A stretch of DNA of 64,000 nucleotides, from contig CAYXQJ010000006.1 in NCBI GenBank assembly GCA_964467455.1, positions 1,867 to 65,866 on the forward strand, in the 5' to 3' direction. The stretch comes from an uncultured Hyphomicrobiales bacterium (lineage in GTDB: Bacteria > Bacteroidota > Ignavibacteria > Kapaibacteriales > Kapaibacteriaceae). Positions 1 to 64,000 of this stretch are shown here, in pieces. The notes beneath the pieces were generated by a model that ran no database searches, was not told where the DNA came from, and saw only the letters and a program-made list of their open reading frames with translations. Every line of letters starts with the position of its first letter. The stretch's first letter is position 1. Both the position numbers and the translations under genes were made by a program.

Positions 1-977
1 ACAATGTGATCGTTGCGTTGAAGCTGGTGGTGATCTTGTTGTTCATCGGCTTTGGCTTCCAGTATGTGAATGCCGACAACTGGGTGCCGTTCATTCCGGA
101 GAACACCGGTGAGTTCGGCGTTTTTGGCTGGAGCGGCATCTTCCGAGCAGCCGGCGTGATCTTCTTTGCCTATATCGGATTCGATGCGGTGTCGACAGCG
201 GCACAGGAGGCGAAGAATCCGCAACGCGATATGCCCATCGGTATTCTAGCGTCGCTCGCCGTGTGTACGGTGTTGTACATTCTTGTGTCGTTAGTGATGA
301 CGGGTCTTGTTCCGTACACGGCGCTCAACGTTCCCGATCCGATCGCCGTTGCTGTTGACGCTGCAAAACTTCCTGACGGTACGTCGGCGCTTGGATGGTT
401 GTCGCCCTTCATCAAGATCGGCGCCATCGCCGGTCTGAGCTCTGTGATCTTGGTGATGTTGATGGGACAGCCGCGGATCTTCTTCACGATGTCGAAGGAT
501 GGTCTTCTTCCGCCGATCTTCTCGAAGGTCCATCCGAAGTTCCGCACACCGGTTGTTTCCACGATCGTTACGGGTGCCGTGGCCATGGCCATTGCCGGCT
601 TCTTGCCGATCAACGTCCTTAGTGAACTTGTTTCGATCGGTACGCTATTGGCCTTTGTGTTGGTCTGTGCTGCCGTGTTGGTGTTGCGCAAGACCCATCC
701 CGATATGGAACGTCCGTTCAAGGTGCCGTTGGTGCCGTTCATTCCGATCGCCGGTATCGTGGTCTGCCTTGCCCAGATGTTGCCGCTGCCGTTGGCAACG
801 TGGGAACGTCTTATCGCATGGCTTGCCATTGGATTGTTGATCTACTTCTTCTACGGCATCGACCATTCGAAAGCCAATAAGGGCAAGACGTGGGCTGCGC
901 TCGGACAAGTACGGTTGATCGTGGCTGCGTGCTGTGTGATGTTCCTCATCTACGTCGCGTGGTCGCTGATCGTCTGA
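1..977 (+). CDS. APC-superfamily amino-acid permease, C-terminal part (5' end outside window)
   Basis: Frame of ORF 6..977 is open to the window edge. Multi-TM translation with FAYIGFDAVSTAAQEAKNPQRDMP, typical of cationic amino-acid/APC permeases. Confidence 0.85.
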   Translation, partial: NVIVALKLVVILLFIGFGFQYVNADNWVPFIPENTGEFGVFGWSGIFRAAGVIFFAYIGFDAVSTAAQEAKNPQRDMPIGILASLAVCTVLYILVSLVMTGLVPYTALNVPDPIAVAVDAAKLPDGTSALGWLSPFIKIGAIAGLSSVILVMLMGQPRIFFTMSKDGLLPPIFSKVHPKFRTPVVSTIVTGAVAMAIAGFLPINVLSELVSIGTLLAFVLVCAAVLVLRKTHPDMERPFKVPLVPFIPIAGIVVCLAQMLPLPLATWERLIAWLAIGLLIYFFYGIDHSKANKGKTWAALGQVRLIVAACCVMFLIYVAWSLIV

Positions 978-2356
978 TGCAGTTTCAAAAAGCTCTCGGC
1001 GTCTATGACGCAACGATGATCGTCGCCGGATCCATGATCGGGTCCGGCGTTTTTATTGTCAGCGCCGACATCGCCCGCACCGTCAACTCTCCCGCCTTGC
1101 TCCTCTTGGTATGGGGCATTACGGGTCTGCTCACCCTGATCGCCGCCTTATCCTACGGCGAACTTGCCGGCATGATGCCGCAGGCCGGAGGACAATACGT
1201 CTACTTGCGTGAGGCCTTTGGTCCGATGGCCGGCTTCTTGTACGGGTGGACGTTATTCTCCGTCATCCAGACCGGCACGATCGCCGCTGTGGCCATGGCC
1301 TTTGCGAAGTTCACGGCCGTGTTGATCCCGTGGTTTTCCGAGAAGCACGCCTTATTCACCATACCCTTTGGTGAAGGTGGTCTCAGCATAAGCGGAGCGC
1401 AGGTGCTTGCCATCATCAGCATCGTCGGACTCACTGCGTTGAATGCTCGCGGCGTCCGTGCGGGGCGCATTGTGCAGAACCTGTTCACGTCAACGAAGGT
1501 CATCGCCGTTGTCGCCCTTGCCATCATCGGCATCATCTACGGCCTTGGCACCGACGCCTTTGTGCAGAACTTCTCGCAGTCCTTTTCTGGTGAGGGGGCT
1601 GCCCAGCCCCTTAATATCATCATCCCGATGATCGCTGTGGCGATGGTGGGGTCGATCTTCAGCAGTGATGCGTGGAACAACATCACGTTCGTTGCCGGCG
1701 AGGTGAAAGATCCGCATCGGACGATCCCGCGGGCGTTGATCCTTGGGGTGACGATGGTGACGGTGTTGTACCTTGCCGCGAACGTGGCCTATTTGAGTGT
1801 GTTGCCGCTGGAGGCGATCAAGCTCGCCGCGAACGATCGTGTTGGTACGGCTGCTGCGGAGATGATCTTTGGTCCGGCCGGTGCGACGATCATGGCTGTG
1901 TTGATCATGATCAGCACGTTCGGGTGCAACAACGGCATCATTCTTTCCGGTGCGCGCGCATATTGGGCGATGTCGAAGGACAACCTCTTTTTTAAGGGGG
2001 CGGGCACGCTCAACAAGAACGACGTGCCGGGCAACGGCTTGTGGATACAGGCCGTGTGGGCGAGTGCGCTATGTCTGAGCGGCAGCTACGGTGATCTCTT
2101 GGACTACGTGGTGTTTGCCGTGTTGATCTTCTACGTGCTGACGATCCTTGGCATCTTCCGTTTGCGCACGACGCGTCCGCAGGCGGAGCGTCCGTACACG
2201 GCCTTCGGTTATCCCTTCGTGCCGGCGTTGTATATCGTCGCGGCGTTGTTCATCTGCGTCATGCTGCTGATCTACAAGCCCGACTATACGTGGCCGGGGC
2301 TGGTGATCGTGGGGTCGGGGGTGCCGGTGTACTACCTCTGGCGCCGCAAGGCGTAG
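977..2356 (+). CDS. APC-family amino-acid permease
   Basis: Start moved to ATG 977, overlapping the upstream stop (TGATG). N-terminus MQFQKALGVYDATMIVAGSMIGSGVF. About 12 hydrophobic segments. The 890 start in the track is an over-extension. Confidence 0.85.
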   Translation: MQFQKALGVYDATMIVAGSMIGSGVFIVSADIARTVNSPALLLLVWGITGLLTLIAALSYGELAGMMPQAGGQYVYLREAFGPMAGFLYGWTLFSVIQTGTIAAVAMAFAKFTAVLIPWFSEKHALFTIPFGEGGLSISGAQVLAIISIVGLTALNARGVRAGRIVQNLFTSTKVIAVVALAIIGIIYGLGTDAFVQNFSQSFSGEGAAQPLNIIIPMIAVAMVGSIFSSDAWNNITFVAGEVKDPHRTIPRALILGVTMVTVLYLAANVAYLSVLPLEAIKLAANDRVGTAAAEMIFGPAGATIMAVLIMISTFGCNNGIILSGARAYWAMSKDNLFFKGAGTLNKNDVPGNGLWIQAVWASALCLSGSYGDLLDYVVFAVLIFYVLTILGIFRLRTTRPQAERPYTAFGYPFVPALYIVAALFICVMLLIYKPDYTWPGLVIVGSGVPVYYLWRRKA

Positions 2357-2359
2357 CCC

Positions 2360-2417
2360 TGCCGGGGAGCAATAGTGCCGGGTAAGCTTGCCGGGGAGCA
2401 ATAGTGCCGGGTAAGGT
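2360..2417. repeat. GCCGGG-doublet repeat, two tandem 29-nt units
   Basis: TGCCGGGGAGCAATAGTGCCGGGTAAG(CT/GT) occurs twice back to back. Each unit contains two TGCCGGG cores 16 nt apart. Lies between convergent 3' ends. Confidence 0.9.
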
Positions 2418-2424
2418 GGCTGCA

Positions 2425-2712
2425 TTACCCTTGATATGAGCGTTTGATCTCAGCGATCTCGACAGAGTACGACGCGTACCAATCACTACGGCCACGTTGC
2501 TGCGCAGTGACATGGTCTGCATTTCTCTTCCATGCCTTAATGTCTTCCTCTGACTCCCAATACGATAGCGCGATCTCCTGTGCGCCCTCTGTAATGGCAC
2601 TGAATTCAAGGCACCTATACTGGGTCAGAGCAAGTTCGCGAAGGTGACGCGCCATGGCGATGTAGTCGTCATCCAACTGCTTGATCGTTGCTCGAAAGAT
2701 CACGACATACAT
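2425..2712 (-). CDS. Antibiotic-biosynthesis-monooxygenase (ABM) domain protein
   Basis: 95-aa ORF MYVVIFRATIK...ALSYWESEEDIKAWK, with the ferredoxin-like ABM/Dabb pattern. Confidence 0.75.
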   Translation of the reverse strand: MYVVIFRATIKQLDDDYIAMARHLRELALTQYRCLEFSAITEGAQEIALSYWESEEDIKAWKRNADHVTAQQRGRSDWYASYSVEIAEIKRSYQG

Positions 2713-2728
2713 ACCTGTTCCTTAAGGT

Positions 2729-2786
2729 CTTACCCGGCAGCAATGCTCCCCGGCAAGCTTACCCGGCAGCAATGCTCCCCGGCAAG
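2729..2786. repeat. GCCGGG-doublet repeat, two tandem 29-nt units, inverted relative to 2360-2417
   Basis: CTTACCCGGCAGCAATGCTCCCCGGCAAG occurs twice. Its reverse complement differs from the 2387-2415 unit at 3 central positions. Confidence 0.9.
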
Positions 2787-2792
2787 GAGGGG

Positions 2793-4913
2793 TTAGTGTT
2801 GGATGGTGAGCAGCTCCGCTGCCACACCCCCCGCGTTCGCCATCGCCACCACGTACCGTCCCGAGGCCATCAGGGCGGCAGCGTCGATGCGGAGGCTGAA
2901 TGAGCCGACGTTGACGTGGTCGTAGGTTTCGCGCCAGACTTCCTGACCCGTCAGATCCGTGATCGTAAGGGTTAGGGGGCCGGCAGTTGCCACATCGACG
3001 GAGAGCGTAAGCGCAGATGATGCTGGATTCGGTGCTGCAGCGAGCGTGCCGACACGCGTCGTAACGTTGAATTCATCGGACGCGCCGTTCTCTTCGCCGG
3101 CAATGCTCGTGGTGCGGATCGAAGCGACGGCGCCTTTGCCGACCTCGTAGTACGTGCCGCTGTACGTTGTGCGCAAGGCACATCCATGCACACGGTACAA
3201 CACGTCGCCTTCATTCGACAGTGAGTCCTGTAGCGTGGTCTCGGTGATGGCATTCGGAGTGATACGGACCCATCCGGTGTTGGCATTGACGTATCGATAC
3301 ACAACGTAGGCGTCGATGTCATCTGCGGGCTTCGACCACGAGAGGTTGACCTTATTCGGATACTCCGTCGATGCCGTGACCTTGCCCATCGGAGTTACCG
3401 GCTGCATCGCTGCACGCAACGTTGGGTCACCCATCAAGGCGATGTGCACACCACGGTCGCCGATGCTCGCAAGCAGACCTTGGCCTTGTGCATTGTACGA
3501 GATCCACGGCGCGTACCGTCCCAGTTGATTTCCGTTGAGCGAAGCATTGTTGGCCGTAAGCAGGAAGGAGTAGCCGATGGTCTCGCCCAGACCCATGTGA
3601 TGGGTATACCACGCCGGACGTCCTGCCCAGCCACACGTCAACGCATACGGTGACGATGCAAGCGATCCGCGCATGAAATTGTCCTTGGTGTTCCAATCAC
3701 CAAAGTAGCTGCCGAACAATTGCGTGTGCACAGCATAGACGGGCTTGCTGGCAAGATCTGCCGTTGTCCCCACGCCCCCTGCAGAGGTATTGGTGCCACC
3801 ACCACAACCATAGGCAAAACGGTAGGTGCGCGGACCCGCCAACACACCGAAATAGTCGCCGGCCTTGACCGCCGTGTCACCAATGATCGGAGGCTGCGAA
3901 CGCCATGCCGATGCTGCAAAGTGCTCACCATACCCACCGAAATTGTCGTCGACCACGCCGGCATCCATCACGTCGATCTTGTTCGTACGAAACGCATGGT
4001 TCTTGATGAAGTACGCTTTCAACAGATCGAGCTCCGATGCCGTGAACGCCGGCATGTTGTAGAAGTCCACTCTGCCCACCGGCGTCTCCACGGGCGAGGA
4101 GAAGATGCTCTGGTCGTATTTGCCGTCAGCAGGAATGTTGGCGTTCACCGGACGCGACGTGTTGTTGATGTTAACTGAGACATCACTGTACATGCCGTTG
4201 TCGTCGCCGTAGATCCCATCCGCCGGCCATGCACCTCGATGGTCCGGCACGTGTCCGTCCGGTGCGATGTCGCCGGAGTAAGGGACGGGCACTCGACCCA
4301 CTAAGAAGATGGCTTTAAGATCACGCTTATGATCGGTCACCACGCTGCGGATAAGATCCCGAACCCGCAGCACTGCCGCACCATCAAAGTCCTCTGCGCG
4401 CTCAACGGCACGGATGTCCACCGTCCATGCCTCCGCTTCGAGATCGGCACGTAACGTATCAAGATGAGATGTGAGGGGGCTGACCATGGTCGTATCCACC
4501 AACACCAACACCCGCCCCCTATCTGAGGGAAGGGCTTTGATGCCACTCAACACATATCCGCTTGATACAAACCGACGGTAGATCGGAAGCTTCGTCGTGG
4601 TGTCAATGCCGGCCTGTTCGATGATCTCGCGCAACAGTCTGTACTCATAGGTGGTGCCGACAACAACATTCACATCGGTCCACGACGAGGCGACACTATC
4701 AACAGCCGCTACCGGATTCTGCGGCCAGGAGGCGGCATCCTTCGCCTTTCGATAGATCTGTACCGTTCGCTGCCCCTTATCCACCGACCACGTCAAGGTG
4801 ATGGAGGGGGCCGGTGTTTCGCTCACCTCGGCCCGGGCCATGACGACGGTACTCTTGGGACTCTGGGCCGCGGCAGTGATGGTAAGGCAGAAGAAAAGGA
4901 ATAAATAGCGCAT
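2793..4913 (-). CDS. Secreted FN3-containing protein with T9SS C-terminal sorting domain (central domain unassigned, weakly clan-CD/C25-like)
   Basis: Signal peptide MRYLFLFFCLTITAAAQ. FN3-like segments (TLTWSV..YEYRL; VNLSWSKP..LYRVH). C-terminal ~80 aa resemble a Por sorting domain (LTLTITDLTGQEVW...GRYVVAMANAGG). Confidence 0.7.
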   Translation of the reverse strand: MRYLFLFFCLTITAAAQSPKSTVVMARAEVSETPAPSITLTWSVDKGQRTVQIYRKAKDAASWPQNPVAAVDSVASSWTDVNVVVGTTYEYRLLREIIEQAGIDTTTKLPIYRRFVSSGYVLSGIKALPSDRGRVLVLVDTTMVSPLTSHLDTLRADLEAEAWTVDIRAVERAEDFDGAAVLRVRDLIRSVVTDHKRDLKAIFLVGRVPVPYSGDIAPDGHVPDHRGAWPADGIYGDDNGMYSDVSVNINNTSRPVNANIPADGKYDQSIFSSPVETPVGRVDFYNMPAFTASELDLLKAYFIKNHAFRTNKIDVMDAGVVDDNFGGYGEHFAASAWRSQPPIIGDTAVKAGDYFGVLAGPRTYRFAYGCGGGTNTSAGGVGTTADLASKPVYAVHTQLFGSYFGDWNTKDNFMRGSLASSPYALTCGWAGRPAWYTHHMGLGETIGYSFLLTANNASLNGNQLGRYAPWISYNAQGQGLLASIGDRGVHIALMGDPTLRAAMQPVTPMGKVTASTEYPNKVNLSWSKPADDIDAYVVYRYVNANTGWVRITPNAITETTLQDSLSNEGDVLYRVHGCALRTTYSGTYYEVGKGAVASIRTTSIAGEENGASDEFNVTTRVGTLAAAPNPASSALTLSVDVATAGPLTLTITDLTGQEVWRETYDHVNVGSFSLRIDAAALMASGRYVVAMANAGGVAAELLTIQH

Positions 4914-4917
4914 GGTC

Positions 4918-4948
4918 TGTGGTTGGTGGTTGGTAGTTCGTAGTTACT
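4918..4948. repeat. GGTTGGT-type heptamer array abutting the start codon of the minus-strand gene at 4913
   Basis: tgtGGTTGGTGGTTGGTAGTTCGTAGTTac. On the sense strand this reads (ACCAACC)n just upstream of the ATG. Confidence 0.85.
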
Positions 4949-4951
4949 TAC

Positions 4952-4986
4952 CTGGTACGTGGCACCTGGCACCTGGCACGTGGCAC
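4952..4986. repeat. Heptamer array (C/G)TGG(C/T)AC x5
   Basis: CTGGTAC GTGGCAC CTGGCAC CTGGCAC GTGGCAC, in the divergent intergenic region. Confidence 0.9.
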
Positions 4987-5048
4987 ATGAATTTACGCAT
5001 GTAACCGATTTGTATCTTGCCACGTTGTGGGATCGTTCCATTTATGAA

Positions 5049-8000
5049 ATGCCTATGAACGCCTGGATTCGCGTTCTCTCGTTGCTTTTGATCGCTATCG
5101 GCACAACGGTGCCGAGCCATGGGCAATATCCGGCTCAGTGCGATACACGAAAAGATTGTATCGGGCGGGCAGTGGCCTTGACCGTGAACAGTGGACGCAA
5201 CGCCCACTTTATCGAGTTGACCGGTCAACTTACCAAGCCGCGGCAGACGGCACTGTCGGTGGAGATGTGGGTGATCGTGGACCGACAAGCGGGAAAACGA
5301 CAGTTCCTGGGCGGACTCTGGGGCCCCAATCAAGATTACAACGACCAGTGGGTGCTCTACATCGATGAGAACGATCAGCTGACGTTCGAGGTCAACCCCG
5401 AAGCAACGAACCTGAAGAACGCCGACAATACGATCCTGCGCACGCCGGCCTCGGGCATCTATGGACAGTGGACGCACATCACTGCTGTGTTTGATGGTGC
5501 ATCGGCGTCACTGAAACTGTACATCAATGGTGTGTTGACTGCCGGCCCCCTTACAAATGCAGCGTATCCCGTGACGTATCTGCGTCCGATGGATCGTCCG
5601 GATCTGTCTACGTTGATCGGATCGTGTAATGCGCTCGCCGATGATGCGAACCTGTATCGCACAATGAAGGGCATGATCGATGAAGTACGCATTTGGGATC
5701 GTGTGCTCACCGATGCCGAGATCTTGTGCCAACGCAATCTGTCGCTCAATGGCAATGAAGCAGGCCTGATCGCTTACTTGCGTTGCAACGAGCCCGTCAA
5801 CAACGTGGTGCAGACGTGTGATGCAACAGGCAACAATCACACCGGTATGTTGCGCTCCGGTGCTTCGAATCAAAACAGTACGCGCGTGCTGCCGAGGAAT
5901 GTGATCGTCACGCCGGTGACGTTGACGGATGAGATCTTGTGCGATAGTACACGCACATGGGTCTTCACAGTGGAAGACACAAGCATCTGCGGCAGCTCGA
6001 TCACAACGCGAGCGCGCGGTCCGGAAGCAGGGAACTTCACCGTCACTCCTCGAAATCTTACGCTGGTCAAGGGGCGAGTGGATACCATTCGCGTGACGTT
6101 CTCCGGTACGCTCGTGGGATCGTTCTTAGATACACTGCAAGTCTCGCCAACAAATCGATGCGGCTATACGACGTTCGTGAAGTTGAATGTGACGCGGACG
6201 ACCGAGCTGAGTGTCTCGCGCAACAACGTTGTCTTTGACACGCTGTTGGTTGGTTGTAAAGACAAAACGTACATCGATTCGACCATCACGATCTGCAATA
6301 CCACAGATCGATTGGGTTCGCCGCGGACGGTGACGATCTCTAGTATCACCAACCGCGAGCCGCTGAGCTATCGAGTCCTGAATGTGACGTTCCCGCTGAT
6401 CCTTGCACCGGGACAGTGCACGACGCTGACGATCCGCAGTTTGGTGCGCGATACCACCGCGGACTACACGGACTCACTCCGCATCATCAGCGACGATCGC
6501 TGCCAAAATGGTCCGTCTATCATCGCACTTCGCGGTCGCACGCAAGAGGTGATCTCCATCAAGAATCCGGGCGGAACGGCGCGCATCGATACGATGAAGT
6601 TCTCGGCCACGTGTCCGGGACAGTTGAGCAATTCCATTTACTACGTTTGGCAGAACCTGACCCTGGCCCCGATCCAGATCGATACGATCATCGTGCCGCC
6701 GGACTTCACCCATTACGGCATCCGCTTCCCGTTTGTCCTACAACCGGCAACGGGATATAATCCGATCGCCGTGCGCTTCCGTCCAAGGAATCCCGGTGTG
6801 GTGTTCGACAGCATCATCATCCGCACATCAGCAAATGGTTGTGTGATCGAACGCAAGATCTACGTCACGGGTAGGGGGCTGGACAATCGTGTTGAATGGC
6901 AGGTGCAAGGTCTCGTTGATGCCGGCACCGTCGTGGTCGGACAACAACGCACCGTCAACGTCATCGCCAAGAACAATTCCAACATCGATCCGCTCAACGT
7001 TTCGCTCTACGTTGAGACCGGCGAAGCATTCGAATTACTCGGTGCGCGCGGCGCAACGATCCCGCCGGGTGGTACGGTCTCCATTCCGGTGACCTTCAGG
7101 CCGACGGATTCGCTGCGGTATAATGACCGTCTGTGTCTGTTCGAAACACGTTGTTATACCGTCGACTGTATCGACCTCACCGGCAAAGGCATTCTGGAGA
7201 CCTTCCGCTATTCACCGTTGGTGATGGAGACGGAAAATGCCGTTGCCTGCGGAAGTAAACTCGACACGGTCTGCATCGTCAACATCAGCGGCTCTTCGCA
7301 AACATTGACCAGCGTGAACTTCGTCAATAGCACAGGCAAGTTCCGCCCTGTTGATCCGCCATCGATACCACCAACGCTGACCATCAACAACGGCGACTCT
7401 GTTTGTTTTGTGTTGGAGTACATCCCGAACGATGTTACTGGCGACCGTGCCGACCGCGCCTACATCCGCTACAAGAACAGCGGCGCAGATTGGGAAGTGC
7501 AACTCATCGGCACGTCGGCAACACCGAAGATCTTCATCACGCAATACACGGCTTTCGGCATTGTGGAAGTGGGCGATACCCGACAACAAAATCTCACCGT
7601 CGAGAATACCTCTGCGCTGCCGGTGCGCATTGACAGTCTCACGATCGGCAACGGCTTCAACATCGTCTCCATCAGTCGTCCGCTGCCGACGGTCTTGCAG
7701 CCGCGTGATTCGCTTACGGTCGTGGTGGAATTCCGTCCCACCGCCACGCAGACCTATAACGCCAAGCTCACGGCCTATTCCAGCGATCCGTGTGTCATCA
7801 CCGGTGCGGGTGATCTCAACGGTCGCGGTATCATCATGGAACTCGAGAGCGCCTTGTCGCTCGTCAACTTCGGCTACGTACGTCCGTGCGACTGCGTAGA
7901 ACGCACCATCGAACTCCTCAACGGCTCGTTGGTGTTCGACATGAACGTCGACTCTATGTGGATCGATTCGACCGGTGTGCCGGGCGGGCGCCCGCAGTTC

Positions 8001-10082
8001 TTCTCATGGACGTCGAAGTATTCGCCCACGGGCACGCTGCCCTATGCCATCCCTCCGGGTGAGCGCGATACCGTCACCATCCGCTTTTGTCCGAACACAC
8101 CGGCTGATAGTACCACAACGTCCGTGCAGGCCCTCTTGCACATCAAGGCCAGCGGTTCGCAGTGGTCAAAAGAACTTGAGACATTCTTGATCGGAAAACG
8201 AGCGCTCACATTCGCCCCCTATCCGAAATTGATCCAGTTTCCGGCTGGTGTGATCGATGTGATGAGTCCGGTGCCGCGATTTGTTGACATCTCCATTCCG
8301 GGCTTCAATGTCAATCCGGCACAAGACACAGTGGTGATCGATTCGATCACGTTTGAGCCGAATGATCGCGTGTTTTTTGTGATCACTCCGGCCACCTTCC
8401 CGGTGGTGTTGTTGCCCGGACAGAAGATCCAAGTTGAGATCCGGCAACGTCCACGAGCACCTCGTGACTATGAAGCACGGATGATCATCCACTATAGTAA
8501 ACCATGTGCGGGACAGGATACGACGGTCTTGGTGAAGGGGGCAGGGTTTGCCCAACCGCGTGGTCTGACGTTCTCCTATGATCTCCTGCGCGCCGAACCC
8601 GATACGTTCGGCATGGTCTCGTGTGATACGCTTGATGTGCCGCTGTGGTCGTCGATCACGATCGATGCATCGGTCGTTGACGTCTTCATGCGCATTGACT
8701 ACGACACCACACAGTTGCGAATGTTAGGCATCTCGTCGCGTCTGCTCAGCAATCAATGTCAGTCGGCAACGGGCGGCATCACCTACATTCCGGCGGTCAA
8801 TCTGTCGCCATCGCCCTATGGTGGAACGGCCGTGGTGTTGAAGAACTTCTGCGGCATCGATTCGCTGTCGCCGTTCATGATGATGCATTTTGTCACGGTG
8901 AACAACAACCGCGCTGACAGTCGACTTACTGTTGACAGTTTGAACTTCGACACGGAAGACGTGATCCTCTACAAGCTTATCGCCACGGGTGACAGGGGCA
9001 CGGTGTTGGCATATAAGTCCGAGATCACCATACCACAGCCGACAGCGTTTGATAGTGTGCGCATCCTTGATTGTCTCGAGCGAACGATCGTGATCTACAA
9101 CACCGGCGACGTGGCGAACACGCTCGATTCGTTGTTGGATCTGCCTGTGTATACGACCGTGGTGAATGCGGTGCCGGCACTTGGCGATAGTATTCAGCCC
9201 GGTGACTCTGCCGTGGTGACGCTGCGGTTCTGTCCGGGCTCCGAACGTTTCATCGATACCAACCTTGTTGCCGTCAGCAGTGGGCCATGTGATACGCGCG
9301 ATACAACCGCGGTCACGGGCTATGGCTATGCACCGGAGCTTGATGTTGCCGTCGGCGCCATGGAGGTCAACTTCATCCTCGATACGCTCGGTGGCACGAT
9401 CGGCGATACGATCGAGATCCCTGTTATGCTCGACAAAGATGTGTCGGCCACCTATAACGGCGTCACGTACTGGCTCAACGGCCTCAGCGTCGACCTCACC
9501 GTTGTCTACAACGAGCGCTCGCTGAAGTTCCTCGGTGCAACGGCACTTGCCAAACCCGATGACATGACCGTGACGTCAACACTCGGTACCGTCACCATCA
9601 CGGGCACGAACATCGACTCCTTGTCAGGGGGCGAACTGGCACGTCTGCAGTTCGTTGTCACCGTTCCCGAATTCCAGCAGACCGACATCAGTGCATCGAT
9701 CAGCGGCTTCCTCTCCGATTCGCTGCAGTTCCTTGATATCGTGCCGGCGGGCAATATCACGCCGTTCGTAACAGGGGGCAAGTGCGACATCACCGTGGTG
9801 AAGTTCAGCACCGTTGGCACGCCGAAGATCGAGATCTATCCGAACCCGGTCTCGAGTGATGCCACCATCACGTTCCGCATGCAAGAGACGGTGCCGGTGG
9901 ATCTGCATCTCATCAACGCCGAAGGCATTGACGTCCGCACGCTGTTGGATGCAACCACCATCTTCAACGGTGGTGAATACGCTGTCCGTTTCAGTACGTC
10001 GGATCTAGCCGCAGGCATCTACTACGTTCGTATCACCGCCGGCGTCTTCACGAGCACAGTTCCTTTCGTGATCGTGAAATGA
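5049..10082 (+). CDS. Giant secreted adhesin-like protein: LamG domain, many Ig-like repeats, cohesin-like module, T9SS C-terminal domain
   Basis: Start moved to ATG 5049 (signal peptide MPMNAWIRVLSLLLIAIGTTVPSHGQ). LamG/ConA-like segment (GQWTHITAVFDGASASLKLYINGVL..IDEVRIWDRVLTDAEI). Repeated ~100-aa beta-sandwich modules. Cohesin-like IEIPVMLDKDVS..LSVDLTVVYNERSLKF. Sorting domain IEIYPNPVSSDATITF..GIYYVRITAG. Confidence 0.8.
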   Translation: MPMNAWIRVLSLLLIAIGTTVPSHGQYPAQCDTRKDCIGRAVALTVNSGRNAHFIELTGQLTKPRQTALSVEMWVIVDRQAGKRQFLGGLWGPNQDYNDQWVLYIDENDQLTFEVNPEATNLKNADNTILRTPASGIYGQWTHITAVFDGASASLKLYINGVLTAGPLTNAAYPVTYLRPMDRPDLSTLIGSCNALADDANLYRTMKGMIDEVRIWDRVLTDAEILCQRNLSLNGNEAGLIAYLRCNEPVNNVVQTCDATGNNHTGMLRSGASNQNSTRVLPRNVIVTPVTLTDEILCDSTRTWVFTVEDTSICGSSITTRARGPEAGNFTVTPRNLTLVKGRVDTIRVTFSGTLVGSFLDTLQVSPTNRCGYTTFVKLNVTRTTELSVSRNNVVFDTLLVGCKDKTYIDSTITICNTTDRLGSPRTVTISSITNREPLSYRVLNVTFPLILAPGQCTTLTIRSLVRDTTADYTDSLRIISDDRCQNGPSIIALRGRTQEVISIKNPGGTARIDTMKFSATCPGQLSNSIYYVWQNLTLAPIQIDTIIVPPDFTHYGIRFPFVLQPATGYNPIAVRFRPRNPGVVFDSIIIRTSANGCVIERKIYVTGRGLDNRVEWQVQGLVDAGTVVVGQQRTVNVIAKNNSNIDPLNVSLYVETGEAFELLGARGATIPPGGTVSIPVTFRPTDSLRYNDRLCLFETRCYTVDCIDLTGKGILETFRYSPLVMETENAVACGSKLDTVCIVNISGSSQTLTSVNFVNSTGKFRPVDPPSIPPTLTINNGDSVCFVLEYIPNDVTGDRADRAYIRYKNSGADWEVQLIGTSATPKIFITQYTAFGIVEVGDTRQQNLTVENTSALPVRIDSLTIGNGFNIVSISRPLPTVLQPRDSLTVVVEFRPTATQTYNAKLTAYSSDPCVITGAGDLNGRGIIMELESALSLVNFGYVRPCDCVERTIELLNGSLVFDMNVDSMWIDSTGVPGGRPQFFSWTSKYSPTGTLPYAIPPGERDTVTIRFCPNTPADSTTTSVQALLHIKASGSQWSKELETFLIGKRALTFAPYPKLIQFPAGVIDVMSPVPRFVDISIPGFNVNPAQDTVVIDSITFEPNDRVFFVITPATFPVVLLPGQKIQVEIRQRPRAPRDYEARMIIHYSKPCAGQDTTVLVKGAGFAQPRGLTFSYDLLRAEPDTFGMVSCDTLDVPLWSSITIDASVVDVFMRIDYDTTQLRMLGISSRLLSNQCQSATGGITYIPAVNLSPSPYGGTAVVLKNFCGIDSLSPFMMMHFVTVNNNRADSRLTVDSLNFDTEDVILYKLIATGDRGTVLAYKSEITIPQPTAFDSVRILDCLERTIVIYNTGDVANTLDSLLDLPVYTTVVNAVPALGDSIQPGDSAVVTLRFCPGSERFIDTNLVAVSSGPCDTRDTTAVTGYGYAPELDVAVGAMEVNFILDTLGGTIGDTIEIPVMLDKDVSATYNGVTYWLNGLSVDLTVVYNERSLKFLGATALAKPDDMTVTSTLGTVTITGTNIDSLSGGELARLQFVVTVPEFQQTDISASISGFLSDSLQFLDIVPAGNITPFVTGGKCDITVVKFSTVGTPKIEIYPNPVSSDATITFRMQETVPVDLHLINAEGIDVRTLLDATTIFNGGEYAVRFSTSDLAAGIYYVRITAGVFTSTVPFVIVK

Positions 10083-11257
10083 TCGACGTTGTTGTGATCG
10101 GCGGCGGTGCCGCCGGCCTCTTCTGTGCAGCAGTGGCAGGACAACGCGGTTTGCGGGTCGTCCTGTTGGAGCACAATGACAAACCCGGCAAGAAGATCCG
10201 CATCAGCGGCGGCGGACGTTGCAACTTCACCAACCGTGAAGTTGGTCCGAAGAACTTCTTGTCGCAGAACCCGCACTTCGCAACATCCGCACTCTCGCGC
10301 TACACACCGCAAGACTTCATCGCTCTCGTTGATCGTTACAACATCGCCTGGCATGAAAAGACGTTGGGTCAGTTGTTCTGTGATGGGTCGGCGCAGCAGA
10401 TCATCGACATGTTAGTGTCTGAGGGTAGAGGGGAGAGGGTTGAGTTTCTACTGCGTCATAGTGTGACAAGAGTGACGTCTGATGTTGCTTCGACAGGTTC
10501 TTCCGCCTTCAAGGTAGAGACGAATCACGGTATCTTTGAAACACGTAATGTTGTCGTTGCGAGTGGTGGGCTTTCCATTCCTTCGCTTGGCGCTACGGGC
10601 ATTGGTTATGACATTGCACGTGCTTTTGGTTTGCGGATCGTCGAGCCGGAGCCGGCGTTGGTGCCGTTGACGTTCGACCGTGCGTTCACGGAGCGTTGGG
10701 GTGCGTTGGCGGGCGTCAGCGTGCCAGTTGAGGCGCAAGCCGAAGGTCCTGCATTCCGTGAGAACATGCTCTTCACGCATCGCGGTCTTACCGGTCCCGC
10801 CATCTTGCAAGCATCATCTTATTGGACAGGGGGCGAGTTGGAGATCGATGTCTTGCCGGCACCGATCGTTCTTCCTTCCATCGCTGAGCTCAAGGCCGAC
10901 AAGCGCATCTTGCGCAATGTGTTGGGCGATCATCTGCCGTCGCGCTTTGTGCAGCAGTGGCCGGATGTCCGACTCGACAAAAAGGCGATCGACCTCAAGG
11001 ATACCGACGTTGCTGATGTGCTGCAGACATTGCATCACTGGATGATCACACCGAACGGCACCGAGGGATTTGCCAAGGCCGAGGTCACGCGCGGCGGCGT
11101 TGACACCCGCGACCTTTCGTCGAAGACGATGGAATGCAGAACACAGCCCGGACTCTACTTCATCGGCGAAGTGGTCGACGTCACCGGCTGGCTTGGCGGA
11201 TACAACTTTCAGTGGGCGTGGGCGAGTGCCTATGCATGTGCGCAAGCGTTGGCGTGA
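10079..11257 (+). CDS. HI0933/YhiN (BaiN-like) family NAD(P)/FAD-dependent oxidoreductase
   Basis: MIDVVVIGGGAAGLFCA Rossmann motif plus RISGGGRCNFTN. The ATG overlaps the upstream stop (ATGA). Confidence 0.85.
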   Translation: MIDVVVIGGGAAGLFCAAVAGQRGLRVVLLEHNDKPGKKIRISGGGRCNFTNREVGPKNFLSQNPHFATSALSRYTPQDFIALVDRYNIAWHEKTLGQLFCDGSAQQIIDMLVSEGRGERVEFLLRHSVTRVTSDVASTGSSAFKVETNHGIFETRNVVVASGGLSIPSLGATGIGYDIARAFGLRIVEPEPALVPLTFDRAFTERWGALAGVSVPVEAQAEGPAFRENMLFTHRGLTGPAILQASSYWTGGELEIDVLPAPIVLPSIAELKADKRILRNVLGDHLPSRFVQQWPDVRLDKKAIDLKDTDVADVLQTLHHWMITPNGTEGFAKAEVTRGGVDTRDLSSKTMECRTQPGLYFIGEVVDVTGWLGGYNFQWAWASAYACAQALA

Positions 11258-12412
11258 TCACTCGAGATTGAGCTGATCCAGGTAGGCCGAGTAAGCGAAC
11301 AGTCGATTTCGTTTGTTGCCGGTCACTTCACGCAGTATTCCGACCTCAACTAATCGACCCATGGCGGCATTCGCCGTCGGGAAGGCGAGTTCACCCATTG
11401 ATGCAGCGATCTCTACCGACAACACAGGACGGGATTGGGCAACACGTAGGACACGTTCTGCACTCGAGCGTCCTCTACCGAGGTCACGCAGCGACTCCAT
11501 GTCTCTTTGAAAGAGCTGTGAAATGCGTTGCGCTGTTTGTACGGCATTGTTCGACGTGGCGATCACTCCTTCCAGAAAGAACTGCAGCCACGTTGTCCAA
11601 TCGCCATGCTTACGGACTTCGTCGAGACGGCGGTAATATTCACTGCGATGTTTCTTGAAGTACACGCTGAGATACAGCAGCGGTTGCCTCAGAACGCCTT
11701 CGGTATGCAACAGCATGGCGATCAGTAATCGACCTGTACGTCCATTACCATCCAAGAACGGGTGAATGGTCTCGAACTGAACGTGTGCTAGGGCCGCTTT
11801 CTGCAAGGGGCTGTAGCTCGAAGAGTGCAGGAAGGATTCGAGTGCTCCCATACATTCGGCAACGTACTCGGGCGGTGGTGGCACAAAGTGTGCATTCCCG
11901 GGTCGCGTCCCTCCGATCCAGTTTTGCGTTTTCCGAAACACTCCCGGCTGTGCATGACCGCCTCGGCTTCGCGTCATCAAGATCTGATGCATCTCGCGGA
12001 TCAATCGGTTGGAGAGAGGAAAGCCACTTCGGAGTCGTTCCATGCCGTGTTGCAATGCAGCGACATAGTTCGACACTTCTTCGACGTCATCGAACGGTAC
12101 ACCCGGCACCGCTTCCAACTCGAACAATAAGAGATCGGAGAGTGATGATTGCGTACCCTCGATCTGAGATGACAGCACGGCTTCTTTTCGCACATAGCTG
12201 TAGAGGAAGACGTTGGCATCCGGCAGGAGGTCGGTCACCACATCAAGTCTCCCACAAGCAAGCAAGGCCTCATCATGGAGCTTGCGTAGTGCGGGCTCCA
12301 TCTGTAGCCAATTTTGCGGCGGAAGGGGACTGGGGATGAAGGCCTTTACGACCTCCCCATGCACTTCACGTCGTTGATATCTACCGGTCGGTCGACGTGT
12401 CATCGGGGTCAC
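11258..12412 (-). CDS. Fic family protein (class II, with N-terminal inhibitory motif and C-terminal wHTH-like region)
   Basis: Canonical Fic motif HPFLDGNGRTGRLL. Inhibitory-helix-type motif SSQIEG. GTG start at 12412, with an alternative ATG at 12403. Confidence 0.85.
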   Translation of the reverse strand: MTPMTRRPTGRYQRREVHGEVVKAFIPSPLPPQNWLQMEPALRKLHDEALLACGRLDVVTDLLPDANVFLYSYVRKEAVLSSQIEGTQSSLSDLLLFELEAVPGVPFDDVEEVSNYVAALQHGMERLRSGFPLSNRLIREMHQILMTRSRGGHAQPGVFRKTQNWIGGTRPGNAHFVPPPPEYVAECMGALESFLHSSSYSPLQKAALAHVQFETIHPFLDGNGRTGRLLIAMLLHTEGVLRQPLLYLSVYFKKHRSEYYRRLDEVRKHGDWTTWLQFFLEGVIATSNNAVQTAQRISQLFQRDMESLRDLGRGRSSAERVLRVAQSRPVLSVEIAASMGELAFPTANAAMGRLVEVGILREVTGNKRNRLFAYSAYLDQLNLE

Positions 12413-12415
12413 GAA

Positions 12416-12444
12416 CTTTAAATAAGAAAAACTCTTATTTAAAG
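12416..12444. terminator. Perfect AT-rich palindrome (12-bp stem, 5-nt loop); candidate terminator of the helicase/bla operon or operator of fic
   Basis: CTTTAAATAAGA-aaaac-TCTTATTTAAAG lies between the bla stop (12473) and the fic start (12412). No clear U-tract on either strand. Confidence 0.4.
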
Positions 12445-12472
12445 ATAACGCCTTATCCCTTAATAAGAACGG

Positions 12473-13294
12473 TCACTGACCTTTTGTGAGCTGCAGCGCC
12501 AACTCCGCAAGCTGACGCCGCGTAGCGGTCCAGCCGCCCATGTCGAAGCCGGGTTTGGGTTGGATGCAGACGGCAACGTAGCGGACGTTGGTGGCCGATT
12601 GCATCCAGCCGACGAACCAGCCGATGTCCGATCCGTCGCGGATGGCCCAGCCGGTCTTGCCGTATAAGGTGCCGTCGTTGGTGGCCATGATCGACATTAC
12701 GTTCATCATGGCGGCATGTGTTTGCTCGGTGATAGGAAGTTGCTTGTCGTGCAGTCGACGCAAGAAGTCGATCTGTTGCATCGGTGAGATCGTGCTCGCC
12801 CCCTGCAACCAGAAGATGTCGAGTGTACTGTCGTTGATCACAATACTTCCGTAGTTGAAGGCGTCCACCCACTTCTGCATCTTCTCGGTGCCGATGGAAC
12901 GGGCGAGTTCTTGATAGCAGGGGACGCAGGAGACCTTGAAGGCCTCGGCAAGTGTGAGGTCGCGCTCCCATGCCGGCATGGCGCGTGGTGCGCCGTCCCA
13001 ACGGAAGACGTGGTCGGCTGTGATGGTGCCGGTCTCAAGACCAATGAGGGTGTTGACGATCTTATACGTCGATGCCGGCAAGTGACCGGTGTTGAGGAGG
13101 TCGACGTTGTTGCATAACAAGACGTTCTTGCTGGAGTCGAAGACGGCGATACAACCGCTGACGTTGTTGGAGTCGAGTAGGTCTTGCAACAAGGTGCTGA
13201 CGGTCGGCTTCATGGGTTGCTCAGCCGGGGCTTGTTGTTTGGTCTCACAAGCAGTGAGAAGTATGATGGCCATCAGCATGATCAAGATGTTCAT
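12473..13294 (-). CDS. Class D (OXA-like) beta-lactamase / penicillin-binding-fold lipoprotein
   Basis: Start moved to ATG 13294 (MNILIMLMAIILLTAC lipobox). Motifs STYK (SxxK), SCV (SxV), YGS, KTG and WFVGW appear in class D order and spacing. Confidence 0.8.
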   Translation of the reverse strand: MNILIMLMAIILLTACETKQQAPAEQPMKPTVSTLLQDLLDSNNVSGCIAVFDSSKNVLLCNNVDLLNTGHLPASTYKIVNTLIGLETGTITADHVFRWDGAPRAMPAWERDLTLAEAFKVSCVPCYQELARSIGTEKMQKWVDAFNYGSIVINDSTLDIFWLQGASTISPMQQIDFLRRLHDKQLPITEQTHAAMMNVMSIMATNDGTLYGKTGWAIRDGSDIGWFVGWMQSATNVRYVAVCIQPKPGFDMGGWTATRRQLAELALQLTKGQ

Positions 13295-16200
13295 ACCGTG
13301 CGTTCTCCGTGTTCGAGTGCAGTAAAAACTAAGGTCGTAGTAACAGTTGTCACGTGCGGATACCGACGTTGTACAAGCCAACGATAAGTGTCCATCTGCG
13401 GACGATACAGTTCCGCCATGTGTTCGGCTTGCTCTTCCGTTGTGATGTCGTTGGTCTTCCAATCCCAGATGTGCAGATGATCATCGGCAACAAAGGCCGC
13501 AACGTCGATCCGCCCTGTAACGAGTGTGTCGCCGTCAAGGCCGATGAAGTCTTTCTCGACAAGCAGCGTGTCATACTGCTGCAGCTTCTGCCACAGCGCC
13601 GATGATCGCACACGATGTAGATGGTCGTGATAGACGGCGCGTAGATCTTCACGCTGCGGTGCATGACGTGCCATGACGCTCTCTTCATCGTCGCCTCGTG
13701 CTTCCATCGTGAGCAGATCGGCAATGGCATCGTGCACCGACGTGCCGATCAACATTGCATCAGCACTCGACCATCGACTGCCGGCCATGATGGCTTCGGC
13801 AGCATCATGTGCAAGCTCCGACGCATTGACGTGATCCGGACGTTCCGGTGGTGCGATCGTCATCGTACGATCAAGGATCGGACGTGATGTGGCAACCACT
13901 TCGCCCCCTGCCACAGAACCATCATCTTCAAGGATCGGAAAGGGGCAGGCATCACCAAAGACCATGGGTCGTAAGAGACGCGAGATACCTTTGGCAACAC
14001 CAAGACCACCGTTCTTCAAGACGGGTTTTTGAACGGAGACGTAGGCGTGATCCTTTGCCCGCGTGAGGGCAACGTAGAGGAGGCGACGGTCTTCGTCGAG
14101 TTCAACTTCGGTGTTGAGAGCGGCGTTGGCTGCAGCGGTGAGGCCGCGTGGACGATCAACAGCGCCTTGGCCGGCAACGTAGATCTTATCGGCGAGAGAG
14201 ATGGTGGTGCCGAACCGCTCCGATGTCGTGATGGTGCCGTTGCGTCCGGACGTGCTGATGTCGCACAAGAACACCACGGGAAACTCCAGACCTTTTGCGG
14301 CGTGGATGGTCATGACCTGGACGGTGTTGCGGTCGACATCAAAGCGACTCTCCGCTTCTCGGTCGTCTTCATCGGGAACGGAGATGCGGTCGATCACGTC
14401 GCGTAAGGTGGCCCCATTTCGCTCGATCTCGGCACGAATGATATCGACGAGTTTGTCAACATTGGCAATGGCTTGTTCACGACGTCGGTCTCCAATAAGC
14501 GTCGCATGCCATCGCGTGGTCTGCAGTGCATGACGCACGAACAACGGTAGTGGCATCGACATCAGGTCCGACGTGAGTTGCGTGAGCAACGTCGATGCAT
14601 TGACGATGGACGTCGACTGCGGCAAACGCTCAGCTGCTGCATTCAACGCACGTAGCGACAATGTTCCATCGTCGGTCGATGCCAGGACCTCATAGATCTC
14701 CGTGTCGGTGAGGCCGAACATCGGCGATCGAAGAACGGCTGCACAGGCCATGGCATCACCACCGTCGGCACACAGACGCAGTACGTTGCGCACGTCGGCG
14801 ATCTCCGGACGCGAGTAGAAGGCCCGTCCGCCGTGGGCTTGGAAGGGAATACCTGCTTCGTGCAACAGCGTGGAGGTAATGGAGACGCCGTTGACACTCC
14901 GACAGAGGACGGCAATGTCACCGGGACGATGTACGCTGAGCAATACACGCAGGCGACCGACCACGTGGGCTAACTCTTGCTCGCGCAATGTGCGGTCATC
15001 ATCGGCATCCGGCGTCGGCGATGTGATGAGCAACTGCAGCGTTCCCGCATCGTCGGCAGCATTTGTTCTTCCGGCGACAAGTGGCGTGTAGGGTATGTCT
15101 TGGTCGATAGCATCGTTGAAGATGGGCTCGCAGATGGTGTTGACGTGCACTGCCAGCGGTGGAGCCATCCGATACGATGTAGGAATGATCACGGCCGGTG
15201 TGCGCACATCTTTGACGGCTTGACGAAACAAGGCCACGTCGGCACCGCGGAAACCGTAGATGCTTTGTTTGTCATCGCCAACGATGAAGAGCTCCGATCT
15301 ACGTGGTGTTCGTTCATCGCGCAGATCGGGCACAAGGAGACAAACCAGATCGTACTGCAGCGGATTGGTGTCTTGAAACTCGTCGACCATCAGATACGTG
15401 ATGCCGCTGCGAATGATGGCGGCGATCTCGGCACGTTCTTCCATCAGCCGGACGCAGAGGCCCATCATGTCGTCGAAGTCGATCAAGCGCAGCTGCCGTT
15501 TCTCTGCCTGATACGTCGTGCGTGCCGTCCATGCCAGTTCCAGGATCGTCTGCACGTACAGCACTTGTCGCACTTCCGCATCCCGATCTTGTTGCGTTGC
15601 GAGAACGATGATCGCACGAAACACCTCATCGGGGATCGGTTCAAGGTCGGCGGTGCCGCCGAACTTTCCTCCCGACTTTCTACCACTACCAGTCTTCGTA
15701 AAGGCATACAACAAGACCTCCGGCAGACGTTTCCATGCCGAAAGATCACCGTTGATGCAGGCCGTGACGGCCTCGCGGAAGATGCGGATGAAGTCGTCCG
15801 ACTCACCCTTCTTCGGTGCGCAATTACTGTTGACGTCGGCAAGAATGTCGTTCAGTCCGGCGATCGCTTTGGTAGCAAAGAACTCAAAGGCCCGCTCTTG
15901 TCGCGCATCCACGATGGCATCAACGTTCGGGAACTGGGCGAACCACCGACGTTCGTGATCAAGATCCTCGGGACGACGCACAAACGACTCCACCGCTGAT
16001 TCCACAGCATCGATGTCGAGATCATCGTACAATGCATACAATCGATCACGATCGTCCGACATCATCTCGCGGATCGCTTTTCGAATAGCTGAAGAGACCA
16101 TCGTGGCAGCATCGCGGTCAGAGATCTCGCGCGACTCCGGGTCGACGCCGATCTCATGTCCATACAGTCGTAGCAGTCCTGCGCAGAACGAGTGAAACGT

Positions 16201-16557
16201 CGAGATCCGCGCATTGCCGATCACGTTGCGCAGTTCCTTCAACTTCCCACAGATCAAGTCGTCTGAGAGGTCGATCTGCAGTTCCGTCCGCAGCTGTTCG
16301 CGTTTCAGTGCATCATGCAAGAACTCTTCCACCAGCGCGTGGATGCGCTCGCGCATTTCTGCCGCTGCCTTCGTCGTGAAGGTAATGGCCACGATACGTT
16401 TGACGATCTCTTCCACCGGTTGCGGCGAGATCAGCACCAGCCACAGATAACGCAGAGTGAGCACCGTCGTCTTGCCTGAGCCGGCATTGGCCAACACGGC
16501 CACATGTTGTCCGGTCTTCAGGGCACCCAGTTGTTCCGGAGAAAGAAGAGGTCGCAT
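13291..16557 (-). CDS. UvrD/AddA(RecB)-like ATP-dependent helicase with C-terminal PD-(D/E)XK nuclease
   Basis: Walker A LANAGSGKTTVL. UvrD-type motifs (VDEFQDT, IVGDDKQSIYGFRGA, TIHAAKGLEF). C-terminal GRIDVAAF..IWDWKTN nuclease motif. The stop overlaps the bla ATG (ATGA). Confidence 0.85.
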   Translation of the reverse strand: MRPLLSPEQLGALKTGQHVAVLANAGSGKTTVLTLRYLWLVLISPQPVEEIVKRIVAITFTTKAAAEMRERIHALVEEFLHDALKREQLRTELQIDLSDDLICGKLKELRNVIGNARISTFHSFCAGLLRLYGHEIGVDPESREISDRDAATMVSSAIRKAIREMMSDDRDRLYALYDDLDIDAVESAVESFVRRPEDLDHERRWFAQFPNVDAIVDARQERAFEFFATKAIAGLNDILADVNSNCAPKKGESDDFIRIFREAVTACINGDLSAWKRLPEVLLYAFTKTGSGRKSGGKFGGTADLEPIPDEVFRAIIVLATQQDRDAEVRQVLYVQTILELAWTARTTYQAEKRQLRLIDFDDMMGLCVRLMEERAEIAAIIRSGITYLMVDEFQDTNPLQYDLVCLLVPDLRDERTPRRSELFIVGDDKQSIYGFRGADVALFRQAVKDVRTPAVIIPTSYRMAPPLAVHVNTICEPIFNDAIDQDIPYTPLVAGRTNAADDAGTLQLLITSPTPDADDDRTLREQELAHVVGRLRVLLSVHRPGDIAVLCRSVNGVSITSTLLHEAGIPFQAHGGRAFYSRPEIADVRNVLRLCADGGDAMACAAVLRSPMFGLTDTEIYEVLASTDDGTLSLRALNAAAERLPQSTSIVNASTLLTQLTSDLMSMPLPLFVRHALQTTRWHATLIGDRRREQAIANVDKLVDIIRAEIERNGATLRDVIDRISVPDEDDREAESRFDVDRNTVQVMTIHAAKGLEFPVVFLCDISTSGRNGTITTSERFGTTISLADKIYVAGQGAVDRPRGLTAAANAALNTEVELDEDRRLLYVALTRAKDHAYVSVQKPVLKNGGLGVAKGISRLLRPMVFGDACPFPILEDDGSVAGGEVVATSRPILDRTMTIAPPERPDHVNASELAHDAAEAIMAGSRWSSADAMLIGTSVHDAIADLLTMEARGDDEESVMARHAPQREDLRAVYHDHLHRVRSSALWQKLQQYDTLLVEKDFIGLDGDTLVTGRIDVAAFVADDHLHIWDWKTNDITTEEQAEHMAELYRPQMDTYRWLVQRRYPHVTTVTTTLVFTALEHGERTV

Positions 16558-16563
16558 GGTTGA

Positions 16564-17817
16564 CTACGCCTGAGGGATCACAAGACACCGACTCCACGCA
16601 TCGGGCTGACACAACTCCGATGCCAGAGCATTTAATTCGTCTACCGTCACAGCACGGATCTCGTCGATCGTTGCATACGGATCTTCGGGTTTGCCTTCAT
16701 CCATCAGCCCCTTACCAAGAAGCGTCATACGGGATGAGAGGGATTCGAGCGACATGATCTTGCTTGCCCGCAACTGTTCTTGTGCACGCTTCAACTCGAC
16801 GGCTTTCACACCGTCGCGGGCAATGGTGCGCAGTTCTTGTTCCAGGAGCAGTTGCCCCTTACCAAGACGCGCTTCATCGAGACCGGCATAGACAGACCAT
16901 GTGCCGACATCTTGAAACAGTTGCAGCTGCGAGTAGATGGAGTAGGCAATGCCGCGGGTCTCACGGATACGCACGTTGAGTCGCGACGACATCCCATCGC
17001 CGAGGATCACATTCAGCACCATCATGGCAGCTCGATGTTTCGAGCGATGTCCATCCGTGCGCAGGTGCCACAGCACATGGGCTTGTTGCACATGTTTCGG
17101 GATCACCAGTTCCGATGGTGGTAGGGGGCGAGGGGTTCGTCGTCGTTGTGGCGTCGTCTTCCTGCGGATGCCCTTCGTCAGTTTCTCTGCAAGCTCCACC
17201 ATGTGATCGTGATCCACATTGCCCGAGGCCGTGATCACCAGGGAGCGTCCGTGGTAGTGATCGCGGTGGAAGCGGCGGACATCTGTTGCCGTGATGTCGA
17301 CGATACTCTCGACGGTGCCAACGATCGGCGCACCGAGCGGATGGTTGCCGAAGAGCTGACGTTCGCCGAGATCGAAGATCAGTTCTTCCGCTTCATCTTC
17401 GTAGCTGCGGATCTCTTCGGTGATGATCGAGCGTTCTTTTTCGATGTCGGACGCATCGAAGACCGGGTGGAAGACCACATCGGCGAGCGTCGACATCACG
17501 CGGTCGGTATGTTCGCTCAGCGTCCGCACATAGTAGCACGTCTCTTCTTTTGTCGTGTAGGCATTGGAATAGGCCCCCACGTCTTCGAACTCGCGGGCGA
17601 TCTTACGGTTGCTGCGTGACTTGGTGCGGCGGAACGACGTGTGTTCCACCAGGTGGGCCACACCGCTTTGTCCGGTCGGCTCGTCACGTGTCCCGGCCTT
17701 GACCCAGATGCCCAGGGCAGCGGAGTCGACGCTCGGCACATGATCGGTGACAACGGTGATCCCCGACGGCAGGCGGGTAAGGCGGGGTGCGAAGGTAAGG
17801 CGTGACGACTGTGGCAT
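16564..17817 (-). CDS. M16 (pitrilysin/insulinase) family zinc peptidase
   Basis: HxxEH motif GVAHLVEHTSF, with M16 N- and C-domain architecture. Ends 7 nt upstream of the helicase start. Confidence 0.85.
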   Translation of the reverse strand: MPQSSRLTFAPRLTRLPSGITVVTDHVPSVDSAALGIWVKAGTRDEPTGQSGVAHLVEHTSFRRTKSRSNRKIAREFEDVGAYSNAYTTKEETCYYVRTLSEHTDRVMSTLADVVFHPVFDASDIEKERSIITEEIRSYEDEAEELIFDLGERQLFGNHPLGAPIVGTVESIVDITATDVRRFHRDHYHGRSLVITASGNVDHDHMVELAEKLTKGIRRKTTPQRRRTPRPLPPSELVIPKHVQQAHVLWHLRTDGHRSKHRAAMMVLNVILGDGMSSRLNVRIRETRGIAYSIYSQLQLFQDVGTWSVYAGLDEARLGKGQLLLEQELRTIARDGVKAVELKRAQEQLRASKIMSLESLSSRMTLLGKGLMDEGKPEDPYATIDEIRAVTVDELNALASELCQPDAWSRCLVIPQA

Positions 17818-17893
17818 AGCTCAGAATTGCTGCAATCTACGGCTTGGACTTTCCAGTATTCTGGTATTTTACAGCTCCGACCGGAGTTCGCCG

Positions 17894-19201
17894 ATGATGT
17901 CTCGTCTTTTACCGCTGCTTCTGTGTATCACGATCGTGGTCGCGCCCGATCTCTCCGCCCAAACCTGGACGCCGGCAGGGCAGATGGTGGGGCCGGTGAT
18001 GTTGGAGTATTCTATCACACTCAACGGTGGTGTCAAGTTGATTCCGTTGCGGTGGGTCAACAAGCGCTACATCGATTCAGTGTATTGGTTCGACATCGAA
18101 TCATTCGGATCAACGCCAAAAATGTATGAGCGGCAGACGCCAGAATTTAATAGCGTCAGCTTCGTAGGCGATTTTGACACCGATGGCATGCCAGATGTCT
18201 TCGGTCATCGTAAAAGCGGTTCTCCAATCTATTTGTACTCAGCATTGACACCCGAAGAGCATATACGGCCTGCTGTGTCGGGGCAATACGGTATCAAAAC
18301 CGGAGTAACGAATCGGTACTTCGGTGATGTCGATGGTGACGGCCTGAATGACGACTACATTGCTGAGTCTGCCACGTCCGCACGGATCGTCTACGGCGAC
18401 AAACAGAATCCCTTTCTGGGTCCGAGTTACGTTGCTCTCTTCGACAACTCGCGCGAGATCTATCCGGACCTTCCACCAACTAAGGTGGCGCTTGTTGGAA
18501 TGCTGGGCGGTAAGCCGTGCATTGTCCAGTCGTACCAAGTGTATCCGGAAACGCCCCCTTACTATGAGCTTCATGAGCTCAACATGGACGATCTACGAGC
18601 TCGAGCGCCGAAGATCAGAACGAAACTTATACAGCGACTCAATGTTGGTGAGGATCGATTCTTCGGCAATGTGGTGTTGCGTACACCCGATGTGTGGTGG
18701 CTGTTCAGCGTGTATGGAACAGACTCGAGTCCCAACGGCATGAAGGTCACGTCTACGTCCATGACGTTCGAACCTGCCCCCGGCTATTGGAAGGGGGGGG
18801 AGTCACAGTACTATGGACAGGGAGGGGGAGGCGGAGATTACAGCTATCCTCGGGTGATCGAAGGGGGCCGACCCTTCATCCGAGTTGACTATCGACGTAG
18901 TGAATCTGAAGAAGGCGACACCGTGAGACACGCCGTGTTCACCCTGGCACGATTAGTGGATGCGGAGTCTGCGACCGTTGAGATCCTTGGTAGTGGCTAT
19001 CCACTGCAGTCGCAGTATCATGAAGCAAGTGCGACAAACGTAGTTATGGTCCCTGATGTCGACGATGACGGCATTGACGACTTTATGGTGACGTTGTCGT
19101 ATATGGACACACAGACAAAACAGTATCAGAACTCTGTTGCTCTCTACCTCACCTCGCAGCGTCCGATCGTCTCCGTCAAAGAGTCTGTACCCATCCCGTA
19201 G
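17894..19201 (+). CDS. Secreted FG-GAP/VCBS-like repeat protein, copy 1 (terminated by an in-frame TAG before its C-terminal domain)
   Basis: Start moved to ATG 17894 (MMSRLLPLLLCITIVVAPDLSAQ). Motifs FVGDFDTDGMPDVFGH, YFGDVDGDGLNDDYI and VPDVDDDGIDDF. High similarity by eye to 19478..20998. Confidence 0.75.
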   Translation: MMSRLLPLLLCITIVVAPDLSAQTWTPAGQMVGPVMLEYSITLNGGVKLIPLRWVNKRYIDSVYWFDIESFGSTPKMYERQTPEFNSVSFVGDFDTDGMPDVFGHRKSGSPIYLYSALTPEEHIRPAVSGQYGIKTGVTNRYFGDVDGDGLNDDYIAESATSARIVYGDKQNPFLGPSYVALFDNSREIYPDLPPTKVALVGMLGGKPCIVQSYQVYPETPPYYELHELNMDDLRARAPKIRTKLIQRLNVGEDRFFGNVVLRTPDVWWLFSVYGTDSSPNGMKVTSTSMTFEPAPGYWKGGESQYYGQGGGGGDYSYPRVIEGGRPFIRVDYRRSESEEGDTVRHAVFTLARLVDAESATVEILGSGYPLQSQYHEASATNVVMVPDVDDDGIDDFMVTLSYMDTQTKQYQNSVALYLTSQRPIVSVKESVPIP

Positions 19202-19423
19202 ATGAGGGTCATCGACCAAGGCGAACGCTGGCGAATTGTTGACGGCTTGACGTGCATTGACGGTGCTTCGACAACGGCGCGGATCTACGATATCAATGGG
19301 GCTGTTGTAGCAATGGTGACGTTGAACGTCACCGGAGCGGATATCGTCATCGACAAGCCACGAGAGATCTCACGACAAGCCCTGTGGGTGCGAGTGGGGG
19401 AGTGTTCGGTGAGGTTGCAGTGA
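19202..19423 (+). CDS. Detached C-terminal beta-sandwich (T9SS-CTD-like) domain of copy 1
   Basis: The ATG immediately follows the TAG, in the same frame as 17894..19201. The 73 aa align with the last ~75 aa of copy 2 (RVIDQGERWRI.DG..CIDG.STTARIYDI.GA.V..VTLNVTGADIVI.KPREISRQALWVRVGEC). Confidence 0.6.
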   Translation: MRVIDQGERWRIVDGLTCIDGASTTARIYDINGAVVAMVTLNVTGADIVIDKPREISRQALWVRVGECSVRLQ

Positions 19424-19477
19424 TACATTGAGGATTACACTACGGTCAATCGAACTACCATATCATCCTATCTGATC

Positions 19478-20998
19478 GTGTCATCCCTGTTGATGGCATC
19501 TGTACTGGTTGGTGTCACGCCCGATCTACCCGCCCAAATGTGGACTCCAGCAGGGCAGATGGTGGGGCCGTTGATGTGGCCGTATCCCCTGACGCTTCCT
19601 GATAAAACCCAGCTGATTCCCTTACGGTGGGTAAACAAACGCGACGTGGATTCAGCGTATTGGTACGACATACAATCTTTTACTACCACACCAAGGCTAT
19701 ATAAGCGTCAAACTCCCGAATTCACTAGCATAAGATTTGTTGGGGACTTTGACTCTGACGGCACACTTGATCTGTTCGGTCATCGTGAGTCCGGCTCGCC
19801 GATATACCTCTATTCTGCGCTGACGCCCGATGAACACATACGTGCACCAATTTCCGGTCAATACGGTATAAAATCCGGGATTGAAAATCGATATTACGGG
19901 GATGTTGATGGCGACGGATTGAACGACGACTACATAGCAGAGTCCGAGAACTCTGCACGTATTGTTTACGGTGACAAACGTAATCCGTTCACGGGTCCGA
20001 GCTATGTCGAGCTTTTCGACAACTCGCGTGAAATCTACCCAGATCTTCTACCAACAAAGGTAGCTGCTGTCGGAGTGCTGGATGGTAAACCATGCATCGT
20101 TCAATCATACCAATTGATGCCGAATACCCCACCATACTATGAGCTACATGAACTCAGTATGGATGATCTGCGTGTACGTGCGCCGAAGATCCGAACGCGG
20201 CTTTTGCAGAAGCTCAATGTTGGTGAAGACCGCCGATATGGCAACGTTATCTTGCGTACACCTGAGTCGTGGTGGCTGTTCAGTGCATATGGTTCGAATT
20301 CTAAACCAATAGGCTTGAAGGTAACCTCGGCATCCATGACACTCGAGCCCGTACCTGCCTTTTGGGGGAGATCCTGGCAACAGTATTTCGGGCAAGGAGG
20401 GCAACGAGGTGATGACAACTTCCCTAGAGTGATGGATAGCGACAGACCGTTCATCATTGAAGAATTTATAACACGTCAAGTTGAAGGTATCGGAGAAGTT
20501 CGCCATGCAGTGTTCACCCTAGCAAGGCTCGCCGATCCCACAACTGCAAGTGTGGAAGTGATAGGCCAGGCCGTCCCTCCAGATGATCAGTTGTTAGGAT
20601 CGTATGCGGGCTACCTTGCCGTTGTACCGGACATTGACGGGGATTTGATTGAGGATATGATGATCAATGCCGCATTCAAACGATCTCAGCAAGGTGATGA
20701 AACGACAGCTGTGTCATTGTACCTCACATCGCAGCGTCCAACCGTCTCCGTCAAAGAGCCACCACCTACAACGGAGGCGCGTGTCATCGACCAAGGCGAA
20801 CGCTGGCGAATCATTGACGGCATGAATTGCATCGATGGTGTCTCGACAACGGCGCGTATCTACGACATCAGTGGGGCAATTGTAACAACGGTGACGTTGA
20901 ACGTCACCGGAGCGGATATCGTCATCGAGAAGCCGCGTGAGATCTCACGGCAAGCACTGTGGGTGCGAGTGGGGGAGTGTACATGGAGATTACAGTAG
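19478..20998 (+). CDS. Secreted FG-GAP/VCBS-like repeat protein, copy 2 (intact, with C-terminal domain)
   Basis: GTG start. FVGDFDSDGTLDLFGH, YYGDVDGDGLNDDYI, VPDIDGDLIEDM. C-terminal domain is contiguous. Confidence 0.75.
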   Translation: MSSLLMASVLVGVTPDLPAQMWTPAGQMVGPLMWPYPLTLPDKTQLIPLRWVNKRDVDSAYWYDIQSFTTTPRLYKRQTPEFTSIRFVGDFDSDGTLDLFGHRESGSPIYLYSALTPDEHIRAPISGQYGIKSGIENRYYGDVDGDGLNDDYIAESENSARIVYGDKRNPFTGPSYVELFDNSREIYPDLLPTKVAAVGVLDGKPCIVQSYQLMPNTPPYYELHELSMDDLRVRAPKIRTRLLQKLNVGEDRRYGNVILRTPESWWLFSAYGSNSKPIGLKVTSASMTLEPVPAFWGRSWQQYFGQGGQRGDDNFPRVMDSDRPFIIEEFITRQVEGIGEVRHAVFTLARLADPTTASVEVIGQAVPPDDQLLGSYAGYLAVVPDIDGDLIEDMMINAAFKRSQQGDETTAVSLYLTSQRPTVSVKEPPPTTEARVIDQGERWRIIDGMNCIDGVSTTARIYDISGAIVTTVTLNVTGADIVIEKPREISRQALWVRVGECTWRLQ

Positions 20999-21000
20999 AT

Positions 21001-22329
21001 ATGAGGCAATTCTCGAAATATCGACTATTTATCGTGTTTGGACTGATCTGGATCATCGGATTGACGCACATGCATGGCCAGAACAGACAGTTGCTTCTAA
21101 GAGCAAGTGACCTTGGCGCAAAGGTCACATTTTACGCAATGGAACGACTTGATAAAGAACATCTGCTCGTTCGCACGACGGATCGGTCTGTCAGCCCCGC
21201 TGTGAACTCTGTTTATGTGATCTCGACATCAGGAGAGATCGTTCGCAGGTTGTGGACGGATTCATTGAGAACGACGATCTGGGAGAATCAGTTGTTGCAA
21301 GTTCAGTGCACCGGTAAGATGGTGTGGATCGTGGACCAATCAGGTGCCTATCGACTCAACGTTGAACGTGGCGACACGACTACCTATACGCACTGTCCTG
21401 ATTCTGCTCGGCCGTCCCTTCGACTGTCAGCGGTCAATGATTCTACGGCATTCATAAGCGGCCTGCGAACGTTGTATCCGCCGGATGGTTCGCTGTACGC
21501 CGAGTCGGCGGTACAGGTGTGGGATGATGATGGCTGCACGCAGCTGCGGTCAAGCCGAGACTTCTTGTCTGATGGTGTACCAGAGATCATTGCAGTAAAT
21601 GATGTGCGCGATACCGTAGTAAGCCACTCCTTCAACAAGGCAAGTAGTTGGGCACCATTAAGAGGTTTCTCCGGTGTGCCATTCGATCTCGATGGCCTAG
21701 ACAAAACGAGAAGATGCACAATTGAAGGGTTGTGGCCAATGGGCTCCGACTGGATCGTCGTCATCGAAACGTTGCCATCGAACAAAGTGTATCGTTTGGA
21801 CCGCGACATGAGGACTATTGCCCAGGATTCACTATGGTCTCGTTACTCCGCCATTGCTGCCGCTGGGTTTGACGGCGAACTTGTTAGCGTCGCCATGGAT
21901 TCTGGAGTGGCAGTGTACGACCCAGCCAGGTCGCGCATTCAGATGTATCCAAGCAAGATGCTTTTTGATGGTTTCAACTTCTCCTTCTTTGTTTTTCCTC
22001 TAGACGTTGTAACGATCGACAGAAAACTCTTCGTTCTGACGTTTGAAGGGATCATTACCCTTGACATGCCAACAACGACGGTTCGTGAGAGTGAGTCCAC
22101 ACCACGTAGAACGAATCACATCGTGCGATCAGGTACGGTAGTCGATGTCACCGAGATCTGTGGGACAGATGATGCCTCTGTTATTGTGTCGACATTAGAA
22201 GGGCGGACAACCAACGTCCCTGTCGAACGAGAAGATGGACGATCGTATATCAGTTCCACGTTACTGCAGCGCGGTCTCTCATTCATTCTGGGTCGCTACG
22301 CTAGTCAGATCGTGATGGTGACCGACTAG
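21001..22329 (+). CDS. Hypothetical secreted protein (possibly beta-propeller-like)
   Basis: Start moved to ATG 21001, 2 nt after the upstream stop. Signal-anchor MRQFSKYRLFIVFGLIWIIGLTHMHGQ. No motif recognised. Confidence 0.55.
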   Translation: MRQFSKYRLFIVFGLIWIIGLTHMHGQNRQLLLRASDLGAKVTFYAMERLDKEHLLVRTTDRSVSPAVNSVYVISTSGEIVRRLWTDSLRTTIWENQLLQVQCTGKMVWIVDQSGAYRLNVERGDTTTYTHCPDSARPSLRLSAVNDSTAFISGLRTLYPPDGSLYAESAVQVWDDDGCTQLRSSRDFLSDGVPEIIAVNDVRDTVVSHSFNKASSWAPLRGFSGVPFDLDGLDKTRRCTIEGLWPMGSDWIVVIETLPSNKVYRLDRDMRTIAQDSLWSRYSAIAAAGFDGELVSVAMDSGVAVYDPARSRIQMYPSKMLFDGFNFSFFVFPLDVVTIDRKLFVLTFEGIITLDMPTTTVRESESTPRRTNHIVRSGTVVDVTEICGTDDASVIVSTLEGRTTNVPVEREDGRSYISSTLLQRGLSFILGRYASQIVMVTD

Positions 22330-22389
22330 GGAAGGCAGGTTAGATGTTTCCCGCTTGGACGGTAGTCCCGGCAGTGCCAATTTTGGGCA

Positions 22390-23652
22390 ATGGGACGCAA
22401 CCTGTTCGACAATGTGATGATCGTCCTCTCCACCATCGTGGTGGTGGGGTTGCTGTTCTACATCCCGAAGAACTTCGACTTTCTGAGTCCGATCGGGAAG
22501 GCGCTGTCCGACGTCGACCTCACCGATGTGGTGTTCTCGCAGTTCCGCGACGATCAACGCCGCGAAGTGGATACGAACATCGTCATCGTCAACATCGGAC
22601 AAGCTAACCGCGGCGAGATCGCCCAGATCCTGGAGAATATCAACCGACATGCACCGGCCGCCGTCGGCATCGATGCGTTCTTCCGTCAGCCGAAAGAAGC
22701 AGAGTCCGACTCCATGCTGCAAGCAGCGTTGGATGCAACGCAACACCTGGTGTTGGTGAGCAAGGTGGCGTATAAGGCAGATCTTGCCGATGCCGACCTT
22801 GGACAATATGACGAGAGTGTGGTAACAGATGAACGGGCCTTTGATACACTCGAGACGAGTCATCCGATGTTCGCCCAACACGCGTCGACAGGATTTGCGA
22901 ACATGATCATCGATCAAGATGCGGCCTTCATGACGGTGCGTGAAGTGTCGTTCTCAGAATCCTGCGCCGGGAAGAATGAAGTGTCGTTCCCGATCCGCCT
23001 CGCCCAGATCGTCGATCCCGCCGCAGCCCAACGTGCACTGGCACGCGGACTCCCCAAGGAAGTGATCAACTTCCACGGCAACATCGAATCGTTCTATCAC
23101 ATCGACGTCGATCAAGCGCTCGATCCGGCTACTGACCTCAGTGTGGTTCGCGGCAAGGTGGTGCTGTTGGGATATTGCGGACCCAACTTCCAGACACGGT
23201 CGCTAGAAGATAATTTCTTCACGCCCCTTAACTCCCAATACGTGGGAAGAAGTTATCCCGATATGTTCGGTGTGGTGATCCATGCTAATACGTTGGCTAT
23301 GATCCGCAACGGCGACTACATCGGCGCGATGTCGTCTACCACATCGATCGTCCTCGGTCTGGTGATCCTGGTGCTCAACGTGATGCTCTTTACATTTCTT
23401 TACACCAAGTATGAAGTCTGGTACGACGTGATTGCCGTGGCTGTCCAGCTCGGTGAGTCGTTGCTGGGCGTGTTCCTCATCCTGTATGTGTTCAACCACT
23501 ATAACTACAAGCTGGCGCTGACGCCAACGCTGGTGGGAGTGGCCTTGGTGGGGACGGTGCACGATCTGTACCAGGACTCCATCAAGAAGATCATCGTGCG
23601 GACCCTCGCCCGGATGCGGAAGGGAAAACGCGTAACTTCGAGTGGTCAATAA
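22390..23652 (+). CDS. Stand-alone CHASE2 sensor-domain membrane protein (no output domain)
   Basis: N-terminal TM, then a CHASE2-like segment (DTNIVIVNIGQANRGEIAQILENINRHAPAAVGIDAFF), then 3 C-terminal TM helices. The protein ends right after them. Confidence 0.7.
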   Translation: MGRNLFDNVMIVLSTIVVVGLLFYIPKNFDFLSPIGKALSDVDLTDVVFSQFRDDQRREVDTNIVIVNIGQANRGEIAQILENINRHAPAAVGIDAFFRQPKEAESDSMLQAALDATQHLVLVSKVAYKADLADADLGQYDESVVTDERAFDTLETSHPMFAQHASTGFANMIIDQDAAFMTVREVSFSESCAGKNEVSFPIRLAQIVDPAAAQRALARGLPKEVINFHGNIESFYHIDVDQALDPATDLSVVRGKVVLLGYCGPNFQTRSLEDNFFTPLNSQYVGRSYPDMFGVVIHANTLAMIRNGDYIGAMSSTTSIVLGLVILVLNVMLFTFLYTKYEVWYDVIAVAVQLGESLLGVFLILYVFNHYNYKLALTPTLVGVALVGTVHDLYQDSIKKIIVRTLARMRKGKRVTSSGQ

Positions 23653-23668
23653 CGTACGTGACACCGCT

Positions 23669-24697
23669 ATGAAACACACGATCCTGTTTTTGTGCTGTAT
23701 GCTGATCTTCTCAGTGCGGCTTTCACAGGCACAGACGAAGTTCAAGGTGTTGGCCGTGCGTGGATCGGTGACGATCGGCAAGTCGGCACAAGCATTGTTG
23801 GGACAACAACTCAAGACGGGCGAGAACATCGTTGTCGGCAAGAACGGCTACATCAGTCTTGCCCATACGAACGGACGCACTGTCGAGATCAAGAAAGCCG
23901 GCACCTTCACCGTTGCAGAGTTGGACAAGGCCGCAACAAAACGATCAAAGTCTTCTACCGACAAGTTTGCTGCCTACGTGATGTCGGAACTCACAGAGGT
24001 CAAGGAACCCGTGTCGTTCTCCGATGCCAAACGTTCCAACATGCGCACGACGGGCTCAGTGGATCGTGCTGCCGGCGATGATGTGAGTGTGTGGGATTCG
24101 GTGCTGACGATGGTCGGCGGTCCGGGCGAATTGCAAGCCCTTGCCGTCGTGCAATCCAACGCCGTCTCCAACGGTTCGGTCTTCTCCGTCATCATGCCGC
24201 GTCATACGCGTCTGCTTGCCGATACCGTGCGCTTCGAATGGCACCGCTCGCCCAAAGCCGGCTCGTACAAACTTGTCGTCACCGATCGTGAAGACAAGGC
24301 CGTGCATACCACGACCGTCTCCGACACGTTCTACACTGCCTCGGTCGCGACCATGGGACTCAAGGAAGGCCAGCTGTATTATTGGCATGTAGAAAGTGCT
24401 GCCGATGCTTCCTATCGCACCGATGAATATGCCCTCTACCGTCTCTCGGGCGAAGAGCGCACTTCATCCCTCGCCATGGTCAACGAGGTCAAGGCCGATT
24501 ACGATGCCGATGATGCTGCGATCGGACAACTCATCCTGGGTGCAGCATTCGAAGACATGGGCTTGTATTATGATGCTCGCATCGCCTATCTCAATGCTGT
24601 GACGATGGCGCCGGATGTGCAGAACTACAAACGATTATATGCCGACTTCTTGCGCAGACAAGGTCTTAACATGGAAGCCTACACCGCTTATCGGTGA
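23669..24697 (+). CDS. Secreted FecR-domain-like protein with C-terminal TPR-like region
   Basis: Start moved to ATG 23669 (MKHTILFLCCMLIFSVRLSQAQ). FecR-like KVLAVRGSVTIGKSAQALLGQQLKTGENIVVGKNGYISLAHTNGRTVEIK. Helical repeats at the C-terminus. Confidence 0.55.
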   Translation: MKHTILFLCCMLIFSVRLSQAQTKFKVLAVRGSVTIGKSAQALLGQQLKTGENIVVGKNGYISLAHTNGRTVEIKKAGTFTVAELDKAATKRSKSSTDKFAAYVMSELTEVKEPVSFSDAKRSNMRTTGSVDRAAGDDVSVWDSVLTMVGGPGELQALAVVQSNAVSNGSVFSVIMPRHTRLLADTVRFEWHRSPKAGSYKLVVTDREDKAVHTTTVSDTFYTASVATMGLKEGQLYYWHVESAADASYRTDEYALYRLSGEERTSSLAMVNEVKADYDADDAAIGQLILGAAFEDMGLYYDARIAYLNAVTMAPDVQNYKRLYADFLRRQGLNMEAYTAYR

Positions 24698-25134
24698 TCC
24701 TTATGAACGCTGAACAAAATTGGCTCATCGCCGCCATCGTCCTCTTCATTCTCGAAGTCATCACACCCGGCTTCGTCCTCGCCAACTTTGGTGTCGGCGC
24801 CATCGGTGCTGCCATCACGGCTTGGTTAGGGGGCGATACAGCCGCACAGACCATGACGTTTGTGGTGGTGTGTTTGATCTCGTTCGTGACTGTTCGCCCC
24901 CTACTAAAGCGGACATTACGTCACGATAAGCAGACCAAGACCGGCACGGAAGCACTTGTTGGCAGGGTAGGGAAGGCGACGGAAGATATTCCGCTGCCAC
25001 CGGATGCGGGACGTGTGCAGATCGATGGCGACAATTGGCGTGCGATGGCAGTGCATGCAACGCCGATCGCTGCGGGAAGTGTGGTGCGTGTGGTGCGTGT
25101 TGAGTCTGTCACTGTCTACGTCGAACTCGTCTGA
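24694..25134 (+). CDS. NfeD family membrane protein
   Basis: Two or three TM segments plus a C-terminal OB-fold pattern (GRVQIDGDNWRAMAV..AAGSVVRVVRVESVTVYVE). GTG overlaps the upstream stop, with an alternative ATG at 24703. Sits directly upstream of the SPFH gene. Confidence 0.8.
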   Translation: MILMNAEQNWLIAAIVLFILEVITPGFVLANFGVGAIGAAITAWLGGDTAAQTMTFVVVCLISFVTVRPLLKRTLRHDKQTKTGTEALVGRVGKATEDIPLPPDAGRVQIDGDNWRAMAVHATPIAAGSVVRVVRVESVTVYVELV

Positions 25135-25153
25135 TCTTCACTAAGGAGTAGTC

Positions 25154-26128
25154 ATGGAATACGTATTGATCGCCCTTGCGGTGTTCGTAGTGATCTTGAT
25201 CTTCAAAGGCATTGTCATTATTCGGCAGGCCGAGACGATGATCATCGAGCGACTGGGCAAATACCATCGCACATTGGAGAGCGGCATCAACATCATCTTG
25301 CCGATCCTTGACAAGTCGCGTCAGATCGACTGGCGTTTTGTGCGCACCGATCCGAAGGGCACTCATGTCTACGTGCATACGCGCACACCGCGCATTGACT
25401 TGCGTGAAACGGTCTATGACTTTCCGCGTCAGGGTGTGATCACCAAGGACAACGTCACCATCGAGATCAACGCCTTGTTGTATTTTCAGGTCGTAGATCC
25501 GCTCAAGGCCTTGTATGAGATCAGCAATCTTCCGGACGCTATCCAGAAGCTGACGCAGACCACGTTGCGAAATGTGATCGGCGAGTTGGATCTTGACGAG
25601 ACGCTCACGTCGCGTGACACGATCAACATGAAGCTGCGGGCCATTCTTGACGAAGCATCGCACAAGTGGGGTGTGAAGGTCAACCGTGTTGAGTTGCAGG
25701 ACATCATTCCTCCGCGCGATATTCAGGAAGCGATGGAGAAGCAGATGCGTGCCGAGCGTGACCGTCGGGCCACCATCCTTACAGCCGAGGCCAGCAAGAA
25801 GGCCGCCATTCTTGAATCCGAGGGTCAGCGTGATTCCGCCGTCAACTCTGCCGAAGGCGAGAAACGCTCCAGCATTCTCCTTGCTGAAGGTCAAGCCGAA
25901 GCCCGACGTCGTGTTGCCGAAGCCGAAGCCGAGGCCATCCGCCTCGTCACTGCCACCGTCAAAGAATCCGGCGGCGATCCCACACAATACCTCATCGCCG
26001 TCCGCTACGTGGAAGCCATGAAGGAAATGGCCATGAACGGTAACAAGACCGTCTTCATGCCCTATGAAGCATCAGGCGTGATGAGCTCGTTGGGAGCGAT
26101 GAAGGAGTTGTGGAAGGCTAGCAGCTAG
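25154..26128 (+). CDS. SPFH/band-7 (stomatin/paraslipin-like) protein
   Basis: N-terminal TM plus an SPFH core (IIRQAETMIIERLGKYHRTL..ITKDNVTIEINALLYFQVVDP..) and a coiled-coil tail. Confidence 0.9.
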   Translation: MEYVLIALAVFVVILIFKGIVIIRQAETMIIERLGKYHRTLESGINIILPILDKSRQIDWRFVRTDPKGTHVYVHTRTPRIDLRETVYDFPRQGVITKDNVTIEINALLYFQVVDPLKALYEISNLPDAIQKLTQTTLRNVIGELDLDETLTSRDTINMKLRAILDEASHKWGVKVNRVELQDIIPPRDIQEAMEKQMRAERDRRATILTAEASKKAAILESEGQRDSAVNSAEGEKRSSILLAEGQAEARRRVAEAEAEAIRLVTATVKESGGDPTQYLIAVRYVEAMKEMAMNGNKTVFMPYEASGVMSSLGAMKELWKASS

Positions 26129-26787
26129 TTTCCCACGACCCTCTTGATCGCCTCGGCCGGCGGTGCTACCAGCTCGATGTTCGTCACCGGATGCACTTCC
26201 CACGGTGTACCGCGCCAGATGTGTTCGTTGCCGCTGCCGGCCGACTCATCGTCGTGCATGGCATCATAGAACGCCCAGCCCGTCACGCGCACCCAACGTC
26301 CTTCGAACGCTTGTTTCAGGCCGTCCTGACTCCAATCCAGTCCGGCGGCCTTTGCCAGTTCACGGAAGTGCGGCGTCACCTCCACCACTAGCCGCTTCTC
26401 CTTGTTGTCGGCATCCATTAGGTCCGTCACCATCTCGATATGCGAGTCGCGCTTCCACGGATCCGTCGCCTTGCAATTACACGTCTCGATCGCCCCTAGC
26501 CGCACCTCCACCACATAACCCACGATCGACACCGCATCACCTTCCTTGAATCCCCGCGGCTTCTCCCCGGCCTTCATCAGTGTCTCAAACGTCACCCCAC
26601 TCTTGATCTGTGAGGGGGCAGGCACATCCGTCCTATTCTTCTTGATGTTCAGTTCCTTCGCCCGCTGCTGAACGGCCGAGCCGTGTTTTGGACAAGACTG
26701 GTCAAGGGGGAAAGGGTGCAGGGGTGCAAGGGTGAAAGGGTGAAAGGGTGGAAGGATGAGAAGGAGGGACAGGAGGAGGGGGTACAT
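26125..26787 (-). CDS. Hypothetical protein (start uncertain; the N-terminal 28 codons are encoded by an octamer array)
   Basis: 220-aa ORF. The N-terminus MYPLLLSLLLILPPFHPFTLAPLHPFPL is the translation of the (CACCCTTT)n array. The remainder has no recognised motif. Confidence 0.5.
   Translation of the reverse strand: MYPLLLSLLLILPPFHPFTLAPLHPFPLDQSCPKHGSAVQQRAKELNIKKNRTDVPAPSQIKSGVTFETLMKAGEKPRGFKEGDAVSIVGYVVEVRLGAIETCNCKATDPWKRDSHIEMVTDLMDADNKEKRLVVEVTPHFRELAKAAGLDWSQDGLKQAFEGRWVRVTGWAFYDAMHDDESAGSGNEHIWRGTPWEVHPVTNIELVAPPAEAIKRVVGN
26706..26755. repeat. GGGTG(A/C)AA octamer array (six G3+ tracts on + strand)
   Basis: GGGGGAAAGGGTGCAGGGGTGCAAGGGTGAAAGGGTGAAAGGGTGGAAGG. Confidence 0.9.
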
Positions 26788-26965
26788 AACCGCTGCACGA
26801 GTTTAGTTTCGGAAGTGGATGTGCCAAAATAGAAAATCCCCAACTGCATAGATTCGTGGAACACCGCCTAGAAGTTGGATCGCGTTCGATATGCTCTGTT
26901 CATCCTCATTGGCCTGCTGTTCGCTTGGCTGATCTACTTCTCGGAGTGACCATCTTTTCCAAATT

Positions 26966-26988
26966 GGAATTTCCATTTTGGAAATTCC
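26966..26988. other. Perfect 9-bp-stem hairpin GGAATTTCC-atttt-GGAAATTCC
   Basis: Lies 35 nt downstream of the pyrC stop, in the promoter region of the 26787 gene. No U-tract. Confidence 0.4.
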
Positions 26989-27000
26989 TCAAAGGAAAAT

Positions 27001-27031
27001 CACCCTTTCGCCTTCCACCCTTTCACCCTTG
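27001..27031. repeat. Octamer array, reverse orientation (CACCCTTT-type), overlapping the pyrC stop codon
   Basis: CACCCTTTCGCCTTCCACCCTTTCACCCTTG. Positions 27011-27030 are the exact reverse complement of 26736-26755. Confidence 0.9.
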
Positions 27032-28021
27032 ACGTACACTCCACGTCAACTCCCTCCCTGCCCACATGGGCACCACCGTGCCGTACATGGCGGGAATGGT
27101 CATCGACTCGCGGGTGAGGGTGATGTGTTTTTCCGGCGGGGTGACGCCGTAGATGCGCTGAGCATTGTCAGAGACAAAGGCCTGGAGCTTGTCCAAGGCG
27201 CTGTGTTTGTCGAAGAGTTCTGCTAATAGTGGTAGGAGGATCGGGGCGGTGAAGACGCCGGCGGCGCAGCCCGGACATTCCTTTTTGTTGACGGGGTGTG
27301 GGGCGGAGTCGCTGCCCATCATGAGTTTGGGATGAGCGCTGAGGGCAGCTTGTAGCAACGCTTCACGGTCTTCCGGACGCTTGGCAATGGGCTTGCAGAA
27401 CAAATGTGGATTCATCATGCCCCCTACCACATCATCGAGTGTGATGATGAGGTGGTGCGGCGTGACGGTGGCAAAGAGGTTGTCGTATTCATCCAGCAGG
27501 CGTACGGAGTCTTGCGTGGTGATGTGCTCCATGGTGATGCGGAGCTTGGGGAAGGTGACGGCAAGGTGTTTGTAGATCTCGCAGAACTCGCGCTCACGGT
27601 CCATCACAAAGCCGTGGGTCTCGCCGTGGACGAGGAGCGGAATGCCCATCTCTTCCATGCGTTTGAAGACGTGTTCCATGGCACCGATCTCACGCACGCC
27701 GGCTTCACTGTTCGTAGTGGCACCGGCAGGATAGAGTTTGATGCCGATGATCTTGTCCTTTGCTGCAGCAAGTTCCGCTTCGGAATAGTCGCGGAAGAAC
27801 AGCGTCATGTAGGGTTCAAAGACGTGGCCGGTAGTGGCGCGACGTACCTCGGCGGTGTACCAGTCAAGACGCTCGATGGTATCTACCGGCGGCAGCAGGT
27901 TGGGCATGATCACGCCGCCGGAAAAATGATTGGCGGATAGCGGTGCTACCACATCCAACATCTCGCCTTCGCGGAAGTGGATGTGCATGTCGAGCGGTGA
28001 GGTCAGCGTGATCGTCTTCAT
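27023..28021 (-). CDS. pyrC: Dihydroorotase, homodimeric (class II) type
   Basis: Collinear with E. coli PyrC from recall: [36 protein letters not shown]-like [22 protein letters not shown]. Confidence 0.9.
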
Positions 28022-28470
28022 AACGTTGGATAGTCCGGAATATCATGTAACAGGTCCATCGTACCGTCGGCATGCAACTGCGCACAATGGGCGGAGCGTC
28101 CGTTGGTCAACAGGACGTAGGGAGCTTTGAGCCACAAATTATACCAAGACGTCTGACGCAGCGTATCGGCCGAGATCGGAACGTCGGGTGCTTTACATTC
28201 TACAAGCAGGTAGGGGGCGAGCTCAGCCGTCACCCACAACAGATCGTACCGCATGCCCCCTTGATGGATCGTGCGCTCCACACTGGCACGTCCGAGCGGA
28301 TAGCCGCGACCGATAAGCCAATGCACACAATGTTGGCGGACCCATTCTTCGGGTGTGAGGGCAACGTATTTGCGTCGGACATCATCGTAGATCTTCAGCG
28401 GGTCGCCCGAGTGATCGATCTTGGCGCCGTAACTCGGGAAGATGAGCGAAGGAAGGGCGATGAGCGACAT
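28018..28470 (-). CDS. HsdR_N-like (type I restriction enzyme R N-terminal, PD-(D/E)XK fold) small protein
   Basis: 150 aa. [22 protein letters not shown]...LLVECKAP pattern. The stop overlaps the pyrC start (ATGA). Confidence 0.7.
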
Positions 28471-28473
28471 ACG

Positions 28474-28755
28474 TTAGTGCAGGTCCTTCCAGCCACCGGC
28501 GCGCACGTCGCGGATCTTGACGATGAGCATGTACGTCACAAAGAATAGCGCCACCACATTTGCCCACAAGATGCTCAGGTCTTGTTTGATGGTGCCGTAG
28601 GTAAGCCACAGCAAGATGCCCACGAACATCAACACCAACATCCGCAGACTCAACTGGTCCACATGTCCCGTCCGATAGACCCTCAATGCCTGCGGGGCCA
28701 GTGCAAAGGTGGTGCACGTGCCGGCGATAAGGCCTATAAAGGTCACGAGGTCCAT
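28474..28755 (-). CDS. SemiSWEET / PQ-loop family small transporter
   Basis: Start moved to ATG 28755 (MDLVTFIGLIAGTCTTFALAPQALRVYRTG). 3 TM in ~93 aa. The track's 14-codon extension is a translated repeat array. Confidence 0.7.
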   Translation of the reverse strand: MDLVTFIGLIAGTCTTFALAPQALRVYRTGHVDQLSLRMLVLMFVGILLWLTYGTIKQDLSILWANVVALFFVTYMLIVKIRDVRAGGWKDLH

Positions 28756-28794
28756 GGTTGGTGGTTGGTGGTTGGGCGATGGTGGTTGGTGGTT
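28756..28794. repeat. GGTTGGT heptamer array abutting the SemiSWEET start codon
   Basis: GGTTGGTGGTTGGTGGTTGGgcgatGGTGGTTGGTGGTT begins at the nucleotide after the CAT (ATG). Confidence 0.9.
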
Positions 28795-28802
28795 CAAAAA
28801 TA

Positions 28803-28830
28803 CTCAACCCTTTACCCTCAACCCTCTACC
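28803..28830. repeat. Heptamer array CT(C/T)(A/T)ACC x4 (reverse complement of GGT(T/A)GAG), overlapping the GDPD stop codon
   Basis: CTCAACC CTTTACC CTCAACC CTCTACC. Confidence 0.85.
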
Positions 28831-29581
28831 CTAGTAGACTACCCGGATGGTTCGACACCACCGCACTTACGCCATAGGCAAGGGCTTTGTGGAGTTCATC
28901 GGCGGTGTTGACGGTGTAGACACCCCAGGGGATCTGATGTTCCGCGCAATCGTCGGCGCGTTTGTGGGTGAGCTCTGCGAGGGAGCAGCCGAAGGCGTCG
29001 GCATTGCAGGCGGTGAGGATCTCGGAAGGAAGTCTGGTGTCGCCAGGGACGTTGAGTGCACAGGTGTGAAGGTCCGGCGAGATCTTCTTGACCTCGATGA
29101 GTGTGCGGTGGTCAAAGGACGCAAACACGGTGTACGGTGCCATGCCCCTTTCCATGATGAGTTCGATGGCGCGACGGATCGTGTCGAGTGCATCCGGGTC
29201 TTCATGCAACGGCTTGATCTCAAGATTGAGATAGGCGCGGTCCTTGATGAGGTCGAGGACTTCGGTGAGAAACGGGATCACTTCGCCAGTGTAATTCGTG
29301 CCGAACCACGATCCGGCGTCGAGTTTGCGGAGGTCGTCAGCCGTGGTGTTCTTGACGTGGCCGTGACCATTGGTGGTCCTACCCAACACGTGATCGTGGA
29401 AGACCATGAGCTGATGATCCTTGGAGACCTGTAGATCGACCTCAACCATTTTAGCACCGCCTTCAAGGGCAAGCCGGATCGACGCCAGCGTATTCTCCGG
29501 TGCAATACCCGACGCCCCACGATGGGCGATCACAAAGAACGGTGTGGAGCGCACAAAGTCACGAAGCGTCTTCATGACCAT
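28826..29581 (-). CDS. Glycerophosphodiester phosphodiesterase (GDPD family)
   Basis: VIAHRGASGIAPENTLASI..VEVDLQVSKDHQLMVFHD, the canonical GDPD motifs. Confidence 0.85.
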   Translation of the reverse strand: MVMKTLRDFVRSTPFFVIAHRGASGIAPENTLASIRLALEGGAKMVEVDLQVSKDHQLMVFHDHVLGRTTNGHGHVKNTTADDLRKLDAGSWFGTNYTGEVIPFLTEVLDLIKDRAYLNLEIKPLHEDPDALDTIRRAIELIMERGMAPYTVFASFDHRTLIEVKKISPDLHTCALNVPGDTRLPSEILTACNADAFGCSLAELTHKRADDCAEHQIPWGVYTVNTADELHKALAYGVSAVVSNHPGSLLG

Positions 29582-30492
29582 CGACCTTCTGTTGGTCCGC
29601 GATATCCTCTGAGTACGTCACTCGTTAGCATGCGTCGTTTTCCCGGCAATTGGATCTCGTCGATCACCACGGCACCATCGGCACATCCGGCGATCAACAT
29701 ACCGTCAACGATACGAAACATCCCCATTTCACAGGTAAGGGGCGAGTACGACGCACGGAAGATCTTGACGATGTCGCCGTTCCACTGCGTCCAGGCCGCA
29801 GGGACGGGGGAGTGACCGTGGATGAAGTTGCGCACGCTGCGGGCCGTGGCCGTCCAGTCGATGACGCTGGTCTCGCGAAAGACCTTCGGTGCGGGACAGG
29901 CGAGCGCATCATCTTGCGGCTGCGGTGAGGCCGTACCGTCGATGAGGTCGCGACACGTCGCGACGGCACATTCTGCCGCCAACGGTTTGAGGGCATCGTA
30001 GAGTTCACCCGCCGTGCAGCCGTCGGGGATGTTGAAGGTGATCTGACGCAGGATGGTGCCGGTGTCGACAACATCGTTCAGCAAGAACGACGTCACACCG
30101 GTGACCGATTCTCCGTTGATGATGGCATGGTTGATCGGCGCAGCACCGCGATACTTCGGCAACAAGGAGGCGTGGACGTTGAACGCACCGAGCGATGCAC
30201 GACGATAGACCTCGGCAGGCAAGATGCGGAAGGCGATCACGCAGAGGATGTCGGGCTGTATGGCATTCAGCCATGACAGGAAGTCAGGATCCTTCAGCTT
30301 CGACGGTTGTTGAATGTCGGTGATGCCAAGATCGATCGCTGCTTGTTTGACAGCCGACGGTACGATCTTGAGTCCACGACCTTGCGGCTTGTCGGGCACG
30401 GTCACAACAGCCGCGACACCAAATGCCTGATGCAGTGCCTGCAGTGCCGGCACGGCAAAGTCGGGCGTGCCCATGAAGACGATCTTCGCCAT
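29572..30492 (-). CDS. fmt: Methionyl-tRNA formyltransferase
   Basis: MAKIVFMGTPDFAVPALQAL, NVHASLLPKYRGAAPINHAI, and a C-terminal Fmt domain. Confidence 0.9.
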   Translation of the reverse strand: MAKIVFMGTPDFAVPALQALHQAFGVAAVVTVPDKPQGRGLKIVPSAVKQAAIDLGITDIQQPSKLKDPDFLSWLNAIQPDILCVIAFRILPAEVYRRASLGAFNVHASLLPKYRGAAPINHAIINGESVTGVTSFLLNDVVDTGTILRQITFNIPDGCTAGELYDALKPLAAECAVATCRDLIDGTASPQPQDDALACPAPKVFRETSVIDWTATARSVRNFIHGHSPVPAAWTQWNGDIVKIFRASYSPLTCEMGMFRIVDGMLIAGCADGAVVIDEIQLPGKRRMLTSDVLRGYRGPTEGRWS

Positions 30493-31073
30493 CAGCCGTG
30501 CATCGTAGGTTGGTTGTTCAGCGAGGCGATGATGTCGGCTTCGATCTTGCCGATCTCATCAAGACGTTTCTTCACGTCTTCGATCGGGAAATATTCACGC
30601 GCAATGTCGGTGTAGGCACGGTAGTGTCCGGCCTCCGATGCCAACAGCGACTTGTACAACGCGCGCATCTCTTCCGACGGAGCATGTTCGGCCAGGAGAG
30701 AGAATCGTTCGCACGACCGTGCTTCGATGAAGGCACCAACGATCAACGCATCGAGCAATCGATACGGCTCGGCATTCCGAATGTGGTCATGCAGACGTTG
30801 GGCGTAAAGGTTGCCCGTATCCTTGGTCAATGGGACGCCCCTTTTCTCAAGGATGTTGACGACGATCTCGAAATGGTCGAGCTCTTCCTTGGCCAGATCG
30901 ATCATGTCCTTGATCAGCCGCATCCGATCGGGATATCGATTGATCAACGCCAAGGCAAAGGCCGCGGCCTTCTTCTCGCAGTGGGCGTGGTCGATCAGGA
31001 TCTCGTCAGGGTGAGCGACGGCGACCGGGATCCATTCAGGTTGTGATTCACGTTGCAAGCAAAGCATCTGCAA
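30492..31073 (-). CDS. miaE: tRNA-(ms2io6A37)-hydroxylase MiaE (diiron)
   Basis: LIDHAHCEKKAA and AKEELDHFE diiron-ligand motifs. ~190 aa. The stop overlaps the fmt start. Confidence 0.75.
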   Translation of the reverse strand: MQMLCLQRESQPEWIPVAVAHPDEILIDHAHCEKKAAAFALALINRYPDRMRLIKDMIDLAKEELDHFEIVVNILEKRGVPLTKDTGNLYAQRLHDHIRNAEPYRLLDALIVGAFIEARSCERFSLLAEHAPSEEMRALYKSLLASEAGHYRAYTDIAREYFPIEDVKKRLDEIGKIEADIIASLNNQPTMHG

Positions 31074-31075
31074 AG

Positions 31076-32449
31076 TTACTGACCAAGCACGCTGATAAGT
31101 TGTGTCAGCATACCGGCAAACTCTTGCAGGTCAACGTCGCGATCCGTGCGCAGCCAACTACACGAGAGCGCATACCACGTCCCGTTCTTGTGTTGCAGCA
31201 GATACGTCATGTTCAGCACACCGGGCTCGCTGCCGCCTTTATAGCCAACGGTCGTCCACACCTTGCGATCGACGTCGATGCCGCCATTGATGCCCAAGAT
31301 CTCGATCGCATCGGCCACTGCCGGTTGTGTTCTGTTCTGATAGAACCACTGCATCGTTCTGCAGAGATCGGATGTCCGTGCGAACCACTCCGCCCCCTTC
31401 AATGCGACCGGTGTGTCGACGAACTCGACGGTGTCCAGCTTCGCAACGCGCGTGAATGAGCGCAGGTATTCGTTGCGTTGCCGCTCGTCAAGCGTCTCAA
31501 AGTGGCGTGCCGGTTCGCCCCCTCCCGTATACTTCAACAGGAACAGATCACGTGTTGAGAGAAAGGGGCTGTTCAGTTCCGGTTTGGAATGGCCCATCAC
31601 GGACTGCATGGCACTGACCTTCTCACGTTTGAGGAAGTGCAGCAAGTGGTCCGTTGCCGTGTTGTCGCTGATGGAGATCATCTGCGACGCCAATGTATGC
31701 AACGTAACAGGCGCACCGTGTGGCCACTCTTGCAACACACCGGAGGGAAGCGACATGATATTCGTATCGAGTCGTGTCACCTCATCCCACCGATGTTCAC
31801 CCTTCTCGATCGTGCGTGCCAGCTCGCCCAGGATCCACAACTTGAACGTCGACCCCGTCGGCATATAGGCCGCAGTGTCTTTCGCCACGATGACCTTATT
31901 CTTCGTAAGGTCCATGATGCATAGACTCGTCGAACCTTCAAAGCTCTTCAACTGTGCGATCACCGTGTCAAGAGAGTTCGTCCGCTTCACCGGTGTCGAC
32001 ACGAACAATCCGCTGATCTTATGCGGCGGCGTCGGCTCGATCACGATCGAGATCGGATAGACATATCCCGAATCACTCAGCGCCTCGGCCTTTCCGGAAT
32101 ACTCCGACGTGGTGGACACCATCTTGATCGACGTGCACGTCCCGGCCTTCTGCATCAACTGCATCAACCCCATCCGCAACTGCATCGGCGGCACCTGCTT
32201 TAGGAACTCAGCCGTGAACATGGAATCGGCAGGGGGCGGAGTGTTGGATAACAGCAGACAGACTTGATTTAGTCTGAAGTCAAGGGTTGAGGGTTGAGGG
32301 TTGAGTGTAGAGGGTTGAAAAGGCGAAAGGGCGAAAGCGCGAAAAGGCGACAGGGCGAAAAGGTGAAAGGGAAGTACGATGAAAAGAAGTACACTGAATA
32401 AAGGACGAAGGACGCCGGACGTTGGACGATGGACGCTAAATATTGGCAT
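31076..32449 (-). CDS. Class A beta-lactamase-related serine hydrolase with N-terminal extension (start uncertain)
   Basis: STFK (SxxK), SDN (ISISDNTATD) and a KGG/KTG-like triad. ATG 32449 is chosen over the track's 32557. Codons ~28-60 are translated tandem arrays. Confidence 0.65.
   Translation of the reverse strand: MPIFSVHRPTSGVLRPLFSVLLFIVLPFHLFALSPFRAFALSPFQPSTLNPQPSTLDFRLNQVCLLLSNTPPPADSMFTAEFLKQVPPMQLRMGLMQLMQKAGTCTSIKMVSTTSEYSGKAEALSDSGYVYPISIVIEPTPPHKISGLFVSTPVKRTNSLDTVIAQLKSFEGSTSLCIMDLTKNKVIVAKDTAAYMPTGSTFKLWILGELARTIEKGEHRWDEVTRLDTNIMSLPSGVLQEWPHGAPVTLHTLASQMISISDNTATDHLLHFLKREKVSAMQSVMGHSKPELNSPFLSTRDLFLLKYTGGGEPARHFETLDERQRNEYLRSFTRVAKLDTVEFVDTPVALKGAEWFARTSDLCRTMQWFYQNRTQPAVADAIEILGINGGIDVDRKVWTTVGYKGGSEPGVLNMTYLLQHKNGTWYALSCSWLRTDRDVDLQEFAGMLTQLISVLGQ
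32284..32371. repeat. Composite array: GGGTTGA heptamers followed by GGCGAAAR octamers
   Basis: GGGTTGA GGGTTGA GGGTTGA gtgtaga GGGTTGA, then aaaGGCGAAAGGGCGAAAGCGCGAAAAGGCGACAGGGCGAAAAGGTGAAAGGG. Confidence 0.9.
32401..32435. repeat. Heptamer array NNGGACG x5
   Basis: AAGGACG AAGGACG CCGGACG TTGGACG ATGGACG. Confidence 0.85.
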
Positions 32450-32607
32450 GATTCTTTCTACCTCCACATCATCATGAAATCCCTCCACATCATTCAGCTT
32501 CCATCGAGCAACTGTCCGAAAACGTTCGTGACGGTCGTAGATCCGTATTGGATGCAACGGAGGGTTTTGAACTCGTAATTAGCCATAAAGCTAGCAGTTT
32601 TCAACGA

Positions 32608-32640
32608 GGCGACCCTAACGAAGGGTCGCCTTTTTTGTTT
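32608..32640 (+). terminator. Rho-independent terminator on + strand inside the 5' leader of the MFS gene
   Basis: GGCGACCCT-aacga-AGGGTCGCC (perfect 9-bp stem) followed by TTTTTTGTTT. Lies 18 nt upstream of the GGAGGAGG Shine-Dalgarno and ATG 32658. No + strand CDS lies upstream. Confidence 0.7.
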
Positions 32641-32657
32641 CTCGGAAGGAGGAGGTC

Positions 32658-33845
32658 ATGGAGCATCGTGACCGATTGAGGCGCAACATCATGTTGTTGC
32701 GGATCATCAGAGCGTTGGACATGGCGATGATCGCCATTCCGATCATCGTGATCTATTATCAGAACCACGGCATGACGATGCAAGACGTCATGCTGCTACA
32801 GGCGTTGTTTGGTGCGGCCATGATCGTTGTCGAGATCCCGAGTGGATACTTCTCCGACGTGATCGGACGCAAGCGGACGATCCTCATCGGTGCGGCGTTG
32901 CACACCTTAGGGTGGACGCTCTATGCCTTTGCCGACGGCTTCTCCAGCTTCCTGGTGGCCGAGTTGATCCTCGGTGTGGGTGCGGCCTTCATCAGCGGCA
33001 CCGACGCGGCGATGTTGTACGATACGCTCATCGATCTCGGCGAGGAGCAGCACGGCGTCTACCTTGAAGGACGCATGTTGGCCATCACGAACTTCTCCGA
33101 AGCCGGTGCTGCCATTGTTGGCGGCTTGCTGGCCTCGATCTCGCTGCACGTTCCGTTCTACGCTCAGATCGTCATCATGCTGCCCATCGTGCCGTTGGCG
33201 TTGATGTTGGTGGAGCCCATGCCACATCGTCGTGCCGGACAGAAGGCCAGCATTAAGGAGATCATCGACGTCGTCGCTCACGTTGTCCACCGCAACAACC
33301 AGCTCCGATGGATGTTGGGCACGGCAAGCTTCCTTGGCGCCAGCACGCTTACTGTGTTGTGGATGTATCAGCCCTATTGGAAGATCATGGGCGTCCCTGT
33401 GGCGTGGTTCGGTACTATTTGGGCAGGGGGCAATGTGTTGGTCGGTATCATGTCGATGAACTCTGTTAACTGGTCACGCAAGATCGGCGACATCCGCATC
33501 ATCGGATGGATCGTCTTTGCCATTGCCGTGGCCTGCATCGTCCTTGGTGTGATGCCCTGGTTCTGGAGTCTGCCCGTCTTTGCCATCTTCTACGCCTCGC
33601 GCGGACTCACCAATCCCATCTTCACCGGTCGGATCAACCGGAACGTTGCATCACACCATCGCGCCACCGTCCTCAGCGTCCGCGCCCTCGGCATGCGTCT
33701 GGTGTTCTTCGTCATGGGCCCTCTCATCGGCGCCGTCGGCGACGCCCACGGTCTGCAAGCCGCCTTCTTAAGCGTGGCCATCGTGTTCACGATGTTCACG
33801 GGGTGGATGTATCTCAAATGGGTGAGGAACCTGAAGGCGACCTGA
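32658..33845 (+). CDS. MFS transporter
   Basis: About 12 TM. MFS loop motif GYFSDVIGRKRTILIG. Strong SD. Confidence 0.85.
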   Translation: MEHRDRLRRNIMLLRIIRALDMAMIAIPIIVIYYQNHGMTMQDVMLLQALFGAAMIVVEIPSGYFSDVIGRKRTILIGAALHTLGWTLYAFADGFSSFLVAELILGVGAAFISGTDAAMLYDTLIDLGEEQHGVYLEGRMLAITNFSEAGAAIVGGLLASISLHVPFYAQIVIMLPIVPLALMLVEPMPHRRAGQKASIKEIIDVVAHVVHRNNQLRWMLGTASFLGASTLTVLWMYQPYWKIMGVPVAWFGTIWAGGNVLVGIMSMNSVNWSRKIGDIRIIGWIVFAIAVACIVLGVMPWFWSLPVFAIFYASRGLTNPIFTGRINRNVASHHRATVLSVRALGMRLVFFVMGPLIGAVGDAHGLQAAFLSVAIVFTMFTGWMYLKWVRNLKAT

Positions 33846-33863
33846 AGGAGACCTGAAGGAGAC
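33828..33863. repeat. 11-mer array (A/G)ACCTGAAGG(C/A) x3, overlapping the last MFS codons and stop
   Basis: AACCTGAAGGC GACCTGAAGGA GACCTGAAGGA gac. Confidence 0.85.
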
Positions 33864-33866
33864 TGC

Positions 33867-35240
33867 TTAGCGCTGTCGCGAGCGAATGGTTCTCTCAACA
33901 TCTGCTGCAAGGATGCTGGTCGTGATGATCTTGCCGTCTTGATCGAGCAGTAGTGTCTGAAACACGCCCCGCCTGACGAAGGTGCGTTCAATGGTTGCGG
34001 ACTGTTGAGCGTTGGCAAACCAATGGTGATCATAGGTTGAGGGATCGATCTCGGCGGACTTCGACGTGCCATCTTCACCTTGGGTGCTGATCACCACGAC
34101 TTTGACGACGTCACCCAGTGCGGCGCGAAGTTCCTTGCACGCTGCGATCTGCTCTTGGCACATCTCGCACTTCGGCTTAGAAAAAAGGATGTAGGCATAC
34201 GTCCCGGTCAGTTCCGCTAGACCGTGCTCCTTCCCACTATTGTCAGTCGCAGTGATCGACGGGGCGGGAGAGCCGGGACGTAACAGTCTAGCCCTGGCAT
34301 ATGCACGTTCTACGATCTCACGATATCGTGGGTTTTGACAGTGGTGCCGATATGTCTCCATCGCCGACTCTTCACGGTCCTGTGTTTGCGTGTTTGGAAT
34401 GGTATATCGCAACATCGATTTTGCTAACTGGATCTCCATATCAGGACCGACGAGTCTATCAATGATGTTACTAGCATCGTTGTACTGAACAGAGCCACTC
34501 ATCGGAATGTATGAATCCAGAAACGTTCGTATGGCTGCGACCTTGCCATAGTCTTCAGCGAACAATGTATCCTTGACATTCAGCGACCGGATCTCATCAA
34601 CAAATTCATCAGGCATTGCTTGTGAGAAGCTCACGTTTTTCTTCGCATCGTACCACGTCCTGAAGTAGCCCAGAGCTCGTACATGATCCCACATCATGAT
34701 CCTGCGTGCCCACTCGCGAAAGATCGGCGGCATCTGCGTCGTGTCGGCATCAACATATTGTTGCCAGGACACATCGCGCAAACTATCGACAAGCGTTTTG
34801 AAGGGGGCGACATCTAACGTGTTTCTCGTCAACTTCATCAATGCTGCATGAGCTGTGCGGCTGTTGTGCCATAGGAAACGATTCCCTGCAGCATTATCGC
34901 CTTCAAACTGAAGTAAAGTATCAAGATCTGTCCATCTGCCCCTTATCGTGAGAGTTGTACCCGGCTGCACAAAGAGGGGGATGCGGTGTTTGCCAATGTT
35001 GATCCAGTATGCGATCGATCTCGCAGAATCGATGCGTAATACGGCGTCCGAAGATCCATCGAACGTCGTGCTGTCAACAACATTCACAGTCCATTCGATG
35101 GGTTCGACATGTTCCTTGATCGCCACCAACGTACCCTTGGGCGCACCTTCAATGCGCACCTTGATCGTTGCAACCTGCGCAGACAGCGCTGAGGCTGTGA
35201 GGAGCCAAAGGCAGAGGGTGTGGGTGATGAACGTGGGCAT
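33867..35240 (-). CDS. TlpA/thioredoxin-like thiol-disulfide oxidoreductase with large N-terminal domain
   Basis: Signal peptide MPTFITHTLCLWLLTASALSAQ. C-terminal thioredoxin fold with CxxC (KPKCEMCQEQ). Looks AT-richer than its neighbours by eye. Confidence 0.65.
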   Translation of the reverse strand: MPTFITHTLCLWLLTASALSAQVATIKVRIEGAPKGTLVAIKEHVEPIEWTVNVVDSTTFDGSSDAVLRIDSARSIAYWINIGKHRIPLFVQPGTTLTIRGRWTDLDTLLQFEGDNAAGNRFLWHNSRTAHAALMKLTRNTLDVAPFKTLVDSLRDVSWQQYVDADTTQMPPIFREWARRIMMWDHVRALGYFRTWYDAKKNVSFSQAMPDEFVDEIRSLNVKDTLFAEDYGKVAAIRTFLDSYIPMSGSVQYNDASNIIDRLVGPDMEIQLAKSMLRYTIPNTQTQDREESAMETYRHHCQNPRYREIVERAYARARLLRPGSPAPSITATDNSGKEHGLAELTGTYAYILFSKPKCEMCQEQIAACKELRAALGDVVKVVVISTQGEDGTSKSAEIDPSTYDHHWFANAQQSATIERTFVRRGVFQTLLLDQDGKIITTSILAADVERTIRSRQR

Positions 35241-35249
35241 ACACCAAAA

Positions 35250-35359
35250 TACCTAAAGGCGACCTGAAGGCGACCTAAAGGAGACCTAAAGGAGACCTAA
35301 AGGCGACCTGAAGGCGACCTAAAGGAGACCTAAAGGCGACCTAAAGGCGACCTAAAGGA
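35250..35359. repeat. 11-mer array (T/G)ACCT(A/G)AAGG(C/A) x10
   Basis: Ten exact-period 11-nt units fill the gap upstream of the 35240 start. Same unit and orientation as 33828-33863. Confidence 0.95.
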
Positions 35360-35378
35360 AATGCAAGAGAGGAACCTG

Positions 35379-36542
35379 TCATTCCGAGCGGAGCGAGGAA
35401 TGCTCCACCACCACCGCCGCAAACCTCTTGCCTTGCGTGACCACGACGATGTACGTGCCTGCAGGACGATCGGTGAGGTCGATCTTCTTGGTCTGTTCGC
35501 CGGCTTTGCGGCTGCCGAGGTTGAATTCTTCGATCTTCATCATGGCTTCGTTGCAGATGATGATGTTGACCGTGCTTTCAGTTGGGACCATGAAGGTGAG
35601 ATCGTAAATGCCCTTGGTGTCGTTTGATGGAGCAATAGAGATCTGGGGTTTGTAGGCCGAAGGTGCGCCGAGCTTGGACTTGGGATAATAATGCAACGAC
35701 GTCGTGAGCTCTTGCGTTGGACGTTCGCTGACAGTATAAAAGCCGGCGTCGTCGGCACCGAAACAGATGGCTTCGCCTTGGGGCTCGGGCATGTAGGCAA
35801 CCTTCGAGGGCTTGCGCTTGAACATGGCACCGAGTGTCTCGTTGCTGTTGCGACGCCAGTAGTACGTGAAAGCGTAGTTCTTCACCAGTACTTCTGTGCC
35901 CGTCGAAGAGATGTCGGCAGCGGTGGTGAGGTTGATCGGGAGATCGGTGACGAGGTCGAGACGTCGTGTACTGCCCCCTTCCAACGGAGCAGCAGCACGA
36001 TAGACACGAGAGCGCATCTCACGCTTGGTGATGATGTAGAGGTCCTGCGTCTTGGGGTCGATGAACAACGCCTCGGCATCACGTGCACCGTCAGGATAGG
36101 TGAGCTGGATACGCTCAGGTGTGACCTCGATCGAGGTTGATCTAGTGATGTCGGGTTCGGGGAATCGGTAGACGATGATGTTCTTGCGCTTGGATTCGTT
36201 GTCGCCGATGTCGGCAACGTAGACGTAGGACACACCTTTGTTCGGACCCGGACCGACGGCGATGTCTTCATAGTCGACATGGGCCGCCCCCTTCAAACGA
36301 ATGGTGCACTGCACTGCCCCCTTCGTAGAGATGGCATAGACGCGCGGATCGTCGCCGGAGTCGTTATGGGTCCACAAGACGTTGTTGTTCACGCGCGACG
36401 CAGCAAGTCCCGATGCTTCGTCGACGGTACCGTTCGGTAACTGGCCGACAGCATACGGTCCTTCAAATTTGGCAGCGCCCGACGGTGCCTTCGGTTGTTG
36501 AACGAAGAGTGCCAACACCGACAACAGAGCGACCCAATACAC
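35379..36542 (-). CDS. Secreted beta-propeller-like protein with T9SS C-terminal domain
   Basis: Signal peptide MYWVALLSVLALFVQQ. DEASGLA..LWTHNDSGD..YVADIGDN pattern (SdiA-regulated/phytase-like propeller, weak). CTD-like tail GIYDLTF..NIIICNEAMMKIEEF..AGTYIVVVTQG. Confidence 0.65.
   Translation of the reverse strand: MYWVALLSVLALFVQQPKAPSGAAKFEGPYAVGQLPNGTVDEASGLAASRVNNNVLWTHNDSGDDPRVYAISTKGAVQCTIRLKGAAHVDYEDIAVGPGPNKGVSYVYVADIGDNESKRKNIIVYRFPEPDITRSTSIEVTPERIQLTYPDGARDAEALFIDPKTQDLYIITKREMRSRVYRAAAPLEGGSTRRLDLVTDLPINLTTAADISSTGTEVLVKNYAFTYYWRRNSNETLGAMFKRKPSKVAYMPEPQGEAICFGADDAGFYTVSERPTQELTTSLHYYPKSKLGAPSAYKPQISIAPSNDTKGIYDLTFMVPTESTVNIIICNEAMMKIEEFNLGSRKAGEQTKKIDLTDRPAGTYIVVVTQGKRFAAVVVEHSSLRSE
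35380..35402. other. Hairpin CATTCC-N11-GGAATG overlapping the stop of the 35379 gene
   Basis: gtCATTCCgagcggagcgaGGAATG shares GTCATTCCGA...GAGGAA arms with the 38-nt repeat at 60344-60457 (reverse strand). Confidence 0.5.
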
Positions 36543-36549
36543 ACGAACC

Positions 36550-39102
36550 TCAGGAGACGATGAAGTTGACGAGCTTGCCGGGCACGATGACCTTCTTACG
36601 AATGGTCTTGCCTTCGATGTTGCGTTGGATCGATTCGTCCTGCAATGCCAACTGCTCCATCACTTCTTCCGTGGCATCGGCCGGTACCTTGATCTTGCCG
36701 CGGATCTTGGAATTGATCTGCAAGACGATCTCGATTTCCGACTCGACAAGCTTTGCCGGATCGAAGGCAGGGAAGGACGACAGATGTACCGATGTCGTGT
36801 GTCCCAAACGCTGCCACAATTCTTCTGTGATATGTGGTGCGAAGGGGGCGAGACACTGTAAGAATTGTTCCATCGCCTGCTTCGGACGTACGTCGGCCGA
36901 CGTGAACTCGTTGACGAAGATCATGAACTGGGCGATCGACGTATTGAAGCTCAGTGCATCGATATCCTCCGATGTCTTCTTGATGGTTGCGTGCAACACA
37001 CGGTCTTGTTCCGGTGTACACGGTACATCTTGCACCGACGGATGTAATGTGCCGTCTTCGGTGACGATCAGTCGCCACACACGATCAAGAAAACGCGAGA
37101 TGCCTTCAATGCCCTTGGTGTTCCATGGCTTGGATGCTTCGAGCGGACCGAGGAACATCTCGTACAGTCGAAGTGCGTCGGCACCAAACTCGTTGACGAT
37201 CGTGTCGGGGTTGATGGAGTTGCCCAACGACTTCGACATCTTGCGTCCGTCTTCACCCAGGATCAACCCTTGATGGAACAAGCGCTTCACCGGCTCTGAC
37301 GTAGAGACGTGGCCGAGGTCGAAGAGCACCTTGTGCCAGAAACGGGCATACAACAGGTGCAACACAGCATGTTCGGCACCACCGATGTAGAGGTCGACGC
37401 CGTGATCGCCCATCCAATAGCGTTCGGCTTCTTCACTGGCGAAACGATCTTCGTGCTTCGGATCACAATACCGCAGGAAGTACCAACACGAACCGGCCCA
37501 CTGCGGCATGGTATTCGTTTCAAGACGTGCACGTTTGCCCGTCTTCTTGTCTACAAAGTCCATCCACTCCGGCACCGTCGCTAATGCTGATTCAATGGTG
37601 CCCTTTGGATTGAAGTCTGTCACTTCCGGCAACATCAGCGGAAGCTCGTCAAGATCGAGCGATCGCTTCGTGCCATCGGTGAAATACATCACCGGGATCG
37701 GCTCGCCCCAATACCGTTGACGTGAGAACAACCAATCGCGGAGTTTGAATTGAATGCGTGAACGTCCGATGCCTGAGCGCTCCAACCACGCAATGATGGC
37801 CTTCTTGGCTTCGGCCGTGGTGAGTCCGTTCAACGACACTTCATCGTTGGCTGAGTTGACACCGTAGCCTTCATCAGTGAAGCACGACGTCACGGGCTCG
37901 TTGGCATCGGCTTGTGCATCGGCCGCGACCACGCGTACGATCGGTAGGTGGAACTTCTGTGCGAATTCAAAATCGCGTTGGTCATGTCCGGGCACAGCCA
38001 TGATAGCACCCGTGCCGTAGTGCGCAAGCACATAGTCCGACACCCAGATCGGGATGTGTTGTCCTGTTGCCGGGTTGATCGCAAAGGCCCCTGTCGGCAC
38101 ACCGGTCTTGGTCTTCGCTAACTCAGTACGTTCAAGATCGCTCTTGCGGGCCGCAGCATTGCGGTATTCGGTGATGGTGATGTGTTGTTCTTCGGTGACG
38201 ATCTTCTCCACCAACCGATGTTCCGGTGCAAGGATGATGTACGTGGCACCAAAGACGGTGTCGGGACGCGTTGTGAACACATCGATCTTCTCGTCATAGC
38301 CAACGATGGGGAACGACATCTCCGCCCCTTCGCTGCGGCCGATCCAATGTCGTTGCATCTCCACGGTCGACTGCGGCCACTGCAGCTGATCAAGATCATC
38401 CAACAAGCGTTGTGCATAGGCCGTGATGCGCAACATCCACTGTCGCATCGGACGACGTTCAACCGTATATCCTTTGCCAACCCATTCATCCACTTCTTCA
38501 TTGGCCAACACCGTGCCCAGTGCCTCGCACCAGTTCACGGGAATGTTGGCGATATAGGCCAGACGATATCCATCCACATAACGCTCTCGTTCCAGCACAT
38601 CGGTGATGTGTGCCGGTATCGGAAGTTCTGAGATGGGGCGAGCACGATCCACATCGGCATCATACCACGAATTGTAGATCTGCAGGAACATCCACTGCGT
38701 CCACTTCATGTAGCCCGGATCGGTGGTGTTCACCATGCGCGACCAATCGAAGTCGAAGCCGATCATGTTCAACTGTCGCGTGAACGTGGCCACGTTCCGC
38801 TCCGTGATGATCATCGGATGGATGTTCTCCACCATGGCCTGACGTTCCGTCGGCAGACCGAAGGCATCAAAGCCCATGGGGTGCAGCACGTTGTAGCCGC
38901 ACATGCGCTTGTAGCGGCTCACGATGTCCGTGGCCGTATAACCCTCCGGGTGGCCGATGTGGAGCCCCGTGCCAGAAGGATACGGGAACATGTCCAAGAT
39001 ATAGTACTTCGGCAAGGACCGGTCGTCAGAAACACGATAGGTCTTCTGCTCCTGCCAGCGTTGTTGCCAGGCAGGCTCGATGTCGCGAAACGGATAGTGC
39101 AT
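36550..39102 (-). CDS. leuS: Leucine--tRNA ligase
   Basis: Start moved to ATG 39102 (MHYPFRDIEPAWQQRWQEQKTY). HIGH (PSGTGLHIGHP) and KMSKS (RKMSKSLGN) motifs. The track's 60-codon extension is translated repeat array. Confidence 0.95.
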   Translation of the reverse strand: MHYPFRDIEPAWQQRWQEQKTYRVSDDRSLPKYYILDMFPYPSGTGLHIGHPEGYTATDIVSRYKRMCGYNVLHPMGFDAFGLPTERQAMVENIHPMIITERNVATFTRQLNMIGFDFDWSRMVNTTDPGYMKWTQWMFLQIYNSWYDADVDRARPISELPIPAHITDVLERERYVDGYRLAYIANIPVNWCEALGTVLANEEVDEWVGKGYTVERRPMRQWMLRITAYAQRLLDDLDQLQWPQSTVEMQRHWIGRSEGAEMSFPIVGYDEKIDVFTTRPDTVFGATYIILAPEHRLVEKIVTEEQHITITEYRNAAARKSDLERTELAKTKTGVPTGAFAINPATGQHIPIWVSDYVLAHYGTGAIMAVPGHDQRDFEFAQKFHLPIVRVVAADAQADANEPVTSCFTDEGYGVNSANDEVSLNGLTTAEAKKAIIAWLERSGIGRSRIQFKLRDWLFSRQRYWGEPIPVMYFTDGTKRSLDLDELPLMLPEVTDFNPKGTIESALATVPEWMDFVDKKTGKRARLETNTMPQWAGSCWYFLRYCDPKHEDRFASEEAERYWMGDHGVDLYIGGAEHAVLHLLYARFWHKVLFDLGHVSTSEPVKRLFHQGLILGEDGRKMSKSLGNSINPDTIVNEFGADALRLYEMFLGPLEASKPWNTKGIEGISRFLDRVWRLIVTEDGTLHPSVQDVPCTPEQDRVLHATIKKTSEDIDALSFNTSIAQFMIFVNEFTSADVRPKQAMEQFLQCLAPFAPHITEELWQRLGHTTSVHLSSFPAFDPAKLVESEIEIVLQINSKIRGKIKVPADATEEVMEQLALQDESIQRNIEGKTIRKKVIVPGKLVNFIVS

Positions 39103-39119
39103 GTGCAAAAATACAGGAT

Positions 39120-39188
39120 GCAAGGGTGCAAGGGTGCAAGGGTGCAAGGGTGCAAGGTACCTTCCACCCTTCCACCCTTTCACCCTTG
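39120..39188. repeat. Inverted pair of GGGTG(C/A/G)AA octamer arrays (long imperfect hairpin / G4 motif)
   Basis: (GCAAGGGT)x4 GCAAGG-ta-CCTTCCACCCTTCCACCCTTTCACCCTTG. 26 of 29 arm positions are complementary. Confidence 0.95.
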
Positions 39189-39190
39189 AC

Positions 39191-39568
39191 TTACCCTTCA
39201 ATGACTGCAAAAACGGCACCGGCAGGGTCTTTGATGACGGCGAACTGTTTGCCGCCGGCAGATCGTGGGCCGGTGACCACATCGCCCCCTAACCGAATGG
39301 CGTGGTCGATGGCATCTTTGACGCTGGGGACGCTGATGTAGATCATCCACTGCGGCGGCATATCGGCGTTGGAGCCGCGGGCGTGACAGATGCCGGTGGC
39401 GCCGGACATGTCGCCGGGTTCGGTGCCGGGGACGAGCATGACGTAGTCGTCGTAGCCCTTCATGTCGATAGGCGAAGACTCCCAGCCCACAACATGACTA
39501 TAGAAATCGCGGACCTCCGTAGCATTGTCTACGGTGAGGTCGTGCCAAAGGATCTTGCCATGTGACAT
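39191..39568 (-). CDS. VOC (glyoxalase/bleomycin-resistance) family protein
   Basis: MSHGKILWHDLTVDNATEVRDFYSHVVGW, a typical VOC N-terminus. ATG 39568 preferred over TTG 39574. Confidence 0.75.
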   Translation of the reverse strand: MSHGKILWHDLTVDNATEVRDFYSHVVGWESSPIDMKGYDDYVMLVPGTEPGDMSGATGICHARGSNADMPPQWMIYISVPSVKDAIDHAIRLGGDVVTGPRSAGGKQFAVIKDPAGAVFAVIEG

Positions 39569-39588
39569 TATCAACTCCGAGGAATGTT

Positions 39589-40560
39589 GTGAAGTACGTA
39601 CAGTTAGGACGAACAGGCGTAAAAGTATCGCAGTTATGTCTGGGAACCATGAACTTCGGCTATTGGCAAGACGAGCCGACGTCGTTCCAGATCATGGACC
39701 GAGCATTGGAGCACGGCATCAACTTCTTCGACACCGCCAATGTCTACGGCTATGATAAGGGGAAGGGGGCGACGGAAGAGATCATCGGACGGTGGCTCGA
39801 GCAGGGCGGACGTCGCGACAAGATCGTCCTTGCCACCAAGGTCTACGGCGTGATGGCCGACGGTGTGAACGACCGCGGCTGTTCGGCCTATCATATCAAG
39901 AAGGCCTGTGAAGATTCGCTGCGTCGGATGAAGACCGACCACATCGATCTGTATCAGATGCACCACATCGACCGCAACACACCGTGGGAAGAAGTGTGGC
40001 AGGCGATGGAGCAACTCGTGCGTGAAGGAAAGATCCTCTACGTGGGTTCATCGAACTTTGCGGCGTGGAACATGGCGATGGCCAATGAGCGTGCGTCGCA
40101 GCGTCACTTCCTTGGCTTGGTGAGCGAGCAGAGCGTGTATTCACTTCGCAACCGTCACATCGAACTGGAAGTGATCCCCGCCGCCAAGGCCTATGGAATG
40201 GCCATGATCCCGTGGAGTCCGTTGGCAGGGGGCTTGTTGTGCGGTATTTTCAGTGAAGAGAAAGACACGCTGCGACGGAAGCGTCCGCAGTTGTTGGAAT
40301 CTGCCGAGAAGCTGCGTCCGCAGATCGAGGCCTATGAACAGCTCTGTCGCGACCTTGGCATTGACTATGCCGACGTGGCCCTGGCATGGGTCCTGCAGCG
40401 TGACGGGGTGACGAGTCCGATCATCGGTCCGCGCACCATGGCACAACTTGACGCAAATGTGGCTACATTGGACATCAGGTTTTCCGATGAAACACTCAAA
40501 CGACTCGACGAGATCTGGCCAGGACCTGGAAATCAGGCCCCGGAAGCCTATGCATGGTAG
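39589..40560 (+). CDS. Aldo/keto reductase
   Basis: (M)KYVQLGRTGVKVSQLCLGTMNFG..FFDTANVYG..LYQMHHID. GTG 39589 preferred over GTG 39562, which would overlap the VOC gene. Confidence 0.8.
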   Translation: MKYVQLGRTGVKVSQLCLGTMNFGYWQDEPTSFQIMDRALEHGINFFDTANVYGYDKGKGATEEIIGRWLEQGGRRDKIVLATKVYGVMADGVNDRGCSAYHIKKACEDSLRRMKTDHIDLYQMHHIDRNTPWEEVWQAMEQLVREGKILYVGSSNFAAWNMAMANERASQRHFLGLVSEQSVYSLRNRHIELEVIPAAKAYGMAMIPWSPLAGGLLCGIFSEEKDTLRRKRPQLLESAEKLRPQIEAYEQLCRDLGIDYADVALAWVLQRDGVTSPIIGPRTMAQLDANVATLDIRFSDETLKRLDEIWPGPGNQAPEAYAW

Positions 40561-43246
40561 ACTGATCCTCCTATTGGCGTTTGCGCTGTGGACATCGGTT
40601 GCCACGGCGCAAATGCTAAAGTATGACTGGGTTCGGACCATTCCCTCCGGTGCGGTCGTGTCGTCTGATGGATCACGGATCGCAGCCGGTACCGTTTCCA
40701 CTGAGGGGATCTTTACGATCAGGATCTTCGATGGTCGAACGGGCTATCCGTTAGACACCGTTGTGATCGACTACACCACCACGCCGAAGGAATACCGCGC
40801 TGGTGTCACGTTCGTAGACTCGACCTTGGTAGGACTCATCTTGAAGGATGGTGAAGAGTTTCGGTTGGTCACATACAACGAACGTCAACAGATATTCGAT
40901 ACGCTCCAAGCGAATCTGTATCACACGGTATCGTACAACGAGCCGGATATCTATCGCGAACTGTACGTCAATCGCCTCGAAGGTGAATTCCCCAAAGGTG
41001 TCGTAACGCTCAATTTTGGGATCATGCGTGCTAACACGTACTATGGTTCGATCAAGAATACAGGGGCCACGGTCTATATCGACATCCACAAGGACTCGTC
41101 GTGGCTCGGTGAAGTAGGGAGATTGACGTCACGATCACCGTCAGGTGACCGCACGCGCATGTTGGCGACCTACTATGAGTACAATCGATCCGGTGGTGGA
41201 GGGAGATTCCATGTAACGGAGTACAACGATGTTAACCTCTACGAAGGTGAAAAGAATACCCTGATCAGTACGACGAAGTTGCCAAGAACCGATGAGACTT
41301 TTGGGGTCGCTACGGTGATGGGCAGGTCACAGACCATCATTTCCGGTTGTAAAGTATGGTTGGGTCTGATAAGGGACAGCATTGAATTGTCGTGGGGTCG
41401 CATCGAGAACGTGCCCTGTGAATCGGGGGTCTCGCTATCCGGAGATTCGAAGGTCGTTGCTGTCCGCAGAAATCTGGACAAGAAGCGATTTGAGCTTGTT
41501 GCCGCCGACATCTACACGAAGCAACTGGAAGTTGTCGACTCCTGGTCATCGACATTCCAGCCCAGGGTGATGATGGCGTCGAGCAGCGCAAGAGCGGTCT
41601 ACGTCGCCACGGATTCGAATACCGTACGACGGTATGTCTTCCATCCCTTGCATCAGCCAAGCTACACCGAGTGGGTTGACTTGACGATGAAGGATACGGT
41701 GAAACGCTTCGAAACGGTCAACTTCAGCGGCATCGCAGCAACGCAGTCGAAGTTCAGATTAGACAGCATCAAGTCGTCTGGAGGCACCTTCAAGTTCAGC
41801 AGTAATGCCCATTCGATCTCGGGTACCTTCTTTGCCACGACTCCCGGTATGCACGATGTTGAGATGTGGTGTACCACGGAGCTGGACTCCGTCACGCCGA
41901 TCTATCACAAAGGCAAGGTCTACGTCAAAGACTTCAACGGCGCGTCCTGTTCGTTCAAGACGAACTTTCTGTTGCAAAACGTCCTGGTTGGACAGGGAAA
42001 GATCATTGTATCGCCCGGTACGTCCCGTGGTACATCGTACGTCGGCGATCTCGACTCTCTGATCGCTCAGAACAGATTTGTACCGGATACCACATCCTTG
42101 CTCTCGTCTGGTGTTGTATTCTACGCCGACGAACAGCGCTTTGTGCAGGCATTGTACTGCGGTGACCAGATCGGTCGAGATCCATGTTTAGACCTGATCG
42201 AAGTTGATATGTCGACAAATGACACGACCAAGATCGCCCGAATAGACTACGGGTGGACGAATGGCTGGCACTCAGGCACGATCGCCGCCGATGGCTTCTA
42301 TGTGCAGTATGCAGAGCTGCCGGGCACCGATGTCAGAGTAGTTGGTATTGGCCCCAAGTACTATATGTGGGGGTTAGAGAACACTCCGTATGAACAGGTG
42401 TACTGGGATCAAAGGGGTGAAAGACTGAAGAGGGGTGAAGCCCAGATCTACGTATTGAATTCGAAGTATCAAGTATTTGAGCAGAAAAGTCCAAAGGTGG
42501 CGAACTCGATCGACATCTATCCTGGTAGCAACATTTTGCTAACGATGGAGAAGTCGCGTAGCCAATACAATAGCCTTGTAACTGCTGCACTCGAGACGAT
42601 AGATCCGGTGACACTAGAGTTCAAGACCGAGCATGAATTCTATGTCCCGAATCTTACCGACGCGATCCGTTGTGCTGATTCGATGTACATGACACCAAGG
42701 GGCATTTCCAGACTGAGTCCGACCGCAGAGTTGATCAGCATCGTATCGTTCCCTAGATGGGATGGTAAAGACATTGTCCGGATCAACAATACGATGTCGG
42801 GTCTCATCCATAATAACTCTGATACTGTCGCTACGATCTACAATCACTTCACCGGTGAGGTCCTCCAGCGCCTCGGTGCAACCCATGGTCTACCGAGAAC
42901 CGGGGCCTACTCGCCGGAACACCGTATGTTCTTTGTTGGCTCTGATTCCGGTGTTGTGACGGGCTATGACATCACCAGGGTTGTCAGTGTTGCGGATGAA
43001 ACTTCTTCAACCATCTCCCGGATCGCGGCACGGTACCACGGCGGCTCCATCACGATCGATCTGGGTCTGCCGATCGACGAGGTCGTCATCTATTCGATCA
43101 CCGGCGAGCGCATGTTCTCTTCAACGTTACAGGATCGCCCCCTTCAAACAGCTGTAACGGGTGCGTCGTGGTCGAGTGGCGCTTACGTAGTGCGCGTGCG
43201 CTCAGGACAACGATGGGGGACGGCGAACGTGGCAGTTGTTCGTTGA
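40550..43246 (+). CDS. Large hypothetical secreted protein with T9SS-CTD-like tail
   Basis: Start moved to ATG 40550 (MHGRLILLLAFALWTSVATAQ), overlapping the AKR stop. Tail ITIDLGLPIDEVVIYSITGERMF..GAYVVRVRSG. Looks AT-richer than neighbours by eye. Confidence 0.6.
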   Translation: MHGRLILLLAFALWTSVATAQMLKYDWVRTIPSGAVVSSDGSRIAAGTVSTEGIFTIRIFDGRTGYPLDTVVIDYTTTPKEYRAGVTFVDSTLVGLILKDGEEFRLVTYNERQQIFDTLQANLYHTVSYNEPDIYRELYVNRLEGEFPKGVVTLNFGIMRANTYYGSIKNTGATVYIDIHKDSSWLGEVGRLTSRSPSGDRTRMLATYYEYNRSGGGGRFHVTEYNDVNLYEGEKNTLISTTKLPRTDETFGVATVMGRSQTIISGCKVWLGLIRDSIELSWGRIENVPCESGVSLSGDSKVVAVRRNLDKKRFELVAADIYTKQLEVVDSWSSTFQPRVMMASSSARAVYVATDSNTVRRYVFHPLHQPSYTEWVDLTMKDTVKRFETVNFSGIAATQSKFRLDSIKSSGGTFKFSSNAHSISGTFFATTPGMHDVEMWCTTELDSVTPIYHKGKVYVKDFNGASCSFKTNFLLQNVLVGQGKIIVSPGTSRGTSYVGDLDSLIAQNRFVPDTTSLLSSGVVFYADEQRFVQALYCGDQIGRDPCLDLIEVDMSTNDTTKIARIDYGWTNGWHSGTIAADGFYVQYAELPGTDVRVVGIGPKYYMWGLENTPYEQVYWDQRGERLKRGEAQIYVLNSKYQVFEQKSPKVANSIDIYPGSNILLTMEKSRSQYNSLVTAALETIDPVTLEFKTEHEFYVPNLTDAIRCADSMYMTPRGISRLSPTAELISIVSFPRWDGKDIVRINNTMSGLIHNNSDTVATIYNHFTGEVLQRLGATHGLPRTGAYSPEHRMFFVGSDSGVVTGYDITRVVSVADETSSTISRIAARYHGGSITIDLGLPIDEVVIYSITGERMFSSTLQDRPLQTAVTGASWSSGAYVVRVRSGQRWGTANVAVVR

Positions 43247-43255
43247 TCGAAGTGA

Positions 43256-44794
43256 TCAGATCCGAATGCGCGCCAATCCAATGACCAACGACATCACCGG
43301 AGAGTCTTCGGTGAGATACGTCACGATGTCGCGCGACTGAAATCCGAGTTCCCATACTCCATTGAAGAGCGAGAAGGTGGCGGCGATCGGCATCGTAAAG
43401 CCCATGTCGCCGCCGCCGGCGATGCCTGCGCCAACACGTAGCCAGGGGAGCGGACGCCAGTCAGCGCCGGCACTGATCAGGGGCTCGCCTAGGGCGCCCG
43501 CGGCCTGATTGAAGGGGAAGACGGCGTCGACGCCGAAGCGCCACTTGCTGTTCCACTCATAAGCAGCGCCGACACGAAAGCGCGACGGTAGATCCGATGG
43601 TGCAGCTTCGAGTCCTTCCCACTTGAAGTAGTTGCCTTCGCCGGTGATCTTCTGCGCTTCTTCGAAGATGTTGTACGAGTCAAAACCGGTCGACGACATG
43701 CCGTTGAGGATGGTGTCTTTGGCGTTGAAGACGTTGCCGTCCCATTCGATCTGGCCGATGTCGACAACGCTCATGCCGATGGACAACTTCTCATAGGCGA
43801 ACGTCACACCAAGATCGAATCCGAACCCATCACCGACGGGTACGAACTCATTGCCGGGTATGAACGACGGCGTTGTGGCCTTGCCATACGTGACACCAAG
43901 GATGGGACTTACGGCTGATCGCGCCGAGAGTGCACCACCTTCTACGAAGGCGTCGATGTAGGCATAGCCCATCAAGTACTTGACCGTAGCACCGACGTAG
44001 ACGCGGGCTTCTTGATTCTTGTAGACCTCAATGCCGTAGCTCAAACTCAGATCGCGAAACCACAGCGTGGAGAGTCGTGTGCCGTCGAACAACTCCGAAT
44101 ACGACTGTGGATTCGTCGAGTAGCCGACAGTATCACCGGCCCAGTTCACGGCAACAGAATCAAAGTAGTCGTAGTACCGCCCTTCGAAGGCCAGCTTCGA
44201 TGCCCCTTCGCTGAACACATACGTGCCGGCGATGCGCTCACGTACGGTGACGGCAATGCCGCCCCAGGACTGCGATTGATAGGCGGCACCAAGGATGAAC
44301 ACATCGACGTTGAAACGCACTCCTTTGTCGATGAAGGCCTGTGCTGCTTCGAGCTTATCTGCTTCGGTGAACGACCCCGACGATGTCTGCGTGATCATGT
44401 CAAGCAGACCTTGACGCCGAAGCGCATCACTGTGCAATGACACGCCCCCTTCCGCAATTGAGATCGACAGATCACGACGTCGGCGTTCAATGCCGCCACC
44501 CATGGGTGTGGCCAACTCATACAGATCCGTCTGCGGTACAAAGCCAAGGTTGGCAGGATTGATGCCGACACATTGATAGTCGGACACGATCGGCGTCAGA
44601 AAGGACGAATAGCCGATGCGCGCGAAGTCGCTGATCTCAGATTGAGAGAAAAGAGGAAAGGAAGAGACGAAGAATAACAATAGGGTGAAAGGGTGAAAGG
44701 GTGATAGCAGGGTGCAAGGGTGCAGGGGTGCAAGGAAATGAACCCCAGTCCTTTTGGATGTTGTGCGACTCAACCCTCTACCCTCAACCCTCAT
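43256..44794 (-). CDS. Putative outer-membrane beta-barrel protein (start uncertain)
   Basis: Alternating amphipathic strands with Gly/aromatic-rich composition. The N-terminal 40 codons (MRVEGRGLS..LAPLHPCTLLSPFHPFTLLLFF) are encoded by heptamer and octamer arrays. Confidence 0.55.
   Translation of the reverse strand: MRVEGRGLSRTTSKRTGVHFLAPLHPCTLLSPFHPFTLLLFFVSSFPLFSQSEISDFARIGYSSFLTPIVSDYQCVGINPANLGFVPQTDLYELATPMGGGIERRRRDLSISIAEGGVSLHSDALRRQGLLDMITQTSSGSFTEADKLEAAQAFIDKGVRFNVDVFILGAAYQSQSWGGIAVTVRERIAGTYVFSEGASKLAFEGRYYDYFDSVAVNWAGDTVGYSTNPQSYSELFDGTRLSTLWFRDLSLSYGIEVYKNQEARVYVGATVKYLMGYAYIDAFVEGGALSARSAVSPILGVTYGKATTPSFIPGNEFVPVGDGFGFDLGVTFAYEKLSIGMSVVDIGQIEWDGNVFNAKDTILNGMSSTGFDSYNIFEEAQKITGEGNYFKWEGLEAAPSDLPSRFRVGAAYEWNSKWRFGVDAVFPFNQAAGALGEPLISAGADWRPLPWLRVGAGIAGGGDMGFTMPIAATFSLFNGVWELGFQSRDIVTYLTEDSPVMSLVIGLARIRI
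44683..44735. repeat. GGGTG(A/C)AA octamer array (six G3+ tracts)
   Basis: GGGTGAAAGGGTGAAAGGGTGATAGCAGGGTGCAAGGGTGCAGGGGTGCAAGG. Confidence 0.9.
44769..44793. repeat. Heptamer array CTC(A/T)ACC x3.5, overlapping the ATG at 44794
   Basis: CTCAACC CTCTACC CTCAACC CTCA. Confidence 0.85.
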
Positions 44795-44797
44795 AGA

Positions 44798-45760
44798 CTA
44801 AAGTAGTGACTCGATCTGTTCTGCGATGCGCACTGCTTCCGCACCATCACGCAGGGTTACGGCCGCGTGAGAATTCGACCTAATACTGTTGATGAAGGAG
44901 CGTTGTTCCTCGAGGATGGCGTTTGATGCAACAACGTTAGGTTGATCCATCACGATCATGCGGTCGCCGTGTGACGTGGCAACGTTTGTGATCGGCAGCT
45001 GATGATCCGGTTCGAGATGTTGTTGTTCGATCAGGCGGAACATTTCTACGGAGCCTTCGCCGAGGTCCATCGACAGATAACTGTCGCGTTGGAAGATCCG
45101 CAGCTTGCGCATCGGTTTGATGGAGATCCGTGATGCCGTCAAGTTGGCTACGCAGCCATTCTCAAAGGTCAGTCGCGCGTTGCAGATATCCGGCGTCTCC
45201 GTCAACACTGCCACACCCGTTGCCTGCACATCCTTCACCGCCGACCCCGTCATCCACAGCAAGAGATCGATATCGTGGATCATCAGATCGTGCACCACAC
45301 TCACATCAATGGCCCGCGGCTTGAACGTCGCCAACCGATGTCCTTCGATGAACAGCGGCTCGATCTTGTAGGGGGCGAGCGATCGCACTGCAGGATTGAA
45401 TCGTTCTACATGTCCCACCTGCACCACAACGTCGAGGGCTGCGGCCTTGGCCATGAGCTCGACGGCCTCATCATACGTGGCCGTTACGGGCTTCTCGATG
45501 AACGTATGGAAGCCGCGTTCCAGACTGCGCAGGGCGATGGCATGGTGCAGCGACGTCGGCGCGGCGATCACCACGGCGTCCACGTCGGGCATCGCGTCGA
45601 GGTGCGGATACCATGTGGTACCGTATTGCTCGGCAACTGCTCGCCCCCTGACCTCATCGGGGTCGACGATGGCGGACAGTGTGACATCCTGATGTTCTTT
45701 CCATAGTTTGGCATGGATCGACCCTAGGTGGCCGGTGCCGATGACGGCGATGTTGAGCAT
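44798..45760 (-). CDS. Gfo/Idh/MocA family oxidoreductase
   Basis: Start moved to ATG 45760 (MLNIAVIGTGHLGSIHAKLW Rossmann motif). The track's 80-codon extension runs through the repeat array. Confidence 0.85.
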   Translation of the reverse strand: MLNIAVIGTGHLGSIHAKLWKEHQDVTLSAIVDPDEVRGRAVAEQYGTTWYPHLDAMPDVDAVVIAAPTSLHHAIALRSLERGFHTFIEKPVTATYDEAVELMAKAAALDVVVQVGHVERFNPAVRSLAPYKIEPLFIEGHRLATFKPRAIDVSVVHDLMIHDIDLLLWMTGSAVKDVQATGVAVLTETPDICNARLTFENGCVANLTASRISIKPMRKLRIFQRDSYLSMDLGEGSVEMFRLIEQQHLEPDHQLPITNVATSHGDRMIVMDQPNVVASNAILEEQRSFINSIRSNSHAAVTLRDGAEAVRIAEQIESLL

Positions 45761-45808
45761 GGTGGGTGGTGGGTGGTCAGTGGTTGGTGGTTGGTGGTCA
45801 GTGGTTGA
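45761..45808. repeat. GGTGGGT/GGTTGGT heptamer array abutting the oxidoreductase start codon
   Basis: GGTGGGTGGTGGGTGGTCAGTGGTTGGTGGTTGGTGGTCAGTGGTTGA. Confidence 0.9.
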
Positions 45809-45827
45809 ACAAAATTGCAAGGAAGTG

Positions 45828-47009
45828 ATGGAACAGCGTGAACACGAACGGGTGCTGGTTGGTTTCGACCGATATGGTCGGCGTTTGCTGCGTGATGTGT
45901 CGCTGGACAGCACCATAACACCTCGCACCTTATGGACGTTACTGATCGTCTGCCTGATCACGTGGCTGCCGACGGCGGTGCTTGCGGCGATCGAGGGCAA
46001 TTTTTATGACGGGACGATCCATTCGTTCCTTCTCGATCCGAATACGCAGGCACGGTTGCTGTTGGCGCTCCCCATTGCCGTGTTATGTCAGCCCATCATT
46101 CGGTCGGGCTGCAATGTTGTGACCGATTATGCTACGAAGAACCTTGTGCCATCGGACCAGCAGGACGAGCGGTGGCTGCCGGTGCTGGAGCGTGCGAAAG
46201 TGTTGGAGTATACGCGGTGGGTGAGTGTGGTCATTGCCATCGTCGTTGCAGGTGCTGCAGCTCGTGGCATGTTTGCAGCGGCATCGATCGTTGACGGTAA
46301 CGAGCACCTGTGGTATGCTTACGGTACTCCTGACGGCGCTTGGTTCACCTGGGCCGGATTCTGGTATTATCTCGTGGCCATTCCGGTCTATCAATACATC
46401 ATGGCCCGCATCTTGTGGACCTATTTCGTGTGGATCTGGGTGTTGTGGAAGCTTGCGCGAACGGACTTACAGATCACGGCCGTACATGGTGACAGAATGG
46501 GTGGCTTGAGTGTGTTGGCGAACGGTCAGTTCGGCTTTGTGATCTTCCTGACCTCCATGACCACATCGGTGGCCGGGGTATTGACCTTTGAGATCTTGGA
46601 AGGGCAGATCACGTTTGAAGCAGCACGCATGCAGATGGTAACCGCCGTCTTGATCGGTCTAGCTATTGTCATCTTGCCGATGTTGTTATTCGTCAACGAC
46701 CTCACGGATGAACGTCGCCGAGCGATCATCGACTATGCGACACTTTCAACACGGTTTGGTCGGAAGTATCACGCTCGGTGGATCGAAGGTGCCGAGCCAC
46801 AGGACGAACTCGACGAACAGATCGACGCCTCGTTTGTTGCTGACTTCAACGCCGTCTACGAGACCGCGACCTCACTCAAGCCCATTCCCGTCACCTTACG
46901 CAACGTGATCGCTGTCTTCATCATGCTGGCGTTGCCCTACATCCTCATCATGCTCACCCAGTTCTCTCCTGAGCAGATCGTCGCGCGGTTGGTGGATATC
47001 CTGAGCTAG
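45828..47009 (+). CDS. Hypothetical multi-pass membrane protein
   Basis: Start moved to ATG 45828 (MEQREHERVLV), preceded by AAGGAAG. About 6 TM. No motif recognised. Confidence 0.55.
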   Translation: MEQREHERVLVGFDRYGRRLLRDVSLDSTITPRTLWTLLIVCLITWLPTAVLAAIEGNFYDGTIHSFLLDPNTQARLLLALPIAVLCQPIIRSGCNVVTDYATKNLVPSDQQDERWLPVLERAKVLEYTRWVSVVIAIVVAGAAARGMFAAASIVDGNEHLWYAYGTPDGAWFTWAGFWYYLVAIPVYQYIMARILWTYFVWIWVLWKLARTDLQITAVHGDRMGGLSVLANGQFGFVIFLTSMTTSVAGVLTFEILEGQITFEAARMQMVTAVLIGLAIVILPMLLFVNDLTDERRRAIIDYATLSTRFGRKYHARWIEGAEPQDELDEQIDASFVADFNAVYETATSLKPIPVTLRNVIAVFIMLALPYILIMLTQFSPEQIVARLVDILS

Positions 47010-47034
47010 GAGTCAAAACGGAGATGAAACTGAA

Positions 47035-47430
47035 ATGAGAATGGCATTGAAGAGCATAGCGTGGATATCGCTCATGGTCGACTTTCTGTTCCTTCTCGGA
47101 TGCAACGAACCAAGTGATCCTCTACAGAAACGCATCATCGTCGTTAGTGGTGATACTGTTTCGTACGACTTGGACACGACATTATACTCAACGAAGAATG
47201 TTGCGAGCGGGTTGGTGCCAAATGCAAGAACTGCTGCGATGATCGCAGACGCAGTCATGATCGGCCTCTATGGTGATAAGGTCAGGGAGGCCCGTCCATA
47301 TGAGGTCGTCTTACAGCCTGATTCGACATGGCACGTAACCGGGTCGATTCATGGACGCAGGATGGGCTCAATGCCGCATGTGTTCATCTCTGCGAGAGAT
47401 GGAAGGGTGATCGATCAGTATTACGACTAA
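47035..47430 (+). CDS. Small lipoprotein, NTF2-fold (immunity-protein-like)
   Basis: Lipobox LFLLGC. AAMIADAVMIGLYGDKV..PYEVVL..DSTWHVTGS...ISARDGRVI resembles NTF2-fold immunity/YbbC-like proteins (from memory, weak). Confidence 0.45.
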   Translation: MRMALKSIAWISLMVDFLFLLGCNEPSDPLQKRIIVVSGDTVSYDLDTTLYSTKNVASGLVPNARTAAMIADAVMIGLYGDKVREARPYEVVLQPDSTWHVTGSIHGRRMGSMPHVFISARDGRVIDQYYD

Positions 47431-47442
47431 GGAAACTCGCCC

Positions 47443-48369
47443 CTACTCCTCGCTCTCACTCCGGGGATGGGCCTTCAAGTATGCCTCTTTCAAGCGCTCG
47501 ACGCTGACGTGCGTGTAGACCTGCGTGGTGGAAAGGGAAGCATGACCCAACATGTCGCTGACGGCCTTGAGGTCGGCGCCGTTGTCGAGAAGGTGAGTAG
47601 CAAACGAATGACGCAAGACGTGCGGACTTTTGCGTTGTGCTTCGGTAAGTGGATCAAGGACTCTCTTGACGATGCGATAGGCAGACGCAGGAGAGAGACG
47701 TCCACCGCGATCACCAAGAAACAGCGCTGTTTCCTCCGATGATGCAAGCAACTCATGACGTCGCGCGCGATACTCGGTGATCGCCTCTACGGCTGAGCCC
47801 GTCACCGGCACGATGCGCTCCTTGCTGCGCTTACCCACAACACGCACCGTACGCACGCGCGGGTCGATGTCGTCAACATTCAACTGTAGCGCTTCGCTCA
47901 AGCGTAGACCCGAGCCGTAGAGCAACTCGCACAAGGCACGGTCGCGCAGACCTTGTACGGTCGATACGTCGAATGTCGTGGCCATCTGCCGCGCCTCTTC
48001 CTGCTGCAGAAAACTGGGCAGCTTCTTCTCCATCTTCGGACTCGCCACTACGGCCGCAGGGTTGCGGTCGAGCACACCGGTGCGGACCAGATACTTGAAC
48101 AACGACTTCACGGCCGCCAACTTCATCCGGATCGAGCGTTTGGTAAGCCCCTTATCATGAAGCCATCCAAGAAAGGGGCGGATCTCGTGTTCGGTGATGT
48201 CGGCAACGTTGGGGTCTTCGCCAAAGGTCTCACGAAAGAAGACCGCGAACTGCTCCAAGGCCGTGCGGTAGGCCGTCACGGTATGGTCCGACGACCCTTT
48301 TTCGATCTCAAGGTCGGACAAGAAGGTCGTGATGGCGTGGTATATTTGCAAGTTCTGGACTTCCAACAT
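47443..48369 (-). CDS. Tyrosine site-specific recombinase XerC/XerD
   Basis: RLSE..HVLRHSFATHLLDNGADLKAVSDMLGHASLSTTQVYTHV catalytic region. Start at 48369 or 48378. Confidence 0.85.
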   Translation of the reverse strand: MLEVQNLQIYHAITTFLSDLEIEKGSSDHTVTAYRTALEQFAVFFRETFGEDPNVADITEHEIRPFLGWLHDKGLTKRSIRMKLAAVKSLFKYLVRTGVLDRNPAAVVASPKMEKKLPSFLQQEEARQMATTFDVSTVQGLRDRALCELLYGSGLRLSEALQLNVDDIDPRVRTVRVVGKRSKERIVPVTGSAVEAITEYRARRHELLASSEETALFLGDRGGRLSPASAYRIVKRVLDPLTEAQRKSPHVLRHSFATHLLDNGADLKAVSDMLGHASLSTTQVYTHVSVERLKEAYLKAHPRSESEE

Positions 48370-49810
48370 GTTGCACATCCGAAACTACATAAACGGCGGG
48401 TTTCATGACCCTGTTGGCGGGCAGTGGCTCGACAACGTCAATCCTGCCACGGGCGAGGTGTATTCACTGGTCGCCCGCAGTACCCAAGCCGACGTCGACC
48501 ATGCCGTCGAAGCAGCCCGTGCGGCCTTCCCGCACTGGTCCGGGCTGACGTCTAAACAACGTAGCGAGGTCTTGCTGGAAGTGTCGCGTAAGATCCGACT
48601 CCATCTTGAAGACCTGGCCCTGGCCGAATCCGACGATAACGGCAAACCCCTGTGGCTGTCGAGAAGCGTCGATATTCCCCGCGCCGAAGCCAACATGGCC
48701 TTCTTTGCCACCGAGATCCTGCACACGGAAACGGCGGCCCATCTGACCGATCAGCACACACTGAACTATACGGTCCGCTCGCCCCTTGGCGTCGTAGGCT
48801 GTATCTCGCCGTGGAACTTGCCGCTGTATCTGTTCACGTGGAAGATCGCTCCTGCCCTGGCTGCCGGCAACTGCGTCGTGGCCAAGCCGTCGGAGCTCAC
48901 GCCGATGACGGCCTTCATCTTCTCCAAACTCTGCACTGACGCAGGACTCCCTCCCGGTGTCTTGAACGTTGTTCATGGGTTAGGGGGCGAGTGTGGCGCC
49001 GCTATCGTTGATCATCCGCACGTCAAGGCGATCTCCTTTACCGGTGGCACAACAACGGGCGAGATCATCGCACGGACGGCCGCACCGAAGTTCAAGAAGT
49101 TGTCGCTGGAGCTTGGTGGAAAGAATCCGACGTTGGTCTTTGGCGACGTCGACATTCCGCACGTGGCGCGTCACGTTGCACGAGCAGCGTTCACCAACCA
49201 GGGCGAGATCTGCTTGTGCGGATCACGCATCTTCATCGAGCGCAGCATCTACGAAGAATTCAAACACGCACTGATCGCCGAGACGCAGCGCTTCAGGGTC
49301 GGCGACCCGCATGAAGCTGAATCTAAGATGGGCGCTGTGGTCAACGAAGCGCACATGAACAAGGTGCTGTCGTATATCGAGCTGGCCAAACAAGAAGGCG
49401 GTACCATCCTCACGGGCGGACATCGCGTGCACATCGAAGGTCGATGCGCCAACGGATTCTTCGTCGCGCCGACATTGATCGACGGACTTGATGCTCAGTG
49501 CCGCGTCAATCAAGAAGAGATCTTCGGTCCGGTGGCAACACTCATACCGTTCGATCATGAAGACGAAGCACTCGGCGGTGCGAACAGCACAATGTATGGC
49601 CTAGCCGCAAGCGTGTGGACTAACAACCTCAGCAAGGCCCATCGCGTTGCCAACAAGTTGGAAAGCGGCATCGTCTGGGTGAACTGCTGGCTCGTGCGCG
49701 ACCTGCGCACACCCTTCGGCGGCGTGAAGAACAGCGGCGTCGGACGCGAAGGCGGCACTGAAGCGTTGCGGTTCTTTACGGAGCCGAAAAACATTTGTAT
49801 TCAATATTGA
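48368..49810 (+). CDS. NAD-dependent aldehyde dehydrogenase (hydroxy/aminomuconic-semialdehyde dehydrogenase-like)
   Basis: Start moved to ATG 48368 (MLHIRNYINGGF). ALDH motifs VAKPSELTP, ELGGKNP, and EICLCGSR with the catalytic Cys. Confidence 0.85.
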   Translation: MLHIRNYINGGFHDPVGGQWLDNVNPATGEVYSLVARSTQADVDHAVEAARAAFPHWSGLTSKQRSEVLLEVSRKIRLHLEDLALAESDDNGKPLWLSRSVDIPRAEANMAFFATEILHTETAAHLTDQHTLNYTVRSPLGVVGCISPWNLPLYLFTWKIAPALAAGNCVVAKPSELTPMTAFIFSKLCTDAGLPPGVLNVVHGLGGECGAAIVDHPHVKAISFTGGTTTGEIIARTAAPKFKKLSLELGGKNPTLVFGDVDIPHVARHVARAAFTNQGEICLCGSRIFIERSIYEEFKHALIAETQRFRVGDPHEAESKMGAVVNEAHMNKVLSYIELAKQEGGTILTGGHRVHIEGRCANGFFVAPTLIDGLDAQCRVNQEEIFGPVATLIPFDHEDEALGGANSTMYGLAASVWTNNLSKAHRVANKLESGIVWVNCWLVRDLRTPFGGVKNSGVGREGGTEALRFFTEPKNICIQY

Positions 49811-49813
49811 ACA

Positions 49814-49841
49814 GCAAGTAGCGAGTAGCAAGTAGCGAGTA
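49814..49841. repeat. Heptamer array GC(A/G)AGTA x4 ending 1 nt before the RidA ATG
   Basis: GCAAGTA GCGAGTA GCAAGTA GCGAGTA c ATG. Confidence 0.9.
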
Positions 49842-49842
49842 C

Positions 49843-50280
49843 ATGACACCAACCACAGACCACAAACTAAAAACCATAAAAAACAGCGACCGTGCCCCTG
49901 AACCAGTCGGAGCGTATCCGCATGCGGTGCAGGTGGGGAACATGTTGTACCTCAGCGGGGTCGGACCGCGGGAACGGGGGAAGAAGGAGATCCCGGGGGT
50001 GACGCTGGGTGCTGATGGACAGGTGGTGGACTATGACATCACGGAACAAACGCTGTCGGTGTTCCGCAACATCCGCTACATCATCGAAGATGCCGGTGCG
50101 AAGTGGGAGAACATCATCGACGTACAGGTCTACTTGACCAACATGAAGAAGGATTTTCCGGTGTTCAACAAGCTGTATGCCGAACATTTCGCCGGCGTGA
50201 ACGCCTGCCGTACCACGGTGGAGATCGGGGCACTACCGACACCTATTGCCGTAGAATTGAAAGTGATCGCACTGTTATGA
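49843..50280 (+). CDS. RidA/YjgF/L-PSP family protein
   Basis: APEPVGAYPHAVQVGNMLYLSG..VQVYLTNMKDF..RTTVEIGALP, the RidA fold pattern. Confidence 0.85.
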   Translation: MTPTTDHKLKTIKNSDRAPEPVGAYPHAVQVGNMLYLSGVGPRERGKKEIPGVTLGADGQVVDYDITEQTLSVFRNIRYIIEDAGAKWENIIDVQVYLTNMKKDFPVFNKLYAEHFAGVNACRTTVEIGALPTPIAVELKVIALL

Positions 50281-53200
50281 TGAAGTTCCTTCGTTTGATC
50301 GTGCTGGCGGCGGCAGCGGTGTGTGCAAGCACTATCGCGTCGGCGCAACCACGGATCTCCTATCTGTTGCCTGACCTGGGCACCACACGATTTGCCACGT
50401 ATGTGGAGTTCATCGGACCAGCGAGCGTCGAAGGCAACTTCGGCAACGACGGTTTCTATTTGAACAATGCCGGTGATGCCGTTCGTGTGCGTTGTGCACG
50501 GCCGGCCGACACCAACCTCGTCAAGATCGGTCCGGCAGTGGTGAGCTGGCGAGGCCGGATGGTGAGCACCCACATCTTTGTGCTCCCGACCGTCGCCCCC
50601 AACTCCGATCAGTGGGATCAACTGCAGCCGCAGTTCCGCATCCCGGTGGTTGTTGAAGTCAATGGACAGGTCTCGAACGCTGATACGTTTTATATCGTTC
50701 GGCCCTTCGCTTTCGGAGACCGCAGGACGGACGGCAATCGCGTGCTCGGTGAGACCACACTCGGAAGACGCTCACGTCGTGGTGCGATGATCGTCGACTC
50801 GATGGTCCTTGCCGCCAATGCCTCGTACAACGTCAGCACATTGGACTGTGACCCATCAACGCCGGGTAATCAAGGGTTGTTGCCCTTCACGCTGTTGGCC
50901 GTGCGCAATATCTCTGGTAGCAACGGCACAGAGATCCACGCCGATGCCAACGGCATCGATGGTGGTCCGGGCGGCGGTGGTGGCGGCGGACCGTATGCCA
51001 ACTTCGCCTTGGGTTCTTCGAACCGCGGCGGACGCGGTGGCAATGGATTTACGGGTGGCGGACCCGGTGGCTATAACAACAACAACATCCCGCTGGCCCC
51101 ATCGAATGAAAAACAGAAGCCGGGCATCGGTTCGGGTGAAGATCTTGCAAAGAACAATGCCAACACCACCGGCAGTGCATCCCTGAACGGCCTTGGTGGT
51201 GGTAAGTCGTCAGGTAACTATGAGAACGCCGGCGGCGGCACGGGTCATCCCTTTGCACAGAGTGGAGATGCCTGCGTTGATCGCAACACGTGCGATCTTC
51301 CCGGTGGATATGGCGGTGGCACCGGTGTGCGTGAAGGTGAACGCGGTGGTGGCGGCGGCTTTGGTACGGCGGGTGAGTCGGCCACCAATCGACAGAACGG
51401 CGGCAAGGTTCATGGTAACGACTGTCTGGTTCCTCTTGCCGGTGGCTCCGGCGGCGCGAGTGGTAATCCATCGGGGACAGACTTCGCCAGTGCCGGCGGC
51501 GGCGGCGGCGGTGCAGTATCGATCCACGGTGAACGTCTCGCCAACTTCGACGTGTTTGCGCGCGGTGATTCACCGTCGGCACAAGACACCCGCGGCGGTG
51601 CCGGCTCCGGCGGCGGCGTGATCTTGGGCATGCGACTCGACAATACCGGATTTGGCTTTGTGTCGTCGCAGATCGGTTCCCGTCAAGGCCCCGGCTTCCT
51701 TGAAGGCGGGCGCGGTCGTGCTCGCTACGACGCTCGTGTGCCGAACTCTTCATCGTATTATGTCGGCCCCCTAACCGATACCTTGACCGCATCCTTACGT
51801 GATGTGTCCCTCACGGGTGATGGTGATGGCTCTGATCTGTTCATCTATGTGAAGGGGCTGAATGGTCCGTGGATCGTGATCGACACGGTCACGGGCTATA
51901 CCGGTTTGTGGAGGAGTAACTTTCGTCTGCCGGGATCGGATACGGTCTACTTCGTTGCCGTTGGACAGCAGATCGCCATTCCGAATCGCACACAGTATGT
52001 GCATGATCCCGGTGTGGTGCTCTCGCAGTCGGCATGGAACATCATTCGTCTGTTCGGTCCGCCGCAGTTGCGGGCACCGAGCACGGTCGATCTTGGTGTG
52101 TTCAAATGTCCGGGCGACCTCGTGCTGGATACCATCACGATCACGAATCTTGGTGAGTCGCCGTTGGAGATCAACAACCCGACATGGACGGGTGATCCGG
52201 GGTTCCGCATCGTGAGTCCGACGATCTTCCCCGACACCATCATCACGAACTCGTCAAAGCAATACATCATCGGCTATACGGCACCGATCGGTATTCAGGG
52301 TGTGCAGAACGGTCGGCTGTTGTTAGAGCATAACGACACGACAGGACCGGCACGTCCATGGCCGATCGATGTGCGTGTTGATGTGCGCCCCTACAATGTC
52401 GAATACGTATGGCGTGGCATCACCGGCGACACGATCGATCTTGGCTTCTTGTGTTTAGGTACGCCGTTGGTGGATCAGGTGACGGTGACGAATATTGGTC
52501 TCGACCCTGTTCTGCTGGATAGTTATCAAACAGGTGATCCTTCGTTGTTGACGGTTTCTGCCAATCTCCCGTTCCAAGTTGACCCAACACTTTCGCGAAA
52601 CCTCGGTCTCAACTTCACCGCACGTCGCATTGGTCCGGCGATCGTCCCAACGTTCCTTTATATCGATGGTTGTTCACAACCGGATACGTTGTGGGTACGT
52701 TTTGAAGGTGTTGCATCGCAGATCACGTTGATCGGCAGTGGTCAATTCGGCAATGTAGTTGTTGGCACGTCTCGTGAGATTGTACTTGAAGTCCGTAATG
52801 ATGGGTCATGTGATCTCGACATTCCAACCATCCCGCCGGTGATCCCTCCGTTCCGACTGGTGTCGGCTGCGCCGCCACCACCAACGATACTCCGGCCCGG
52901 AACGTCGATGTTCTTACGGTATGAGTTCACGCCGATGGTGAACGGTCCGGCCACGCAGTCGTTCTATCTAAGATCCATTGCTTTCGAACGTTCATGCGCC
53001 GACAGTATTCCTATCATTCTTGTTGGCAACGGCATCTCGGCGAAGGTCGTCGCAGATCCGGGCTCATTGAACTTTGCTGTCATCACGTCGTGTGAACGTG
53101 ACACCCTTTCACTCGTCATCAAGAACGATGGAACGGTCGATGTGACGTTGTTGTATCCGGCGTTTATCAACGGCGCTGATGCTCCTGACTTCTCGGTGCT

Positions 53201-55025
53201 GACGCAGCCGCGTGCAGATACGGTGATCCCGCCTGGTGGCAGTGCGATCTATGAAGTGGTGTTCTCGCCATCGTCTAGCGTCAACGCTAACCGGTCGGCC
53301 ATCCTCAATGTTCGCACCGATGCTGTCGGTGCTTCGGAGGTGAACGTACCTCTCAACGGTAGGCGCATCGCGATCGACGTGCAGGGACCGCGTATCATCG
53401 ATCTTGGACTGATCCCGGTCGGAACGGCGTCGTCATCAACGGCAACCTACACCAATGCCACCGGCGTTGCAGTGACCGTGTCACGGGTCACCTCATCAAC
53501 AACTCAGGTAACCCCGGCACCAAACACCTTTACGATGGCAGTTGCTGCGACCCAAGATGTTGTGGTGACCGTGATCCCCAATTCGGAAGGGGCAGGTGAA
53601 GATACACTATGGTTCGCTACGGACGATCCTTGTGCTGATTCGTTCTCGGTGATCGTACGTTGGACGGCAGAGACCGGCGATCTAAGCGTGCAAAATGCAC
53701 TTCCGTTCGGAGTGCTAAGCAACTGCGAACAGAGACGCGACTCCGTGATCGTTGCGAACACCGGTAGTGTGCCGGTCGATCTTATCGACGTTGTCATCAA
53801 CGGCACCGATGCAAGTCTCTTCACATTGGAAGATCCAGCAGTGGTAACCAATGTGACGCTTGATGTTGGTGATTCGGCCATCCTCTATGTGATCTTTGAT
53901 CCGCGCGGCAGCACGGACGGTCTGAAGACCGCCGAGATCACGATCCGCGCACGGATCAACAATCAGCCAACACCATTCATCACGCAGGTCACCGGAACTC
54001 GCCGAACAACCATTCCATCAGCGCCGGGCAGCGTGGCTTTCGGCCTCGTTGATATCGCCACGACGAGTGCACAGACCGTCACCATCGTCAATACAGGTGC
54101 AGATCCTGTTCGCGTCTCGCGCATCTATGTGCTGGGAACGTCGGGTGGTATGTTCGCCGTCACTCCGCCGGGACTTCCCGTCACGTTGCAGCCAAGTGAG
54201 CGCATCGACCTGCGCGTCGAGTTCACGCCGGCAGATAAGATCGCCTACGTTGACACGCTCTTGGTCGAGTTTGATCAACCGTGCGCTGATGTGAGCCCGA
54301 TCCCGCTCAGCGGCACCGGTCGTTTGAACGTCGAGATCGCCATCTACATGCCAAAGATGAATATCGATCCGACAGATGACGATGCACGACTTCCGATCAC
54401 AGCGCGTATCGTAACAGGGTCGGCAACGACAGCAACGGTCGATCTCACCATGTCGATCTTGATCGACGGACCGGTATTCGTCGCGCGATCGCTCTCAACT
54501 GGAACGATCACCCGAAACGAAGTTGTGGGAGGATTCACAGAGATCGAATGCTCGTTGCCAAACGTCACCATCGGTGCAACAGAAGGCACGCTTGTGGAGA
54601 TCATCGGTCAAGCAACGATCGGTCCGGTCGATTCTGCAACGATCGATCTCGTCGCTGCTACGGCATTGTCTCAGGGCGCTCCGATGAATGTTCGGCTCTA
54701 CGACGGTGTGCTCCGTTTGGAGATCTGTCAAGAGGGCGGACCAAGACTTGTCACACGATCCGGCTGGTTAGGGATCACTGTTGCACCACAGCCGGCAGAC
54801 GAGCAAATGCAGATCACATGCCATGTCTACGAAGTTGGCCCACACTTGGTTGAGATATTGGATGCCACCGGACAGGTGATCTTTGATGAGTGGTGGAATC
54901 ATGCTCAGGGTGATCCGCCAAAGGTGTTCGAAGTTGACACACGTTCGTTCGGTTCTGGTGTCTATGTGATCAGACTGTCCACCCCAACACGCCAGAAGTC
55001 GACGACGGCGTTGATCGTACATTGA
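50277..55025 (+). CDS. Giant secreted protein: Gly-rich domain, many Ig-like repeats, T9SS C-terminal domain
   Basis: Start moved to ATG 50277 (MMKFLRLIVLAAAAVCASTIASAQ), overlapping the RidA stop (ATGA). Gly-rich segment GGPGGGGGGGPY..GGGGGFG..AGGGGGGAV. At least 9 beta-sandwich repeats (FG.V.VG....V.V.N.G; F.P). Tail LVEILDATGQVIF..GVYVIRLST. Confidence 0.8.
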   Translation: MMKFLRLIVLAAAAVCASTIASAQPRISYLLPDLGTTRFATYVEFIGPASVEGNFGNDGFYLNNAGDAVRVRCARPADTNLVKIGPAVVSWRGRMVSTHIFVLPTVAPNSDQWDQLQPQFRIPVVVEVNGQVSNADTFYIVRPFAFGDRRTDGNRVLGETTLGRRSRRGAMIVDSMVLAANASYNVSTLDCDPSTPGNQGLLPFTLLAVRNISGSNGTEIHADANGIDGGPGGGGGGGPYANFALGSSNRGGRGGNGFTGGGPGGYNNNNIPLAPSNEKQKPGIGSGEDLAKNNANTTGSASLNGLGGGKSSGNYENAGGGTGHPFAQSGDACVDRNTCDLPGGYGGGTGVREGERGGGGGFGTAGESATNRQNGGKVHGNDCLVPLAGGSGGASGNPSGTDFASAGGGGGGAVSIHGERLANFDVFARGDSPSAQDTRGGAGSGGGVILGMRLDNTGFGFVSSQIGSRQGPGFLEGGRGRARYDARVPNSSSYYVGPLTDTLTASLRDVSLTGDGDGSDLFIYVKGLNGPWIVIDTVTGYTGLWRSNFRLPGSDTVYFVAVGQQIAIPNRTQYVHDPGVVLSQSAWNIIRLFGPPQLRAPSTVDLGVFKCPGDLVLDTITITNLGESPLEINNPTWTGDPGFRIVSPTIFPDTIITNSSKQYIIGYTAPIGIQGVQNGRLLLEHNDTTGPARPWPIDVRVDVRPYNVEYVWRGITGDTIDLGFLCLGTPLVDQVTVTNIGLDPVLLDSYQTGDPSLLTVSANLPFQVDPTLSRNLGLNFTARRIGPAIVPTFLYIDGCSQPDTLWVRFEGVASQITLIGSGQFGNVVVGTSREIVLEVRNDGSCDLDIPTIPPVIPPFRLVSAAPPPPTILRPGTSMFLRYEFTPMVNGPATQSFYLRSIAFERSCADSIPIILVGNGISAKVVADPGSLNFAVITSCERDTLSLVIKNDGTVDVTLLYPAFINGADAPDFSVLTQPRADTVIPPGGSAIYEVVFSPSSSVNANRSAILNVRTDAVGASEVNVPLNGRRIAIDVQGPRIIDLGLIPVGTASSSTATYTNATGVAVTVSRVTSSTTQVTPAPNTFTMAVAATQDVVVTVIPNSEGAGEDTLWFATDDPCADSFSVIVRWTAETGDLSVQNALPFGVLSNCEQRRDSVIVANTGSVPVDLIDVVINGTDASLFTLEDPAVVTNVTLDVGDSAILYVIFDPRGSTDGLKTAEITIRARINNQPTPFITQVTGTRRTTIPSAPGSVAFGLVDIATTSAQTVTIVNTGADPVRVSRIYVLGTSGGMFAVTPPGLPVTLQPSERIDLRVEFTPADKIAYVDTLLVEFDQPCADVSPIPLSGTGRLNVEIAIYMPKMNIDPTDDDARLPITARIVTGSATTATVDLTMSILIDGPVFVARSLSTGTITRNEVVGGFTEIECSLPNVTIGATEGTLVEIIGQATIGPVDSATIDLVAATALSQGAPMNVRLYDGVLRLEICQEGGPRLVTRSGWLGITVAPQPADEQMQITCHVYEVGPHLVEILDATGQVIFDEWWNHAQGDPPKVFEVDTRSFGSGVYVIRLSTPTRQKSTTALIVH

Positions 55026-55033
55026 AGCCTATT

Positions 55034-57202
55034 ATGAGATCCATCTTACATTCGTTCCTTGTTGTTGCATTGTGTTGTCTTTTGGTGCCGCCACTTTGGG
55101 GCCAAGACACAATGATCGACGACAGTACCGGCCGAACAACATATCTCAGACTGTATGTTGGCGGCTACGGTGCTTTGGGTATCAACTACCATTCAGCGGC
55201 ATTCGGCGCACTTCCGGGCACGGTCTCCTGTTGTGGTGAGCTGCAGAATCAGACAGCGCTAGCACCGGCGGTCGCCGCCTTTATTGAAGTGCCGATCATC
55301 AAGGACCTTCGCCTTCACACTCGGGTTGGTTACACCACGATTGGTGCTACTCTCACGACGTCTGAGTCGATCGGCAATGAGCCGGTCTTGGACGATGGAG
55401 CCGTACCCACGCCGGTGCGGCAAGATGTGCTTGTTGAGTATTCGTTGGATGCGGCCTTGCCAATGATCTCGATCGAACCCACCGTTGGATATCAGTTTGT
55501 TGACCGCTTCTGGGGCAGCATTGGTGTACGGGCAGGGTATCTGATCGGTCCCACCTACGAGCAAAAGGAGACGTTGCAGCAACCTGAAGGATACACGTTT
55601 CTTGACGGAAGTGCCGTACGTAACCAGAGTTCAGGTGCGATCCCGGAGGCGAACTCACTCCAGTTTCATGCCGTTGTCGGCTTGAGTTATGAATTGTTCA
55701 CTCGATCAACCTTCTCGTTGTCACCGGAGGTGCGGTATTTCCTTCCTCTTACGGCGATAAGCTCAGTTGACTGGCGCGTTCAATCGTTGCAGATCGGCGT
55801 CATGTTTCGCCACGGTATCTACACTCCGAAGGAGCCAACGATCATTCGAGACACCGTTGTGGTTCGCGATACGGTCATTGTTGAGAAGCCCAATCTTCGT
55901 AACGAAGGCACGTATCTTTCCGAGACAACGTTCTCCGATCTCACCCGTGATGATGGTGACATGCGGTTGATCACAACAACGAAGACAGAAACGTATGTCA
56001 AGGAGGTACGAAAGGCCTTCCAGCCGTTGCTCCAGTTAGCATTTGCAACCGTCCAGGACGGCAATCGTGTACCACTCGACAGCATCAGGATCGAAGAGCG
56101 CGACGTGATCGAGAGTTATCCATTGCTGCCGCAAGTCTTCTTCCAAACAGGAAGCAGCGCATTGGACAGTACGTCGCAGATCCTTCTTGATGAAGACGGA
56201 GTCAAGGATTTTAGGGTCATGGACTTGCAACGTGACCAGATCGACGTGTACAGAAATCTCTTGAATGTCATCGGTTACCGCCTCTCGAAAGATCCCGCAG
56301 CGAAGATGCGTATCGATGGCCACACGGACAATGTTGATATTGAAAAGAACGACAGAGTACTCGGTCGTCGGCGCGCAGAGGCAGTTCGCGACTATCTGGT
56401 TAACATGTGGAAGATCGAGCCGTCACGCCTTACAGTGGAAGGTCACACGCTCCCCGATAAACCTGCAAATCAGAACACGGAAGACGGCAAAGGTGAGAAT
56501 AGACGCGTCGAGTTCAACGTAACGGACCTCTCGATCCTTGAGCCCGTAGAGTTTCGTCAGAGGGACCTTGTTGTGTCGCCTACGTCCGTGAGCATCCGTC
56601 CCACTGTGCAGAATGGTCAAGATATCAGCTCATGGAACATCGATGTTGTTCAAGGAGCGTCAAAACTGACCTCGTTTAGTGGCACCGGAAGGCCGGAACC
56701 AGTACAGTGGGAGTCCGCTGATCCCAATGCACGGCCGCGAACTGACAAGCCGGTTGTTGCAAAACTCACCGTGGCTAACGAATTGGGGCAAACCTTCACG
56801 TCCGACGCTGCTGTCGAGGTTGACTACGTCACCTTGCAATTGATGAAGTCGTCGACGGAAGGGGGCAAGCTGATCGAGAAGTATTCGCTCATCGTGTTCG
56901 ACTACAATTCGGCAACGCTGAACGCATCGAACCAACGATTGATGGATCGCGTGCGTGACCGCATTCAGCCAGAGTCGAAGGTGAAGATCCTCGGCTTTGC
57001 CGACCGTCAGGGCAAGCCCGAATACAACCGCGAGCTTGCACGCCGTCGATGCGTCGAAGCGCAACGAGTCCTCGGTCTGCCGGACTCACAAGTCACCATC
57101 GAACCCGTTGGTTCCGACACCTTGTTGTTCAACAACGATCTCCCGGAAGGGCGATCCTATTCGCGGACGGTGCAGATTGTTATCGAAACACCGGTACGGT
57201 AG
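55034..57202 (+). CDS. OmpA-family outer-membrane protein (N-terminal barrel-like region plus two OmpA-like domains)
   Basis: Signal peptide MRSILHSFLVVALCCLLVPPLWGQ. Two peptidoglycan-binding modules (RIDGHTDNVD..LGRRRAEAVRDYL; ILGFADRQGKPEYNRELARRRCVEAQRVL). Alternative TTG start at 55022. Confidence 0.8.
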   Translation: MRSILHSFLVVALCCLLVPPLWGQDTMIDDSTGRTTYLRLYVGGYGALGINYHSAAFGALPGTVSCCGELQNQTALAPAVAAFIEVPIIKDLRLHTRVGYTTIGATLTTSESIGNEPVLDDGAVPTPVRQDVLVEYSLDAALPMISIEPTVGYQFVDRFWGSIGVRAGYLIGPTYEQKETLQQPEGYTFLDGSAVRNQSSGAIPEANSLQFHAVVGLSYELFTRSTFSLSPEVRYFLPLTAISSVDWRVQSLQIGVMFRHGIYTPKEPTIIRDTVVVRDTVIVEKPNLRNEGTYLSETTFSDLTRDDGDMRLITTTKTETYVKEVRKAFQPLLQLAFATVQDGNRVPLDSIRIEERDVIESYPLLPQVFFQTGSSALDSTSQILLDEDGVKDFRVMDLQRDQIDVYRNLLNVIGYRLSKDPAAKMRIDGHTDNVDIEKNDRVLGRRRAEAVRDYLVNMWKIEPSRLTVEGHTLPDKPANQNTEDGKGENRRVEFNVTDLSILEPVEFRQRDLVVSPTSVSIRPTVQNGQDISSWNIDVVQGASKLTSFSGTGRPEPVQWESADPNARPRTDKPVVAKLTVANELGQTFTSDAAVEVDYVTLQLMKSSTEGGKLIEKYSLIVFDYNSATLNASNQRLMDRVRDRIQPESKVKILGFADRQGKPEYNRELARRRCVEAQRVLGLPDSQVTIEPVGSDTLLFNNDLPEGRSYSRTVQIVIETPVR

Positions 57203-57257
57203 GAGTAGTGAGATAGTAGCTAGCAGAGAGCAGCGAGTCAAGATATCGCTGCTCTCT

Positions 57258-58997
57258 GTGTTCTATCTGCTTGCCCCTTGCACCTTCCTCACCCTTGCAT
57301 CCTTGCTTTCGGCTTGCACCGAGCCCGGCTACCCCGAAGGCGACCTCGGTCCGGCTGCCGGCGGCAAGAAGGCAGGCGGCATTTATCGTGTGAATGAGAC
57401 CGGTGAACTGAGCTCCCTGGATCCGCCACGGATCAACGATGTCACGTCGTCGCATGTCTGTTTGAACATCTTTGACAATCTGATCAACTTCGACGCCGAC
57501 CTCAACATCGCGCCGGAGCTGGCGGACTCGTTCACGATCGGTGACGATGGTACAACGTACACGTACCACTTGCGCACCGATGTCTACTTTCACGACGATG
57601 CATGTTTCCCCAACGGCAGGGGACGTCGGTTCGTTGCTGACGATGTGAAATATTCCTTCACGCGTGTCTGCGACATTCGTGTCGGCACGAAGAACTTCGA
57701 CTACTTCCGCGACAAGGTCGTTGGTGCGAGTGAATATTTCGACGCCACGCGAGAGGTCTTCCGCAACGGCGGTGCACTCAAGGTCAACAACATTCCCGGC
57801 TTCGTCGTTGTCAACGACTCCACGTTCCAGATCAAGTTGACGAAACCCTTCGCCCCTTTCGAGAATTATCCGGCGCTTACGGGCATGGCCATCCATTGTC
57901 GGGAAGCCGTGGAGAAATATGGCAAGGACGTCTCCGAACATCCTGTCGGCACCGGTCCGTTTCAATTCGTCTCGTGGGCACCGGATCGTGAGTTGATCTT
58001 GAAGCGCAATCCGCGATATTGGCGACGCGATGAACACGGCAATCGTCTGCCGCTGCTTGATGGCGTGCGATTCTCCTTCATGAAGGATGACAAACTGCAG
58101 TTGTTGGAGTTCGCCGCAGGGAAGTTGGAAGAATCGTATCGCATCCCGAACGAGTTCTTTGCCAACATCGTTGACGAGAACAAGAATCCGACAGGGAAGT
58201 TCTCGAAGTTCAAGTTGTTGCATGTGCCTGCATTGTCGACGCAGTTCTACGGCATGCTCACGATCGACCCGCTCTTCAAGGACGTCCGCATTCGCAAGGC
58301 CATCAACATGGCCATCGACCGTCGACGCATCATCCGTTACGTCTTGCACGGTCAAGCTGCCGGTCCTGCCGAACACGGCCTTGTTCCTTCCAGCATGCCC
58401 GGTTACGACTATGACTCTGTCCGCGGCTATCGCTACGATCCCGAGCAGGCACGTCGACTTCTCGCCGAGGCAGGCTATCCCGATGGCAAAGGCCTTCCCG
58501 AGATCACCCTCCAATTGAATGCAGGGGGCGGGCGGAACGTCTCCATTGCCGAAGCCATTCAAGGCATGTTGAAAGAGAACCTCAACATCAGCATCAAGTT
58601 GTTGCAAGTGGAGTTCGCCCAACATCTCGAGCAGATCGATGCCGGCCATGCGCCCTTCTATCGTCTGGGTTGGGTGGCCGACTATCCCGATCCGGAATCG
58701 TTCTTGAACCTTTTTTATGGCAAGATCGTGCCGGCATCAGGCGGCATTAGTCCGATCAACCATGTGCGTTTTCGCAATGCCGAGTTTGATGCTGCGTTCG
58801 AGAAGGCCATGACGACCACGGATCGTCAGGAGCGCATGCGCCTATATCGTGTTGCCGAACAGATCGCCATCGACCATGCACCGATGCTGCTGATCATGCA
58901 CGATGAAGATTACCGCTTCATCCAACCCTATGTGATGGACTATCCCAACAACGCCATGGACCGTTTGCGGTTGCATGGTGTGTGGTTTAACCGGTAG
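57258..58997 (+). CDS. ABC transporter substrate-binding lipoprotein, family 5 (peptide/nickel type)
   Basis: Family-5 SBP collinearity (YTYHLRTDVYFHDD.., GTGPFQFVSW.., WVADYPDPESFL). Lipobox LLSAC. GTG 57258 is proposed as the start (uncertain). The track start 56997 overlaps ompA. Confidence 0.75.
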   Translation: MFYLLAPCTFLTLASLLSACTEPGYPEGDLGPAAGGKKAGGIYRVNETGELSSLDPPRINDVTSSHVCLNIFDNLINFDADLNIAPELADSFTIGDDGTTYTYHLRTDVYFHDDACFPNGRGRRFVADDVKYSFTRVCDIRVGTKNFDYFRDKVVGASEYFDATREVFRNGGALKVNNIPGFVVVNDSTFQIKLTKPFAPFENYPALTGMAIHCREAVEKYGKDVSEHPVGTGPFQFVSWAPDRELILKRNPRYWRRDEHGNRLPLLDGVRFSFMKDDKLQLLEFAAGKLEESYRIPNEFFANIVDENKNPTGKFSKFKLLHVPALSTQFYGMLTIDPLFKDVRIRKAINMAIDRRRIIRYVLHGQAAGPAEHGLVPSSMPGYDYDSVRGYRYDPEQARRLLAEAGYPDGKGLPEITLQLNAGGGRNVSIAEAIQGMLKENLNISIKLLQVEFAQHLEQIDAGHAPFYRLGWVADYPDPESFLNLFYGKIVPASGGISPINHVRFRNAEFDAAFEKAMTTTDRQERMRLYRVAEQIAIDHAPMLLIMHDEDYRFIQPYVMDYPNNAMDRLRLHGVWFNR

Positions 58998-59027
58998 AGG
59001 GTAGAGGGTAGAGGGTAGAGGGTAGAG
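58993..59027. repeat. Heptamer array GGTAGAG x5; the first unit contains the SBP stop codon
   Basis: GGTAGAG x5 gives four GGG tracts separated by TAGA. Confidence 0.95.
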
Positions 59028-59030
59028 TCT

Positions 59031-60290
59031 TCATTCGTCGTCGTCACCCTCTGTTTCGAGGTCGGGGATGTGATGAAAGGCGATGCGCATGGGGGCAGAG
59101 TTCTTCGCATTCCACGACGTGCCCATGTAGATGGTGTTCTTACCGTATTTCACGTTGAGTTTGTCGAGTCCGGCGTTGAGGGCTTCGCGGGCCGGTCCGG
59201 TGTTATCGAACAGTGCCATTGGTGTTGCGTCGGCAAAGAACAACTTGGTAAATGCAACAGAGACCTTCATGGGGATGTGCTCGCCCCCTACCTGTTGAGT
59301 GTGTAGTTGTGACCGATCCGGTCGGGCGTTGAGGATGTTGCTGAGGGCGTTCGTGAGTTGAATGATGTCGGCGGTTGGTGTGATGTCGTGATCGAGTTTC
59401 CACTTTGCGCCGTCGCGATAACGAATGCTCACGTAGAGGTTGCCGGTGACGAGTCCGTATGAGCGCAGGCGCATGGCCGCCTTTTGCAGTAGGCGGTGGA
59501 GGACGCCGTTGGAGCCCTCGACGTTGCGCAATGAAGGTTCGAGGACGTGTTGGTGGCTGATGGACGAGGTGCGTGTTTCGATGTGGGGGACGTTGAAGCC
59601 GCGAAGTTTTTGCCACATGCGTTCGCCTTCGACGCTACCCCAGGCGTCGCGGAGTTGGTCCTTGGTGGCATTGCACAACATCTCGACGGTGTAGATGCCG
59701 TGGCGATAGAGGCGCTCATACATCTTGCGTCCGATGCCAACGAGGTCGCGGAGTTCCAGCTTGTAGAGTACGTCGGGCAGATCTTCTTCTTCGATCACAA
59801 CGAGACCGTCGGGTTTCATCATGTCGGTAGCTGTCTTTGCCAAATAGTCGTTTGGTGCGATGCCGACGGAGCACTTGAGGTATTCGCCGACCTGTTGAGC
59901 GATCGTACGTTTGACGTCGTGGGCGAGGGCGACTGCATTCTCGCGCTTGCGCATACGTCCGGTGAGCGAGCAGGCCACTTCGTCGATCGACATCACGCGG
60001 TCGATATGGATGACCGATTCGATCGTCTCAACGAGGCGGTTGTGGAATTCGACGTAGGCGTTATGTCGGGCATGGACCAGGATGAGTCCGGGACACATCT
60101 GTTTTGCTTCGGCGATGCGCGTTCCTGTTTTTACACCGAAGGCCTTGGCTTCATACGAGGCAGCGATAGCGGACGTGGTATCGGTCATCACCGGCACGAT
60201 GGCGATCGGTTTACCTCGCAGCTCGGGGCGTAGTTGTTGTTCGACCGAGGCGAAGTAGGAGTTGAAGTCGATGAAGAGGGAGCGAAGCAA
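59031..60290 (-). CDS. Y-family DNA polymerase (DinB/ImpB-UmuC-like)
   Basis: (M)LRSLFIDFNSYFASVEQQLRPELRGKPIAIVP..SIDE, the Y-family palm motifs. TTG start directly abutted by the repeat array. Confidence 0.8.
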   Translation of the reverse strand: MLRSLFIDFNSYFASVEQQLRPELRGKPIAIVPVMTDTTSAIAASYEAKAFGVKTGTRIAEAKQMCPGLILVHARHNAYVEFHNRLVETIESVIHIDRVMSIDEVACSLTGRMRKRENAVALAHDVKRTIAQQVGEYLKCSVGIAPNDYLAKTATDMMKPDGLVVIEEEDLPDVLYKLELRDLVGIGRKMYERLYRHGIYTVEMLCNATKDQLRDAWGSVEGERMWQKLRGFNVPHIETRTSSISHQHVLEPSLRNVEGSNGVLHRLLQKAAMRLRSYGLVTGNLYVSIRYRDGAKWKLDHDITPTADIIQLTNALSNILNARPDRSQLHTQQVGGEHIPMKVSVAFTKLFFADATPMALFDNTGPAREALNAGLDKLNVKYGKNTIYMGTSWNAKNSAPMRIAFHHIPDLETEGDDDE

Positions 60291-60291
60291 T

Positions 60292-60339
60292 GTGAGAATG
60301 TGAGAATGTGAGAATGTGAGAATGACTCAATGATTCAAT
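60292..60339. repeat. Octamer arrays GTGAGAAT x4 then GA(C/T)TCAAT x2
   Basis: Begins 2 nt from the polymerase start codon. On the sense strand it reads (ATTCTCAC)4, which is G-free. Confidence 0.95.
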
Positions 60340-60343
60340 GTTT

Positions 60344-60457
60344 CGGTTATTCGTTCCTCACCTTCGGATCGGAATGACACTCGGTTATTCGTTCCTCACC
60401 TTCGGATCGGAATGACACTCGGTTATTCGTTCCTCACCTTCGGATCGGAATGACACT
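60344..60457. repeat. 38-nt direct repeat x3 (identical copies, no spacers), each able to form a hairpin
   Basis: CGGTTATTCGTTCCTCACCTTCGGATCGGAATGACACT x3. Arms TCGTTCC/GGAATGA give 6 Watson-Crick pairs plus one G-T. Confidence 0.95.
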
Positions 60458-60497
60458 CGGTTATTCGGTTATTCGGTTATTCGGTTATTCGCTGACT
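60458..60497. repeat. Octamer array CGGTTATT x5, overlapping the 3' end of the DUF2007-like gene
   Basis: The unit equals the first 8 nt of the 38-mer. It encodes the C-terminal NNRITE plus stop of the minus-strand gene. Confidence 0.95.
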
Positions 60498-60702
60498 CGT
60501 CGAGAATCTCTCTTGCGCGTTCCGCATCGGAGGTTGGCACTAGAAGTCTGACGCCGCCGAGGGCGTTGGCCCAGCCCATGCCGATGGAGACTTGTTGTTC
60601 GTTTTCCAGGATGGCGTCGATGCCGGCGTCGATTAGGAGGCCGCGCATGAACTGCGCTTCGAAGGGGAGGTCGTAGGAGGCGATGTGGGTGTAGAGGGAC
60701 AT
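60469..60702 (-). CDS. Small DUF2007-like (putative signal-transducing) protein
   Basis: Start moved to ATG 60702 (MSLYTHIASYDLPFEAQFMRGLLIDAGIDAILENEQ). 77 aa. Confidence 0.5.
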   Translation of the reverse strand: MSLYTHIASYDLPFEAQFMRGLLIDAGIDAILENEQQVSIGMGWANALGGVRLLVPTSDAERAREILDESANNRITE

Positions 60703-60727
60703 ATCCCGCCAATTTACCCACCCGCAT

Positions 60728-60780
60728 CCTTTCCCGGCATCTATGCTTCCCGGCATGGATGCCCGGCATGGATGCCCGGC
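60728..60780. repeat. GCCGGG-doublet repeat (reverse orientation) plus GATGCCCGGCATG x2
   Basis: The reverse complement of 60728-60758 equals CCATGCCGGGAAGCATAGATGCCGGGAAAGG, identical to 62937-62967. Confidence 0.9.
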
Positions 60781-60796
60781 GTACTTTTGGTAACTT

Positions 60797-60821
60797 CGTA
60801 TCTGGATTTAGTCCAGATACG
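60797..60821. promoter_or_regulatory. Perfect 10-bp inverted repeat 4 nt upstream of the feoA start (candidate operator or translational hairpin)
   Basis: CGTATCTGGA-tttag-TCCAGATACG. Confidence 0.45.
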
Positions 60822-60825
60822 AACA

Positions 60826-61053
60826 ATGACCGACCTCCGCCACGTCCCCGTCGACGAACCGTACCGCATCATCGCGGTTGTGGGTGATTCCACCACTGCG
60901 CAGCGCGTACGCGAGCTCGGTCTGCTGCCGGGTGCGGTGTTCCGCATTGTGAGGAAGGCACCGTTCGGTGGACCCTACGAGATCGCCTTGGATCGACGTC
61001 GCATCGGACTGCGCCTGACCGACGAGATCCTTATTACGGCCGAAGCGGCATGA
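60826..61053 (+). CDS. feoA: Ferrous iron transport protein A
   Basis: Start moved to ATG 60826. 75-aa SH3-like FeoA pattern (RVRELGLLPGAVFRIVRKAPFGGPYEIALDRRRIGLR). Overlaps the feoB start. Confidence 0.85.
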   Translation: MTDLRHVPVDEPYRIIAVVGDSTTAQRVRELGLLPGAVFRIVRKAPFGGPYEIALDRRRIGLRLTDEILITAEAA

Positions 61054-62894
61054 ACCGTCCGATTGTCGCCGTCGTCGGCACCCCCAACGTGGGGAAGTCG
61101 ACGCTCTTCAATGCCCTCACCGGTCTGCAACAAAAGGTCGGCAACTTCCCCGGCGTCACCGTCGAGCCGATGGTTGGCCGCACGGTCTACAACGGCACAT
61201 CGACCACGCTGATCGATCTTCCCGGCGTCTACTCACTCACGCCGACGTCGGAAGATGAGCGCCTCACTGCCGACGTTCTGCGCGGTACCCATCCCACCAT
61301 CGAACGTCCCGACGCCATCCTGCTCGTGATGAGCGCCCTCGATCCACAAAAGTGCCTCGTCCTCTACAGCGCCTTGGCTGAACTCGGCTTACCGATCGCG
61401 ATCGCCGTCACGATGGTCGATACCATCAAAGCCCGCGGCGGTGTGTTCGACGACATCGGCGTGATGCACGACCTCGGTGCGAAGATCTTTCCCGTTGTGG
61501 GTTCAAAAGGCCTCGGCGTCGGAGATCTTCAACATGCCCTCAGTACCGTATCAACATGGACGGTCCCCACGCCCCCTATCAACAACGAATGCACGTTGGA
61601 AGAGCGATTCGAATGGGCCAGCGGACTCATCGAGCGTCATGTGCGCACTGGGGCGCCGGATGAAATGTCGGAACGTCTCGACAACATCCTGCTGCATCCT
61701 GTCTGGGGCGGACTGGTCTTCGTCGTCGTAATGGCCTTCTTCTTCCAGAGCATCTTCGCGTGGGCCGAACCACTCACCGGTGCGATCGAATCGTTGATCG
61801 CCCTTGTGCAAGACGGCATCAACACAACGTTGCCCGATACGCTGCTAAGATCTTTCCTTGTAAAAGGTGTGATAGGGGGCGTGGGGTCCGTGATCGTGTT
61901 CTTGCCGCAGATCCTCATTCTGAATTTGTTGGTGACGGTGCTTGAAGAGTGCGGATACTTAGCGCGTGCGGCCTTCCTTGTAGATCGTGTGATGGGCGTG
62001 TTTGGTCTGCAAGGCCGGTCCTTCATTCCATTGCTCGGATCCTTCGCGTGTGCGATCCCGGGTATCATGTCGGCGCGGATCATCCCGTCGCACAAAGACC
62101 GGCTGGCGACGATCATGGCAACGCCGTTGATGACGTGTTCGGCGCGACTGCCGGTGTATACGTTGATCATCGGTGCGGTGATCCCGGCATCGACGGTGTT
62201 TGGGTTCTTCTCGCTGCAGGGTGTGGTGATGGCATCGCTGTATGTTGCCGGTGCTGTGAGTGGATTGTTGATCGCCTTGTTCTTGAAGCGCACGATGTTT
62301 CGTGGAGCCGTCGTTCCATTCTTGATCGAGTTCCCGCCGTATCGAGTACCGTCGTTGAAGAGTGTCGGCATCACGATGGTCGGTCGGTCCAAAGACTTCC
62401 TCAAGACCGCGGGCACGGTGATCCTGGCGTTTTCGATCGGCTTGTGGATCCTGACAGAAGTGCCGCGGGCCGAGATCCCTGAAGGTGTGAGTGGTGTGCA
62501 GGCCGAGCACATCCAGATCGAGCAGTCGATGGCCGCGTCGATCGGCAAAACCATCCAGCCCGTCTTTGCGCCGTTGGGTTTTGACTGGCGGATCACGCTT
62601 GGTGTGTTGTCGAGTTACGCGGCCCGCGAGACCTTCGTCAGCGCCATGGGCCAGATCTACGCCGCCGACGTTGCCGAGTCGGACGAGCCCTTGCGGAATG
62701 TGCTACGTCGAGCCATGCCGCTGCCCGTCGGCCTATCGGTCTTGGCCTTCTACGTCTACGCCCTGCAGTGCATCAGCACCATGGCCATCATGCGTCGGGA
62801 GACGGGGACGTGGAAGTGGCCCGCTCTGGCATTTGCCATCACGCTGGTGTTGGCGTATATAGCGTCCTTGGTGGTGTACACCGCCGCCTCGTAA
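61050..62894 (+). CDS. feoB: Ferrous iron transporter B
   Basis: N-terminal G-domain VVGTPNVGKSTLFNALTG. Polytopic C-terminal permease with gate motifs. Confidence 0.95.
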   Translation: MNRPIVAVVGTPNVGKSTLFNALTGLQQKVGNFPGVTVEPMVGRTVYNGTSTTLIDLPGVYSLTPTSEDERLTADVLRGTHPTIERPDAILLVMSALDPQKCLVLYSALAELGLPIAIAVTMVDTIKARGGVFDDIGVMHDLGAKIFPVVGSKGLGVGDLQHALSTVSTWTVPTPPINNECTLEERFEWASGLIERHVRTGAPDEMSERLDNILLHPVWGGLVFVVVMAFFFQSIFAWAEPLTGAIESLIALVQDGINTTLPDTLLRSFLVKGVIGGVGSVIVFLPQILILNLLVTVLEECGYLARAAFLVDRVMGVFGLQGRSFIPLLGSFACAIPGIMSARIIPSHKDRLATIMATPLMTCSARLPVYTLIIGAVIPASTVFGFFSLQGVVMASLYVAGAVSGLLIALFLKRTMFRGAVVPFLIEFPPYRVPSLKSVGITMVGRSKDFLKTAGTVILAFSIGLWILTEVPRAEIPEGVSGVQAEHIQIEQSMAASIGKTIQPVFAPLGFDWRITLGVLSSYAARETFVSAMGQIYAADVAESDEPLRNVLRRAMPLPVGLSVLAFYVYALQCISTMAIMRRETGTWKWPALAFAITLVLAYIASLVVYTAAS

Positions 62895-62895
62895 T

Positions 62896-62968
62896 CATGC
62901 CGGGAAGCATAGATGCCGGGAAAGGACTCCGGGAAACCATGCCGGGAAGCATAGATGCCGGGAAAGGA
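62896..62968. repeat. GCCGGG-doublet repeat, two identical 31-nt units separated by 11 nt
   Basis: CATGCCGGGAAGCATAGATGCCGGGAAAGGA at 62896-62926 and 62938-62968. Confidence 0.95.
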
Positions 62969-62973
62969 ACGTT

Positions 62974-63585
62974 ATGCAAAATGATAGACCGAATCTAGAC
63001 CTCGCGCGTCAGTTCACGCGCGACATTGGACCGGCGACCATGATCGTCGGTGCCTTGATCGTGATCCACGCCGTTGTGCTGCAGATCATCGGCTCGACCT
63101 TCGTCGAGCTGTTCGTGCTTCCCTATGGATTGATGATGATCTTGTTTGGTGCCGCAGCGTTCGCACGCACCGAGTCGATGTCCGGACAAGGACTTCGCTG
63201 GGTCGTGGTCTTGGTCTTTGCAGGGGGCGGAGCATTCTCCCTTTGGAAATGGGCAGGACTCATCTGGGGGTCGCGCTCTGAAGCGATGATGGGCGATCCT
63301 CTGATGATGGGATTCTATTTGATGGCCGGGCCTGCGTTGTTGGTGCCTGCAGGCCTCGCCGCCGTGCGTCCGGGATGGGTACCGTTGATCGCTGTGCCCG
63401 CGATCGTCTCACTTGCCGGCGGCAGCGTGTTGGGGCATGGCACCTATGTGTTGCTTGAGCAATTCAAGACCACGGAATTGCGCAGTCCTCTTCCCGACAC
63501 CATGCTGCTCCTTGGCGTGGTGCTGACGTCGGCGGCATTGATCCTGTATTCTGCGCAGCGCGGCATAGCACTTCGAACAAAGTGA
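62974..63585 (+). CDS. Hypothetical membrane protein (about 6 TM)
   Basis: 203-aa hydrophobic ORF. No motif recognised. Confidence 0.55.
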   Translation: MQNDRPNLDLARQFTRDIGPATMIVGALIVIHAVVLQIIGSTFVELFVLPYGLMMILFGAAAFARTESMSGQGLRWVVVLVFAGGGAFSLWKWAGLIWGSRSEAMMGDPLMMGFYLMAGPALLVPAGLAAVRPGWVPLIAVPAIVSLAGGSVLGHGTYVLLEQFKTTELRSPLPDTMLLLGVVLTSAALILYSAQRGIALRTK

Positions 63586-63589
63586 GATC

Positions 63590-63618
63590 CATGCCGGGAA
63601 GCAGAGATGCCGGGAAGG
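63590..63618. repeat. GCCGGG-doublet repeat, single unit, 2 nt from the transposase-like gene stop
   Basis: CATGCCGGGAAGCAGAGATGCCGGGAAGG. Confidence 0.9.
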
Positions 63619-63620
63619 CT

Positions 63621-64000
63621 TTAGACAAGCCTCATGTCTGCAAGATCTTTGGCGAGGTCTTCGTCGTCGATCTTTGTTGAGTGAAGGTCTGTTAGAACGT
63701 AACGTGCGTACTCCTGCGCGCTGCCAAACACATCGTGTACCATTTTGTGTTCGGCCGTGATGAAGTCACGCTCGCTCACGCATTCAGCGTAGTTCGAGTA
63801 CATCCACGATCCGGGATGCGAAACGAGACCTGCTTTCACGGGGTTGCGATGGATATACTTACAGAGGCACTTGAAGTACGAGTCAGTCTTTACATGCTTG
63901 ATCTTGTAGCGGCCCTCATAGATCGTTCCGGTGCGCCGGAGATCTTTGTTGATGCGCTTCGAATACACGCCGCACATCAACATGAGAAAGCGATCTGCGC
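63621..64000 (-). CDS. IS200/IS605-type Y1 (HUH) transposase-like protein, RAYT-like; C-terminal part only (gene runs off window)
   Basis: GRYKIKHVKTDSYFKCLCKYIHRNPVKAGLVSHPGSWMYSNY matches the Y1_Tnp/RAYT C-terminal signature (YIH.NPVKAGLV...W.YS.Y). The frame is open to the window edge. Confidence 0.65.
   Translation of the reverse strand, partial: ADRFLMLMCGVYSKRINKDLRRTGTIYEGRYKIKHVKTDSYFKCLCKYIHRNPVKAGLVSHPGSWMYSNYAECVSERDFITAEHKMVHDVFGSAQEYARYVLTDLHSTKIDDEDLAKDLADMRLV

Follow-up and report, generated by a model that had tools for sequence, protein, structure and literature searches.

The window analyzed here, a 64,000-nt stretch of DNA, belongs to an uncultured Kapabacteria lineage and carries short tandem arrays flanked by genes that include housekeeping functions (LeuRS, formyltransferase/GDPD, and aldehyde dehydrogenase). 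The arrays and the features beside them are as follows.

2360..2415, plus strand: 29-nt unit (16+13, TGCCGGGGAGCAATAG TGCCGGGTAAGCT), 1.9 copies (Tandem Repeats Finder [TRF] and direct reading), between the stops of an amino-acid permease gene and a small ABM-like gene
2425-2712, minus strand: the small ABM-like gene (Pfam)
2729..2786, minus strand: reverse complement of the 2360..2415 unit, 2 copies, upstream of the ABM-like gene and past the stop of a T9SS protein gene
4919..4948, plus strand: GGTTGGT, about 3 copies, 5 nt from the T9SS protein gene start (4913, minus strand), the C-rich strand being gene sense
4950..4986, plus strand: CTGGCAC (STGGYAC in the sequence-only reading), 5.3 copies
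26704..26764, plus strand: GGGTGMAA, 7.5 copies, 3 nt from the start (assigned by hand) of the minus-strand gene 26125-26700; a three-tetrad G-quadruplex is possible
27000..27030, minus strand: GGGTGMAA, 4 copies, overlapping an amidohydrolase stop codon (27023)
28755..28794, plus strand: GGTTGGT, 5.7 copies, abutting a PQ-loop gene start (28757, minus strand)
28803..28832, minus strand: GGTTGAG/GGTAGAG, 4.3 copies, overlapping the GDPD stop codon (28826)
32283..32318, plus strand: GGTTGAG, 5.1 copies, opening a series of three G-rich arrays 5′ of a minus-strand beta-lactamase-like gene
32319..32371, plus strand: GGCGAAAR, 6.9 copies; position and unit are kept (as CCCTTTCG) in the relative L003
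32401..32435, plus strand: NNGGACG, 5 copies (TRF)
33825..33863, plus strand: 11-mer GACCTRAAGGM, 3.6 copies, spanning the stop codon of an MFS gene and the 7 codons before it
35251..35358, plus strand: 11-mer GACCTRAAGGM, 9.8 copies, flanked by two minus-strand genes
39115..39157, plus strand: GGGTGCAA, 5.4 copies, 12 nt upstream of the LeuRS start (39102, minus strand), the C-rich strand being gene sense
39160..39187, minus strand: GGGTGGAA, 3.5 copies, 3 nt past a glyoxalase stop
44682..44735, plus strand: GGGTGMAA, 6.4 copies, upstream of a DUF5723 gene (minus strand)
44769..44793, minus strand: GGTTGAG, 3.6 copies, 4 nt past the GFO stop
45760..45807, plus strand: GGTGGGT/GGTTGGT, about 6 copies, abutting the GFO start (45759, minus strand)
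49813..49841, plus strand: GCRAGTA, 4.1 copies, filling the 32-nt gap from the aldehyde dehydrogenase stop to the RidA start
58993..59027, plus strand: GGTAGAG, 5 perfect copies, overlapping the SBP_bac_5 stop and filling a convergent gap
60289..60340, plus strand: GTGAGAAT, 4.5 copies, then AATGAYTC, 2.5 copies, abutting the dinB start (60290, minus strand)
60343..60491, plus strand: perfect 38-nt repeat, 3.3 copies, running into CGGTTATT, 4.4 copies, an octamer equal to the first 8 nt of the 38-mer
60731..60780, minus strand: ATGCCGGGAA-type 13/16-nt repeat (reverse complement), upstream of feoA
62897..62965, plus strand: ATGCCGGGAAGCATAGATGCCGGGAAAGG (29-nt unit), 2 copies, from the feoB stop to the next gene
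63590..63620, plus strand: single copy of the ATGCCGGGAAGCATAGATGCCGGGAAAGG unit, filling a convergent gap

With a period of 6-12, at least three copies, and overlapping calls merged, TRF found 19 arrays (822 nt in total) in the window, compared with 0-3 (mean, ~0.5) in each of 30 dinucleotide-preserving shuffles of the window; the arrays are real and non-random. All those listed by the sequence-only reading were recovered with the same units and with coordinates within a few bases, and their sequences were also read directly. Genes were delimited by a curated model based on Pfam hits, LeuRS homologue lengths, and gene calls in relatives. The LeuRS start at 39102, taken from the translation, agrees with homologue lengths of 844-853 amino acids, and other starts were placed beyond the arrays by Pfam domains and relatives' gene calls. 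On this model, with longer-unit repeats counted in, the window holds 26 arrays (1,211 nt), which account for 42% of the intergenic DNA (2,747 nt). Just 46 of their bases run into gene ends, and no gene interior contains any of them. The sole interior repeat is a coding, in-frame hexamer (GCCGAA, 25916-25936); the sequence-only reading had noticed no comparable arrays inside conserved CDS cores. Arrays are present in 15 of the 18 gaps of ≥30 nt and make up at least half of 12 of them, but the three such gaps between 10 and 26 kb contain none, and the claim that nearly every gap is built from arrays was therefore a slight overstatement. Arrays are tolerated only outside genes and fill otherwise tiny gaps wall to wall.

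Copy numbers in the window range from 3.5 to 9.8, no preference for four copies is visible, and arrays are as frequent at 3′ ends as at 5′ ends. More than 10 unit families occur within the 64 kb, adjoining genes of unrelated function. Sharing of units among unlinked loci, noticed earlier in both orientations, is real: 41 pairs of arrays have an exact 11-mer in common, compared with 2.2 pairs (maximum, 9) for random segments.

When strand was tabulated relative to stops and starts, all 14 strongly skewed window arrays obeyed one orientation rule, the 5′ end of the G strand facing the nearer gene; four window arrays overlap a stop codon. The rule extends to an outside set of 118 loci from many phyla, with genes called heuristically as longest ORFs. 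Where two arrays of opposite skew adjoin, the order is G then C 41 times and C then G twice. The coding strand is the G strand in 62 arrays (versus 6) lying <5 nt from a stop, and this bias persists at 5-20 nt (22:6); at 5-20 nt from called starts, whose positions are approximate, it is the C strand in 24 (versus 6). In convergent gaps the ratio is 21:0 where the array abuts the stop and 11:7 where it is ≥5 nt clear. In 61% of arrays every reading frame of the G strand contains a stop, and 80% of arrays have a stop-free C strand; start-like triplets occur at 0.106 per nt on the G strand versus 0.015 on the C strand. Stop and start content goes hand in hand with G/C skew, such that cause and correlate are inseparable from sequence alone. 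Some of the outside loci are from isolate genomes (for example, Prevotella conceptionensis and Hoylesella saccharolytica).

The array trait is confined to the sub-clade with LeuRS identity of ≥83%: the window and its relatives L002, L003, and L004 have an array density of ~3-4.6 per 10 kb. It is 0-0.4 per 10 kb in L123, L124, L125, L146, and L147 (LeuRS identity, 67-78%), and L146 is array-free despite gaps of 266 and 372 nt. Copy-number change in place, which the sequence-only reading had proposed looking for in relatives, was found: alignment gives five GGACG units in the window versus nine in L003, the difference being a ~29-nt block that repeats a ~35-nt higher-order unit, and TTGCACCC has about three more units in the window than in L002. 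At 44682..44735, TTTCACCC of the window has drifted to TTTCGCCC throughout the L003 array, and L002 has about 2-3 units (TRF, 3.4). Other sites differ in the unit itself. Past the GFO stop, the window has GGTTGAG (44769..44793), whereas L002 and L003 have a GTGCCAG array, the reverse complement of CTGGCAC at 4950..4986; in the AhpC/MFS gap, the 11-mer of 33825..33863 stands against AACTGGG (5.6 copies) in L003. The 11-mer array at 35251..35358 is missing from that site in L002 and L003, and the LeuRS gap, with its inverted pair, is 88 nt in the window versus 9 nt in both. The 45760..45807 array differs by one SNP from its L002 copy. Judged from these alignments, arrays change between relatives by copy-number steps, concerted unit drift, and occasional whole-array replacement, and the replacing unit families are ones that the lineage already has elsewhere.

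The array region 5′ of the beta-lactamase-like gene is apparently better conserved between the window and L003 than its surroundings (by eye from the alignment, ~93% versus ~65-70% for the non-repetitive intergenic neighbor), coding DNA flanking these arrays being ~84% identical. Conservation above the surroundings could mean function rather than neutrality.

We consider it fairly probable (about 0.6) that the arrays are slippage-driven, self-homogenizing long-unit repeats that fill gaps and whose orientation is filtered by gene stop and start signals. Expansion and homogenization would be driven by replication slippage or unequal exchange, and replacements could arise by ectopic copying from array to array or by template switching. 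Orientation would be filtered by selection where an array meets a gene, because stop and start-like triplets abound on the G strand and are nearly lacking on the C strand: a 3′-end array would survive only with its G strand coding, where it provides or backs up the stop, and a start-adjacent array only with its C strand coding, giving a G-poor leader without false starts. Two arrays in one gap would then read 5′-G-rich followed by C-rich-3′, and complementary units in one gap could form strong RNA or DNA hairpins, probably by-products that incidentally affect mRNA stability, termination, or coupling. The earlier argument against independent slippage holds in part: pure independent slippage is insufficient, because two orthologous gaps carry different unit families in close relatives, but slippage is clearly at work in the copy-number changes and drift. 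Likewise, the proposed dispersed class is genuine, strongly intergenic, and built on a small set of units shared in both orientations, but no evidence was seen for a mobile element or for dedicated mobility machinery. Observations that run counter to the slippage-and-filter reading include the following: one unit at unlinked loci and whole-array swaps are hard to obtain by pure slippage, and the bias at 5-20 nt from stops (22:6) needs no supply of stops.

It is possible, but a good deal less likely, that selection maintains the arrays as cis-acting structure elements in RNA or DNA. Post-stop G-rich arrays and G/C inverted pairs would form hairpins or G-quadruplexes serving transcript termination, insulation, stabilization, or translational coupling between genes, and C-rich arrays would supply unstructured leaders in a lineage assumed to use Shine-Dalgarno sites little. 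Strong hairpins are indeed predicted for the LeuRS-gap pair (39115-39157 with 39160..39187; -48.7 kcal/mol, z -5.4), for sense RNA of the 35251..35358 11-mer array (-49.8 kcal/mol, z -6.1) and of the 2729..2786 array (fold span 2711-2794; -42 kcal/mol, z -3.4); the 60731..60780 RNA has a predicted fold of -31.3 kcal/mol (z -3.5). The C-rich leader of the beta-lactamase-like gene (32280-32400) has essentially no predicted structure (121 nt, -6.1 kcal/mol). Against this, many arrays fold no better than shuffles (z -1.4 to +1.3), only 4 of the 26 have four G3 tracts, and no T-run was found 3′ of the array hairpins. A single strand rule across many phyla and the apparent conservation, by eye, of the beta-lactamase-like upstream arrays in L003 would suit structural elements. 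Roles in transcript stability or translational coupling have been suggested for cyanobacterial short tandemly repeated repetitive sequences (STRR; PMC2670836), and the majority of Xanthomonas repeats are transcribed (PMC4692102). Yet near-identical strains and close relatives manage without arrays, as at the 9-nt LeuRS gap of L002 and L003 and in L123, L124, and L146, units are interchangeable at one orthologous gap, and the neighboring genes are unrelated in function.

The reuse of few units at many loci could also indicate that each family is a multimeric site recognized by its own DNA- or RNA-binding protein with sequence specificity (for example, a nucleoid protein, a global regulator, or a factor resembling S1, Csp, or CsrA), arrays thereby forming regulons. 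The ATGCCGGGAA motif, whose pairs lie 16 nt apart only around feoAB and neighboring small genes, fits this idea, and binding sites have likewise been proposed for repeats of Geobacter (PMC2700814) and Beggiatoaceae (PMC4679880) and for Nostoc recF/recO heptamers (bioRxiv 10.1101/2022.06.06.494920). Regulons are nevertheless improbable with more than 10 families beside functionally unrelated genes, 3′ placement as common as 5′, units exchanged at the same gap between close relatives, and sister lineages that have the same genes but no arrays; no candidate binding protein was found.

Slightly less probable again is an active process that lays arrays down, through either a small mobile element or break repair in which 3′ ends are extended with repeats copied from other arrays or a short template, the latter directly yielding 5′-G then C-3′ pairs. 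The 41:2 polarity, an entire inverted pair that ~95% identical strains either have or lack (the empty site containing no seed), the cassette-like swaps at orthologous gaps involving units present elsewhere in the genome, and the bracketing of an L004 gene by inverted arrays and of small window genes by arrays would all be expected. However, there are no target-site duplications, terminal inverted repeats, fixed element length, or nearby transposase, and a XerC/D-like gene (47443-48378) is also conserved in array-free relatives. More than 10 distinct units speak against a single template, and in-place slippage and concerted drift are directly seen. Convergent-gap polarity, strong only at stop contact (21:0 versus 11:7), is better fitted by a boundary filter than by intrinsic polarity.

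That the arrays are assembly artifacts or actually coding is very unlikely: longest ORFs do run through several of them, and Logan contigs stop at arrays (L002 and L003 terminate within or next to one), but the 49813..49841 array is identical in an independent assembly (Logan contig L145), three assemblies of different samples contain orthologous arrays, some with SNPs, and arrays occur in the isolate genomes. Moreover, the LeuRS lengths fit the start at 39102, Pfam domains and relatives' gene calls place the other starts beyond the arrays, and none of the unit lengths 7, 8, and 11 is divisible by 3.

The arrays belong to a described class, long-unit simple sequence repeats, here in a Kapabacteria lineage. 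As the sequence-only reading stated, they are not CRISPR, REP/BIME, or MITEs: they share with these being short, repeated, and intergenic, and inverted pairs can fold like REP hairpins, but the units are non-palindromic and contiguous, without unique spacers, fixed length, terminal inverted repeats, or target-site duplication. Phase-variation contingency loci of host-adapted pathogens likewise have near-start tandem repeats with copy number altered by slippage, but the window units are longer, lie outside reading frames, flank housekeeping genes, and occur also at 3′ ends. The same reading recognized no described family; such repeats have, however, already been published as STRR and from Xanthomonas/Nostoc, Beggiatoaceae (TAACTGA), and Geobacter.

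Geobacter metallireducens has multicopy tandem heptanucleotide/octanucleotide elements (GGACCGG, GTTGCTYN, and MTYCTGA) at dozens of loci, each with 4-5 copies of one unit, mostly intergenic and often in opposite-strand pairs, one family also lying inside genes; their copy number is fixed, and they were read as regulator binding sites or RNA elements (PMC2700814). In the window, by comparison, copy number is variable and arrays lie outside gene interiors. TAACTGA and other heptamer direct repeats in Beggiatoaceae, cyanobacteria, and Bacteroidetes are intergenic, a few nucleotides from start codons, and patchy across taxa, and close relatives have the same gene neighborhoods with shorter repeat-free gaps (MacGregor 2015; PMC4679880). 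The window system resembles them in its near-start intergenic arrays, repeat-free shorter gaps in relatives, and patchy distribution, but it has many unit families placed equally at 3′ and 5′ ends, and no TAACTGA arrays occur in the window.

STRR, attributed to Mazel et al. 1990 as cited in PMC4692102, comprise several ~7-bp tandem families dispersed between genes and capable of forming hairpins (PMC2670836). The window arrays are similarly short, of several families, intergenic, and hairpin-capable, but STRR are by definition and usage those of filamentous, heterocystous cyanobacteria, with unit sequences of their own. These units are CCCCAGT (STRR1), TTGGTCA (STRR2), and CAACAGT (STRR3), none of which occurs as a dimer in the window; the closest is AACTGGG in L003, one base off STRR1.

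The G-rich heptamers of Xanthomonas (GGGAATC) and Nostoc [GGGGA(C/T)T] are genome-wide tandem ~7-nt units overrepresented in non-coding DNA (Rehm et al. 2015; PMC4692102). Their G-rich strand is coding within 50 bp past stops and non-coding within 50 bp before starts, and arrays lie nearer to whichever gene the 5′ end of the G strand faces, are found alone or in inverted pairs, differ in length and sequence among close relatives, and have functionally unrelated neighbors (PMC4692102). All of these features are reproduced in the window or the outside loci. The window contains no dimer of GGGAATC, GGGGACT, or GGGGATT, few of its arrays (4 of 26) have four G3 tracts, and copy numbers of 3.5-9.8 replace a preference for four. 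The array class is thus already known, and what is added here is its occurrence in a different host phylum, Kapabacteria, with many coexisting unit families that include octamers, an 11-mer, and a 29-mer.

Tandem Repeats Finder (TRF), applied to the whole window, returned 19 merged arrays with a period of 6 to 12 and at least 3 copies, compared to 0 to 3 (mean, ∼0.5) in 30 dinucleotide-preserving shuffles. Arrays with periods of 7, 8, and 11 were recovered at essentially every position at which the sequence-only reading had placed one, with 3.5 to 9.8 copies per array arranged head to tail, as in long-unit SSRs, which have 5- to 11-nt units in at least ∼3 copies, and the units were checked by direct reading of the sequence. 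TRF also returned longer repeats that the earlier reading had only implied:

2360-2415, with its reverse complement at 2729-2786: 29-nt repeat (TRF)
60343-60467: perfect 38-nt repeat, 3.3 copies (TRF), upstream of dinB and with an octamer array on either side; the 38-mer begins with the 8 nt of the CGGTTATT unit and also contains TCGGAATGAC, present again at 35378-35387
60731-60780, 62897-62965, and 63590-63620: 13/16-nt ATGCCGGGAA repeats (TRF)

The window (G+C content, ∼56%) carries ordinary chromosomal genes, including those for T9SS sorting-domain proteins, LeuRS, formyltransferase, MiaE, DinB, FeoAB, and an AddA-like helicase, and the named sources of LeuRS homologues are metagenome-assembled genomes of Kapabacteria/Kapaibacteriota or “Ignavibacteria bacterium.” Mechanical open reading frames (ORFs) extend through several arrays, and true starts were therefore set from three other sources: the LeuRS translation with homologue lengths of 844 to 853 aa, which places the LeuRS start at 39102; Pfam domain positions; and the gene calls of relatives. 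On this curated map, coding sequence occupies 95.7% and intergenic DNA 4.3% of the window. Together, the 26 arrays cover 1,211 nt (1,165 nt intergenic and 46 nt overlapping gene ends); none of the array bases in the 64 kb lies in a gene interior, in agreement with the initial impression that coding cores are free of arrays. Arrays constitute 42% of intergenic DNA, occur in 15 of the 18 gaps of ≥30 nt, and make up at least half of 12 of them. All three array-less gaps of this size fall within 10 to 26 kb, a 16-kb array-free stretch (10000-26000) despite gaps of 60 to 276 nt, with G+C content down to 51% at 18 to 22 kb; this stretch may have a different history. Rfam searches of the window gave no match that reached the gathering threshold, and tRNAs were not found; known RNA genes were therefore ruled out as the identity of the arrays.

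Units are reused at unlinked loci, as the sequence-only reading had proposed. When arrays of the window and of two array-bearing relatives (L002 and L003, both Logan contigs) were linked by an exact 11-mer in common on either strand, 41 array pairs were connected, compared to 2.2 (maximum, 9) for random segments, so that a few unit families occupy many unlinked loci in one genome.

Unit families shared among arrays
GGGTGMAA/GGCGAAAG family: 9 arrays across the window, L002, and L003
GGTTGGT family: 4 arrays
GGTTGAG/GGTAGAG family: 4 arrays
CTGGCAC family: 3 arrays
ATGCCGGGAA 29-mer group: 3 plus 2 arrays
GGACG family: 2 arrays
GACCTRAAGGM (11-mer) family: 2 arrays

The 29-nt (16 + 13) ATGCCGGGAA/TGCCGGG family brackets single small genes or operons, namely, an ABM-like 95-aa gene, feoAB, and the gene at 62974-63585. 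Two further features lie near the GGGTGMAA arrays:

26956-26988 (+): palindromic 14-mer TTTCCAAATTGGAA, 2.4 copies, between the GGGTGMAA arrays that begin at 26704 and 27000
26872-26946 (+): possible 23-residue hydrophobic mini-ORF (DRVRYALFILIGLLFAWLIYFSE) beside the palindromic 14-mer; no homology to the ORF of 32 aa that L146, an array-free relative, has at this position

Comparison with relatives covered the 64 kb of the window genome and 11 to 22 kb per relative. The closest, L002, has ∼95% DNA identity and 98% LeuRS protein identity to the window; L003 (LeuRS, 92%) and a third array-bearing relative, L004 (83%), carry 2.9 to 4.6 arrays per 10 kb. Arrays are absent from the compared contigs of five more distant relatives with matching gene order, L123 (77%), L124 (75%), L125 (67%), and L146 and L147 (78%), even from the 266- and 372-nt gaps of L146. 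A single sub-clade therefore carries the trait.

Arrays are patchily distributed across taxa, and at orthologous gaps within this sub-clade their copy number and presence vary between close relatives. Some arrays are stably inherited: that at 45760-45807 is one single-nucleotide polymorphism away from the L002 copy. Others have changed copy number in place, with ∼3 extra TTGCACCC units in the window upstream of DUF5723 and 5 GGACG units in the window versus 9 in L003, the latter difference being a ∼29-nt block that repeats a ∼35-nt higher-order unit. Units have also drifted in concert (TTTCACCC in the window is TTTCGCCC in the L003 array). Finally, whole arrays have appeared or been replaced: the glyoxalase-LeuRS gap is 88 nt in the window, with an inverted pair of octamer arrays, and 9 nt in L002 and L003; GGTTGAG units follow the GFO stop in the window and GTGCCAG units, the reverse complement of the unit in the window's own array at 4950-4986, do so in L002 and L003; and the AhpC/MFS gap contains the 11-mer in the window and AACTGGG in L003.

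Gene content also varies near some arrays. In the window, L002, and L003, the slot upstream of LeuRS (window 39103-39574; L004 9383-9990) is occupied by a glyoxalase gene. L123, L124, and L146 have no extra gene there, and L004 has a 23S_rRNA_IVP-family gene with (ACGGGGG)x16 on one side and (TCCCCCG)x6 on the other. An AhpC-like gene (33867-35240) between both 11-mer arrays and two ORFs between an XerC/D-like gene and GFO (45830-47430), with the 45760-45807 array at one edge, are likewise absent from array-free relatives. Other insertions relative to these relatives lack arrays, and the link to rearrangement is therefore only partial; as synteny-breakpoint markers, the arrays hold only in part, insertions relative to L123 and L124 occurring with or without arrays at their edges.

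The orientation of the arrays follows a simple rule. Most units are strongly skewed (mean absolute G/C skew, 0.69 versus 0.39 for random k-mers), and in 14 of 14 strongly skewed window arrays the 5′ end of the G-rich strand (G strand) adjoins the nearer gene, so that, read along that gene, G-rich repeats come after the stop and C-rich repeats before the start. Two-array gaps (26704/27000, 28755/28803, 39115/39160, and 44682/44769) read G rich and then C rich. The G-strand position rule and the inverted pairs described by Rehm et al. (2015) are thus both present in the window.

A wider scan for (GGGTGMAA)x3, with one genome per prokaryotic species, returned at least 118 loci in many phyla; these were chosen for one unit, and their gene calls are heuristic longest ORFs. 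The matches listed include Prevotella, Flavobacteriales, Saprospiraceae, Chloroflexia, Longimicrobium, Acidobacteriota, Gemmataceae, cyanobacteria, and Desulfuromonadales; many of the 8-kb loci among them contain several other 7- to 9-nt arrays (up to 15). Ten to 15 different arrays of this kind within 8 kb were seen in many unrelated genomes (e.g., loci L086, L102, L078, L035, and L009 of L005 to L122), and TCAGTTG/CAACTGA, GGAGATT, and GATTAGA recur across phyla among the matches listed. In viral contigs, (GGGTGMAA)x3 occurred at 9 loci versus 3, 4, and 3 for composition-matched permuted octamers; recurrence across phyla therefore appears to be mostly general repeat background with an approximately threefold preference, and horizontal spread of GGGTGMAA across phyla was rejected on this basis.

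Among the matches listed, 41 pairs of adjacent opposite-skew arrays (gaps of ≤60 nt) read G then C and 2 pairs read C then G. The 5′ neighbor of the G strand was the nearer gene by 86:27 in co-oriented, 35:9 in convergent, and 21:6 in divergent gaps. Lone arrays among these matches showed the same direction (46:19; P = 0.001), with median distances of 13 versus 54 nt. By distance from gene boundaries, among the matches listed, the G strand was coding in 62 versus 6 arrays at <5 nt from a stop and in 22 versus 6 at 5 to 20 nt, and the C-rich strand (C strand) was coding in 24 versus 6 at 5 to 20 nt from a called (approximate) start. Convergent gaps are bounded by an exact stop codon on each side; there, among the matches listed, the ratio was 21:0 for arrays that abut a stop and 11:7 for those ≥5 nt clear. 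This contrast speaks more for a filter at the boundary than for a polarity built into the process that generates the arrays. For the same reason, polar deletion at replication-blocking G-rich arrays, an idea modeled on G4 deletions in Caenorhabditis elegans (PMC4654259), is not favored as the cause of the strand rule.

Codon content suggests what such a filter would act on. Among 271 skewed 7/8-mer arrays, 61% have stops in all three frames on the G strand and 80% have none on the C strand, and the density of start-like triplets (ATG, GTG, and TTG) is 0.106 per nt for the G strand versus 0.015 per nt for the C strand. Four window arrays overlap stop codons. As the most likely mechanism, we infer that arrays would grow and be homogenized by replication slippage or unequal exchange, that a unit family would reach a new gap by occasional template switching or ectopic copying, and that very short ancestral gaps would thereby be filled up to gene boundaries. 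Because the G strand is rich and the C strand poor in stops and start-like triplets, orientation would be filtered by the tolerance of the neighboring gene: an array that reaches or overruns a 3′ end would be harmless only if it supplied a stop quickly, and one beside a start codon only if it lacked false starts and G-rich Shine-Dalgarno-like runs. The C-rich leader at 32280-32400 is, in addition, nearly devoid of structure (−6.1 kcal/mol over 121 nt).

Alternatively, the arrays could be selected RNA or DNA structure elements, which we consider possible but unlikely. Complementary pairs fold into strong hairpins (−48.7 kcal/mol in the LeuRS gap and −49.8 kcal/mol for the 11-mer array), and the array-bearing leader upstream of the beta-lactamase-like gene seems more conserved than neighboring nonrepetitive intergenic DNA (∼93% versus ∼65 to 70%, estimated by eye from an alignment of this one locus). 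Other arrays fold no better than shuffles; structure therefore appears to be a frequent by-product rather than the reason for the arrays. G-quadruplexes are ruled out as a common denominator, since four G3 tracts, (G3+N1-7)x3 G3+, are found in only 4 of 26 arrays. A separate conserved region precedes the MFS transporter gene, which starts at 32658:

32440-32657 (+): conserved noncoding leader ending in a terminator-like hairpin and T-run at ∼32608-32642, the hairpin being kept in L003 with compensatory changes; one weak Rfam match only (STnc250; E = 0.09)

This leader could be an attenuator, riboswitch, or small RNA.

Arrays of protein-binding sites are an improbable general explanation. The idea has most to recommend it for the ATGCCGGGAA family; there, motifs occur in pairs 16 nt apart around feoAB and resemble candidate protein-binding sites.

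Active insertion or break healing, in which templated gap filling would lay the arrays down, is also quite doubtful. In the break-healing variant, both 3′ ends would be extended with G-rich units from other arrays or short templates and then joined, which would directly give the near-universal pairs, G rich at the 5′ side and C rich at the 3′ side, and an active process would explain why arrays at orthologous gaps are replaced like cassettes and why the trait arose suddenly in one sub-clade. Against this, there are no target duplications, fixed ends, or transposase, and the unit families are too many.

Artifactual or coding explanations are excluded in practice: the array at 49813-49841 is identical in the independent Logan assembly of SRR15237804, and this, with the ends of the L002 and L003 contigs at arrays, indicates that the arrays are real and break k-mer assemblies. 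Logan contigs are short-read assemblies (k = 31); L003 ends inside arrays at both ends (1-34 and 10917-10957), L002 ends in repeat-rich C/T sequence just past its last gene (13730-13856), and contigs from the window's own sample are only 2.8 to 3.7 kb. Metagenome assemblies are probably broken up by repeats of this kind, which are likely underreported.

The lineage offers a useful natural experiment on the function and origin of STRR-type repeats, questions open since 1990. It adds a clean sister-lineage contrast, in which relatives with the same gene order have either ∼10- to 60-nt gaps without repeats or array-filled gaps, and array replacement at orthologous gaps, with strains of ∼95% identity differing by whole arrays. 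It also adds cross-phylum confirmation of a published strand rule and a simple codon-content hypothesis for it: the Xanthomonas/Nostoc rule holds here and, among the matches listed, in about a hundred genomes of many phyla, and it is sharpest where arrays touch stop codons, which points to a simple, testable filter by stop and start triplet content at gene boundaries. In practice, longest-ORF starts run upstream through arrays, a possible source of error for gene callers; contigs from short reads terminate within or next to arrays; and arrays may serve as strain markers.

Comparison with known repeats bears out one part of the sequence-only reading, whose observation stands and whose interpretation is only partly supported. 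CRISPR, REP/BIME, and MITE identities, which it had rejected, are ruled out on anatomy. CRISPR repeats of ∼23 to 47 nt alternate with unique spacers of similar length, whereas the window units are 7 to 11 nt (or 29 to 38 nt), contiguous, and spacer free. REP/BIME elements are imperfect palindromes of ∼20 to 40 nt, whereas the window units are skewed and not self-complementary, and only array pairs form hairpins. MITEs are defined elements with terminal inverted repeats, a target-site duplication, and many near-identical copies; no duplication or common termini were found at filled versus empty sites between the window and L002 or L003, the whole 9-nt spacer being replaced. Unlike phase-variation contingency loci, with repeats in the reading frame or promoter spacer of surface or virulence genes, the window arrays flank genes such as those for LeuRS, GDPD, and aldehyde dehydrogenase, dinB, and feoAB, and half are at 3′ ends.

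The claim that the arrays belong to no described family did not survive, as the general features of a published STRR-like class are all present. G-rich heptamer repeats in Xanthomonas and Nostoc are genome-wide, intergenic, closer to the 5′ neighbor, single or in inverted pairs, variable between close relatives, and mostly transcribed, without known function; the G strand is coding after stops and noncoding before starts, and G4 formation has been shown biophysically (Rehm et al., 2015; PMC4692102). Unlike the window arrays, these heptamers are of the GGGNATC type, carry four G3 tracts, and favor four copies (3.5 to 9.8 in the window), and dimers of GGGAATC, GGGGACT, and GGGGATT are absent from the window. 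Dozens of Geobacter metallireducens loci have 4 to 5 tandem heptamers or octamers (PMC2700814), cyanobacterial STRR are 7-bp repeats forming hairpins between genes, function not known (PMC2670836; for Mazel, 1990, on STRR, we follow the citation in PMC4692102), and a Nostoc preprint describes modest heptamer effects on recF and recO expression (10.1101/2022.06.06.494920). Arrays of TAACTGA and other heptamers occur in Beggiatoaceae, cyanobacteria, and five Bacteroidetes, with shorter, repeat-free gaps in the same gene neighborhood of close relatives (MacGregor, 2015; PMC4679880). Those TAACTGA direct repeats lie just upstream of starts, whereas the window has zero TAACTGA dimers. The STRR1 to STRR3 heptamers are reportedly CCCCAGT, TTGGTCA, and CAACAGT, with zero dimers in the window, and their hosts are heterocystous cyanobacteria rather than Kapabacteria. 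With none of the published specific unit sequences, the window arrays show every general feature of the STRR-like class; the case is a new host lineage and a new set of unit sequences for a known kind of repeat.

What the first reader, a model, noticed from the sequence alone, without database searches (positions are those of the whole stretch)
62896..64000. Dispersed 29-31-nt GCCGGG-doublet repeat family, with one copy 2 nt from a RAYT/IS200-like Y1 transposase gene
Units with consensus (A)TGCCGGG(G/A)AGCA-N4-5-TGCCGGG(T/A)AAG occur at 2360-2417 (x2), 2729-2786 (x2, inverted), 60728-60758 (inverted), 62896-62968 (x2) and 63590-63618. All are intergenic. The last sits 2 nt beyond the stop of a partial ORF carrying the Y1 HUH-transposase C-terminal signature (YIHRNPVKAGLV). 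REP-associated tyrosine transposases are characteristically flanked by the REPs they mobilise, forming so-called REPtrons. However, these units are built from a direct repeat of TGCCGGG spaced 16 nt apart, with only a 4-bp GCAT..ATGC mini-palindrome. They are not canonical REP hairpins. This may be an atypical RAYT substrate class, or the adjacency may be coincidental.
Basis: partly seen in the sequence, partly recalled or inferred. Interest (0 to 1): 0.65.

Follow-up and report, generated by a model that had tools for sequence, protein, structure and literature searches.

The report
Non-hairpin repeats partnered with Y1 transposases
A short DNA repeat scattered between genes of this Ignavibacteria-like bacterium surrounds all three copies of a single-strand-DNA-cutting enzyme gene, each copy with its own repeat version, so it looks like a known enzyme-plus-repeat partnership whose repeats are unusual in being direct doublets instead of hairpins.

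Summary
TGCCGGG-N9-TGCCGGG occurs 8 times in the window against 0.02 expected, at the stated coordinates, always between genes.

Across the genome there are 62 sites holding 226 GCCGGG cores. The unit is 29 nt (cores 16 + 13 nt apart) and falls into four subfamilies, A to D.

The partial ORF is a complete 197-aa Y1/HUH protein. Its best structural match is E. coli TnpA_REP (4ER8).

The unseen flank of the gene carries a 7-core array of the same subfamily.

The genome has three divergent paralogs (41-52% identical). Each is bracketed on both sides by a different subfamily (C, D, A).

All 17 orthologs inspected in 13 related genomes carry CCGGG-core repeats on at least one flank. These are either real hairpins or direct tandem arrays.

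Within the genus, doublets are abundant only where the gene is present. The one exception is an 80%-complete assembly.

The units themselves do not fold.

My reading is a REPtron/TIRtron-type system with modular, mostly non-palindromic repeats. The protein motifs fit TnpA-Y1 subclass 2.1 (TIRYT), which was reported to have no REPs. This is a new variant of a known kind. The catalytic mechanism is inferred, not shown.

The parts
2360..2417 (+). Subfamily B array: two 29-nt units (4 GCCGGG cores), starting 3 nt after the stop of the transporter gene 890..2356
2729..2786 (-). Subfamily B array: two units on the minus strand. With 2360-2417 it brackets the 95-aa ABM-like gene 2425..2712
60727..60783 (-). 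Subfamily C site with 4 cores (one 16-nt doublet plus two 13-nt modules), in the divergent region between the DUF2007 gene and feoA
62896..62926 (+). Subfamily C unit, 1-2 nt after the feoB stop
62938..62968 (+). Second subfamily C unit, 42 nt after the first. One of the two is missing from a metatranscriptome contig of a related strain
63590..63620 (+). Subfamily C unit (variant GCAGAG) between the stop of ORF 62974..63585 and the stop of the Y1 gene. An identical 30-nt copy lies on the other side of the gene at C6 66155-66184, outside the window
63621..64000 (-). 3' part (C-terminal 125 aa) of a 197-aa RAYT/TIRYT-like Y1 HUH gene. The full gene is C6 65487-66080, which is window-equivalent 63621-64214. 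It is followed upstream by a 76-nt leader and a 7-core subfamily C array at C6 66157-66255

Best explanation
The GCCGGG doublets are the partner repeats of a lineage-specific family of RAYT/TIRYT-type Y1 (HUH) single-strand-DNA endonucleases. This is a REPtron/TIRtron-like system.

The building block is a 12-16-nt half-site with a (G/T)CCGGG core followed by purines. In this genome half-sites are mostly joined head-to-tail, 16 + 13 nt apart, giving a 29-nt unit that is often doubled. Relatives join them head-to-head as classical hairpins.

Each of the three paralogous enzymes has co-diversified with its own repeat subfamily and sits inside an array of it.

Inferred steps, none of them shown:
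- The enzyme recognises the half-site core on single-stranded DNA.
- It cuts at a fixed offset and rejoins ends. This copies units to nearby intergenic single-stranded DNA and adds or removes modules within arrays.
- Replication slippage adds further length variation.

Shown: the two-sided, subfamily-specific association; its conservation in relatives; intact catalytic residues; clustering of sites; and differences in array length between strains.
For: - **Full gene and second flank.** The gene is 197 aa with HUH (H60-F-H62) and Tyr120, aligned to H59/H61/Y115 of E. coli TnpA_REP. A 7-core array lies on the other flank.
- **Paralogs.** Three paralogs are 41-52% identical. C6 is flanked by subfamily C on both sides, C36 by D on both sides, and C12 by A on both sides.
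- **Chance estimate.** About 62 sites fall among roughly 4000 intergenic regions. My estimate for six out of six occupied flanks by chance is about 1e-11.
- **Fold.** The AlphaFold2 model has pLDDT 93.5. The top PDB match is 4ER8, with TM 0.73 over the whole 165-aa chain, better than the IS608/ISDra2 TnpA structures.
- **Relatives.** All 17 orthologs inspected in 13 genomes of the same bacterial family carry CCGGG-core repeats on at least one flank. These are hairpins in 10 cases (for example G020, ATGCCGGGAAAGTATAGTTCCCGGCAT, -12.4 kcal/mol, z -7.4), direct arrays in 5 and mixed in 2.
- **Co-occurrence in the genus.** Doublet counts and gene copies are: G000 121 and 3, G003 122 and 3, G002 31 and 1, G006 29 and 2, G004 10 and 1. 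G005 and G007 lack this RAYT type (only a weak partial Y1_Tnp match) and have 4 and 2 doublets.
- **Copy-like descent.** Spacers are near-identical within each subfamily. 45 of 62 sites have a neighbour within 3 kb, against 4.6 at random. 24 of 30 adjacent pairs are the same subfamily.
- **Dynamics.** A strain whose enzyme is 98% identical keeps the same gene order but differs by 26 nt (2 x 13) in the array. Other strains differ by 42 nt and by 22 nt.
- **Composition.** The gene cassettes are 46-50% GC against about 57-60% in their flanks.
Against: - No biochemical data exist for this protein branch, so cleavage of these units is pure inference.
- The units lack the hairpin and the 5' GTAG that E. 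coli TnpA_REP needs.
- Two of the three genes are flanked in direct rather than inverted orientation.
- Subfamily B has no enzyme gene in the assembly.
- G001 has 66 doublets but no gene, although it is only 80% complete.
- G007 has about 45 CCGGG...CCCGG hairpins but no such gene.
- The genome also holds other dispersed short tandem arrays with no clear enzyme partner: (TTCCCAG)n at about 37 loci and (CGGTTATT)n at about 29 loci. Some array spread may therefore be enzyme-independent.
- No empty-site or new-insertion polymorphism was seen. Sites are conserved in a strain about 97.5% identical.
Confidence: 0.75

Rival explanations
1. Target-site reading. The doublets spread by an enzyme-independent route such as slippage, recombination or gene conversion. 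The Y1 genes are mobile cassettes that simply prefer to insert into such arrays, so the adjacency reflects insertion preference and not mobilisation.
For: - The cassettes have lower GC (46-50%) than their surroundings.
- The C6 gene sits between two identical 30-nt direct copies, as if it had split an array.
- The genome has other dispersed tandem arrays with no enzyme.
Against: - The paralogs are old (41-52% identity), each is single-copy, and each sits in a different subfamily.
- The C6 gene is in the same position in a related strain.
- Orthologs across the bacterial family each carry lineage-specific CCGGG-core repeats. That pattern needs long co-evolution, not repeated insertions.
Confidence: 0.1
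2. Protein-binding-site reading. The doublets are double-stranded binding sites, as direct repeats with fixed spacing, for a host regulator or nucleoid protein. Alternatively they are RNA-level elements at the 3' ends of genes. Either way they are unrelated to the Y1 genes.
For: - The core is strictly conserved with fixed 16/13-nt spacing.
- Many sites start 0-20 nt after stop codons or lie in promoter regions.
- A metatranscriptome contig runs from feoB through the repeat into the next ORF, so the repeat appears to be transcribed.
Against: - Non-core spacer positions are nearly identical within each subfamily. That points to copying rather than convergent site selection.
- Sites are extremely clustered in a few regions, and about 780 kb of large contigs have none.
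- Both flanks of all three Y1 genes are occupied.
- There is no terminator hairpin or T-run, and no Rfam match.
Confidence: 0.08
3. By-product reading. The true substrates are the rarer hairpin arrangements of the same half-sites. The direct doublets are inert by-products of slippage or imprecise processing of those hairpins.
For: - Each subfamily has a few hairpin or inverted-doublet versions. Examples are C6 108169 (TGCCGGGGAACTTACTTCCCCGGCA), C36 31841 (CGCCGGGAGAATATGTCTCCCGGCG) and the B inverted doublets on C9, C13 and C25.
- A hairpin family E (GTTGTCGGG...CCCGACAAC) sits beside D sites, including next to the C36 gene.
- 10 of the 17 orthologs inspected in relatives have flanking hairpins.
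Against: - Direct junctions outnumber inverted ones by roughly 116 to 20 for TGCCGGG.
- Direct units are well conserved and make up the arrays that touch the C6 and C12 genes, where no hairpin is present.
- Direct arrays have arisen in several separate branches of the enzyme tree.
Confidence: 0.07

Closest known systems
TIRtrons / TIRYT (Di Nocera et al. 2013, PMC3733652), equal to TnpA-Y1 subclass 2.1 of Quentin et al. 2018 (PMC6006769) and Bertels group 1
   Same: - The protein motifs NH[FV]H, FQ and YIH[RLA]NP fit the table entries for subclass 2.1 (NH[YF]H, FQ, Y[IV]HLNP).
- The genes are low-copy, divergent paralogs.
- The flanks are non-REP repeats that can form moderately abundant families arranged in dimers or clusters.
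- The TIR motif GGGGWSAS resembles CGGGAGAG in subfamily D and in the G003 units.
   Different: - Here the flanks are arrays of short half-sites, mostly in direct orientation, and not terminal inverted repeats.
- Copy number is high: 226 cores at 62 sites.
- Relatives have true hairpins, whereas subclass 2.1 was reported to have no REP-like sequences.
- The subclass assignment rests on motifs only. The published HMMs were not available.
REPtrons: RAYT/TnpA_REP with REP, BIME or REPIN repeats (E. coli YafM, PDB 4ER8; Pseudomonas RAYTs)
   Same: - The best fold match is 4ER8, and the HUH and Tyr residues are conserved.
- Each paralog has its own repeat family, which flanks the gene and is dispersed between genes. 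The literature reports the same for RAYTs.
- Inheritance appears vertical, with gene order kept in a related strain.
   Different: - There is no stable hairpin and no 5' GT[AG]G tag.
- Doublets are direct, not inverted as in REPINs.
- Two of the three genes are flanked in direct orientation.
- Sites are strongly clustered.
- The NCBIfam REP_Tyr_transpos score of 68 is below the cut-off of 80.
IS200/IS605 insertion sequences (TnpA of IS608, ISDra2)
   Same: The Y1 HUH core fold is shared (Foldseek TM 0.57-0.68). Single-strand DNA chemistry is presumed to be shared too.
   Different: - There are no identical copies, no tnpB and no subterminal hairpins of its own. Only 2 nt separate the stop codon from the repeat.
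- The Y motif is Y---NP, not Y---Q.
- The NCBIfam IS200 score is only 14.5 bits.

Membership tests
RAYT/REPtron | Y1 HUH fold with a HUH motif and a catalytic Tyr in a Y---NP motif | tested here: met
   H60-F-H62 and Y120-IHRNP align to H59/H61/Y115 of 4ER8. Pfam Y1_Tnp E 6.6e-11. Foldseek top hit 4ER8, TM 0.73
RAYT/REPtron | Low copy number with divergent paralogs, not identical IS copies | tested here: met
   Three copies at 41-52% identity. Gene order is kept in a related strain
RAYT/REPtron | The gene is flanked by a repeat family that is also dispersed in extragenic space, one family per paralog | tested here: met
   C/C, D/D and A/A flanks. 62 intergenic sites. Flanking 16-mers occur 7, 19 and 31 times genome-wide
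RAYT/REPtron | The repeats are imperfect palindromes that fold as hairpins (REP) | tested here: not met
   Units and doublets give z +0.3 to -1.5. The feature is met only in relatives (G020 z -7.4) and in a few local variants
RAYT/REPtron | A conserved 5' GT[AG]G tetranucleotide at the foot of the hairpin | tested here: not met
   No GTAG or GTGG at a fixed position in units A-D. The requirement is described
RAYT/REPtron | The enzyme binds and cleaves its REP in single-stranded DNA | not testable with these tools
   Needs biochemistry
TIRYT / TnpA-Y1 subclass 2.1 | Key motifs NHVH or NH[YF]H; W[EQ] or FQ; YIELNP or Y[IV]HLNP | tested here: met
   NHFH/NHVH; YE/FQ/FQ; YIHRNP/YIHLNP/YIHANP, compared with Table 1 of PMC6006769. 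This is a motif comparison only, with no HMM or tree against reference members
TIRYT / TnpA-Y1 subclass 2.1 | An extra C-terminal (HTH-like) domain; median length 238 aa | tested here: inconclusive
   The protein is 197 aa with a helical tail of about 55 aa. No Pfam HTH domain was detected
TIRYT / TnpA-Y1 subclass 2.1 | The gene is flanked by terminal inverted repeats, often with GGGGWSAS | tested here: inconclusive
   Flanks are inverted only for the C12 paralog and direct for C6 and C36. CGGGAGAG in subfamily D matches 7 of 8 positions of the motif
IS200/IS605 | Multiple near-identical copies with their own subterminal hairpin ends, often with tnpB; Y---Q motif | tested here: not met

The most novel reading that the evidence does not exclude
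This enzyme clade may recognise a 12-16-nt single-stranded half-site, not a hairpin. It would then build and remodel arrays by cutting once per module and rejoining. Hairpin REPs and direct tandem arrays would be interchangeable products of one reaction.

The enzyme tree needs at least five switches between the two architectures. Both forms coexist within single subfamilies in this genome.

If this is right, the hairpin is not a universal requirement for REP-type Y1 enzymes. Subclass 2.1 (TIRYT), reported to have no repeats, would also gain a defined substrate.
Probability: 0.3. Interest if true: 0.7.

Novelty: new variant of a known kind. Interest (0 to 1): 0.55.

Why it matters
REP/RAYT systems are defined by hairpins with a GTAG tag, and all the biochemistry comes from one E. 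coli enzyme. Here a related enzyme family is tied to repeats built from the same conserved half-site, arranged either as hairpins or, in this genome, as non-folding direct doublets and tandem arrays.

That makes a natural comparison set: three paralogs with three repeat subfamilies in one genome, plus hairpin-type relatives. It could be used to ask what a Y1 enzyme really recognises.

The finding also assigns abundant partner repeats to a protein branch (subclass 2.1 / TIRYT-like) that was published as lacking REPs.

There is a practical point too. These repeats break short-read assemblies, since several contigs end in them. That can hide the enzyme genes in metagenome bins.

Tried and rejected
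- **G-quadruplex.** Only subfamily A has four GGGG runs per doublet, and the loops are 9-12 nt. Subfamilies C and D have GGG runs only. This is not a general property. It rests on reasoning from the sequences, prompted by Charnavets 2015; no computation was run.
- **Strand bias relative to replication.** Site orientation against local GC skew gives an odds ratio of 2.2 with p = 0.2, and the sites are not independent. No conclusion.
- **Integron-like or cassette reading of the bracketed genes.** The bracketed genes are ordinary: ABM, feoB, GNAT, HAD, OmpA-like, T9SS proteins and a helicase. Their GC is close to their flanks (0.52-0.63), except for ABM (0.51) and the Y1 cassettes. Bracketing follows from site clustering.
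- **Known RNA families.** There is no Rfam match at E <= 0.1 in 58000-64000.
- **Terminator reading.** No hairpin or T-run is present.
- **Search for empty sites in other strains.** Logan contigs break at every repeat, so absence cannot be shown.
- **A wasted call.** One search aligned an arbitrary slice by mistake.
- **A fourth Y1-like gene.** The gene on C14 (PF01797, 31 bits) has no GCCGGG repeats.
- **Literature.** Two full-text searches found no description of these repeats or of direct-doublet REPs.
Full report
**1. Observation**

The window is contig C6:1867-65866 of a 4.5-Mb, 216-contig assembly with 56.5% GC.

The pattern TGCCGGG-N9-TGCCGGG, with up to 1 mismatch, matches 8 times against 0.02 expected. 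All copies lie between ORFs.

The last unit ends 2 nt before the stop codon (63621-63623) of a minus-strand ORF that runs off the window. That ORF contains YIHRNPVKAGLV.

Same-strand TGCCGGG spacings in the whole genome peak sharply at 16 nt (77 cases) and 13 nt (39 cases).

Folding units and doublets as single-stranded DNA gives only a 4-bp CCGG:CCGG pairing. The energies are no better than shuffled sequence, with z between +0.3 and -1.5.

**2. Genome-wide anatomy**

Clusters of GCCGGG cores 11-18 nt apart define 62 intergenic family sites holding 226 cores. About 28 further scattered two-core or three-core matches, mostly inside ORFs, look like chance.

The unit is 29 nt: core, 10 nt, core, 7 nt. 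There are four subfamilies:

- A: TTGCCGGGGAAGTAAGATGCCGGGGAAGG, 18 sites.
- B: TTGCCGGGGAGCAATAGTGCCGGGTAAGC, 11 sites.
- C: CATGCCGGGAAGCATAGATGCCGGGAAAGG, plus 13-nt modules GATGCCGGG(A/C)A(G/T)GG, 21 sites.
- D: GACGCCGGGAGAGTATAACGCCGGGAGT, 12 sites.

The most common site is a double unit with 4 cores (27 sites). Several contigs end inside D arrays, so the repeats break the assembly.

Sites are strongly clustered. 45 of 62 have a neighbour within 3 kb, against a random mean of 4.6 and a maximum of 16 in 2000 trials. 24 of 30 adjacent pairs share a subfamily, and 23 of 30 share an orientation. About 780 kb of large contigs (C2-C5) have no sites at all.

Many sites begin 0-20 nt after a stop codon.

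**3. The gene and its other flank**

The ORF continues beyond the window to C6 66080. It encodes 197 aa with the motifs PNHFHIL (HUH) and YIHRNP.

| Test | Result |
|---|---|
| Pfam Y1_Tnp | E 6.6e-11 |
| NCBIfam REP_Tyr_transpos | 68 bits (cut-off 80) |
| NCBIfam IS200 | 14.5 bits |
| Only relevant PDB sequence hit | E. coli TnpA_REP 4ER8; H60/H62/Y120 align to its H59/H61/Y115 |
| AlphaFold2 model on 57 homologues | pLDDT 93.5 |
| Best Foldseek PDB match | 4ER8, TM 0.73 over the whole chain |
| Foldseek to IS608/ISDra2/IS200 TnpA | TM 0.57-0.68 over the core only |

Upstream of the start codon there is a 76-nt leader and then a 7-core subfamily C array at C6 66157-66255. Its first 30 nt are identical to the downstream unit and lie in the same, direct orientation.

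**4. Paralogs**

tblastn and a Pfam-model scan of the genome find exactly three full copies, 41-52% identical to one another.

| Paralog | Strand | Flanking subfamily | Flank orientation |
|---|---|---|---|
| C6 65487-66080 | - | C on both sides | direct |
| C36 31904-32497 | - | D on both sides | direct |
| C12 7987-8573 | + | A on both sides | inverted |

These flanks were read.

With about 62 sites among roughly 4000 intergenic regions, I estimate the chance of six out of six occupied flanks at about 1e-11. One paralog per repeat family is the published hallmark of RAYT/REP systems.

The three cassettes have 46-50% GC against 57-60% in their surroundings. Subfamily B has no partner gene in the assembly. 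A fourth, degenerate Y1-like ORF on C14 has no GCCGGG repeats.

**5. Relatives**

The closest named relative found by the genome-contig scan is an Ignavibacteria MAG (JACPPD01), which is handle G003. Its ortholog is 48% identical and is flanked on both sides by GCCGGGAGGCATATGCTGCCGGGTAAGA arrays. The period is again 29 nt (17 + 12), and there is one perfect palindrome next to the gene.

I read the flanks of 17 orthologs from 13 genomes of the same bacterial family. All carry repeats with a CCGGG core on at least one flank.

*Hairpins:*
- G020: ATGCCGGGAAAGTATAGTTCCCGGCAT, -12.4 kcal/mol, z -7.4.
- G012 and G018: ATTCCGGGAGATAATGATTCCCGGAAT, dispersed in about 25 copies, often as inverted pairs.
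- Also G008, G009, G004, G002, G006_C43 and both G014 copies.

*Direct tandem arrays or mixed forms:*
- G024: CCCGGCAGCCT repeated.
- G010: 14-nt period.
- G003: 12-, 13- and 29-nt periods.
- G006_C22 and G013.

The G020 hairpin has the same half-site and a similar loop as subfamily C. Its second arm is inverted instead of direct.

A maximum-likelihood tree of 21 enzymes needs at least 5 changes between hairpin and direct architecture.

A few hairpin or inverted-doublet versions also exist within each subfamily in G000. A fifth family, GTTGTCGGG...CCCGACAAC, mixes hairpins with direct half-sites and sits next to D sites, including beside the C36 gene.

**6. Co-occurrence in the genus**

Counts are for GCCGGG-N9-11-GCCGGG, alongside copies of the enzyme gene. 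Pattern controls gave 0-5 matches.

| Genome | Doublets | Gene copies | Note |
|---|---|---|---|
| G000 | 121 | 3 | this genome |
| G003 | 122 | 3 | |
| G002 | 31 | 1 | |
| G006 | 29 | 2 | |
| G004 | 10 | 1 | |
| G008 | 4 | 1 | hairpin-type flank |
| G009 | 0 | 1 | hairpin-type flank |
| G005 | 4 | 0 | |
| G007 | 2 | 0 | closed genome |
| G001 | 66 | 0 | 80% complete, 300 contigs |

A Pfam-model scan of G001, G005 and G007 finds only a weak partial Y1-like ORF of the C14 type.

So no high-quality genome combines abundant doublets with absence of the gene. G001 remains an unresolved exception. G007 has about 45 CCGGG...CCCGG hairpins without the gene. These could be relics or ordinary stem-loops.

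**7. Dynamics**

A Logan contig from another sample encodes an enzyme 98% identical. It keeps the order mgtE-like gene, array, Y1 gene, unit, ORF203, and lacks 26 nt (two 13-nt modules) of the upstream array.

Contigs from other runs show one 42-nt unit fewer after feoB and a 22-nt gain at the unit downstream of the gene.

In a strain about 97.5% identical, both B doublets around the ABM gene are conserved.

Arrays therefore change length between strains. No newly inserted site or empty site was seen, and short-read contigs cannot show absence.

**8. Interpretation**

The evidence supports a REPtron/TIRtron-type partnership. The repeats are the cognate partners of the Y1 enzymes and have co-diversified with them.

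How the enzyme deals with units that do not fold is inferred. The only element conserved across all architectures and genomes is the half-site core. I therefore propose three things:
- The enzyme recognises the half-site on single-stranded DNA.
- It cuts at a fixed offset and rejoins ends. E. coli TnpA_REP can carry out strand transfer.
- This produces arrays with one core per period and spreads units to nearby sites.

Replication slippage could explain the length variation equally well.

The half-site TTGCCGGGGAA matches its own reverse complement at 9 of 11 positions. A direct doublet is therefore a poor pseudo-hairpin with G·G mismatches, which may be enough once the enzyme is bound.

**9. 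Comparison with known systems**

The motifs NH[FV]H, FQ and YIH[RLA]NP fit TnpA-Y1 subclass 2.1 of Quentin et al. 2018, which equals Bertels group 1. That paper equates subclass 2.1 with the TIRYTs of Di Nocera et al. 2013 and reports it as having no REP-like sequences.

TIRYT genes are flanked by inverted repeats that often contain GGGGWSAS. Some of these repeats form moderately abundant families arranged in dimers or clusters. CGGGAGAG in subfamily D and in the G003 units matches 7 of the 8 positions.

This locus therefore works like a REPtron or TIRtron but fails two defining REP features: the hairpin and the GT[AG]G tag. Its flanks are mostly direct arrays, not TIRs.

I file it as a new variant of a known kind. 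The subclass assignment rests on motifs only.

Two literature searches found no description of this arrangement. Earlier notes from this scan report a comparable non-hairpin array beside a RAYT-like gene in a myxobacterium. That note is unchecked.

**10. Rivals**

Three rivals remain possible at low probability:
- The genes prefer to insert into pre-existing arrays.
- The doublets are binding sites for a host protein.
- The direct doublets are inert by-products of hairpin substrates.

The main arguments against them are the age and single-copy state of the paralogs, the subfamily specificity, the conservation of the partnership across the bacterial family, the copy-like identity of spacer positions, and the numerical dominance and conservation of the direct units.

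Noticed in passing
Upstream leaders of the Y1 genes: C6 66081-66156 (just outside the window), L001, L002 and L086-L103: A conserved (T/C)GTCAC(G/A) motif lies 53-74 nt upstream of the start codon in 19 of 21 orthologs. It sits between the repeat array and the gene and is often followed about 20 nt later by CACTA. It may be a promoter or operator, or an end-recognition site.
   Followed up: partly
G000 C36 31738-31789, C13 1243-1312, C30 20638-20678 and 9 other loci: A fifth repeat family has a GTCGGG core (GTTGTCGGGTGAAAGTACCCCCGACAAC). It mixes true hairpins with direct 14-nt half-sites and usually lies next to subfamily D sites, including beside the C36 Y1 gene.
   Followed up: partly
G000 C14 25700-26250: A degenerate Y1_Tnp-like ORF (31 bits, HUH-like DHIHVL) is preceded by (CCAGGTG)3 and (TTCCCAG)5. 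(TTCCCAG)n arrays occur at about 37 loci genome-wide. Similar weak Y1-like ORFs exist in G001, G005 and G007.
   Followed up: partly
window 60400-60497, and about 29 loci genome-wide: (CGGTTATT)n octamer arrays and a 38-nt repeat lie upstream of the Y-family polymerase gene. The octamer array family is dispersed across many contigs, so the genome is unusually rich in dispersed short tandem arrays.
   Followed up: partly
window 2425-2712: The ABM-like gene bracketed by B doublets has zero contig depth in run X9 while both neighbouring genes are present. This may be a presence/absence polymorphism of the bracketed gene, but contigs cannot prove absence.
   Followed up: partly
L097 2173-2290 compared with window 63560-63620: The related strain carries about 65-80 extra nt between the unit downstream of the Y1 gene and the end of ORF203. 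The insert contains an inverted repeat (tccttgcaaatca...tgatttgcaagga), and the C-terminus of ORF203 differs.
   Followed up: no
G000 C61 1416-9535: A large CRISPR-like array has 133 copies of a repeat containing CTGCCGCACAGGCAGCTCAGAAA at 60-nt spacing.
   Followed up: no
whole assembly G000: The assembly is 4.5 Mb with 6.35% contamination, whereas same-genus genomes are 1.9-2.8 Mb. GC is fairly uniform (54-58%), but some contigs may be foreign.
   Followed up: partly
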